NCBI GenBank assembly: GCA_001724245.1
Contig: MEDX01000022.1
Coordinates: 1 to 46,690, forward strand
Source of the DNA: Fonticula-like sp. SCN 57-25
Lineage: Eukaryota
Reading direction: 5' to 3'
Length of the DNA stretch: 46,690 bases
The notes beneath the pieces are model-generated. The model was not told the origin of the DNA. It saw nothing but the letters and a program-made list of their open reading frames with translations, and did not search any database. Position 1 is the stretch's first letter. Each line of letters starts with the position of its first letter. A program made the position numbers and the translations under genes. This document shows, one piece after another, positions 1 to 46,690 of this stretch.

Positions 1-1
1 A

Positions 2-127
2 GACAATTCGCAGACTGTCTGCTTTGATGCGGGACGTCTGCTGTGCAGATCGGGTGAAAATGCCCCGACGGCCAGACCATTGCACGCTAGCGAATTAAAA
101 GAGGATGAAGCAGTAGACATGATGTAA
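2..127 (+). CDS. Possible 3' end of a gene entering from the left
   Basis: Open frame DNSQTVCF...ELKEDEAVDMM* ending in TAA at 125-127; no recognisable motif. Confidence 0.25.
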   Translation, partial: DNSQTVCFDAGRLLCRSGENAPTARPLHASELKEDEAVDMM

Positions 128-314
128 AATTGCCTAGTAAACCACATTGCACATTTACATGGCGCCGTGCCGTCGGTGTATGCCATTCTTTATTCGTGGT
201 ATGGACAAAAAGTCAGGGGTGGAGTTGAAATCTGGGGTGGATTCATGGGTTGGCATACCAATCTTGCATTGTTGCGTCATTTATTGGATGAGAGTTGGTG
301 CACATTTGCGTCAC

Positions 315-352
315 GTAGGCAGACAAAATGACAGTAGGCAGACAAAATGACA
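315..352. repeat. 19-bp perfect tandem duplication
   Basis: gtaggcagacaaaatgaca x2 (315-333, 334-352). Confidence 0.95.
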
Positions 353-518
353 GTGGCGTGACCTTCTATACAAACACGCGCAATATTCGCAATCATTCAG
401 TTTCCCTGCACACGACTGTTGCGTTCCGTATCCTTTCCTCGGTGACGTACTTGTTCCCGATCATCGGGCCGTACCCGTTCTCGCATACCGCTGCACGCCC
501 CTCGTCAGAATAATAAAA

Positions 519-1934
519 TTATATAATGAATGCCTCCGCACCGTAGGTCCACGTGTGGTGCATGTGAATGATGTCTGCAAATATAGGCAGCCAGCTTCTC
601 CTCCTCGACTCGCATACCGAGTTGAACTCTACGCACGCGGTGTACCTCTGCGCCATCCACGCGTTCGCGAGGTGCGCGCCGTGCGGCATGATGAGCACGT
701 CGGCGTTCATAAAATGAAAGGTCTGCTCGGGGAACGTCAGCGACGCCATGTCGTGGATGACCGACGCGTCGATCTCGGTTGGATCGGCGGCACGACCGAC
801 AGCGTCCATAAGCTCGTCCACGTAGGTCAGGTGCCGCGATGACGCGTCGCGCCGGTCGTATGCGAGCACGCGAAGAGGGCCGTCGCCGGTGCGCAGGCGG
901 CTTGTGAGCGTGTCGGCGGCGCCGGGAAGCAGGTAGTCAAGGACGCTGCGGCGGTATAAGAGGAAGCCGCGCTCGTGGAAGGCGTCGCCGGGGCCGCGGA
1001 GGAACCGGTCAGAGGCGTCGCGCGCGCTCTCAAAGCGCTCAAAACAGACAAGCTACCATGCACAAAGTGAGCAATAATGATAAGAAAAAATAGTACGTAC
1101 GGGAGGCAAGAGATGGTCGAATAGAAGGCGCGCGTCAGAGACGTTTGCTGCCGTGATGAGTGTCTTTGCGGCATAGTCGCCGAACGTGTTGCGCGTCCAC
1201 GGGTGGAATGGAAACGTGGCGCAGCCAACGCCGTCAAGCTCGTCGGCAGGGCGACCCTCAACGGCACGGGACATGCCTTGGACGAGAAAGGTGGCACGCT
1301 CGAGTGCGAGGGGTGGTGTGAAAGATGAGCGCCACGCTGCGACGGCGATGTGTGGCCAGACAACGTCCGTCAAAAGATGGCCAACATTGCCCGTGTGCGC
1401 AAACATAAGATGAATAGTCGTCCCTTTTACCATGTAGACTGGGGTATAGGCATGTTAATCAACACGCTTGGTTGCAAGCATCAAATGCGTACTGTCCGAT
1501 GTGTCGGCATTTCGAATATCGGCCAGAGCACGGCCCTTGTACTGCCGCGAAACGGGCGCGCCAACGAGCTCGGGGTCGGTCGAGTAGAGTGTGCCGGTTT
1601 TTCCATCGAGACAGACGTTCTCGCCGGTTTTTCCATCGAGACAGACGTTCTCTAGCACGTCGTATGATTCAGAGTAGGGCACGTCGCCAAAAATGTCGAC
1701 GCGGGACGTTGGCGAAATGCTCTCGAGCGAGATCGGCTCTAGAATCGCCTCTGGCAAGTTAAGCGGAAAGGTACATGATGTATTGACAGCGCCCTTTTGA
1801 TGTTCTTCAAAGGCATTTGACGACGGCGCGGCGGATAGCTGCACGCTCGGGAGATGCGTGACGTCCAGGAAGAAGCCGATCGCGAAGACGATCACAAATA
1901 TGAACGCGACGAGGATGCCCTGGTGGACTCGCAT
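519..1934 (-). CDS. Glycosyltransferase family 61 (DUF563)-like type II membrane protein
   Basis: N-terminal TM (ILVAFIFVIVFAIGFFL), NVGHLLTD and IMPHGAHLANAWM motifs; introns 1439-1492 and 1053-1100 join the frames. The true C-terminus probably extends below 519 through a further intron. Confidence 0.75.
1593..1652. repeat. 30-bp perfect in-frame tandem duplication in the GT61 CDS
   Basis: gccggtttttccatcgagacagacgttctc x2, encoding ENVCLDGKTG twice. Confidence 0.95.
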
Positions 1935-2154
1935 CGGCTCTGCTTAACCACCATGCGCGGGCGACCGGTAAAGAAAAAGACAGACGCTCTCGTATTAGCG
2001 CCAAGGCGGCAACCGCGCACCGTGCGTCACCTTAAACACCGCTGGCATGACTCGCCTCCTGACCGCCAAGCCACTTTGCTGACATGAATCGTCTCAGCCA
2101 CCCCTCGATTTGAGACACACAATCGACGATTAGCAAGCAACCAACATCGACACG

Positions 2155-2852
2155 ATGGCGACCGCCGGCTTCCGCATGAACCACAGTGCGTGCTCCTCTC
2201 TTTGAACCGCATTCCGGTGCTTTACTTACACTATATTTTCCTTAGCGATGCTCCGCATCAAGGACCCAGTCCGCTCGCTCGCCTTTTACCGCGATGTCCT
2301 CGGCATGACGTACGCAGATGTTATTTCCCACGATCGCTCGATGCTCATGCCACATGTCAGTCTGTTCCACGAGATGCCCGTCGCGCGCGGCAAGTTCACC
2401 AACTACTTCCTTGCGTACGCCGAGCCGGGCGAGGTCGTCGCGACGGACGCGGCCGAGCTGCACCGTCAGCTCTTTGGCCGCCAGGGCGTCGTCGAGCTTT
2501 GCCAGTGCGCACCGCCGCCGCCCGTAAACGCAAACTGATCAATGTGTAGCAACTGGGGCACGGAGTCGGACGAGGCCTTTGCGTACCACAACGGCAACGG
2601 CGAGCCGCGTGGCTTTGGTACTGTCCTTCTACCTTTATTGTATATTTTGCTGATGATCCTTTAGGTCACATCTGCATCACCGTGCCCGACATCCAGGAGG
2701 CGTGCAAGCGCTTCGAGTCGCTCGGCGTCCGCTTCATCAAGACGCTCGAGGGCGGAATGATGCGTAATATTGCGTTCATTGCCGATCCGGATGGCTACTG
2801 GATCGAGGTCGTGTCGTTCAAGCAGCAGCCGTTCATCCCGGAGAGCGCGTGA
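2155..2852 (+). CDS. GLO1: Lactoylglutathione lyase (glyoxalase I), 5 exons
   Basis: Spliced product [18 protein letters not shown]...ELCHNWGTE...[20 protein letters not shown]...[14 protein letters not shown]; four GT-AG introns. Confidence 0.95.
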
Positions 2853-3192
2853 ATATTGGCGAGGGTGTAGGACGACATTAGCTGCGATATTTGAAATGAC
2901 CATAGCCGTGTGTTACACTGCGCGGTTTGATTTTAGTGCCAGTGCATGCATATAAAGTACTAGAATACAATATATCAGTGCGGAAGTAATATATCATTGC
3001 ATGCCATTGGATGGACACTTGTATCAGTGTAGATGAAAGAATTCATATGTCTACATAGTGCAACATACATAGCACGTATCATGTGTGTATCAGCCGTATG
3101 TGTGCCCTGTATCGGTATGAAGTATCATATTAACATAATGCAAACAATAATGAACAACGCCCGCTCATAAAATAACATAAAACGCGCCATCA

Positions 3193-4978
3193 TTAAGCGC
3201 CGCTCTGAGCCGCCCTGAGCCGTGCATTCTCCTCCGCCAGCTCCTGCATACTCGCCCTACACATCCTCTGTTAGCATTACCTATAATATTAAACCACAAC
3301 GCACAGCGTCTCCGTCATGATTCCTTCTGTCCCCCGCCGAAGCGTCTCCATGCGCGCCGTCGCATCGTCCGTCTCGCGCTGCGCGTCCCTCAGCAGCGAG
3401 CGCAGCTCTGCATTTTCGCGCCGCAGCTGTGCCGTCGCCTGCTGCACAGCCTCATCGCCGTCGGCCGTCCTGCTCGCCGCTTCCTCCACCCGCTTCTTCA
3501 GCTCGTCAATCTGCTGCCGCTGCACCTCGACAAGGAAGCGAAGCGAGCGAACGCGCTGGCGGCCACGCTCGGCCGACGCGCGCGGCTCGGGAGACGCCGA
3601 CGCGGCGGGCTCAGTCTGCGTACCAGACTCGGCCACGCGCGGCGGCTGCACAGCCTGCTCATGACCATCAATTGCATTCTCCTGATCCTGATCCTGCTCC
3701 TGGTGAATATCTTGATCCATATGTACAGCACTCTGCTCATTCTGCTGCTCCTGCTCGACCTCTTGCTGCGGCTGTTCCTCGTAGAGAACGCGCAGGATGC
3801 GGCGGTCGACCGGCGGCATGTTTTCCTGGTTGGAGTGCGGCGCGCGTGCGTGCCTAGTGCTGCTCGAGAAGCCGCCGCGGAGGTAGGGCGTTGGCGGAAG
3901 GCGCGCCTCGAGGAGGGCGGCAGGGGCGGGCTGCGTGGCAGCGGCAAGGTCGGCGAGGGCAAGGCGATTCATCATGGAGAGCTGCGCGATGTGCGATTGC
4001 GCAGCGGAGAGGTCAAGGCGGAGACGCGCGACTTCGCGATCAAGCTGAAACAGTAATGTGTCAATAATCATACGCACATACCACATGTGTATATAAACTC
4101 TACATACAGTCCACGTATCAAAATAAAACAAACTTACATTATCAACCCGTCCATCCCATACTGCTTTATCCAGTATCGGCCCCTCTCGTACGCTCTCGTT
4201 CTCCTTCAGTGTTGCGGCCAGGGCCGCGTGCTTGACCGCTGCGTCCTCGACGGCTGCCTTGAGGTGCGCCGTCATCTCCTCAAGCAGCGCCGCCGAATTG
4301 TCCGTGTCCGTACCCACCGCCGTCGACCTCGTCTCCACCGACGCCTGCGTCGCTGCAGACTGCGAGTCCGGAGTGGACTGTGTCCCGCTGTCGACGCTGT
4401 TGCTTAGCTGCGACTCGCTCAGCAGCGGCGCCGGCGCAAGCGGCTCGGCATTCGTGCTCTGACGCTTGCTCGGAATGACAATCTCGATGACATCTTCGTA
4501 GATCGAGTCGGCCTTTCGCTTGACCGATCCCGAAGACGAAGACGATGGTGCCCGCGGAGCCGGCGGGGTGGAGGTGACGCGCGGGCGCGGCGGCGGCGCG
4601 ACCGACGAGCCTACGCTCGAACGCGATGATCCGCCGCTCAGACGCGCAGATTCGCGGCGCGAATCACGCCGCGATTCCGTTGTCGATGTGCTCGACGGCG
4701 CGCTTTTTGACCGCGAGCTCGTTGAAAAGTTAAACTCTTGCGGGATGGTCACGTTGCGCGGGGCGGCCGACGGCGGTGCGGGGCGCGGCGCACGAGCCGC
4801 CTTGTTGTCGTGGAGTTGCGTCAGACGCGCGTTCGCGAGAGATGCGTCAGTGGCATTGACATCTGGTGGCGCGCGCCAAGGGGCAAGGAAAGGCTCGCGT
4901 TAATGCCAAGAACGAAACAAGGAAATCGCGCGTACCGATCTTCTGTAGCCCCCTGACATTTCGACCGGGCGCCGACAT
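3193..4978 (-). CDS. Low-complexity/coiled-coil protein with a TPX2-like TIPQEFNFST motif
   Basis: Long ORF 3289-4752 plus short flanking exons (MSAPGRNVRGLQKI at the start, LASMQELAEENARLRAAQSGA* at the end); Ser/Arg/Pro-rich N-half and heptad-rich C-half. Confidence 0.6.
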
Positions 4979-5403
4979 TTATGCTACACGCCCTTTCTCT
5001 GGGCCTTCTTCCTTTCCCCTCAGTGCGCCTCTTGCCGGCGGCCAAAACGCGCGGGACGCCTGAGAAACGGCGGCGTTCAAAATCAGCGCAAGTTCGCGCG
5101 CTCCCCATATTGCGCCATGTTAACGACCGAAAAAGGGCGCGCGTTTGCTAATCACTGATTAGCTGACAATGGTCAGCTCAGGTATCCCATGTGAAGGGCG
5201 GTCGACTACGACCTTCGTATCTTTCACGTCCTCTCGCGCGCGAAAGGACGGATCTTTGCAGTCTGCGCTTTCAGCTTGCTTGACGACGTCACTGTATTTG
5301 AGGTGTGAACGTGCAGGCGTAGAGGACGACTGATAGGGGAACGCATTCGCTGCGTTTGATTTGTTTGCGTGTAAGCAGCTTTTTTCGTTAAGCCGCCTAC
5401 AAC

Positions 5404-7868
5404 ATGGCCAACGCGCCCCGTGTACGTCCTTTTTTTCTAGCTTTGCCGCGCTTTAATTTTACTATTTCTTTTCTGACGCGCATTTTTGCCTCCTTTTCTT
5501 TTATCATTGCAGGGCGGAAAGGGAAGCAAATGGGTGCCGTTTGAGGCCTTTGTGTCGCAGCATGGCGTGAGCACTGGCGCGCCGAGCGCGACCGATGCTG
5601 ACCAGAGCCGGCCGCCTCGCCCGAACAACGCCGGGTCCCGCCGCCCGCCGGCCGGCAACGGCAAGCGTTCCTATGGCCCGCCTGGTGGTCAGGGCCGTGG
5701 TGGAGCGCAGTACAGCGGTGGCATGTATGCCCCCTTTGGGCAGGTGCCGCTCGATGAGGAGACCCTCAAGATGTACATTCGCGGCCAAGTGTACGTCTCT
5801 TTTCTTTTTGTATGCGGAGAACCTCGTGCTGATTATATCCTTGCTGCGTTCTTGCTGTTAGCGAGTACTATTTTAGCGTGCCGAACCTCGCGCGGGATGT
5901 GTACATCCGCCGCTTGATGGACGCCGAGGGCTTTGTCCCGCTCGAGCAGGTCGCCGCGTTCAACCGCGTCAAGAACCTCACCGACGACGTGAATGTTGTG
6001 CTGGAGGCCATCCAGGATACGCCCGACCTCGAGGTCGTGGACCACAAGATTCGGAGACGGAATGACTGGCAGCGCTTCCTCCTGCCCAGCGTGCAGGGCG
6101 GGTCGCCCTCCATCCCGGCCCTCGAGGAGCCCACTGATAGCCCAAAAATGGTACGAATAGCATAAATGGAGTGGAATTTTATGATGTTGTGACTGGAACT
6201 GTGTCTTTTTGTGGCTGTGTAAGGCATTTTTCGGTTTGTTCTTGACCACTTTTGTTTCGCTCTTGGCACTTTTTCTGACCTCCTTTTTAGACGGCATCTT
6301 CCTCGTCGAGCAGCGTCGCCTCGCTTGACGGCCTCGATGACGAGTCGGAAGAAAAGTGGACTGTTGCCTCTGGCCGCCGCAACTCGCGCCAGCACCGCCG
6401 CTCCTCCTTTAGCAACGCTGCCGGCGACCTTGTCCTCGATGAGGAGCTTGAGAGCGGCAGCATCACGCGCGGCCGCTACTACATGTCTGACGACGACGAG
6501 AGCGACCTTGACGAGCCCTCCTCTGACATTGAGGACGAGTTTTTGGCCAAGCTTGTTATTGTAACGCAGCGCTCTCGGCGAAGCGAAGAGAACGACAAGA
6601 CTGGCGTTGCGTTCCACCGCAAGGCGATGAACGACGAGCTCAGCGACGTCATCAACGACGGTCTTTTGCAGTACGAGAAGCAGCAGCGCAGCCCGCGCGG
6701 CAAGGACCGCAACCGCGGCCGCCGCTTCAACGACCAAAAGGTCGACACGATCAACGAGGAGGAGTTCCAGAGCCTGCAGCGCGTCGCCCCGCGCCCCGCG
6801 CCGTCGCGCAGCCAGCTCGTGCCGTCCGCGAATGTGTCTGCGCCGACGCCGGCCTCGACGCCCATGGCGTACGGCTCGCACCTCGGCGTGACGCCGTCGC
6901 AGTCGTTCATGCTGGGCACGTCGCCCGGCAACTCTGTCGGCCTGTCGACGTCGTTTGGCTCGTCGTCTTCGATGCGCAATTCGTACCACAAGGAGCAGCA
7001 GGCTGCCCACCAGCAGGCGTCGCACCAGTCGCACGGGCAGGGCCGCCGCGGCGGTCAGGGCAAGGGCAACGCCGACAGCGCGCGCAACGCCGACGGCTCG
7101 CTGCGCTTCTACTCGCTGCGCAAGGACAAGCACATCCCGGTGGACCGCCCGAGCAAGCAGAAGACGGCGCACTCGTCGAACCCGCCGTTTGAGGAGCACG
7201 TCGGATGGCTCGTCGGCGAGGCCGACGCCGCGGCGCTCGAGGACGACAAGATCTCGGCGAGCCCGTCGGCGTCGCCGATGCCGTCGCCGTCCAACTCGAG
7301 CCTCTCGACCTCGTGGAAGGGCCCGAGCTCGTTTGAGCCGTCGTCGTTCACTGGGCTGCAGCACCCGTCGCGCGACATTCTCAAGGAGAACGGCTTCAAT
7401 CAGCACAAGTACTACAAGTACCGCTCAAAGGCGCTCAAGGAGCGCAAGCGGCTCGGCGCGGGCATGTCGCGCGAGATGAACACGCTCCTCCGCTTCTGGT
7501 CGTACTTTTTGCGCGACCATTTCAATAAGCGCATGTACAATGAGTTTAAAAAGGTCGCGCTCGAGGACGCCGCGCAGGACTACCGCTACGGCCTCGAGTG
7601 CCTCTTCCGCTTCTACAGCTACGGCCTCGAAAAGAAGTTCCGCCCCGAGGTCGCCCGCGAGTTCCAGGAGCTCGCGCTCCAGGATTACAAGGAGGGTCAC
7701 CTCTACGGTGTCGAAAAGTACTTTGCGTACCTCATGTACAGGCCCGACAAGGAGACCAACAACGTCGAGACCATGCCCGAGCTCCAGGCCGTGCTCGACA
7801 AGTTCAAGTCGCTCGACGACTTTAAGGTCGCCGCGGCGGCTGCGGCGGCTGCGGCCGGCAAGGCGTGA
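5404..7868 (+). CDS. LARP1: La-related protein 1 (La motif + DM15)
   Basis: La motif [33 protein letters not shown]-terminal DM15 region [12 protein letters not shown]...[18 protein letters not shown]...[18 protein letters not shown]; 3 introns. Confidence 0.95.
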
Positions 7869-8187
7869 GAATGTGGGCGAGATCGCGGCGGAAAAGGTAT
7901 TTTCGGCTGATTTTGGCGTTTTCAAACTCGTTTCTTTATTCCTCCTTTTATTCTCTTTCGTTTCGCTCGGCGAGCAGTTCCGGCCATATCATCAGCATTG
8001 GAAAATTGTGTGTTTTTCGTGAGAAACGAGACGTATATAGGACATGGCATGTTAGGGCGTGCAAAAAGTGGCAAGTATATATATATAAAAATGAAAGGTT
8101 TGAGTTGCCGCTATTTCCTTAATTTGACAAACCGGTATTATTGCTACACACATAAAGTCGAAAATGAAAGGAAAGGCCGTGTGATGT

Positions 8188-8562
8188 TTACAGGCCGCCC
8201 TTGGGGAGCGTCGCGGCGATGCGCTCGCCAATGATGCCCCACGTCATCCACTCCACCTGGAAGATGATGAACCAGATAATAAACGGAAATGTGACAATGA
8301 CGGCCGCGCCGAGCCCGCGATACACATCTAATTGTTCAATTAAGAAAGGGAAGGGGCAAGAGAAAGGGTCAGCGCATGGCGGTCATCGCGGGATGGGCGC
8401 ACAGTTGCGGGCGGCCTGCGGCGTATCCTCCTTTTTCAAGATCGGGAAAAAGAGCAAAAAGTTAAATATCCACATGAAGGGAAGGAGAAAGAAGCCGGCA
8501 ATGTAGAGCTTGCGCGCCACGGCGACCTTTTGCTCCTCGGGGAGCTTTTCAAACCGCACCAT
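8188..8562 (-). CDS. PSENEN: Gamma-secretase subunit PEN-2
   Basis: About 100 aa: MVRFEKLPEEQKVAVARKLYIAGFFLLPFMWIFNFLLFF...N|YVYRG...IIWFIIFQ..W..WGIIGERIAATLPKGGL; one intron. Confidence 0.9.
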
Positions 8563-8983
8563 GGCGGCCGCTTTGTGTTTGCTCGAGGGCGCTCGAGAAT
8601 AATGATCCGATTTGATTGGTCGGCTCTTGATATACAAGGCGCTGATTGGCTGCCGTCGGCTCTGTGTATGCAGGGACGGCAGCGGTGAAGCAAGGGGAGC
8701 AAAGCGTACTGGGCGTACTAAAAGACATTGAATAAGAGTATATCATTATATCTAACGTCTAGGAAATTGCTATTGTCTTGGTATTCCGTTTAATGGACCA
8801 TTCTCACATGATAAATTCGGAATCAAATGCCTAGTTGTCTTTATAAAATATGCTCATAAAGTATCACAGAAGCACTCTTATGGTCACTTTTACACATATG
8901 CATAGTTGTACAATCATACTTTTCTACCACGCGGCTGCGTCTGTAGTCAAAAACTCGCTCGGCCGCCCTCTTTTCTCAGAACT

Positions 8984-10000
8984 TTATGCAGAAGGTGTCG
9001 GCGCCGCGCTGCTGTGCTGCTCGATGAGGCTCTTCAAAACTGTAATTTCCTTGCGCAGTCTGCTCTCGGTCGAGTCGCACGAGAGAAGCTCCTGCCTGAA
9101 ATCCTATTGGTACAGCGATGTCAGCACAAAAGAGTCAGCGTGATAGCGCGCGCACCCTTGCGGCCGGCAGGAGCGCCGCGAGCTTGTATGAAAACGACGC
9201 CATGTCATTCTTTTGAATTGCGCTTGAAAGGTCGTTGAGGAGCAACTGGTTGACGATCGGCACGTCAAAGGGCGCGTCGTACGGAAGGTCGATGCACTTG
9301 TGGAAGAGATCCTTGGCTTCGTTGGCGAGTGCGTGCATCCTCTCGCTGGTCGCAGCGCCGCTGGCCGCCTCGGTCGCGCCCGCAGACGCCGCCGCGGTGT
9401 CCTCAGAGTCGATAAACTCGACTTCGGCGACGTGGAATCCGAGCAGATTCCGCTCCTGATGCAGGATGCGGAACCGGCGCAGGCCCTCGCAGTCGACCTT
9501 TCCGTTCAGTGTACCGCCCGATGCCGGCAGGCGCAGCAGCGCCTCCGTACCAATGTCCTCACCCGCCCAGTCTGTGATGAGCTTGATGCGCGACGATGCG
9601 GGCGCAGCGGGATCCACGGGCGGGGCCGGCAGCGGCGACGGCGCCTTGAGCGTGACGACGCCGAATGTCGGGCGATCGCTCTTTACCAAATCAGAAATCA
9701 TAAACCTAAAAGAAAAGACGGAAAGAGAGAAAAAAGAGCGTGAGAATAGTGCGGGGGCGGCGCGACAAAAGAGGCGCACTGATGACGTGGCTCGCAAAGC
9801 GGGAGTGTGGCCTTGGTGCCCGGGAACAGCACCGAGTTGTTTTCAAAGAGCGCGAGGCGGCCATACCGGTCCGAGCCGCCCTTTGCGGGTAACGTAGAAG
9901 GCGAGGAAGAGGAAGAGGGCGTGACGGACATGAAGCGAGCGCCGTGGGAGCGCAGGGCGGCGCCCATCCGCGCCACCGACGCACTCGTCCGCAGCATCAT
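8984..10000 (-). CDS. Lon protease N-terminal (substrate-binding) domain-only protein, likely mitochondrial
   Basis: Arg/Ser/Ala-rich presequence; LALFENNSVLFPG..LPLCEPRH, FGVV, IGTEA, EGLRRFRIL, AEVEFI, FSYKLAALLP, RQELLSCDSTESRL; 2 introns. Confidence 0.8.
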
Positions 10001-10107
10001 CTCGGGATGTGGTCTTGTGACAATGCTGTGGACAATCTGATGACGTCAACCAAATGTGGGGGGTGTATTCGTCTGGAATGATCGGTTTTCATGTACAAAA
10101 GTGATGT

Positions 10108-11466
10108 TTAAAAGTCTACGAGTGAAGCGAGGAGCCCGCCGGCGGTGAGGACAAAGCCCGACGCCTCGAGCCACCACACGCTGAATGACAAGACGGGCCC
10201 GAGGACGGCGCCCATGTGCGTGGCCGCCGGGTTGGCGAAGGCCGGGATCCCGTACTGATCGCCGCCGACGGCCGCGAGCATGGCGGCGAGTAGGAGCGAC
10301 ATGAGCGGCAGCGCAATGCACTGGAGCGCGACGGCGTTGATGTGGAAGAGCGACGGCGTCACCATGGCCTTGAGATTGTTGTACGACATGCGGCCGGGCA
10401 CCTCGGACGCCTTCTTGATGCTGCGCGGGACAGCGTCGAAATAGGCCTGCAGGTACGCGCGGTACGCGAGCAGCTGCACGGCCGCGGAGGCAAGCGCGAG
10501 AGAGCAGCGCACGGTTGAACGCCACGCGACGGGGATGGCCGACCCCACGTGCACCTGGAAGGAGATGGTCGTCAGAAGGGGCAGGATGATGGCCGCGTGG
10601 AGCAAAAACTGCCGAACGAGGCCGGTGTCGGGCGAGTTCAGCGCTTCGAAATGCCAAGTGGCACGGCGGCGGAAGACAATGGAAAAGACGCCGGTGCAGA
10701 AGGAGAGCACGAGGGCGAGCGACAGCTGCATGCTGCTGTACGTCATGCGGAACTCGGACGAGATGGGGAGGTTGGCGACGCGCGTAAAGTCAGCGTACAT
10801 GTCCGCCATCGCCGCGTGGGCTGTCAAGTGAGGGTGATTAGTACAAAATAAATCGAATAGAAAAGACGCACAGCTTTCGAGGTCAAAGTCGAGGATGCCA
10901 GCCGAGGCGCCGGCGTACGCGAGGAGAATGAAAGCAAAGGTCCCGACGGCGATCATGACGGCGCGCTGCGTCTCGCTACGCTGCACCGACGCGCGCATAC
11001 TAGCAATGGCGAGGTTCTTGGACGCGTACACGATCGCGATGCAGAGCCAGATGAGGCCCCAGTCGGTCGACTGCTCCTTGTAGTGCATGATCACGCGGGA
11101 TGCAGCGAGGATGATAAAGGCGCACAGAGAAAACAGGACAGTGCTCTGCAGGGCGTCCCAGCTGTGGCGGTTAGCCAGAAAGCCTTCAGTAGCGCGTGCG
11201 GGAAGGCCGATGCGCGTGCGCTCAAGCTTCAGCTCGCCGAGATCGCTCTTGGCGACAGTCAGCTCGGTCGCCAGCTGCGACAGCGAGGAACCCTTGTTGC
11301 CGGCAGCATTGAGAGGAACGCGAAAGAGCTGGAGCATGTCACTGTCAGACGGCAACTGGTAGTAGTAAATGCCGACCAGAAGCCGCTGCGTAAAATGCAG
11401 GAAATTGCGCAGGCGCCATATTAAGAACACGACGACCACCGAGGCCGTCAGCTGCGTCCCCAGCAT
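10108..11466 (-). CDS. TMEM161: TMEM161 family multi-pass membrane protein
   Basis: MLGTQLTASVVVVFLIWRL...YYYQLPSDSDM, YRAYLQAYFD and VALQCIALP resemble TMEM161A/B; one in-frame intron near 10822-10872. Confidence 0.8.
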   Translation of the reverse strand: MLGTQLTASVVVVFLIWRLRNFLHFTQRLLVGIYYYQLPSDSDMLQLFRVPLNAAGNKGSSLSQLATELTVAKSDLGELKLERTRIGLPARATEGFLANRHSWDALQSTVLFSLCAFIILAASRVIMHYKEQSTDWGLIWLCIAIVYASKNLAIASMRASVQRSETQRAVMIAVGTFAFILLAYAGASAGILDFDLESCASFLFDLFCTNHPHLTAHAAMADMYADFTRVANLPISSEFRMTYSSMQLSLALVLSFCTGVFSIVFRRRATWHFEALNSPDTGLVRQFLLHAAIILPLLTTISFQVHVGSAIPVAWRSTVRCSLALASAAVQLLAYRAYLQAYFDAVPRSIKKASEVPGRMSYNNLKAMVTPSLFHINAVALQCIALPLMSLLLAAMLAAVGGDQYGIPAFANPAATHMGAVLGPVLSFSVWWLEASGFVLTAGGLLASLVDF

Positions 11467-11662
11467 GATGATGTGATGCGAGGCGGGTTCACTTGAGGGG
11501 CAGATTCCCTTGAGGGGCAGTGATATTGTAGTGCCCAATTTGAATTTGGGCAGGTCTTTCAGCGGTGTCCTGCTCTGCGCCTTCGTACGGCTCTCTTATC
11601 TGTAGCTGACAACAGAAATAGTGCAATAAGCGGTACTAAAAAGCTTTTTTTAACGCCGAGGC

Positions 11663-12426
11663 ATGTCGAACAATGAGCGCCAAAAATATCTTAAGACGAA
11701 TAATGAAATTATTCGGTCAAATGCCATATTGAGCGGCCAGCTTCGGGCGAGCCAGCAGACGTGTCAGGCTCTGGAAAAGGTGAACCATGAGCTGCAACGG
11801 CAGGCGCAGCGCAGCAGGATGGCGCTGGAAGCGGCCAATGCGCGCGCCGCCGTCGTCCTTGTACGTTTCCGTATTTCTTGATATCGCATTCTAATACATT
11901 ATTCAAACGCAACAGGATGTATCAATAGCGCTGGTGAATGACGTTGCGAGCAGTGTTGTGGCAGCATCGCACACACTTCGGGCGGGGCTGGATAGGCTTG
12001 AGCAACTGAGCGCCGAGCATAGTGCGCGATAATACACTGATAATTTTGGATAATTTACACGCTAACGCAATGAAAGATATGTCACAAGACGAGCAGCCGC
12101 CCGACTCGCCTATCGCTAATGTGGATGTAGCATACAAAGCGCGCAACAAGGCAAGCGGACGCCGCAGCACGATCGGCGGCCGCAGCAAGAGCGGCAAACG
12201 CAACGACGACGCAATGCCAGTGGCGGACCCCGCCGCAGCAGTCGCAGCAAGCATGCACAAGAATGCACTCTCGCCAGTGCCAGAGTCGCCGCCACAACAC
12301 TGCGACAAGGAAAACGCACCGCCGCCGTTGCCTTTGACGCCCGCCAAGCAGCGTGTTTCATATGCAGATGCAGCCAAATCGCCGCCTCGAATCAAGCAGT
12401 CTCTCATGCCGCGCACTACCTTGTAA
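11663..12426 (+). CDS. SGO1: Shugoshin-like protein
   Basis: N-terminal coiled coil KYLKTNNEIIRSNAILSGQLRASQQTCQALEKVNHEL matches the shugoshin pattern (N.EI..N..LS.......L...N..L); degenerate C-terminal RVSYAD; 2 introns. Confidence 0.65.
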
Positions 12427-12494
12427 CTTTCTGATATACAATGCCAAATATGCCCCACTATGACCCCAAATCCTCGATCAGCTTGCACCGAACC

Positions 12495-12510
12495 CAGTTT
12501 GCAGTTTGCA
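12495..12510 (+). promoter_or_regulatory. (CAGTTTG)2 motif upstream of symplekin
   Basis: cagtttgcagtttgca, 18 nt before the ATG; recurs at 17276, 18881 and 23725. Confidence 0.6.
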
Positions 12511-12528
12511 CTCATCGTCGTTGGGAGG

Positions 12529-15500
12529 ATGGCGGCGACCGACGAAGAGGTGGTGGAGCTCCTCAACGCGGTCAAGGTCGCCACCGACCGCGAGGAAAAG
12601 ATCAGCCTCCTCACGCGCATAGAGGACTCGCTTATTAGAGTGGTGCGCAGGCCGGGTGAACAATGTGGGTTGCATCTAACGGATCCTTTTTGTCGATTAG
12701 GCTCCGGCGCTCCTGCCAAAGTACCTGGACGATGTCCTGTCGCTACAGACGGATCGCCTCGCCGACGTGCGGGCGTTCATAGCAGGTTTTATAGGCGACG
12801 CGTTCCGCTTGAATGCTTCATGTGCGCTCTTTCCTTTAATGTTTGTTCGAGTCTAATCCTTACAAAAGTGTTGCCGCGCACGACGCTGCATCTGCGGCTG
12901 CTCGCCAATGACGAGAGCCCAAATGTAGTCAAGCGCGTAATCCTCACGCTGTCCCACATCCTTCCGAGCGCCTTTGTGGCTGCGTCGGCAGGCAGCGTGG
13001 AGCAGGCCACGTGGAATGAGTTGGTAGAGACGGCAGACGTCCTAGCGCGCAGTGCCGAGTCGCCCAATGTGGGCGTGCGCACCCACGCGATCAAGTTTCT
13101 CCAGCGGTTAGCGCAGCTGTTTAGCAGCCGCGAGGACGCGTCCCCCGACGTGCGCATTATTGAATGTGCGTGTTACATTACTAACGCGAATGTAAAGCCA
13201 CCAAATGACCCGTCACCCGCGAGCGTCCCTGCGTCGCACCCGTTCCTCAAGACGGACGATCTGCACCAGCTCGGCCAGCGTTACCTCGACCTGTTTGTCC
13301 AAGTGCTTGACGCCCGTGTCGAGTACGTTTCTATGCCGTTTCCTCGCTTTTCCTGCTCACTAAACGCGTTCGCCGCGCAGTTCGATGCTTGCCTGCACGA
13401 TGGCCGCCGTCGCCTCCGTCCCCCTTCTCGTCAAGGCTCGCCGCCAGTTTGCCTCCGTTCTCATCCCCGCTCTCATTCGCCTGGTCGAGTGGGACGCCGA
13501 GGGCGCGACCGCCAGCCAGCGCACCTCCTTTTACGACGGTCTCCGCCGCACGCTGACTCAGCTCAAGACAGGCAGCGCGGCCGCTGCTGCGCCCTTTTCC
13601 GCCGACATTGACAACGCCGTCGACGAACTCGGCGAGCTCCGCACCGCTGGCCGCGACCCTGCCGCCGCCCGCGAGGCCCGCAAGCGCGCGCGCGAAGAAC
13701 TCGAAGCCGCCTCTGCCCCCGACATTGACGAGTCCGCCGGGAAAGTACCCCGTCTGGCCGACGACGCCGACGTCAAGACGCTCCCGCCACACGTGCCCGA
13801 CCTCGCCGCAGTTCAGTCGATCCCGATCGAGTACGCCGTCCCCATGGTGACTCAGTGCATTGCGTCGGTCCCGCCAACGCAGCCGCACAACTTTGACCAC
13901 TTTCACGCCATTTTCTGCGCGTCGTTTGCGGTGCTCACTGGCACACAGGCCAAGCCGCAGGTCGCCGCGGCGGCAGCGGCAGCGGTCAATGCAGTGGCTG
14001 TACAGGCCGCGCGCCCCGCCGCGCCGCGCAAGCCGTACGTCCTCGCTGTTCCTGAGCGCATCGAGGCCGACGGCGCTGCGGCGGCGATGCTTCGCGACGC
14101 CTTTGATCGCATTTTGGAGCAGCAGGATGCCGTCAAGCCGTTTGGGCGTCGCGCTGACGGCTGGGCGATTCTTGTCAAGACGGTCGCCGCGCGCATTGTA
14201 GAGGACGAGGAGATGGTGGAGGGCGAGGAGGGAAGTGAGGAGAGCGCGTTTGAGGCGCAGGCGCAGTCGTACATGGCGGATAGGCTGCTTGAGTATATTG
14301 CGGGAAGGTTGGGTGAGAGGGTACATCTTGCCGCCGCGTGGCTCATGGAGGAGCATAGGCACGCATACAATAGCGCAACGGTACGTAGATGGACTGTTGA
14401 TTGGTAATGAAAGTGTGTTTGTCTAGGGATGTATTGCCGTTTGTGTCATTGTTGTAGGGCTTTTGTTGCTGTTTATGCTCTTTCCAGTGTCATTTTCTTG
14501 TCAATTATCTTTTCTAACTATTGCCACAGAGATACGAGGAGCGCTTTGACCGCCTGCAGGCCGCCTACGAGCGCGGCGCCGAATCGAGTGACGACATTGC
14601 GCTTCTCAAGCTGCTCGAGCTCGCCCCCGTCCTAAGCGACGGCACTTTTTCGCTCGTCCGCCGCCTCTGTTCAGACCCCAAGCGGTGCGTTTCGTATTTA
14701 ATTGCTGTGAATTTCCTGTTTGTGTTGCCTATCTTGCGTTTGCTTACCACTACTTTCTCTTTAGGTTGAGGCTTGGAATTTACGTTTTGCGCGACATTAT
14801 TGACCAGCGCGAACCGTTCCGCGCGCGCGCCCTCGGCGCCCTCCTCTCCTACTGCGCCGACGCCTCGCGCGGCATCCGCTCCGCTGCCATTGTCCAGGCT
14901 CGCAAGTGGTCGCCCGAGTCGACCGTCGGCGAGTCGGTCGAGCGGTTTGCCACGAGCTGCCTCGAGCTCGTCACGGCGGAGCGGCTGCCCGTCGGTGGCC
15001 CCGCAGTCGCCCTCGGAGTCGCTCAAAAGGAAGAAGAAGGTGACGTGGACATGGAAGGGGAAGAACATGAAGGTGAACATGATGGTGAACATGAAGGAAA
15101 TGGTGAGCATGAGCATGAACAAGATGGTGAGCATGAAGGAGATCATGAGGAAAATCATGAAAATCACGAGGAAAATGAGGCTATTGAAGCTTCTGCCGAT
15201 GGATGGACTGATGCGACTGCGCTGCCGTGCGTCGAGCTGTACTTTTCGCTGTGCGCCCGCAAGCACTCGCTGTTCCCCGGCCTCGTATCGGTCTATGAGC
15301 GGTCGTGCGCGTCGGTGCAGACTGTGATGCGGACGCATATTGCCGGCATGGTGCGCGCGATGGGCGCCTCTGCGACCGTCCTCGTTGACTTTGTGCGCAA
15401 TTTTACTCCCGCTGCCGAGCCGCTGGCGCTCAAGGTGGTGCTCGCGCTGAGCGAGACGAGCGCTGTTGCCGCCATCGCGCCCGCCGTTCGCTCCGTCGTT

Positions 15501-16202
15501 GAAGAGCGCGGCATCGACCCGCGCTTCCTTTTGCCTGTCATTCCCGCCCTGACGCGCTCCGACATTGTGGCTCTTCTCCCGAGCATTGTTCTTGCGAGCA
15601 CGCCCGCCGCGACGAGCGAGGTGCTGACGCGGCTCGCGGACCCGACGCGGTCGAGCCCCGTTCGTCCCGACGAGCTGCTCGTGCTGCTGCACCAGCAGGA
15701 GGCGCTCGACAAGCGGCGGCTCGTGCAGGCGACGCAGGTGTGCATTGCCAACCGCGCAGTGTACACGCAGGAAGTCATGGCGGCGGTGCTCAAGCAGCTC
15801 GTGCAGCTGAATACGGTGCCGACGCTGACGCTCAGGACGGCGATCGTGTCGCTCGAGGCGTTCCCGCCGCTCGAGCCGCTCATGCGCGACCTGCTCATAA
15901 GGCTCGTGCCAAAGCGCGTGTACGAGTCAAAGATCTTGTTTGACGGGTTTATCAAGTGCGCGGAAAAGCTGCGCGCCGACTCGGCGTCGGTCACGCTGCG
16001 GCTGCCGCAAGAGTACCTTGAGGAAGCGCTCAAAAAGTCAGCCAAGCTAAAGGATGACGTGGCGCAGGCGATGCTGAGGCTGCCGGCGACAGAGAGGGCG
16101 GCGAGGTTTGACCATATCGTAAAGATGCTCGAGAGGCTCGGCGTCAAGATGGAGGCGGAGCAGCCGGCGGAGGTGGCGAGCGAGCAGGTCGAGCAGCAGT
16201 AG
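12529..16202 (+). CDS. SYMPK: Symplekin/Pta1 (cleavage and polyadenylation scaffold)
   Basis: N-terminal HEAT region (DESPNVVKRVI, NVGVRTHAIKF); C-terminal symplekin domain (DPRFLLPVIPALTRSDIVALLP, PDELLVLLH, YTQEVMAAVLKQL, PTLTLRT, FDGFIKCA); 6 introns. Confidence 0.9.
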
Positions 16203-16397
16203 GTGATTGCTGGACAGTGTTTGAATGCGTCTGCGCAGTGTAAAACTATTGTAAATATACCAATTAACATCATTTTACTGTCATTTTGGTGTCATTTCGT
16301 ATCAGGTCGCTTTATGTTGCTTCATTTAGTGTCATATTGTATATTGCTGTTGCTGAAATCAGTGGCTCTGCTTACACAGGGACAAAAAATAGCGCGT

Positions 16398-17239
16398 TTA
16401 AGGCTTGTCCTCGAGCTTCTCCGCGTTGTAAAAGGCGACGAGCGCGGCGGTGACCTTGCCGTACGCGTCAAAGTACGACTTCATGTCGGCGAGGAGCTCC
16501 TCGTTGTCGCCGACGCCGAGCGTCTTGTAAAAGGTGGCGCGGTTCGGGCACGCCTTGACGGCCAGCTAGCAGGGGATCAGCGGGGCGGAAAGAGAAAGAT
16601 TAAGCGCACGTGGAAGATCGGGCGCGTGAGCATGTTGTGGTGCTTGGAGAGCGACGCCGAGTACGCCTCGGAGAACGACTTGCTGAGCTCCTCGGTGATG
16701 TTTGTAAGCGAACGCGAAAAGGTAAGCGTCAGGAACTCCATGCCGCTGTGAATCGTGACATATTCGCCGCGTCAGTAAGGCAAATTAAGACTTGTAAAGA
16801 TATATGCGCACCGCTTGAACCACAGGAGCGAGCGCGTGACGGGCTGGTCCTTTGGCGTGTCGATCTTTTCCGAGTGAACGAGCTGCTGGAGCGTCGCGTT
16901 CTTCTCGGGATCGGCCTTGTAGCGCGTCTCAACAGCCTGAAACAGTACAATTAGTAAAGAATAGAGAGTAACCAATAATGCCGTACGGAAACGTTGCGCT
17001 CCATGTCCGACTTGACGGGCGAAAAGGCGACATTCTGGAGCATGTCTGGGGGAGAGCGACCGGCGTGAGACGCACAAACAAACAATTGAGCCGCGACGAG
17101 TCGTACCGAAAATCTTGCAGAGTCCGCGCGCGGCCTCGACAAACTGCTTGGTGGGAATGGAGCCGTCCTCGCCGATCGCCTTGAGGACGTCCTCCCAGCG
17201 CACTTCCATCTTTTGAAAAAAGGTGCCGTCGGCCGACAT
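16398..17239 (-). CDS. GLTP: Glycolipid transfer protein (GLTP/HET-C2 family)
   Basis: IPTKQFVEAA..IF|DML..AFSPVKSDMERN, RSLLWFKRGMEF, AYSASLSKHHN, AVKACPNRATFY; 4 introns. Confidence 0.9.
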
Positions 17240-17275
17240 GGCTGCGGTCGATCACACGTCCCGATGAAACTTGGC

Positions 17276-17296
17276 CAAACTGCAAACTGCAAACTG
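17276..17296 (-). promoter_or_regulatory. (CAGTTTG)3 motif upstream of GLTP
   Basis: caaactg x3 on the plus strand, 36 nt before the minus-strand ATG. Confidence 0.6.
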
Positions 17297-17928
17297 ATCG
17301 TAAGGGAAAAGGGGAGATCAGGGGAAGTGACGCGTGGGGAGACTCGATAACACCGTGGTGTCTTAATTAAAGTGCTTCAAAATGTCAAGGAGACAAAGAA
17401 AAGACAAGAAATGGTTCAAAAAGACTGCTTTTGTCTATGTCCATTAAACGTGTTGAGTGATTATGGAGGTCTGTTTACTATGTGCGAGATAGGGGAGGAT
17501 GACTGGTCAATATCCAAAAGTCTTTCCAGCTGCTCACAAGCGAAGTACAAGATAGATATGAACCAAATAAAATGCCTGGCAATGTTTGGAGTCGATTAAA
17601 AGCGATTTGTGCATGCAGCGACAATTTTTGTGAAAAATCTCCAAAAATTCAATCTGGCGCGTGACATGACATTTTATTGTATATCTTTGCCAATTTCAGT
17701 GGACAACTGTACTATACAGATAAAAACGTGTTCAAGCAAAGCATTATACTTGTAAATCAAATAGTTTTTCAAGTGTGCATCGGCGCGAAGTACTGAATAT
17801 GGGTTGGATCATTGCGCTGTTCTCTGCATTATACAATCTCCCGCCAAATCTGTACACGAGACGTAGTTTTACAATACACAAATACACAAAACACACACCT
17901 TTCCGCCATACTAGAGCGTGAAAATTGT

Positions 17929-18844
17929 TTAAAAGACGGCACCGTCGCCCTCACCGTCCATGTTGTCGTCATCATAGTCATCGCCCGTCTCGAACTGCAT
18001 CTGGTAGTCGTCGTCGTACTCTTCCTCTTCCTCGGCTTCTTCCTCTGCAAACCACATGTGAGCAAGAGCATCATATGCCAGTAACAAAGTGTATGACAAA
18101 GTGACAAAGTGCATATCAAAGTGTGTGCTAAAACAAAGAGTGTTGACGCACCTTCGTTCTCCTCTTCTTCCTCGTCGTCCGCGTCGTCCTTGCCCGCGCG
18201 CTCCTTTTCGAGCTGCGCAAGACGCTCGAGCTCCTCTAACCGCTTCATCGAGTACATCTCGGCAACGTCGGGGCGGATCATCGGGCCGCGCGCTGCAAGA
18301 TGTCAGCCAGTGGCAGTGTAATGAACAAAGTGCGCACCGATGGGGCGGCGCGTTCCGCTCTTGAGCGACTGGATACCCTGGAGCTCTTCCGGGAACAGCA
18401 GCAAGTCTTCATAAAGGAGAACAAAGCGCGTCAGATAAACGTGGCAAGATGAAAGTGCGTACTGGTGCGAATGTCCTGCACGCGGGCAGTGTGGCGTGCC
18501 TGGTAGTGATCAGTGTACCGCTCAATATCTAATGGGGATCAATGTCACTGTGAGCACAATAGCATGAAAGATGCAATGGAATGTACCGCGAGGACGGTCG
18601 GGGTTGGGCAGAAAGTAGGGCGATCTCCGCATGTCGCTGCGGAAGGCGCGCCGCGCAAAGATGAGCTTTTTCTCCTCGTCGGTCGCATCGCGCACGGCGG
18701 GAATGCGGATTTCCTACGCGGCAAAAAAGTCAATACACAACAATACACAGCTGCGCATAAAGATGGGCGCACGGGGAACCGCTTTGGCGCCGGAGCGACG
18801 GCGCTCGCCTTGCGCGGCGTGTACGCGTTCTTCTTGGGCGGCAT
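17929..18844 (-). CDS. POLR3G: RNA polymerase III subunit RPC7/Rpc31
   Basis: MRRSPYFL, DIERYTDHY, LFPEEL, and an acidic C-terminus EEEEYDDDYQMQFETGDDYDDD...GAVF; 5 introns. Confidence 0.85.
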
Positions 18845-18880
18845 CCCTCGAGTGCCCGCGCCGTTCAGTCAACTGCAGAT

Positions 18881-18896
18881 CAGTTTGCAGTTTGCA
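18881..18896 (+). promoter_or_regulatory. (CAGTTTG)2 motif in the RPC7/Sas10 divergent promoter
   Basis: cagtttgcagtttgca, identical to the symplekin copy. Confidence 0.6.
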
Positions 18897-19083
18897 CCCC
18901 ACGAGGTCGAATCACCATGCCGGCGCCCAAGCGTGGAGGACGCGGCGGCGCAGCTGCTGGCGGACGCAAGCCCGCCCCGCGCAGGAGGCAAGAGGAGGAG
19001 GAGGATATTCCCATGGACGACGTTGATAACTGTGCGTTTAGAGGGTTTACTTTCCTTGTCTAACCTTTTTGTTCTTTCCAGTC

Positions 19084-21000
19084 ATGGCTGAGCGCGCTGC
19101 GATGCCCAAGGGCCGCATCGGAAAGTCGCTCGCCGCACGCCACGCGGCTGTGCAGGAGGCCGCCAGCGAGGAGGACAGCGACATTTACGACGAGGACAAC
19201 ATGGAGTCCGTTTTCGATCTGGAGGGCGTGAGCGACTCTGACGACGATGACGTTGACGATGATGCGGAGGATGACGACGAAGCCGAGGAGGAGGCGAAGC
19301 ACGCCAAGGACACTGACCGCGCGTGGGGCACGCGGCGCGCCGCTTTCTACGACGGCGACGAAGTGGCGTCGGACGACGAGGAGGGCGAAAAGATGATGCG
19401 CAAGGAAGTGAAGCGCCTCCAGGCGGAGAAGTACGCCTCGATGGACGCGTCCGACTTTGCCGACGATTCTCTCGGCGCGCTCGCCAAGAAGGGCAGCAAG
19501 GCCAAGGGCAAGAAGACCTCGTCCGCCTCCGCTGAGGAGGTTGAGGTCGTCGAGCGCGACCTCGAGGGCATGAGCGATGCCGATCTTGTGGCTGTCGTTC
19601 GCCGCCAGGCGCCCGAGCTGCTCGATCTCCTCGGTGACTTTAAGGCCAAGATCGCCGACGTCCGCGGCAATGTTGCCCCGCTGCTTGACCAGATCAAGGC
19701 GGGCGTTCTTCCGACGTCGCGTGGCATCAGCTTTTTGGACGTAAAGTACCGTACGTCCCGTATTCTTTGGTGCATTTTCAGGCCTCTAACACTTTGCGCG
19801 CCTTTCCTCCTCTTTCCAGAGCTTTTGCTGACGTACTGCATGAATTTGGCGTTTTACTTTTACCTCAAGGCGAGCGGCCAGCGCATCAAGGACCATCCCG
19901 TCGTGTCGCAGCTCGTCGAGCTTCGCGCGTACATTGAAAAGCTGCGCCCGCTCGAGGCCAAGTTCAAGTACCAGATTGACAAGCTCGCCAAGGCTGCCAC
20001 CGCGGACGGCTCCGCCGCTCAATCCGCGTCGGCTGCTGCCGCCGTCGCGCACGACCCGCTGCGCTTCCGCCCCAACTTTGCGTCGATGGTCAGCGACGAG
20101 CCCGCTGCGTCGACATCGACCGCGCCCTCTGACGGCCTGTACAAGCCGACGCGCATTGCTCCCGTTCACTTTGACGAAGAGTCGACTTCCGTCAAGCAGC
20201 AGCGCCGCGCCGCGCGCCTTCTCGGCGACACGAGCCGCAAGGGCCGCCTTCTTCGCGACCTCCAGGCCGAGTTTTCCGAGCGCCCCGAGCTCATCGCCGG
20301 CGCGCGGGACGACGGCGCCGACGAGGACGACCCGGCTGCGCTGCGCGACCGCGAGCGCACGCGCTACGAGGAGGAGAACTTTGTGCGCCTCACCGTGTCA
20401 AAGTCGGAGCGCAACCGCCGCGCCAAGGGGCAGGAGCTCACGAACGACCTCGCCGACCTCGATGACTTTGGAGACTTTGACGCGTTCGTCGGGGCCGCCA
20501 CGGGCGCTGCCAAGGAGAAGCGCGACGAGTTTGAGGAGCTCAGGAAGCGGCCAAGGCGCGACCAGGCGCGCACCGAGCGCGCCTCGCGGCTGCAGGACGA
20601 CGACGGCGAGGGCGACGAGGACGCGGCCGACGCGCTGGCGTACTATGAGGGCGTTCGCGACGCCAAGAAGCGGCGCCGCGACGACCGCGAGGAGGTTGCC
20701 GGGGACCGCCGCCGGGCGCGCGCCCAGGAGGAGGAGGCCGCCTTCGAGGCCGAGGAAGGCGACAGCGACGGCGACGGGAAGCGCGCTGCGTCAAAGGACA
20801 TGCTCAAGAACAGGGGGCTCACGCCGCACCGCAACAAGAGCATCAAGAACCCGCGTGTCAAGAGGCGCATGCGCTTCGAGCAGGCCAAGATCAAGCTAAA
20901 GAGCTCGGGCGTGCGCACGGCGACGGCGCCAAAGACGGCGTACGGGGGAGAGGCGACGGGTATCAAGAGCAAGCTGTCGCGCTCTGTGCGCATCAAGTAA
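19084..21000 (+). CDS. UTP3: Sas10/Utp3 (SSU processome)
   Basis: AWGTRRAAFYDGD, LLLTYCMNLAFYF...HPVVSQLVELR...LEAKFKYQIDKL, C-terminal KNRGLTPHRNK..KNPRVKRRMRF...YGGEATGIKSKLSRSVRI; one in-frame intron. Confidence 0.92.
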   Translation: MAERAAMPKGRIGKSLAARHAAVQEAASEEDSDIYDEDNMESVFDLEGVSDSDDDDVDDDAEDDDEAEEEAKHAKDTDRAWGTRRAAFYDGDEVASDDEEGEKMMRKEVKRLQAEKYASMDASDFADDSLGALAKKGSKAKGKKTSSASAEEVEVVERDLEGMSDADLVAVVRRQAPELLDLLGDFKAKIADVRGNVAPLLDQIKAGVLPTSRGISFLDVKYRTSRILWCIFRPLTLCAPFLLFPELLLTYCMNLAFYFYLKASGQRIKDHPVVSQLVELRAYIEKLRPLEAKFKYQIDKLAKAATADGSAAQSASAAAAVAHDPLRFRPNFASMVSDEPAASTSTAPSDGLYKPTRIAPVHFDEESTSVKQQRRAARLLGDTSRKGRLLRDLQAEFSERPELIAGARDDGADEDDPAALRDRERTRYEEENFVRLTVSKSERNRRAKGQELTNDLADLDDFGDFDAFVGAATGAAKEKRDEFEELRKRPRRDQARTERASRLQDDDGEGDEDAADALAYYEGVRDAKKRRRDDREEVAGDRRRARAQEEEAAFEAEEGDSDGDGKRAASKDMLKNRGLTPHRNKSIKNPRVKRRMRFEQAKIKLKSSGVRTATAPKTAYGGEATGIKSKLSRSVRIK

Positions 21001-21390
21001 AATCATCTTTATATTCTCTTTTATGTTTGTGTTGCGACTCTTTTCTTGTACATGTGACCGATCGTTCAGAATACAGCTGCCATGACGCTCATGAAGTAAG
21101 GGAACAACGGGAAGAGTGGCCTCATGTGGGTGCATTGCGGCATGCACAACAAAAGTATTGAGCTATTGCACGCACAAACGAACGTGAAAGTCCTTTAAGT
21201 CCTTTGCCATTGTGGACGTTTGTCATATGAACCGGTATTGTTTTCTTTATCTTTTGTGTTTAAGTGTGGGCTGTGCATAAAAAAAAGTGCGAAAACAATG
21301 ACGTTTATTGAATCGCAGTATACGGGCTTATTACTCGAGTCACACTGCTATTGATCACGGGCTTGCAACTGTCGCATCCTCCGGCACCGC

Positions 21391-22715
21391 TTAGTTGGTG
21401 AGGACCTTAAAGAACTGGGCCTGCGAGGCGCGCTTGCGCTCCTTGAGGTTGGCCTTCGAGGCAGCCTTGGCAGCCTTGGCGGTCTTCGAGTCCTTCTTCT
21501 TGAGGCCGTTGATGATCTCAGTGCGGACGACCGTCTTGGCGTACGGGTTGAGGCGGAGCTTGGCGTTGAGGTTGCGAAGGGGGTTCTTCTTGAGCTGGGC
21601 GCGCTTGACGCGGGCCGGGCCAGCAGCGCGGAGAACAGTCTGGACCTCCGACGAGTTGATCAGGCGGTTGATGTCAGTGTTCTTCATGATCGGGCGGGGC
21701 AGGTTGTAGTTGGTCTTGACCGTCGACGCCTTGGCGTAGGTGCCGTAGATGGCATCAAGACGCTCAAAGGCCTGGCGGGTCCAGATGACGAAGCGGCCGA
21801 GGTGACCTCCGGGGGCGAGCTTGAGGAGGTTGAGGCGCTCAACGTTGACGAGCTCAACGCCGGGGAGGTTGCGGAAGGCGCGGACAACGCCAGCATCCTC
21901 ACCGTAGACCACGAGGGGGCCACGGCGCTGCACATAGCGGCGGTTGCGGGACTTGCCGCCGCCAGTGCGGAGCTTGTGCGAGGCCTTGGCCTTCTCAACA
22001 TCAGCGAAAGCCTGGAGCTTCTGGAGGGCAGCGACGGCCTCCTTGGTCTTGTTGATCGACTGGACGCTGTTGGAGACAACGAGCGGGATCTCGGGGATCT
22101 GCTCCACGCGGTGACCGCGGGCCAGCACGAGGGAAGGCACGGCGGTGGCGGCGAGGGCCGACGTCAGCGCATAGCGGCGCTGAGTCGTGTTAATGGGGCG
22201 GTGCCAGCGACGGAAGGTCTTGGTCGGCGCGAACATGCGACCCTTACGGCACATGTTACCGAACGCGGCCTGTCCGCTGCGGTTGGTTCCGCCACCCGAG
22301 ACACGAGGAATACGCGCAACGGCGCGGCCCGTACCCCACGACTCGGCCGAGTGCTGCATGCCGGCCTTGGCATTGACAGCGTACGGCTGGCGACGGTTCT
22401 TGTTCATGCTGGTGTGCACGAAGTTGACGACATCCGGGCGGATGGGAGCGCGGAAAACAGCGGGGAGAGTGACGGACTTGCCGTTCTCCTCAAGCTGCAC
22501 CTGAACAAGCGGACGCGTGGCCTGCACAGCACGGATGCGTTAGCCACCATGCCGGATACATCCATATGGGCGCGGATGCGCAGGTGTTACACCGAGCGCA
22601 TCCATACATGCAACCATCCATTCTGACCTCTCAGACGCCGGGCAACCGAACATCCGGGTCCACCACACACAATAGACCAAGAAACCCGCAGCGTTAGGCC
22701 CTAGAAGCGCACCAT
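21391..22715 (-). CDS. RPL4: 60S ribosomal protein L4 (uL4)
   Basis: ATG-only first coding exon (22713-22715), intron 22522-22712, then ATRPLV...[17 protein letters not shown]...[15 protein letters not shown]...[10 protein letters not shown]. Confidence 0.98.
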
Positions 22716-22752
22716 TTTTTCGAGTCCCCCGCGCGATACAAGTACGACGGAT

Positions 22753-22766
22753 GGGAGAGAGGAAGA
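22753..22766 (-). promoter_or_regulatory. 5'TOP-like pyrimidine tract upstream of RPL4
   Basis: TCTTCCTCTCTCCC, 14 uninterrupted pyrimidines about 40-50 nt upstream of the ATG. Confidence 0.5.
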
Positions 22767-22953
22767 CTCTGCGCACGGATGCGACTTAGAAAAGGTCCCT
22801 CGGAATCCGGGGCAGACTCGGTGGTGATTTTGATTGCTGGCCGCTTCTGATTGGCACAAACCGTTTTGCTCACCGCAGGTACGTCCACAAAGAGGGGAGG
22901 CGGCCGTGTTTTTGTACGGCGGCGACTAACTTTGCGGCGGTCTCTAGTCAAAG

Positions 22954-23279
22954 ATGGATGAGCTTCTTAAGCAGTTTGATGGCCCGCGCCAGTTTGTGAA
23001 CGACAGCGTTCACTTGCTTCGCCGTTGCGAGAAGCCCGACCGCCAGGGTGCGCAATTGAACGATGGCCTTTTTTCCTGCCCCAATTCGCTAACAATTAAT
23101 GCTCCCGCAGAGTTCCTCAAGATCGCCCAGGCTGTCGCTCTTGGTTTCTTGGTTATGGGCGCGATCGGCTACTTTGTGAAGCTTATCCACATCCCCATCA
23201 ACAACATTATTGTGTACGAATCGGTGCCCTTTTCCTTTGTTGTCGCTAACGACTGTTTTTGATCTACAGAGGTGTTTGA
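22954..23279 (+). CDS. SEC61G: Sec61 translocon gamma subunit
   Basis: [46 protein letters not shown]; 2 introns. Confidence 0.96.
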
Positions 23280-23564
23280 GTTTCCCGTGGGCCTGTAAAA
23301 TAAAAAAGCTGTCTACTTTTGAAATACTCTTGCATTCGACTCTTTGGGCAACGTTTATTAGGGAAGGGAAGGGAAGGAGGACGCGGAGGAGGTTAGCAGT
23401 ACTTTAGCTTTTGCGCATTGGTGTCACATACGACGACATCGGGTGTGCTCGCTCGTTGGCGCATATTAATTTACGTATGGCGCTGTGCGCGGCATGGTTA
23501 AATGCGAACGACGTTCCTTGGGGCCTTGCGCGATCTTTGTTTTCCACCTTCTTGCATGCCTTTC

Positions 23565-23710
23565 ATATCACAAATTTGCACCAGAACACTATTGAACAGT
23601 GTTCGCTCTATTCGAGCTCTTGCTGCGTGTTCCAACTCGATAATGAATAGAAAGGTCCACCGTGGCAGCTCAGTTAACCCCTCGACCAAGTGCCATTCAG
23701 GTTTCGCTTT
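23565..23710 (-). ncRNA. Candidate structured non-coding RNA with Sm-type site (unassigned)
   Basis: Three consecutive hairpins whose plus-strand A.C mismatches are G-U pairs on the minus strand, followed by AAUUUGUG. Confidence 0.35.
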
Positions 23711-23724
23711 TTACCTCCAATGAA

Positions 23725-23738
23725 TGCAAACTGCAAAC
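23725..23738 (-). promoter_or_regulatory. (TGCAAAC)2 motif between the candidate ncRNA and ARP2
   Basis: tgcaaactgcaaac, the reverse complement of the same motif. Confidence 0.55.
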
Positions 23739-23861
23739 AATCCACCAATCGGATGCGAGTAGCGGGAGGAAAAAACACCAAAACACAAACACAATCCAAA
23801 CGACCGTTCGGCTGCATCCAAAGCTTTGGCATCCGCCGCCGTCGCATCCTTGGCAGCTACC

Positions 23862-25293
23862 ATGGCAGGTACCATCCGGGCTCGGGGGCATAGCTGGGGC
23901 GCCCATCCTATCCGGTACTGATGCTTGCTTGCGTTTGTAGGGACGTTCAACTCTGAGAATGTCGTCGTCTGCGACAACGGCACTGGCGTACGCCCCTGGC
24001 CGAAACCACAACAAACGCAATGATGGCTAACAATGCGGTCTTTTTCGCACTTTTCACAGTTTGTCAAGTGCGGTTTCGCGGGCAGCAACTTCCCCACCTC
24101 AATTTTCCCCTCTCTTGTGGGCCGGCCCATGCTCCGCTCGGAGGAGAAGGTGAACGGTGTCCAGCTCCGCGACATTATGGTCGGCCAGGAGGCGTCGGAC
24201 CAGCGCGCCCAGCTCCAGCTCAGCTACCCTATGGAGAACGGTGTTATTCGTAACTGGGAGGATATGCACCACCTGTGGAACCACACTTTCGATGAGGTCC
24301 TCAAGGTGGACGCTTCCAAGCGCCCGTCCACCCGCATTCTCCTCACCGAGCCCCCGCTCAACCCGGAGAACAACCGCAAGAAGATGGTCTCGACCATGCT
24401 TGAGGAGTACAATTTCCACTCTGTCTACGTCGCCGTCCAGGCCGTCCTGACGCTCTACGCTCAGGGTGCGTGCTTTTCGCACAACTTGCTCGCATTTTGC
24501 TGATTTGCAATGTAGGTCTGCAGACTGGTGTCGTTGTGGATTCGGGTGATGGTGTGACCCACATTGTGCCGGTGTATGACGGCTTTTCGTTGCCTCATCT
24601 TACCCGCCGTCTCGACGTGGCCGGCCGCGACGTGACGCGCTACCTCATCAAGCTTATGCTGCTGCGCGGCTATGCTTTCAACCGCACCGCCGATTTCGAG
24701 ACGGTTCGTGAGATCAAGGAGAAGCTCTGCTACACTGGGTGCGTTCCTTTTTTTTCTTCTTTTCTTTTTGCTTATGGAGGTGCTCTAGCTACGACCTTGA
24801 GCTCGAGACCAAGCTCGCCCAGGAGACGACGGTCCTCGTTGAGAATTACACATTGCCCGACGGCCGCGTCATCCGCGTCGGCTCGGAGCGCTTTGAGGCC
24901 CCCGAGGCCCTGTTCCAGCCCAACCTCATCGACGTCGAGTCGGTCGGCATGGCTGAGCAGCTTTTCAATTGCATCCAGTCGGCGGACATGGATATCCGCA
25001 GCGAGTTTTACAAGCACATTGTGCTCTCGGGCGGCTCCACCATGTACCCCGGCCTGCCCTCGCGCCTCGAGAAGGAGGTCAAGCAGCTCTACTTTACGCG
25101 CGTTCTCAAGAACGACGTCAAGGGCCTGGCCAAGTTCAAGATCCGCATCGAGGACCCCCCGCGCCGCAAGCACATGGTGTTCCTCGGTGGCGCTGTGCTC
25201 GCCCAGATCATGAAGGACAAGAACGAGTTCTGGATGACGCGGAAAGAGTACGACGAGATGGGCGTGGACCGCCTCATCAAGATGAAGAAGTAG
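23862..25293 (+). CDS. ARP2: Actin-related protein 2
   Basis: [84 protein letters not shown]; 4 introns. Confidence 0.98.
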
Positions 25294-25510
25294 AGCGGCC
25301 TCTGCTCGCAGGGACAGTGCCGGAGAGCTCATTAGCGTATCCCCTCTGTTTTGCCCACGTTTCTTTGTCCACTCTTTCGTTTGTCATGTATAAAGCGCAA
25401 GCACGCCACAAGCCTCCTTGCTTGTCTGGTGCCCTGTTGTCCCCTCTTTTCATCTCATTCTTATTAATAATATTTTCGTTTCTATTGCGATGTACATATG
25501 TTGCCTTGCC

Positions 25511-26652
25511 TTATACGAGCGACGTGCCCACCAGCTTGCGCACTTGCGTCATTGTTTCCTCTGCGATAACATTCGCCTTTTCTTGTCCTTCCTTTAATAC
25601 CTGCACGGCATGCGAGCGGTCAGCCTGCAGCTCGGCGAGCCTGCGCTGGATCGGCGAGAGGTGCTCCACGAGCGCTTCTGTCACGGCCGCCTTTAGCTGC
25701 GCATTGTTGGCCTCGCTCATTTCAGCGGCAATGTCGGCCGGTGACCTTTCGGTTACGTGGCCGAGAATGTTGAGTAGGTTGGCGAGGCCCGGCCGGTTCT
25801 CGGGGTCGAAAGTGATGCCGCGCGTCGAGTCCGTGACGGCCTTGCTGATCTTTGAGCGGATGAGCTCTGGCGGGTCGTTGAGGTTGATTCTCGAAGCGTC
25901 TTCGGCGTCCGACTTGCTCATCTTGCGAAGCGGATCCCGGAGGCTCATCACCCGGCGGGCCTGGCCGTACACGCCTTCGGGTACCGGAAACATCGGGTGC
26001 TTGAACTGGTGGTTGAAACGCGCAGCAATGTCGCGCGCAAGCTCGAGGTGCTGCGTCTGATCGTCTCCCACGGGTACCTGCTTGGCGCTGCGCAAGGGGT
26101 TAGCGGCGCCAATCACACGATGCAATGCGTGCCGGTAGAGGAGGATGTCCGCCGCCATGAGCGTCGGGTAGAGAAGCAGGCCGCTGGGGAGCGATGCCTG
26201 GCGCTCGGGCGTAAGATTGCCGTCCGCTGGCGTCCACTTTGTCTTCCACTGTGTCATGCGCTGCAGCCACCCTACGGGCGTGATGCACGTGAGGATCCAG
26301 TTGAGCTCTCCGATGGCCGGCACCTGGGAAAAGTCAGCAACTGAAAAAGAGACACGGAAACGCGCACCGCGCTCTGCTGAAACAGGATCGACTGCTTGGG
26401 GTCAATTCCGCATGCTAGCATGCTGTTGGTCATATCGATGATGCTCTGCCGCAGCTCGGCAGGCTTGCGCGGCATTGTGAGCGCGTGCATGTCGACCACG
26501 CAGTACAGGTCCGCGGCATCGGGAGACGAAGACGCCTGCATCTTGGTCCACTCGCGCAGCGCGCCAAGGTAGTTGCCCAGCGTCGGGACCCCGCCCGTTG
26601 GCTGAATGCCGCTAAAGATGCGCGTCCGCGCGCGTGCAACCCTTCCCGACAT
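25511..26652 (-). CDS. WARS2: Tryptophanyl-tRNA synthetase, mitochondrial/bacterial type
   Basis: IFSGIQPTG, TLGNYLGA, YPTLMAADILLY, VPVGDDQTQHLELARD, KMSKS; 2 introns, the second GC-AG. Confidence 0.95.
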
Positions 26653-26888
26653 TGCTCGCGTGCCAAAACGTGACAGCTCCGATGCCTCTTTGCTGACTGT
26701 ACACTATTCCTTGTCTTGGTGATTACACGGCCCATTCGCTGTGTATTCTACGGGCTTTCTCCAGTCAAATCACGTGATCAAATCCTGGTCCCTTGTTGCG
26801 CTGGTCGCTCCTGTTGCCGCTGGCCGGCCCGTCCTCCTTTGACCTCCTTTATTGACCATCGGCCGTTGGTCCTCTGAGGCTACCCGCC

Positions 26889-29298
26889 ATGTTGTCTCTG
26901 GAGCACGAGAAGCTGATATGCCCGCGGGACATGACGCTCGTCTTGGAGAGCCGCGTTGTTTCGCAAAAGTTTACGATGGAGCTAGACCTCGTCGAAGGGG
27001 ATAGCGTCATTGAAGTTGTGCGGCGAGCCATGGAGGAGAACAGCGTGCCCATCAACCTCGAGCCGGTTCTTTTATCAAACGCACACAGAGTTATTTCGAG
27101 CAGTTCCGCCGACATCGACGACAGGCAGGCCACGGCAGGTACGTAGCATCCGTTCTCCTGCACTCTCGCTGACGCAATCATCATAGCTGTAGAAGACGAC
27201 GCGGCCGTGAGCGCCGCCGTGGCCGACTTTTCTCGGCGGCTTCGCCTGACGCATCAGCATTTCCACAAGCTGCCCGCCGAGCCGCGATTCCCCTCTGCGT
27301 TCAATGCCGTGCTGCGGTCGTACGGCTCGACCTTTGACCGCCTGCTGCAGATGGAGGCGAGCATGGCGCAGGCCGTCGAGGAGGAGCTCACCAAGCGCCA
27401 GCGGTCTCTTAATACGCTTCATGAACGGTGCGCTATAGCTGATTATAATTTGTGCGCTCACGATGGCGATGGCAGGCATGCGCGTGAGCGAGATGCTGCC
27501 GCGGCGGCCAAGGAGGAAAAGGCTGCGATCCAGGCGATGCTTGCGCGCCAGGCGAACGACGTCGAGTCTGTATCGAACCGCTGGGCGGCCGAGATTGCCG
27601 AGATGAAGCGTGCGCAGCGCAAGGCGTACCACGACTATATTGTTCGCGTGTACCGCACGCTACATCCCGAAGTGTCGCCATCCGACTTTGAATATTCCGA
27701 GATGCGCAAGCCGCGCGGCTCGTCGCGGCCAAACTCACGGAGCGGTTCGCGGAGCACTTCTCGCAGTACATCACGTAATTCAATTGGCTCGCACGACTTG
27801 TACGACGACCGGCGAGTGATCATTAGCCCAATGCGCAAAAGCATTTCTACCGACAGTTCGCTGAGCGCCGTGGCGGCCGGCCTGGCGAGCCCGCCGGCGA
27901 CTATACTGCTGGCGAGTCCGACACTGAGCGCCGCGGGGGTCGAACCCGGCAGTCCGTCGCTGCTGGACACCAAGCTCGTTGCCGAGCTGACCGAGATGGG
28001 CTTTGAGTCTGCGCTTGTCGAGCTCGCGCTCACTCTCGGGGAGAACAACAAGGATCAGGCGCTGTCGTACCTGCTCGAAAAGGCCGACGTCCTGGCCGAG
28101 ATGCTTGCGACGGCGTCGAGAAAGGCCAGCCCAGCTGCGCTCTCGCCGTCGAACACGACTGCAATGCCGCAGCAGCGGCGGCGGACGTCGAGCGTCGGCT
28201 CGATCCCAGTGTCGCACTCGACGCCGCAGATCCCATCCCCGACACCGGCGCCGCACGTGTCGTCACCGCCGTCAGCGCCGCAGTTGTCGTCGGTGACGTC
28301 TCCGTCGGCGTCTCCGTCAGCGTCGGGCGACGTCAAGGCAGGCAGCAAGGCGCTATCGGCGGCGCAGTCGTTCATGTCCAATGCAATCGGCCGCCTCGGC
28401 CGCGTCCGCTCGCAGCTCCCGACGTCGCTGAGCGCCGCGCTCTCCAGCGCGTCCTCGTCGCTCGTGCAGGAGGAGGCGCCGGCGGCGCACATCCCGCTGG
28501 CCGAGAGCTTTAGTGTGCAGCTCGGGTCGCAGGAAAAGACGTCGCTCAATATCCGCATCGCTGTCGAGCCGCTCCTCGAGGACGACCGGGGCGACCCGCA
28601 GCGGCACATGGCGCAGCGCGCGCAGACGCTCATGTCGGTCTATACACCGGCTCTCATGGCGGGCGTCCTTGTAACAAAGCACGACGTCCTGCCGACGGGC
28701 GCCGCCCTTTCGCCAAGTACGCTTTTTGTTTTTGATAGCCTTTTTATGCTGACTCTTTAAAGTCTTTAAGGAGCTGTGCGACGCGACGACAGAGTTTCAC
28801 TTTGATACGCTTGAGGAGCAGCTAAAAGAGGCCTTTGAAGCTCTGCGGAGCGCTGGGCGAGGTAACTGGGTTCCTCTCGTGTCTGTTGGCGACTATTTTG
28901 TGACGCGGCACAGCAACCTTCCGCTGCTGCACGTCGCGTTCCACCTGATCAGCGACTGCAAGCCCGGCGAGCTGACCAACCGCTCGCCAGTGATGACCGG
29001 GCTGCGCAACATTGTAAAGGCTGTCGTGCGGTACGACATGGCGCAGCTATCGCTCCCGCTGCTGCTGCTGCCAGAGGAGACCGTCATCGACGACCCGTTC
29101 CCCGTGTGCCTGCGCCGGGCCGAGATGGTTCTCAAGGCCGTCAAGGGGCTCCTCATCGAGCAGCGCGCCACAAAGGCCGCTTCTACCGTGTCCTCCAGCG
29201 GATCGAGGCTTATCCAATTTCTGCTGCCTCGCGCCACAACGCCCGAGCAATTCGCAGCGTATCGGCAGGTCTTGACGACCGTGTTCCGTGTAAATTAG
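26889..29298 (+). CDS. C12orf4: C12orf4/FERRY3 (DUF2362) homolog with internal UBA-like domain
   Basis: ESFSVQLGSQEKTSLNIRI, AQRAQTLMSVY, TTEFHFDTLEEQL, GDYFVTRHSNLPLLHVAFHL, RSPVMTGLRNI, CLRRAEMVLKAVKG; 3 introns. Confidence 0.88.
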
Positions 29299-29386
29299 AA
29301 ACCCAGTTTGCGCTGTTGTTGCTGTTATTTTCCCGCATCCCTGTACAGTATGGATATGGATTAATCCCAAATATACACTCAATGAT

Positions 29387-30490
29387 TTACTTTTGGTCGG
29401 CACCAGCGGCAGCCCGCGGCCCAACAACGATCTGTGGCAAAAAGTGAGAAAACAATGAATGGAGGAAATTGAGCGCACCTTGTGCGGGAAGGCGGGCTTG
29501 GGCGCGCGGTAGTCGCTCGCGCCGGGCGTGCGGTACGTCGGCTTGAGGGCGTCCGGCCTAGTATCCTTGCGGAGGTTCTTTTGCTTTGACCGCTTCTTGG
29601 TCTTTTTGCGCTTGACAATCACCTCCTGGCCCTGAGGCGGGTGTTAGCCTGGCACAGTAAAACTGAGCGCGCGTACGTCAATGGTATCGATGCGCTCCTT
29701 GAAGGCAATGGGCGGCGGCACAAGCGGCTGCGTGAGCTCAAACGGCTTGGAGCGAATGCGGTCCGACGTCGCCTCCTCCTCCTCCTCCTCCTCGTCATCG
29801 TCGTTTGCGTCCCAGTTGCTCGACCACGCCGACTCGTCGTCCTCCTTGGGCTGCTTGGGCGCCTTGGCAGCAGGCGCGGGCGCCGCCTTGACCTCATGCG
29901 GCGGCTGCTGCTGCTGCTGGGCCTGCTGAGCCTGGAGCTGCTTGCGTTTCCGCTTGCCGGGGTTCTTCTTGGGCTGCTGCGACGTGTCCACCGTGCTCAC
30001 AGCCGCCTTTGGCTTTGAAGTGGCGCGCGTCCTGCTCTCCTCCTCGCTCTCGCTGTCGCTCGGCTCTGCCTCTGCCTGCTTTGCCTTCTTAGCATCCTGT
30101 GTCGGACGCGCCACGCGCTCGCCGCTGTCATCCTCCTCGTCCTCTTCGGCGAGGCCGCGCTTGGTCGACGAGCGAATCTTTTTCAACACAACCGACTCTT
30201 GAAGCTTTTGCGCCTGCTTGTGCGACAGAAACTGCGCACCGAGACCGAGCCTGTCGCTAATGTTAGACATGCAGCAGGGAGCCATGCTGCACGCACCTGG
30301 CGGGCCGATCAACCTCGGGGGCGGCGGCCGCGGTCGACTTTGGCGCCACGGCAGCCGTAGAAAGACGCGACGCGTCCGTACCCACCCACTGGGCAACTAC
30401 ATTGCGTGCGAGACCCGTCGATGCGTCCAAAAGTGTCAAAATGTCGTCGCCATCCGGCGCAGGCGCCGACTTTGTCGCGCGTGGTGGCAT
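29387..30490 (-). CDS. Basic/acidic low-complexity protein, DUF3245-like (probably nuclear/nucleolar)
   Basis: LARNVVAQW and RPAR|LGLGAQF near the N-terminus; KRKKTKKRSKQKNLRKDTRP near the C-terminus; 3 introns. Confidence 0.55.
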
Positions 30491-30708
30491 GTCCACGTGG
30501 TCAATGGATGAAGCGCTTGGCAGCGGGGTATCAAAGTAGGTAGCCTCTATGTAGTGTGTACTTATGAAAGAAATAGGCAATATATACGCTAACAGCCTTT
30601 ATATTATACCATTTCGCTCGTAAACTATGCTTTAAAGAGATACTTTTCGCCCTTATATTGTCCCTATCCGCGGCGGACCCTTTGCATTCACTATCCACGT
30701 GGCCATCG

Positions 30709-33700
30709 ATGGCGGAGCCGCCCCTGTCGCCGGCCGTGCGCCCGTTGCCGTCGCCGAGCCTACCGGCGGCGCAGAAGGGGACGGCGCCTGCCCCCGCGGC
30801 GTCCTCGGTGGCGTCAGCAACTGCGCCTACCGCGGCTATTCGGCGGAAATGCGTGCTGTGGACGCACGAAGAGCGGACCCTCAACGAGGACATTGTCGTG
30901 AGCCCCGAAGTATTCCCGCACATTAAAGTAGGCGATTTCGTCGAGATTACACAGGCTATATCGACCGGCGACGCGGCTGCTAGCGACCGCGATGTGCGGC
31001 GCATTGTGCTGCAGGTGGCGTCCCTAAAGTCGAACAAGGCGAACCAGCAGACGGTGACGATGGCCAAGTGCGCGCGCATTTGTCCCACTTAGATTGCGTG
31101 GCTAATCACGCTGATGCTAGGCACATCGCGGACCTATTTCAGTTTCAAATGCGAAAGGACTGCTTTGTGGACGTTGTGCGTTTATATATTACTTACATCT
31201 TTGACTCTAACGTGAGCACTCTAGATTGAGCCCGATTCTGTCCGGCTCGACTTTGTGCAGCTCACGATCAAGGACCAGTACGTGAGCCGCAACGACATGT
31301 GGCGCGTCAAAAACAACCTCGTTGGGACGGCGGTGTACGTCGGTAAGAAGGTGTCTTTTGCGGGCATTCGTGCGCAAGTAAAACAGGTTTTCATTAATGG
31401 CGCAACTGTCCCGTATGGCATTGTGTGCGCATCGACCAAGAGCGTCTTCCGCTCCGAGTCGGCCAAAGTAATGATCTTTATCCAAATGAGCCGCGAAATG
31501 TGGAGCTTTGACGAAGACGGCGACTTGTATTTTGAAAAGGCCGTGCAGGGTACGCGTCCGAGGTTTACTACGTTGATGATTGACACCTTTTTAGGCTTCC
31601 TCCCCGAGCTGTTTGACCGATGGAGCGCCGCAGGGTCGACGCACGTCGTCACCATCGTTCTCTTTTCGCGCTTTTTCTACGAGAGCCCGCCGTCGTCTCA
31701 TCCCGACAGAGGCTACGCGCCGCCCAACCGCGACGCCGAGTGCGTGTTTTGGGTGTGTTTTCTGATTTGCTAAACTTTTACGTAGCGGTCGTTACTACGA
31801 GGACTTTTACAAGGTAGTGGTCGACTGGGAGTTGCGCACAGACTGGGCGCCTGTCCTTTTGCAGCTCAAGCGCGAATTTCTTACGTACAATGAGGACGTT
31901 GCACGCGCCTTCCCCGACACGCTGACGTCACCCACCAACTCGATGGCGATGGAAGGCAACTTTTTAGAGGCTGTCAATCTCGCCCTCAACATCTTTGACA
32001 AGGCGCACATCAACCGCGACCTCATCCGCACGGGCCTATCCGTGCTCATGGTGACTCCCGGTGCGGGCATCTTTCACGTGGACGCAAGCCTGGTGGGTCT
32101 GACCAAGCAGCGCACGGTCGACAACGGTATTGGCTGCGATGTCGTTTGTTTGAGGCGGCCACCGCTCCACACAGTTCCCCTCTTTGTTATGCGCCGCGCC
32201 GACTCGCCCGACGGAATTGTGCGTATTATTGTACTTTTATTGATTTTCTGACTTTTGCAGGGTTACGCACTGCCGCACTGGATCGACATTAGCTTTTACA
32301 ACAAGGCGCCCGTGGACCGCGCGCGCCCCTTCCGCGTCGCAAAGTTTACGCCTCGCTGCGACATGCATGAGCTGCAGTCTGGTCGCTTTGAGATGGACGC
32401 CGCGAGCAGCGCGCACGCGCTCACTCTCCTTACCAATGTCCTGTCCCCGCCCGCGACAGGCGAGGCCGCGTCAGCCGGCTACGACCGCGCCTTCTTTACC
32501 GCCTCTGGGCGCCCGCCGATCAGCTCGTCCCAGAAGCAAAAGTCGCGGCACCGCAGCCAGCAGGACGACGACGCGCGCCTCTCCTCGTCGCTGAGGCGCG
32601 GCGCGAGCTCGACGGCGCTGAGCGCGTTGCACAGCCCGAGCAACAAAGCGGCTGCGCTCGCTTCGTCATCGTCAGCAATCTTGGCAGGCCGCCCGCCGGC
32701 GACGCCCGTGACGCACTCGCGCGCCGGCTCGGACGACCACGACCTCGTTGCTGAGGAGGCCCTGTCGTGGGGCCAGCGGACGGCGACGCGCGCCATTCCT
32801 GCGGGGAGTGGCGGTCACCGTCGCGTCGGCAGCAACACTGGCTCGCCGCGCAGTGTCGACCCGGACGACTACGATGCGGCGCACAGCGGCAGTGCGCTCG
32901 GCGTCGGTGGCGGTCTCATGCCGCCGCCCGCTGCCGGCGCGAACGCGTGGACGGCGTCGGTGGCGACGGCCGCACCGGGTGTCAATTATGGCGGCCCGCT
33001 TGTTGGCACGCCGCAGCCCATCACGGCGTGGTCGTTGCACCTCATGCAGCGCAAGGCGCCGTCGGGCGGCAAGGTCGGCGGCGACGCGCATCGCGCCAAC
33101 AGGATCATCAACCCGAGCAACCCGGCGCGCAATCAGCACCGCGTGTCGGCGTACAGGCGCAGGTGGTACCATGCGTTCCCAATGTCGAGCGCAAAGGAAG
33201 GCGCCATGGTCGAGCTGCCGTCGGTGCAGTGGCACTCGTTGTGCACGCCGGCGATCCTGCCGCTCACAACAGACTATTTTCCGCCGACAGACGAGCTCAA
33301 GAGGAACTATACAGAAAACAGCTACACGCTCGAGCTCGCCGACGAGGTGCACTACTACAAGGACCTTGAGTCGGTACGCGTAAACTCTTTTTTTGGGCTG
33401 TGCTGACGAAACAATTTTTTTGCAGCTGTTTAAAGAGTTGATTGGGCAGCGACTTGCGCAGGGCTTTCAGATTGTCGTTAATGCATCGACATACGTCGGG
33501 ACGGTTGACCCTTCCCGGTCGCCGCAGCAGGAGGCCACGTGCGCCCTCTCCATTGGCAACCACTTTCAGCAGATCCGGATGGTGCGCTCTGAGCAGAACC
33601 TCGAGCTGACGCGCATCATCCGCAAGAACCACAAGACCTCCGCCGCCCACGTGTACCCTTTCTCTGTCTGGCCGCGCCTACAGGACGGCTACATGCCGCG

Positions 33701-36307
33701 GCGCACCGCCTTTGAGCACGCGGGCGCAGCTGCGCTCAACTGGAGCCCCATTGATTTCCTCATTGCGGGTCACTTTGCCGAGCGCGAAATGTCGGACCGC
33801 GCAAAGTGCTGGCGAGTGCGCTTTGCGGTCGTGCCAATGTCGAGCGTCCCACAGAACGCAAAGCTGTTTAATATTCCGCAGGGCGACAGGCTCAGCGACG
33901 AGGAGCTTAGGATTGCCGCATTTGTAAAGTTTCTCGAGAGCTTTGACAAGGCAAAGCGGTACCCAAAGGAGCAGGTGACGGTATGGCTCGAGCACACGAC
34001 GCAGCAGGGGAGTGGCGAGCTGCTGCGCGTGGGGGCGCAGATGCGCGCGGAAAAGACGCAGAGGGCGCGGCTAAAGAGGGATCCGCTTTTGGGCATCTTG
34101 GCGGCCATGGTCGACCCTGAACAGTACGTGGATTATTGGCCGATATTTGTCATTTTGACCGCTTTGTCGCATTTGATGTCGCATTTGGGGGTCCTTTACG
34201 CGCTTTTTATGCATTTTTTGCTTACCCTCTTTATAGCGGCGTTCCAATCAAGGACCGCAAGTGGCACCGCCGCGTCTACCCCAAGTGCGCCGTCGGCCAT
34301 GAAATCACCGACTGGCTCTTTGCCAACGTCGAGGACGCCGACTCGCGCGAGGAAGCCATCAAGCTCGGCGAGGAGCTGCTGTCGGCGGGCATGCTGCTGC
34401 ACGTCAACAACACGCACCGCTTCCTGGACGGCTACTACTTTTACCAGCTGCGCGAGGACATGCTGGCCAAGCCAAAGGACGCGCAAAAGGAGGACGTGCC
34501 GCCGTCGTCAAGGAGATGGTTCAGGCTTGGCAAGCAGTACGGCTGTTATTGAATGTGTTTTGTATCTAAATTGGGGCGAATAGGGAAAAGCCGGCGTCGG
34601 CAATGTCGTCGCAGACGTCGCTTTTGTCGCCGTCAGTGTCGCATCAGTACCCGAATGGGGACAGCGTAAAATGCCTCGTCATCGATACGGACCCCAACAA
34701 GAAGAGGTACGAAATATATATGGGGGGTTTGTTGGTATTGTGTGCATTTAGCATGACTTTTTGGTGTTTTTGTGTTGTTTGCGAATGTTTTTTGTGTGTT
34801 TTCTCAATGTCACTGCATATTTTGTTCTTTTTTACCTTTCTCACACTGCTCAGCGACCGACCCGAGTGGGCACTTCTCCACTACGACACCTCCTTCCACC
34901 CCCAGCACGCCTACCACTTTCAGCTCCACTGGCTCGTCTGCACCGGTCGCCTTCTCGACGAGCTCCTCCAAACCTGGAGCCGCCGCGCGAACCAGCTCGG
35001 CCTTAGCCTTATCGAAGTCCCCATCACGCCCGGCTACCTTCAATCAGACGACACGCTGCTGTCGAGCGTGACTGTTCCTTTGGCCGTCCCGCCGCACACG
35101 CTCGCGTCGCTCAACCTCGACGATACTTTTTCGGACCTTCCGCCGACGTACTTTGAGGACGCGCTGCTGCGGCAGTTCAACTTTGTGTTTAGTGTGGGGC
35201 CGACGGACGCGGCGGCGGCGGCGAGGCCGGGGAGTAATGTGTTGGCGCACAAGTACCCGCAGTATATTCATAGGACTGGGTTTGCAATCGTGTATATTCT
35301 CGATGGCGGGCGCGGGTTCATCTGGGAAAACAACCGGCTTCTATGCAGCAGGTGCGAACATATATTTTTTGGAGTTTTTATGGGTGTTTTTTTGATTGGA
35401 TTTGTTAGTTTTGGATATGTTTGGTTCATTATCGTTTATTCGTTGGTCATTCCTAGTCCATTTTTGATCTTTCCGGCCCAATTTTCTGCTTTTGCTAACG
35501 ACCACTCAAAGAGTACCAAACTACAATTACCACGGCATGCTCGGCGAGTTCACCGAGTTTTGCGCAAACGGCGAAGAGCTCCGCCGCTTCTGGAACGACG
35601 AGCGCAGCCGCCTTCTCGCCCAAGTCGGCCATGACTCTGACGACGAAAAGGACGACGACGTGGCGGACGACGCGGCCATCGAAGGCACTTCCATGTCGAG
35701 CGAGTCGTCGCTTCGCCGCGCCGCTGCGGCGCTGAGCAGCGGCTGGAAGGGCGAGGCGCCGCCGCCGATGCGCGCGCCGGCGTCCTTCTCGGACGGCCAG
35801 GTGACGCCCGACCGCCGCGGCGCGCTCACGCAGCGCAAGAGCCAGGATACGAGCCAGTCGTCGCTTGCCGGCACGCCACAAGGCTCGTTGCCCGGCACGC
35901 CGACGGGGCCGTCGCGGCTGTCGTCGAGCGAGGCGCAGTTGCAGCCACAGGTGCCGCCTATCAGTGTACAGCGGCTCATGCACGCGGGCGGGCCGACGTC
36001 GCCGCCGCCTGCATCGTCAAAGACGGCGCTCAACAGCACAGCGCCGCCGTCGCCCGTTCTTTCGCGGCCGCCGGCTGGGCGCCTGCCTGCTGCTGCTGCC
36101 GCCGCCGCAGCGCAAAACGTTGTGTCGTCCATGTCGGCCGACGCAATCATCCCGTCGGCCGCGCCGCCTGTTGCTCAGCCGACAACTACAAATGCGCAGC
36201 GGTGGTTCTTTAGGCCAATGTCGGGCGGGCACGGCGGCATGCGCGGGACTGTCGCGCACTATATGGCGCTGCGGGAGACGAACGCAAACAGGCCGGGCTA
36301 CAAGTAG
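30709..36307 (+). CDS. DEPDC5: GATOR1 subunit DEPDC5/Iml1
   Basis: [72 protein letters not shown], DEP domain (KDRKWH...HRFLDGYYFY), HFQLHWLVCT, QYIHRTG; about 10 introns. Confidence 0.95.
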
Positions 36308-36354
36308 TTTTGGCTGCTTTCTTTGTTTACGTGTACATAATAAAGACTATCAAC

Positions 36355-37947
36355 TTAGATGAGTGTGATACTTGTGGCAGAGATGGCTCGCTTGTCGACG
36401 AAAAAGTCGACCGAGACGCCGCGGAAGAGCAGGCGGTGCTTGAGGTCGGTGCGTCGCTCAGGGGTCATGGCGGCAAAGACGCCGGCTGGCACGTCGAGCA
36501 GCGACTGGGCAGCGGCGCTGTCGAGCGGGACGGACGTCACAGAGCCGCTCGCGTCGCCAAAGGAGCAGCGAAGCGAATAAAACTGGTCACACAGCGAGGC
36601 ATCCTTGCCACACGAATCGCAGCCTTGCTCCTCAACAGCCTTGGAGCACGCCGGGCTGCAGAGCAGATTAGTACATAAATTGCATTTTCAATGCGCACCA
36701 GAATGTTTTAACGATGGGCTCGGGGCCGTCAATGTCACAGGCTGTCAGCATAAACTCGCCGCTGCATTGCGTCGGCGGGTGCGTTGGCTGGGCGGCGATC
36801 TCGCAGACGGTGTACGCATCGACGGGCTCGTCACGGATCACCGCTGCATCGGTGGAATACTGAACACTCGGCTGCTCGACGGCGCACTTTGCCGCCTCAG
36901 CGCGCAGCTGATTTGCGTACGGGACATTAATGTTGACATCGATCCATGAGCGGAACGTGGTGGACAGCTGCAGCGATCCGCGAAACTCGCCGGCGCGCGC
37001 CTGCGTGACAAACAGCACCGTGGGGCTGCCCGGTGTGTCCCAGCCGTCAGCGCTCGCGCACACGTCGCCCCACAGCGTCAACGTCACAGCCGACCGCGTC
37101 GTGTCGCACACGACAACGTCGCGCTTGCTTAGAGGGCCGCTGCCGTTCCGGCGGTCTATGGCAGATGAACGTGTAAGTAGCAGCAATGGTTCGTGAATAT
37201 TGACGTACTGACTGACTGCACGGGTCCGACCGACGTGACGGCGACCAAGATGGATGAAAGGCGCCCGCTCTTGCTATCAATCTCTTCGAGGTGCGTCCAC
37301 CGGAACGGCTGCACAATGTTGGGGCGCGCGAACCGGTCGCTGCCCGAAAACTCTGCGATGGAGGCATGCTTGCCAAACGACACGTGAAGCTCAAACATGG
37401 TCGTCGTCCAGTCGAGGTCCTGCTGCGCCTCCTGCTGCTGTTGCTGCTTGGGCCGGACTTCGGGGTTGACGATGCGCACTCGAGCGCCGATGGAAAAGTC
37501 GGCGTACTCGTTGCGCGCGTCTGACCAAATGACGACCGTAATCACGCCCGTGTTGTCCTTGATGACGAGCTTGCGCACAAAGCGCTCCATGCCGTCCTTG
37601 CGGCTGGTAAACGAGCGCGGCCCTTCAAACGCCACCACCTTGCCTATGACTGTCACGTTGGTCGCCATGCCAGATAGGTCGGCGATGTCGGCGAGAATCT
37701 CGGCGTTTGCCGCGCGGCCGTCGCCATAGTCGTCTTCCATTTTGTACTTGGCCGCCGGGTTGAACGGCGCGCGCGAGGCCAGCGGCGCATTTCTTTTGCG
37801 GGGAAATAGCACGGGCACCTCGCCGGCGTCGTCGCCGTCTTCAATGGCATCCTCGAATAGCCCGCGCTTGGCGCTCAACGGCGACGTCGGCGACGAGAAG
37901 AAGCGGCCGCGCGTTGTCGCCCGCAGCGGACTCGTAAACGCCGCCAT
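36355..37947 (-). CDS. MEIOB: Meiosis-specific OB-fold protein MEIOB
   Basis: IADLSGMATNVTVIGKVV...RKDGMERF, FSIGARVRIVNP, ILVAVTSVG, TLTLWG, a CxxC..CxxC Zn knuckle (CPAC..CDSC) and FAAMTPERRTDLKHRLL; 2 introns. Confidence 0.8.
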
Positions 37948-38030
37948 TCAACAGTCAAAACAGTCGCAGGCAGGGGAGGAAGGAAAAGTGAACCCAAAAG
38001 TGCATTGCGGTTCGCGTCAGCAGCACGGCG

Positions 38031-38060
38031 AATTCACTTTGGGCAAATTCACTTTGGGCA
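38031..38060. repeat. 15-bp perfect tandem duplication in the MEIOB/carrier divergent promoter
   Basis: aattcactttgggca x2. Confidence 0.95.
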
Positions 38061-38320
38061 TGCTCAGTCAGGAGCCATATGTGCCGACGTTGCACATATA
38101 ACATACCTACTATATAATATCAATATGTACACCGTGCCACCATACGCGTGCTTGCATAAACGTCGCTTGAGCTGCTTTCACGCCTCGCCTCTAATATGCG
38201 ATTCCGCCTTGCCGCCCACCTATTTGCCCCCCGATTCGCCCCTGTGGCAAAACGCTGACATCGGCTCGTCCAATCACGAGCCGATTTCGCGCATGTCAAC
38301 TAGATCCACGTGGCCACACC

Positions 38321-39521
38321 ATGGGCGATGGGTGGCGGCCGTTCGTGCTCGGCGGCATCGCCTGCTGCACCGCGGAGCTAGGTACTCGTTGCCGTGCGAT
38401 CGCTACTTGACAGCTGACTGTGTATAGTGACATTTCCGATTGACACGACCAAAACGCGCCTGCAAGTTCAGGGCCAGCACACGAGTGCATTCCTGCGCGA
38501 GCTTCACTACCGCAACATGTTCCACGCGCTCTACCGCATTCCGCAGGAGGAGGGATTTGCGCGACTCTATCGGGGGTACGTACAGCTGACTATGTACGTT
38601 TGACTAAGAAGCGCGACACAGACTGCCAGCCGCGCTGTTGCGCCAGTCCATCTACGGGACCCTCAAGCTCGGCATGTACCACAGCCTCAAGCGGTATTAC
38701 CACTGGTTGTCACATCAAAGATCACTAACGCGTGGCGTGTGTGTGCACAGGCGCGTCTACAGCGATTCAAAGAGTGCGTTGACACAAACTATTGTTTTGC
38801 GCATGCTGACGTAGGTTCAGAGGAGTCGATGGCGGCAAACACTGTGATGGCGGTAGTCTCGGGCGGCGTGTCGGCGGCCGTCGCGACCCCCACCGACCGC
38901 ATCAAGCTTCGCATGCAGGCGCAGAGCCCGACAGTGCGCTACACCAGTCTTTTAAACGCCTTTACCACTATCGTCAAGACAGAAGGTTTCGCGGGCCTTT
39001 ACAAGGTGCGCAGCGCACTATACTATTCCCTTTTGCTCACGTCTGCTAGGGAATTGGGCCTACGTCGCAGCGCGCCGCACTCGTGGCCGGCGTTGAGCTG
39101 CCTGTGTACGAATTTGTAAAGCACACGTTAACAGATAAGTATGGGTTCAGCGACACGGCGGGTACGCACTTTTTGTCCAGCTCGGTGAGCGGGTTCTGCA
39201 GTGCGTCCGCCTCGACACCCATCGACGTCGTAAAGGTACTCTTACTGCTGATATTCACGGGTCGCTAAACATATTATTTCAGTCGAGGTATATGAATCAG
39301 GCGATTGGTGAAAAGGAGGCGCTCTACCGCGGGTCGCTTGACTGCTTGATACGAACTGTTCGGACGGAGGGCGTCCGCGCGCTCTACAAGGGGTTTGTTC
39401 CCACGTTTGTGCGGCAGAGTCCCTGGAATATTGCGGTACGGCTCGATTTTTTCATATTGTTCGCTGACTGTGCACGCAGTGCTTTATGACATTCGAGCAG
39501 CTCAAGCGCATCGTTCCCTAG
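38321..39521 (+). CDS. Mitochondrial carrier, SLC25A30/SLC25A14 (KMCP1/UCP5)-like
   Basis: [71 protein letters not shown]; 7 introns including a 23-nt micro-exon. Confidence 0.9.
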
Positions 39522-39588
39522 TCGCGCGGTTGTATTACTTGTATTTAAATTGTCATATACACACATATATCTCTAATAATATCGGCTA

Positions 39589-40616
39589 TCACTCTAGCGC
39601 CGCGATAAGTTCCGGCGTCATTGCCTGCTCGGGAGTGCGCTTGGTGGCCAGGCGGCCCTGGCGCCACAGCTTCAGCAGCTCCCTCGCGACGACATTCTCA
39701 TTGTTGCTGTAGGCCGAGACGTACGACGCGGCCGCCTTGGCCCGCTCGTGGGCGTTGCGCACTGCCACACCCAAGCCAACACTATATAATGGTTAGAATG
39801 GCCGCCAAATAGCCAAAAGACAGCGCACGTTGAGAGAAACTCGACGTCGTTCTGGCCGTCACCGAATGCGACAACGAGCGACATGTCGTCGTTGATGCTG
39901 CGCATGAGGCCGGCGAGGCCGTGTCCCTTTTGCACGTCGTTGTCAAGCACTTCCACGAAAAACTCGGCGTTGACGAGGTTGACGCGAGGCCCGGCCTCGA
40001 GGTGGCGCTCGAGCGTAAGACGGCCTTGCTGCACCACGTGTTCGTCCTCCTTGTCAAACAAGAGAAGCACCTTTGTCGACGACCGCCCCTTGAAGGCCGT
40101 AATGTCTGGCACAAAGACGTACGACACCTGTGCGAGGCGCGAGTACTTGTCCTGCTGCCACACGTGCGCCTCGTTTGTCTCGCCGTAGAGGACGTCATCA
40201 ATGTAGAGGTTGACGCACGTGTTGGTTTGCTTGGCCCAGTCAATCAACGAGTCCGAGACGGAGGTCGGCAGCGGGCGGTGAAAGACAAGCGGGCGGCCAA
40301 GCGAGCGCTGCAGTGAGCAATACCCGCCATTGTAAGTCACAAGGTGGCAATCAATCTCCAGCGCCTTCTCATGAATAAGCACGCTCGGCGTCATGCGGCC
40401 GCTCGCGAGAATGATCACAACGCCCTCTTGAGACAGGGCGCGCAGCAGCTCTACCGTCTCCTTGTCAATGAACTTGCGGTCATTCAGCGTTGTGCCGTCC
40501 AGGTCAAGCGCCACATAGCGCAGCCGCGGGCCCTCGTCGCCCAGCGTCATGGTCACCACAGGTCGTCTGCCACGTGGTCGTGAATAAAATGGCGGGAAAT
40601 CATCGCCCGTCATCAC
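39589..40616 (-). CDS. Cof-type HAD-IIB hydrolase
   Basis: LDLDGTTLN, LASGR, VTYNG, VQKGHGL, AFGDGQNDVEFL, GVAVRNA; 1 intron. The start may be 40550. Confidence 0.9.
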
Positions 40617-40703
40617 AATGACGTCGTCGGGGCGCGCAGCGAAATAAAGGATGCAGGCGTCGACCGTGCCTTTGCACTTGCAGCGTCTCCTTTGTCCGAC
40701 GCA

Positions 40704-41616
40704 ATGTCCTTTCCCATGGATGCAACGCTAGTTGTGCGTTGCATGTACTGTGTTTTTTGTGCTAATCCCGCGTTGTTCTTAGACGCGCGTGTACGACACG
40801 TATGTCGACCGCCCCCTGGTTCGCATACTGCGGCCGATCGGCGAGCAGATCGACGCCATGTCGAGCAAGGCATGGCCCGTCGGCCGCCTTTTGCTGCTGG
40901 CTCCCATGGCGCTGGCAATGAAGTACCACCAGTATGAGCTCGCCGCTCTCCTTCTCGTCCTGCTGCACGTTGCTGATCGCGTCCACACGAGCGTTCGACC
41001 GGGCGGCGTGCTGGCGGCGGACTTTAACATGCGCGACGCAGACATGATCGCCACTCTTGGCCGCATGCGCTTTACTCTGACCGTGCTTGCCGGCAAAGTT
41101 GTTGTTATTTTAAGCCTGTGGACGGTCCTGATGGTGACCAATGCGCCGCCTGCGCAGAGCCTTGTCCTTTGGTGCACGTGCCTGTCACTGGCCGTCTTTG
41201 AGTGCGCCCACGCCGTTGCGCTCGTCATCGAGCACGTTGATATTGCGGCATCTATCCGAGCGGGCGCCGACGACCCCGAGTGGTCGCACCGCGTGCAGCC
41301 GGCCGTTGAGACGAACGCCCGGCACGCGATCGAGCTCACCGGCATCGCATTTGTCATGCTCGCGCACCGCCATTTCTCGCCGCTTACAAGCACAGTCGGC
41401 TCTGTCGGAATGGTTTTCCTCTGTGTGGCCATCTTTATGGCGGCGCGGTCGCTGCGGCTGGTGGCGGCAAAGTGCCTGCGCGCCGAGATTGCATACCAGG
41501 AGGCGCGTCGCAATGCTGCGGTTGCGCACAAGACGGCCGACCTCCAGGGTGCAGCATCATCCTCTACCTTTGCAAGCGGCGTTCGCATGCCCGAGACAAT
41601 CGCTCCGACTCGCTAG
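40704..41616 (+). CDS. Multi-pass membrane protein resembling a degenerate CDP-alcohol phosphotransferase
   Basis: Short exon MSFPMDATLV, intron, then the ORF to 41616 with about 6 hydrophobic segments; LHVADRVH...LG....GKVV occupies the place of DxxDGxxAR...GxxxDxxxDK. Confidence 0.5.
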
Positions 41617-41686
41617 CGGTATCGGCATTTGTAGTTTATGCAATGGATGATACAAAAATTAAAAAATGAGTGTCGTATGAATGATA

Positions 41687-42367
41687 CTAGAGGAGCCTTG
41701 TATGGCTGCTATCATGCATGTCATCGTCGTCCAGAGATATGTGGTCATCAAACACCAAAAGCTCGTGCATGTCATCAAGCTCGCCGCCGCGTTCAAGGTC
41801 AATGATCACTTCAGATTCGAGCATCTTGCTTCGGTTCCTGAGGCACCAAGCTTAGCGACTGTAAAGATGAGCAGATATGCGTACTTTTGGATCATGAAAA
41901 GCAACCGCGCAAGCTGCATGAGGTTACGAAACACCAGCGCAATGGTCCCCCCGACGCCAGCGTCCAGGTCACAGCCTTGTGAAACGAGTGCCAGCGCAAC
42001 GATGCAGACCGCGATTGACAGCACGTCGATTGTCGTCGAGCTGTCAATCGGCATCCGCACCCCAACCGCAAAGAGCCGCAGTGTCGTCTCGGTAATGATA
42101 ACCAGGTTCACTGCAATGTCCAGGACGATAAAGGTCGCGGACGGGCTGCGCAGCACGTCAGTTGGTCGGTTAACCAGCGAGGACCTCGTACCAAGGCATG
42201 ATGAAGGACCAGGCAACGGTCACAAAGTTCAGGAGGGCAACCATCACGTAGAATATTAAGAAGGCTCGCGTCGACGAAACGCGAATAATCGTCCCCCGCA
42301 GGTTTTCCGAAAACGACATGTGTCCGCCGGACGGCGTCCCGGACATGTCGAGCGTCCGCGACGCCAT
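41687..42367 (-). CDS. Small 4-TM voltage-sensor/ion-transport-like protein
   Basis: Four TM helices, ETTLRL in S2, IDVL in S3, S4-like LVFRNLMQLARL, acidic C-terminal tail; 2 introns. Confidence 0.65.
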
Positions 42368-42380
42368 TTTTGATAGCGCA

Positions 42381-42426
42381 ATCAGCGGAAATCAGCTGAA
42401 ATAAGCGGAAATCAGACAAATAAGCG
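42381..42426. repeat. Degenerate 10-bp tandem repeat in a bidirectional promoter
   Basis: atcagcggaa/atcagctgaa/ataagcggaa/atcagacaaa/taagcg. Confidence 0.8.
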
Positions 42427-42484
42427 TCCGTCAGATTTGCCGCCAAAATCCAAAAAAGTGACGGTTTCTCTGCATCAGGGCGCA

Positions 42485-44130
42485 ATGGCGGCGGCTGGCA
42501 GCACGTTCTCCGCGGTGACCCGCGGGACGATGGTGCGCTGGTCGTTTGACGGCAAGCGGGTTGCGTGCATTGCCAGCAAAACCCTTTATGTTTTCGACGG
42601 CTTGACGGCTGCTCTGGAGGCAAAGTGGAGCATGCCCGATGGCGTGCGCTCGCTCTCCTGGTCGCCCAGCGGTGATAAGGTGAGCGTGCTCATTCCGGCT
42701 ACGAATTCATTGTTGGTGTACTCTTTGCATTCACAGGACGGCCCAGCGTATCATATCGACGATCCCGCCGGCGGAATTGTTGCGAGCGCGTGGGCGCCGG
42801 ATGGCGCACATATCTTGACATGGACTGACTATGGCGTACGCCTCACTGGTGTGGGTGATCGCTCTTGCTAAACACGCGGGCATGTAGCTCAAGGCGGTAA
42901 TGTGGTTTGTGGAAGGGAAAGCGGGCCCAGTTGGGCAGTTTTTGAATGCAAAGGTGTGGAATGAAAAGGACGCGCTCGGTGGCGACAAGCGTGCGTGATG
43001 GAACCTATCAGTCCCGTTCTAACAATTCATCAGCCGTTTTCGCGTGCAGCACGAGCTCAAATCTCGCTGCGATGGTGGAGCGGACAGAAGGAAAGGACAC
43101 TGTGGCGCTGTACTCGCTGCCGGACTGGCTGCCGCTGCGGCGCGTTCCCTTGACGACGCTTGAGGCGGTCGGGGTCGAGTGGTCGCCCGACGGCCGCCAT
43201 GTGGCAGTCATCGAGAACCCTGTTCCCGTACGGAATTGTCTTTTACTTAATTTTACTTATGCACTGTTTTTAGTATGGCGTACACATTGTGGGCCTTGAT
43301 TGGAATGTGCACATCCTGACGGCGTGCGAGAACGAGCTGGGCGTCCGGTGCGTCCAATGGTCGCCAACAAATCGGCTACTGGCTGTCGGCAGCTATGACA
43401 ATACAATTCGGCTTTTTGAGAGCACACACTGGCAGCTTGCGTGCGCGCTTGCGAGCCCCACTACGACTGTCAGCCCGTCGGCGCGGTGTAAGGTGTTTGT
43501 CGAGGCGCAGCTGATCAACAACCAGCGCGCGAGCTCGCTGTCAGAGTACATGGTGGCGCACGCCGGAGCGACGTCATTTAGCAGTGCGTAAAAATATACT
43601 ATTGCGCCTTTTTGACACTGGGTGTGCAGTTGAGCAGCACAGTAGGGGGACATTCACGCTGCAGGGCCAGCCAAGCGCCAATGCAAACAAGGCGGCCGTG
43701 ATGCGCGGGATCACCTCGGTCGCGTTCAGCCCCGACGGCCGCTTTCTGCTGTCGCGATCAGGTACTCTTTTTTGTACGTTTTTTATGTTAATTTAACCAA
43801 ATCCGCGTAGAATCGACGCCATTTGCCGTCTTTGTGTGGGACCTTTCGCTCCCGCGCATGTGCGCCGTTTTCCTCTTTACGCAGCCGGTCCGCGCCGCCG
43901 CGTGGTGTCCCGAGGGCCTTCCTCTTTTAGCTATGAGCTGCGGCACGACGGCGGTGCACACGTGGAGCCTGCTTCACGGCGCTGTGTCGCACCAGCTCCC
44001 GCAGGCAGACTTTGAGACTCTCGGGCTGACGTGGAGCCCGGCCGGCGACGGCCTGCTTGTTCACGGTCGTGACAACTGGACGACGCTCTCGCTCAAGCGC
44101 GATGCAGAGACAGTCGAGACAAATGCATAA
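42485..44130 (+). CDS. WRAP73: WD40 protein WRAP73/WDR8
   Basis: IDDPAGGIVASAWAPDGAHIL, VEWSPDG, LGVRCVQWSP..RLLAVGSYD, FSPDGRFL...PFAVFVWDL, WSPAGDGLL; 5 introns. Confidence 0.85.
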
Positions 44131-44173
44131 CAATGTACATTAATCAATCGCAATATAATACACTCTAAATGGC

Positions 44174-46562
44174 TCAGGCTTCGTTCTCTGGCGCCTGAAC
44201 CTCGCCGAGGTACTGGCCGAGGCGCTCGGACCGGTAGTCTGCGCGCCGTCCGACCATCTCGCGGAGCACATCGCGTGCGACGCCGGCCGCAAGGCAGTCG
44301 CGAAGCACATTGACGATACTCTCGGGGGTCACAACAAACAGATTGCCCACGTCACGCATGCGCGCAATGCGCTCGTTCACGTCGGGAAGCTTGAACTTTT
44401 TCAAGCACGCCGCGTACTCGCTCAGCTCGCGCGCCAGCAAAAGGCCGCCCGCGGCATTGATGACGAGCTTGTGCCAGTGTGCATCAAACGACCTATAGCG
44501 AAAATTAGCGGGGCAGTATGGATGAAATATGCGTACGAGAAAAAGCTGAAAGCAAGCGCGTGCAGGTACTGCCCGAGATTTGTTTCGTCGAGCGTTGGCT
44601 CCGCGGCCTCCCGTGCGCGCTCCAGCATGTCAATGATAACACGGCACGTCGGCTGTGAACATGGTTAGAAAAGACCAGTATACACAACAATCGTACCGTT
44701 CGTAGATCGCCTCCTGCCTCCTTGGGGCGGTACTCTGCGCGCTTCTGCCGCGACAGAGCTCTCGCAATGCCGCCGGTGACGACACCGAGATGGGCCTCGA
44801 CGACGGAATTCGCCGCGTCCTCGAGCTGCTGAACAAGAATATTCTTGAAGGAAACGCATTCGCGGTACGAGTCGGCCAGTTCGGAGGTGCTGGGCGCGAC
44901 CGTCTGTGAAAAGTGCGTCTGGACAATGCCAATAGCCGCCCCAGCCGCCTGCACGGCCTCGAGCGATGGCACGAGCGTCCCGTCCAGCTTGCCGTCGGCC
45001 GTCAGCGCAAGGTCTTCCTGTACGCTAAACACAACCGTAAGTATAGATAAAAAAAGGCAGGCGTCATACAGGTGCAGGCAGGCCTCGAGGTACTCCTTGA
45101 CGAGCACTGTGAGCGCATTCTTGTAGAGCCTGACAAGAAGCGGGCCGCGGCTGGCAGGGGCGACAAGTGCGACGGCGCGGTCGGACGCGTCGCTGTGCGC
45201 CTGCAGCATGTCCACAGCAGCCTTGGTGGAGATGACGACATTGGCGTGGGCTGCGCCGGCGGCTGGCCGCCTGCGGCCCGCAGTAAATCGCTTGAATGGG
45301 TCAAGCGCAATGGCGACAAGTTGCGCCTGGCAGCGTTCCTCGTCCTGCTCATAGCGTGCGCCGAGATATTTTGAAAAGACCGTATCCAGCAACTTGTTCT
45401 TTTGCATGGCAAGAGTAGCGCCCGGTGTCATCTGCCCCGCGTCGACGAGCAGCGCATCACACTCGGCGTAGCAAGTCGCCAGCGCAGCAAGGTGCGGCTG
45501 TAGGTGGTGCTCGTTGAGGTGGGCATCCAGCGTCCGCGACACAAAGGGGGCAATGTGCGCCTCGACGGCGCGCGAAACAAAGTCGAGGTAAACGGAAAGA
45601 GGGTCGGGAAATACTTCGAAAAGTTCAGGTAAAACCGCCTTGCACGCCGCGCGGACATCGTCGCAGAGTGGCTTGAGGTTTTCAAGCTCGGCGCGGCGCT
45701 TGCGGGGAGGCGGGATAGTGCTCGACCCGCTCGTGTCGTGCGCGAAAAAGGTGTGTATGGCAAGGTACCGCTCCGTGCACCGCGCGCCAACACCAATTCG
45801 GTTCAGTGTCTCGCATATCGTATGGAGCTGAGCGGCGTCGTTGTCGTCGTAAGCGGCGTTCATGCGGTCGAGCAGGCGGCTCTCGGCCGACGCGATAAAC
45901 TCGTCGATGCGCTGCTTGGCGCGCCGCATTGCAGGCGACACAGCATCCTGCGCAACCGTCTGAAGTCGCTTGGCAATGAGGGCCGCTTCAAGTAGCTTGG
46001 TCGAGTCGGCAAAGATCCCTGACGGGGTTCCCTTGCAAAATTCGACAAAGTATGTCACAAGCAGACGCGCATCCTCGGCGCGCCGACGCTGCCGCTCAAG
46101 CGATGCCAGCTGCTCTCCTATGGAAAGCGTCAGTAGAAAGATCAAATATCAGCGACATACCGATGCGCGTTGATCGCCGGCCGGCGTCGCTAAAGGGCAC
46201 CTCCAGTCGGTCCAGTGCCTGCGTCGCCTCGGCCATCTGCTGACCAAGCTGACCAAGCTGCTGCTGGTACGTTTCCTTTACTGATAGACGCTTCCGCTCC
46301 GCGTTCTTGACCTCAATGGCCACCTCTGCGCTCAAGGACTCGGTCTCGGCAAGGGCATTGCGGAGCGCGGCCGCGAATGGTTGGTGCGGAAAGTCTATGC
46401 ACAGCGCGTTAGCATCGGACAGCTTAAAATGCAAGGTAGCGCACCATGCTCGACGTCGTCAACAGGAAAGAGCGTATGCTCGGCCTCCTGCTCGGCTATC
46501 ACCGGCTGAAGGAGCGATGTGGCGAACGCTACCGCGTCAAAGCTGCCCTCGAACCGCTGCAT
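44174..46562 (-). CDS. EXOC5: Exocyst component Sec10 (EXOC5)
   Basis: MQRFEGSFDAVAFATSL start, IGEQLASLERQRRRAEDA..L..YF, EVFPDP, QKRAEYRP, INAAGGLLLARELSEY, GNLFVVTPE, RRADYR; 5 introns. Confidence 0.9.
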
Positions 46563-46690
46563 CGGCCTGTGGAGCGGCTCTGGCTTGGTCCCTCACGGTG
46601 CGCTCACCTATGATCATCCGGCCACGTGGTTCAAATTCCAAAGTGAACTGATCAAATCAAGTCAGTTTGTACCCGGCGACGAGCGGATGT

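Follow-up and report, generated by a model that had tools for sequence, protein, structure and literature searches.

The window analysed here, a 46.7 kb (46,690 nt) stretch of contig MEDX01000022.1 from Fonticula-like sp. SCN 57-25, carries 26 gene models, each complete from ATG to stop and open throughout, which together need 82 introns (Table 1). Genes are densely packed in this stretch of a GC-rich, protist-like genome: 75% of it is coding, and the introns, which are not copies of one element, have a median length of 50 nt (mean 61 nt). The counts below come from DNA-derived gene models and describe this one window, not the genome at large. The least certain model is that of ribosomal protein L4, for which a 71-nt intron with donor GTGTAA is the alternative; in the coiled-coil protein gene, the donor of the 147-nt intron was chosen on low GC3, and an internal GTAAGT is a possible substitute. 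The Pfam tRNA-synt_1b profile of TrpRS is exactly continuous only with the GC-AG intron removed. For the last WD40 intron the neighbouring GTACGT was rejected as donor, as it would produce a stop. The family motif, rather than the open reading frame, positions the glyoxalase I intron at 2310..2360, and the conserved GFGH motif favours GTACTG over GTGGCT at 2618..2664; in GLTP, the family alignment favours GTACGG at 16937..16986 over GTTTCC six bases upstream. The acidic gene with introns across 18045..18772 (minus strand) is presumably Rpc31-like.

Table 1. Introns of the 26 gene models, by window position. Required, demanded by the reading frame; blind, found by the donor-blind gene finder; no alt. 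GT, no alternative GT; exact, Pfam profile exactly continuous.
Position	Strand	Gene	Donor	Length (nt)	Remarks
1053..1100	-	GT61 glycosyltransferase	GTACGT	48	required
1439..1492	-	GT61	GTACGC	54	required
2186..2245	+	glyoxalase I	GTGCGT	60	required; no alt. GT
2310..2360	+	glyoxalase I	GTACGC	51	in frame, no stop
2505..2549	+	glyoxalase I	GTGCGC	45	blind; required; no alt. GT
2618..2664	+	glyoxalase I	GTACTG	47	required
4045..4191	-	coiled-coil protein	GTACGA	147	in frame; uncertain
4863..4935	-	coiled-coil protein	GTACGC	73	required; no alt. GT
5422..5512	+	LARP1	GTACGT	91	required; no alt. GT
5791..5861	+	LARP1	GTACGT	71	blind; La domain from profile 6 in next exon
6151..6290	+	LARP1	GTACGA	140	blind; required
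8328..8402	-	PEN-2	GTGCGC	75	required; no alt. GT
9104..9155	-	LON-substrate-binding-domain	GTGCGC	52	required; no alt. GT
9706..9779	-	LON-domain	GTGCGC	74	required; no alt. GT
10821..10871	-	TMEM161AB-like	GTGCGT	51	in frame; blind; Pfam continuous within 1
11861..11915	+	shugoshin-like	GTACGT	55	required
12022..12076	+	shugoshin-like	GTGCGC	55	AAG acceptor; required; no alt. GT
12643..12700	+	symplekin	GTGCGC	58	
12822..12868	+	symplekin	GTGCGC	47	AAG acceptor
13150..13197	+	symplekin	GTGCGC	48	in frame; AAG acceptor; low-coding screen; Pfam continuous within 2
13323..13380	+	symplekin	GTACGT	58	
14381..14529	+	symplekin	GTACGT	149	
14685..14764	+	symplekin	GTGCGT	80	
16566..16609	-	GLTP	GTGCGC	44	blind; no alt. 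GT
16746..16811	-	GLTP	GTGCGC	66	exact (GLTP)
16937..16986	-	GLTP	GTACGG	50	
17046..17106	-	GLTP	GTACGA	61	
18045..18151	-	Rpc31-like (presumed)	GTGCGT	107	
18293..18337	-	Rpc31-like	GTGCGC	45	
18407..18462	-	Rpc31-like	GTACGC	56	AAG acceptor
18529..18586	-	Rpc31-like	GTACAT	58	
18714..18772	-	Rpc31-like	GTGCGC	59	
19032..19081	+	Sas10/Utp3	GTGCGT	50	no alt. GT
19751..19819	+	Sas10/Utp3	GTACGT	69	in frame
22522..22712	-	ribosomal protein L4	GTGCGC	191	right behind ATG
23048..23110	+	Sec61-gamma	GTGCGC	63	in frame; exact (SecE)
23214..23269	+	Sec61-gamma	GTACGA	56	
23869..23940	+	Arp2	GTACCA	72	
23988..24059	+	Arp2	GTACGC	72	24-residue stop-containing insertion vs 3 homologues
24466..24515	+	Arp2	GTGCGT	50	tblastn break; exact (actin)
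24739..24788	+	Arp2	GTGCGT	50	
26088..26132	-	TrpRS (bacterial-type)	GCACGC	45	GC-AG; in frame
26324..26367	-	TrpRS	GTGCGC	44	
27139..27186	+	FERRY subunit 3-like	GTACGT	48	
27428..27475	+	FERRY3-like	GTGCGC	48	in frame
28717..28762	+	FERRY3-like	GTACGC	46	AAG acceptor
29432..29478	-	lysine/acid-rich protein	GTGCGC	47	
29632..29676	-	lysine/acid-rich protein	GTACGC	45	
30257..30296	-	lysine/acid-rich protein	GTGCGT	40	
31068..31120	+	IML1/DEPDC5	GTGCGC	53	
31176..31224	+	IML1	GTGCGT	49	
31550..31594	+	IML1	GTACGC	45	in frame; exact (IML1)
31740..31785	+	IML1	GTGCGT	46	
32219..32260	+	IML1	GTGCGT	42	
33374..33425	+	IML1	GTACGC	52	
34124..34236	+	IML1	GTACGT	113	
34537..34583	+	IML1	GTACGG	47	
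34707..34853	+	IML1	GTACGA	147	in frame
35352..35511	+	IML1	GTGCGA	160	AAG acceptor
36656..36698	-	MEIOB/RPA-like OB-fold	GTGCGC	43	
37156..37208	-	OB-fold	GTACGT	53	
38382..38427	+	mitochondrial carrier	GTACTC	46	
38576..38621	+	mitochondrial carrier	GTACGT	46	
38694..38750	+	mitochondrial carrier	GTATTA	57	+4 T; in frame; basis only branch-site motif and low GC3
38774..38814	+	mitochondrial carrier	GTGCGT	41	
39006..39049	+	mitochondrial carrier	GTGCGC	44	
39236..39282	+	mitochondrial carrier	GTACTC	47	exact (Mito_carr)
39436..39479	+	mitochondrial carrier	GTACGG	44	
39782..39828	-	Cof-type HAD hydrolase	GTGCGC	47	exact (Hydrolase_3)
40734..40782	+	membrane protein	GTGCGT	49	
41838..41884	-	small four-helix membrane protein	GTACGC	47	
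42146..42191	-	small four-helix membrane protein	GTACGA	46	
42836..42887	+	WD40	GTACGC	52	
42991..43033	+	WD40	GTGCGT	43	
43228..43273	+	WD40	GTACGG	46	
43584..43629	+	WD40	GTGCGT	46	
43762..43810	+	WD40	GTACTC	49	
44493..44536	-	Sec10	GTACGC	44	
44653..44696	-	Sec10	GTACGA	44	
45025..45069	-	Sec10	GTATGA	45	+4 T; in frame
46118..46160	-	Sec10	GTATGT	43	+4 T; blind; exact (Sec10_N); no alt. GT
46395..46444	-	Sec10	GTGCGC	50	

The donors of these introns carry C at +4 in 79 of 82 cases and T in the other three (GTATTA, GTATGT and GTATGA), with neither A nor G at this position. The preliminary description, which had spoken of about 80 introns in 26 genes, nearly all with +4 C, none with +4 A and about three exceptions, is thus borne out down to the exceptions it named, as is its list of predominant hexamers: GTGCGC (22), GTGCGT (15), GTACGC (12) and GTACGT (11). 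These make up the strict GTRCGY form (60/82); GTACGA (7), GTACGG (4) and GTACTC (3) follow, and GTACTG, GTACAT, GTACCA, GTGCGA, GCACGC and the three +4 T donors occur once each. The most informative of these positions is +4, where C carries 1.77 bits, ahead of both +5 G and +3 R; the exon side of the donor contributes almost no signal. The positions are interdependent: C4 and G5 occur together in 73 of 82 donors, G at +3 is restricted to such donors (38/38), and A occupies +3 in every one of the nine donors that lack the pair (Fisher p 0.003). Also as first described, branch-site motifs lie close to the acceptor (CTRAY in 55 of 82 introns, median distance to the 3' splice site 13 nt) and several acceptors, six of 82, are AAG.

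As the curated set was partly hand-picked by a picker who already knew the motif, we sought checks independent of it. In a model-free count on both strands, a CTRAY..YAG unit lay 38-90 nt downstream of 42 of 222 GTRCGY sites. For the remaining GT sites the count was 323 of 4941 (Fisher p 1.7e-9), and for GTRAGY sites 2 of 52. A donor-blind dynamic-programming gene finder predicted 53 introns, 36 of them with +4 C; 29 were identical to curated introns, the remainder being mostly wrong picks or long fusions. A finder using a donor matrix with +4 masked gave 41 of 48. The background frequency of +4 C, among 2037 non-donor sense-strand GT sites within gene spans, is 29.5% (binomial p 4e-38 for 79/82). 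Retention of 70 of the 82 introns would cause a frameshift or stop, and 69 of these 70 have +4 C. Among the 74 introns of at most 100 nt, 28 donors were forced, in that no other frame-compatible GT would yield an intron of 35-100 nt, and 27 of the 28 have +4 C; around the non-forced introns, only 19 of the alternative GT sites (n = 73) do. Protein homology places junctions similarly: Arp2 homologues (3 of 120 fetched) are interrupted exactly at three Arp2 introns, and Pfam coordinates are continuous over 11-12 junctions (TrpRS and IML1, two each; SecE, GLTP, HAD, actin, Mito_carr, Sec10_N, TMEM161AB and symplekin), of which, by hand arithmetic on profile coordinates, eight are exact and four are off by at most two positions.

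Introns are poorer in GC than exons (44.9% vs 62.7%), and their interiors are T-rich (T 42%, C 20%, G 21%), so that base composition fails to explain C at +4. The donor consensus is real and selected, is no by-product of composition, and recurs throughout the 26 genes, in single-copy introns that are unrelated to one another.

These are best explained as ordinary short U2-type introns from a lineage in which the consensus at the 5' splice site has shifted from GUAAGU to GU-R-C-G-(Y). The preliminary description proposed that the lineage may have a changed U1 5' end, U6 ACAGA box or accessory factor set. No Rfam family matched the window, either at the gathering score or with a cut-off of E<=1; the window contains no snRNA gene, and no splicing-factor gene is present among its gene models. 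We put at about 0.5 the probability that the snRNAs here are standard, as in Thecamonas trahens and Mamiellales. C4 would then stand unpaired within a short U1 duplex, the remaining pairs being supplied by the +3 purine and +5 G, and the RCG core would be chosen either by proteins of the U1 snRNP or later, when the site passes to U6 and U5. A tentative alternative, to which we give less credence, is a compensating U1 with G opposite +4 (an ACGUAC-type 5' end). With these donors a standard U1 5' end would make a mean of just 3.7 contiguous pairs, and it would separate them poorly from 2049 decoy GT sites (AUC 0.68), against 6.1 pairs and 0.95 for a U1 with G opposite +4, a calculation which restates the consensus and constitutes no test; further, +4 is occupied solely by bases able to pair with G (C in 79 donors, U in 3), while A, the partner of standard U1, is absent there. 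Against this, the closest named Arp2, that of Fonticula alba (80%), and the presence of PEN-2, FERRY subunit 3, TMEM161AB and IML1 point away from Archamoebae, the only lineage in which U1 compensates.

Standard snRNAs are also favoured by the published record, as far as the available text of its main source extends. There, Mastigamoeba balamuthi favours GUGCGC donors and has a U1 with ACGUAC that pairs with +4 C, whereas standard U1 is kept in the other two of three published +4 C lineages, Thecamonas trahens and five Mamiellales, and likewise in 69 Saccharomycotina with +4 U (bioRxiv 10.1101/2022.06.08.495308). The same donor signal thus occurs with altered or with standard U1. The shift in this window is a real, lineage-wide change of splice signal of an already described kind, and probably belongs with the published '+4 pyrimidine' donor lineages. 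The near-exclusivity of +4 C, in which the preliminary description saw the novelty, stands as an observation, but its novelty is weakened by the strict GTGCGT-type consensuses that the consulted parts of two papers give for Ostreococcus and Micromonas (PMC2483917, PMC3879977). In detail, and within what these sources set out, the window donors are unlike the AG|GTGCGT of Micromonas and resemble the description of M. balamuthi, with GUGCGC commonest, +6 C frequent and no extended pairing, a likeness that speaks for the altered U1. In compactness, however, the window, at 75% coding with a mean intron of 61 nt, lies far above the M. balamuthi genome, for which 55% and 137 nt are tabulated (PMC8136499, table 1).

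Cytosine at the fourth intron position (C4) is near-exclusive at the 5' splice sites modelled in this window: across the 82 introns of 26 curated genes, +4 is C in 79 donors and T in three, with neither A nor G (96% C), and 60 of the 82 conform strictly to GTRCGY. The most frequent hexamers are GTGCGC (22), GTGCGT (15), GTACGC (12) and GTACGT (11), followed by GTACGA (7), GTACGG (4) and GTACTC (3); GTACTG, GTACAT, GTACCA, GTGCGA, GCACGC, GTATTA, GTATGT and GTATGA occur once each. The preliminary description, drawn up by a model without database searches, had arrived at roughly 80 introns in 26 genes and listed GTATTA, GTATGT and GTATGA as exceptions, which are exactly the three +4 T donors; its further remarks, that required donors lack +4 A, that branch points lie near the acceptor and that several acceptors are AAG, agree with the counts reported here. 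Position +4 holds 1.77 bit, +5 holds 1.48 bit (G in 75), +3 holds 1.0 bit (A 44, G 38; purine only) and +6 holds 0.32 bit (C 38, T 28, A 11, G 5), while +7 and +8 are without preference (about 0 bit) and the last three exon bases hold 0.05-0.18 bit each (G at -1 in 39/82, A at -2 in 20/82). These positions are not independent, as +3 G is confined to donors with both C4 and G5 (38/38) and +3 A is found in all nine donors without that pair (Fisher p 0.003).

The introns are short (median 50 nt, mean 61 nt; 73/82 are 80 nt or less), and begin with GT in 81 cases and GC in one, ending with AG in 82/82 (CAG 38, TAG 38, AAG 6). The branch motif CTRAY is found in 55 of the 82, its median distance to the 3' splice site being 13 nt, and 27 are without an exact CTRAY. 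Judged by these ends, by open frames matching the gene family and by the branch motif, the modelled introns are of the U2-type GT-AG class; no donor among the 15 hexamer types starts with the RTATCC of U12-type donors, and the preference for C (79) and U (3) among the 82 places the set within the '+4 pyrimidine' donor class.

The 46,690 bases are dense with intron-containing eukaryotic genes, with coding sequence occupying 75%. The 26 genes, recognized from Pfam scans of exon translations together with hand and finder models, encode a GT61 glycosyltransferase, glyoxalase I, a coiled-coil protein, LARP1, PEN-2, a LON-substrate-domain protein, TMEM161AB-like and shugoshin-like proteins, symplekin, GLTP, an acidic protein which we take to be Rpc31-like, Sas10/Utp3, ribosomal protein L4 (RPL4), Sec61-gamma, Arp2, a bacterial-type TrpRS, a FERRY-subunit-3-like protein, a lysine/acid-rich protein, IML1/DEPDC5, a MEIOB/RPA-like OB-fold protein, a mitochondrial carrier, a Cof-type HAD hydrolase, two membrane proteins, a WD40 protein and Sec10. 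Each of the 26 models keeps an uninterrupted frame between ATG and stop, and the average is 3.15 introns per gene. The models combine the output of our own dynamic-programming finder (codon-usage score, GT and AG alone at the donor and acceptor ends, and a branch/acceptor bonus) with three-frame views and family motifs, and were chosen partly with the donor motif in mind. The earliest finder runs joined adjacent genes via 'introns' of 200-400 nt, and genes with small exons escaped every run (the carrier, the beginning of the WD40 gene, and Arp2 exons 1 and 2), as did in-frame introns; these were modelled by hand in three-frame views.

Twelve of the 82 introns are stop-free with a length that is a multiple of three, such that retention would produce an insertion rather than truncation, and ORF-based or prokaryote-style gene calling passes through them unbroken. 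One, in symplekin, was recovered by a screen for hidden in-frame introns; as this screen is insensitive, failing to re-find those of TrpRS and Sec10, 82 is a lower bound and further in-frame introns may be present in the window. The TrpRS intron is the single GC-AG case: retaining it puts 15 residues before the conserved VPVG motif, and the Pfam coordinates are exactly continuous only without it. The least certain introns are marked in the table below, together with other features of the window. Within the uncertain coiled-coil intron lies the sole GTAAGT placed to act as a donor, the use of which would add 18 residues; it was set aside because the extra coding stretch would have low GC3, although this choice is uncertain.

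Introns, Pfam-supported junctions and other located features of the window (window coordinates; strand in brackets where given; continuity refers to Pfam profile coordinates across the junction)
Position	Feature	Observation
300-360 (+)	Intergenic, upstream of first gene	Tandem duplication of ~19 bases
~1590-1650 (-)	GT61 gene, coding region	30-base direct tandem duplication, giving a repeated 10-residue unit
2310-2360	Intron	Stop-free, in frame
4045-4191 (-)	Coiled-coil intron, 147 nt, donor GTACGA	Among the least certain; holds possible alternative GTAAGT
13150-13197	Symplekin intron	Stop-free, in frame; continuity within two positions
16811	GLTP junction	Exact continuity
21391-22715 (-)	RPL4 gene	
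	RPL4 intron, 191 nt, immediately 3' of ATG	Among the least certain
	Intron with GTATTA donor	In frame; among the least certain
23048-23110	SecE intron	Stop-free, in frame; exact continuity
24466	Actin junction	Exact continuity
26088-26132 (-)	TrpRS intron, 45 nt, donor GCACGC	Stop-free, in frame; exact continuity
	Other TrpRS intron	Exact continuity
31550-31594	IML1 intron	Stop-free, in frame; exact continuity
31740	IML1 junction	Continuity within two positions
	TMEM161AB junction	Continuity within two positions
39236	Mito_carr junction	Exact continuity
39828	HAD junction	Exact continuity
41687-42367 (-)	195-residue membrane protein	Arginine-spaced fourth helix and acidic tail, recalling a voltage-sensor-only protein; no Pfam match
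43348 (+)	GTGCGT in WD40 repeat	Rejected as intron start; a perfect hexamer that is not a donor
45025-45069	Intron	Stop-free, in frame
46160	Sec10_N junction	Exact continuity

As curation was partly guided by the motif, and some donors were picked by eye, GTRCG might have been chosen for its frequency while the true donors lie elsewhere. Indeed, 24 of 53 predictions from a finder blind to the donor disagree with the curated set, and a matrix-guided run placed a false intron at the GTGCGT of a WD40 repeat. The disagreeing predictions are mainly wrong picks or long fusions, however, and C4 nonetheless characterizes 36 of the 53 donor-blind introns (68%; 29 are identical to curated introns) and 41 of 48 (85%) when the donor matrix lacks +4, against 29.5% of 2037 non-donor GT sites on the sense strand within genes. 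The reading frame itself requires 70 of the 82 introns, of which 69 have C4. Of the 74 introns no longer than 100 nt, 28 lack any alternative frame-compatible GT (allowing an intron of 35-100 nt), and C4 is present in 27 of these forced donors, the one exception being GTATGT in Sec10; alternative GT sites beside the remaining introns carry C4 in only 19 of 73 cases. In a test that uses no gene models, CTRAY..YAG units follow 38-90 nt downstream of 42/222 GTRCGY sites, compared with 323/4941 other GT sites (both strands; Fisher p 1.7e-9), and of 8/72 GTRTGY and just 2/52 GTRAGY sites, so that GTRAGY is not associated with downstream branch and acceptor signals. Our own arithmetic on Pfam profile coordinates further shows them running continuously over junctions in several families, and three Arp2 introns coincide with tblastn breaks in three homologues (3 of 120 fetched). 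Together the donor-blind, +4-masked and forced-donor results uphold the near-exclusivity that the preliminary description had tallied by hand, and an artefact of modelling is hardly credible. GTRCGY by itself is not enough to specify a splice site, since only 60 of its 222 occurrences in the window (both strands) are donors.

Compositional or mutational drift, by which a GC-rich genome would gather C and G beside GT while +4 itself is unselected, is a further reading that we consider very improbable. The window is 58% GC, and GTGCGC is frequent beyond introns (101 copies on both strands, 22 of them donors). Yet intron interiors are T-rich (T 42%, C 20%, G 21%; 41% GC) and introns as a whole are 44.9% GC where exons are 62.7%, so that C4 and G5 are not products of drift; the low C4 frequency at non-donor and frame-compatible alternative GT sites, and the absence of information at +7 and +8, point in the same direction. 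A uniform donor could also stem from a single mobile intron family that spread recently, as in Micromonas, whose introner elements have GYGCGT donors according to the accessible text (PMC3879977). For this window such a reading is contradicted, and its probability is close to nil: comparing the 82 introns all-against-all gives only seven matches, of 12-17 nt in T-rich tracts; the 62 shared 10-mers (35 +/- 7 when shuffled) include only T/C runs among those found in at least three introns; and the introns split conserved domains of unrelated genes at differing phases.

Few known RNA sequences are as conserved as the 5' end of U1, and the co-evolution of splice signals with snRNAs is debated. A standard U1, with U or pseudouridine opposite +4, would form in register a mean of 3.7 contiguous pairs per donor across the 82 (-3.4 kcal/mol) and separate them from 2049 decoy GT sites with an AUC of 0.68; placing G opposite +4 would raise this to 6.1 contiguous pairs (-8.5 kcal/mol) and an AUC of 0.95 on the same sets. 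What distinguishes these donors from other GT sites cannot be base pairing with a standard U1. At the same time, the calculation restates the consensus and is no proof. The preliminary description had suggested an altered U1, U6 or set of accessory factors; we place the probability that the snRNAs of this organism are standard at about 0.50. An Rfam search of the window returned no RNA family match at gathering score or at E<=1, and no snRNA, and the 46.7-kb window holds no splicing-factor genes; this single window is the scope of the analysis, and its introns are known from sequence models.

It is possible, if tentative, that U1 has co-evolved, with G replacing U/pseudouridine opposite +4 (the ACGUAC type, as in Mastigamoeba balamuthi), in which case GURCG would give at least five contiguous pairs and C4 would be read by Watson-Crick pairing. 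The bases seen at +4 (C and U, never A or G) are exactly those that pair or wobble with G; +3 is always a purine, and is G solely beside C4 and G5; the exon side, at <0.2 bit per position, offers little hold for a standard U1; the variant outperforms the standard sequence in pairs and AUC; and the top hexamer, GUGCGC, shares its +6 C with that of M. balamuthi, which the accessible text of Roy and Bowser describes as the bearer of the variant U1 (bioRxiv 10.1101/2022.06.08.495308). Against this, the comparison is circular, as anything complementary to the consensus would win, and the same text reports an otherwise almost invariant U1 5' end and the combination of +4 C with a standard U1 in Thecamonas trahens and five Mamiellales, such that the standard form is retained in two of the three +4 C lineages on record. 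Moreover, the window does not resemble an archamoebid genome, is far more compact than the available description of M. balamuthi, and has its closest named matches on the opisthokont side, where T. trahens is stated to keep a standard U1. The compactness also makes it unlikely that the window comes from M. balamuthi itself. It is rather less likely than not that an intron-rich, very compact organism outside the Archamoebae independently gained G opposite +4 and that its whole intron set followed. If it did, the ACGUAC-type U1 would have arisen twice independently, and GU-R-C-G would be a donor code hardly readable by a standard U1.

The lineage appears to be deep, because named matches reach only 80% identity for Arp2 (Fonticula alba, the closest named among the best 120 matches) and about 65% for RPL4 (animal and early-fungal proteins; one further match among the best 120 is at 85%). 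T. trahens is not among the best 120 matches of either protein, an IML1 exon matched just five proteins, all fungal and weak, and a metagenome scan with an RPL4 exon found no close relative, the best of the 80 loci listed being 68% identical; these loci were left aside. The only public protein identical to RPL4, P0121, begins M-Q and is read from a GTG within the first RPL4 intron, as in a prokaryote-style ORF call on short contigs; it is no true annotation and was rejected as a gene model. The source organism seems to lack eukaryotic annotation in the collection carrying P0121.

Splice signals of this kind are already on record; the possible novelty is a further intron-rich carrier that appears unrelated to the others. 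The few described lineages with a non-pairing +4 base are divided, one having a compensating U1 and the others not, and an intron-rich genome with 96% C4 and no exon-side signal is a clean additional test of co-evolution. In practical terms, a gene finder trained on donors of the GTAAGT type will annotate this genome wrongly, and its stop-free in-frame introns are easily overlooked.

Four published systems invite comparison, each characterized here from the accessible portions of its sources. Roy and Bowser describe a pyrimidine at +4 in three lineages (bioRxiv 10.1101/2022.06.08.495308), and literature searches on GUGCGU splice donors and on Thecamonas introns gave nothing beyond the papers cited. 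According to the same preprint, 69 Saccharomycotina with +4 U keep a standard U1; like the present organism, these GUAUGU users rely near-exclusively on a +4 base unable to pair with it, which shows that a consensus of this type does not depend on altered snRNAs, although theirs is U rather than C and their genomes are intron-poor. Loss of METTL16/SNRNP27K has been linked to the A-to-U change at +4 in donors of the Saccharomycotina type (PMC10581693); the accessible text of that article, by Parker et al., contains 0 occurrences of +4 C, +4 G, cytosine, GUGCG, GUACG or Basidiomycota. The Mamiellophyceae share a strict C4 and G5 donor in small GC-rich genomes, as well as GC-AG variants (one GCACGC here). 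Most Ostreococcus introns have an atypical, strict GTGCGTG donor, about which Irimia and Roy asked whether snRNAs had changed (PMC2483917), Micromonas uses AG|GTGCGT (Verhelst et al., PMC3879977), and the five Mamiellales with a standard U1 have GYGCGY (bioRxiv 10.1101/2022.06.08.495308). These algae are, however, intron-poor, with a strong preference for +3 G, an AG exon-side signal and an extended GACTGACG branch site (PMC2483917, PMC3879977), whereas the window has 3.15 introns per gene, +3 A in 44 and G in 38 of the 82 donors, no exon-side signal (<0.2 bit per position), a plain CTRAY, and proteins that are not green-algal. The apusomonad T. trahens likewise prefers C at the fourth intron position, a likeness drawn from a statement in the text alone (bioRxiv 10.1101/2022.06.08.495308); it is a relative of opisthokonts, in keeping with the closest named matches of the window (Fonticula, early fungi and animals). 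M. balamuthi is intron-rich and GC-rich, and prefers GUGCGC with a +3 G wobble, C4, frequent +6 C and no extended pairing, its U1 carrying the ACGUAC that pairs with C4 (bioRxiv 10.1101/2022.06.08.495308); C far exceeds U and A never occurs at +4 here, again with no exon-side signal, and the two are close in introns per gene (3.4, PMC8136499, versus 3.15). Its genome is nonetheless much less compact, at 55% coding with a mean intron of 137 nt and 1.3 kb between genes (PMC8136499), compared with 75% and 61 nt in the window, and M. balamuthi is an amoebozoan, whereas the closest named relatives of the window proteins are not.
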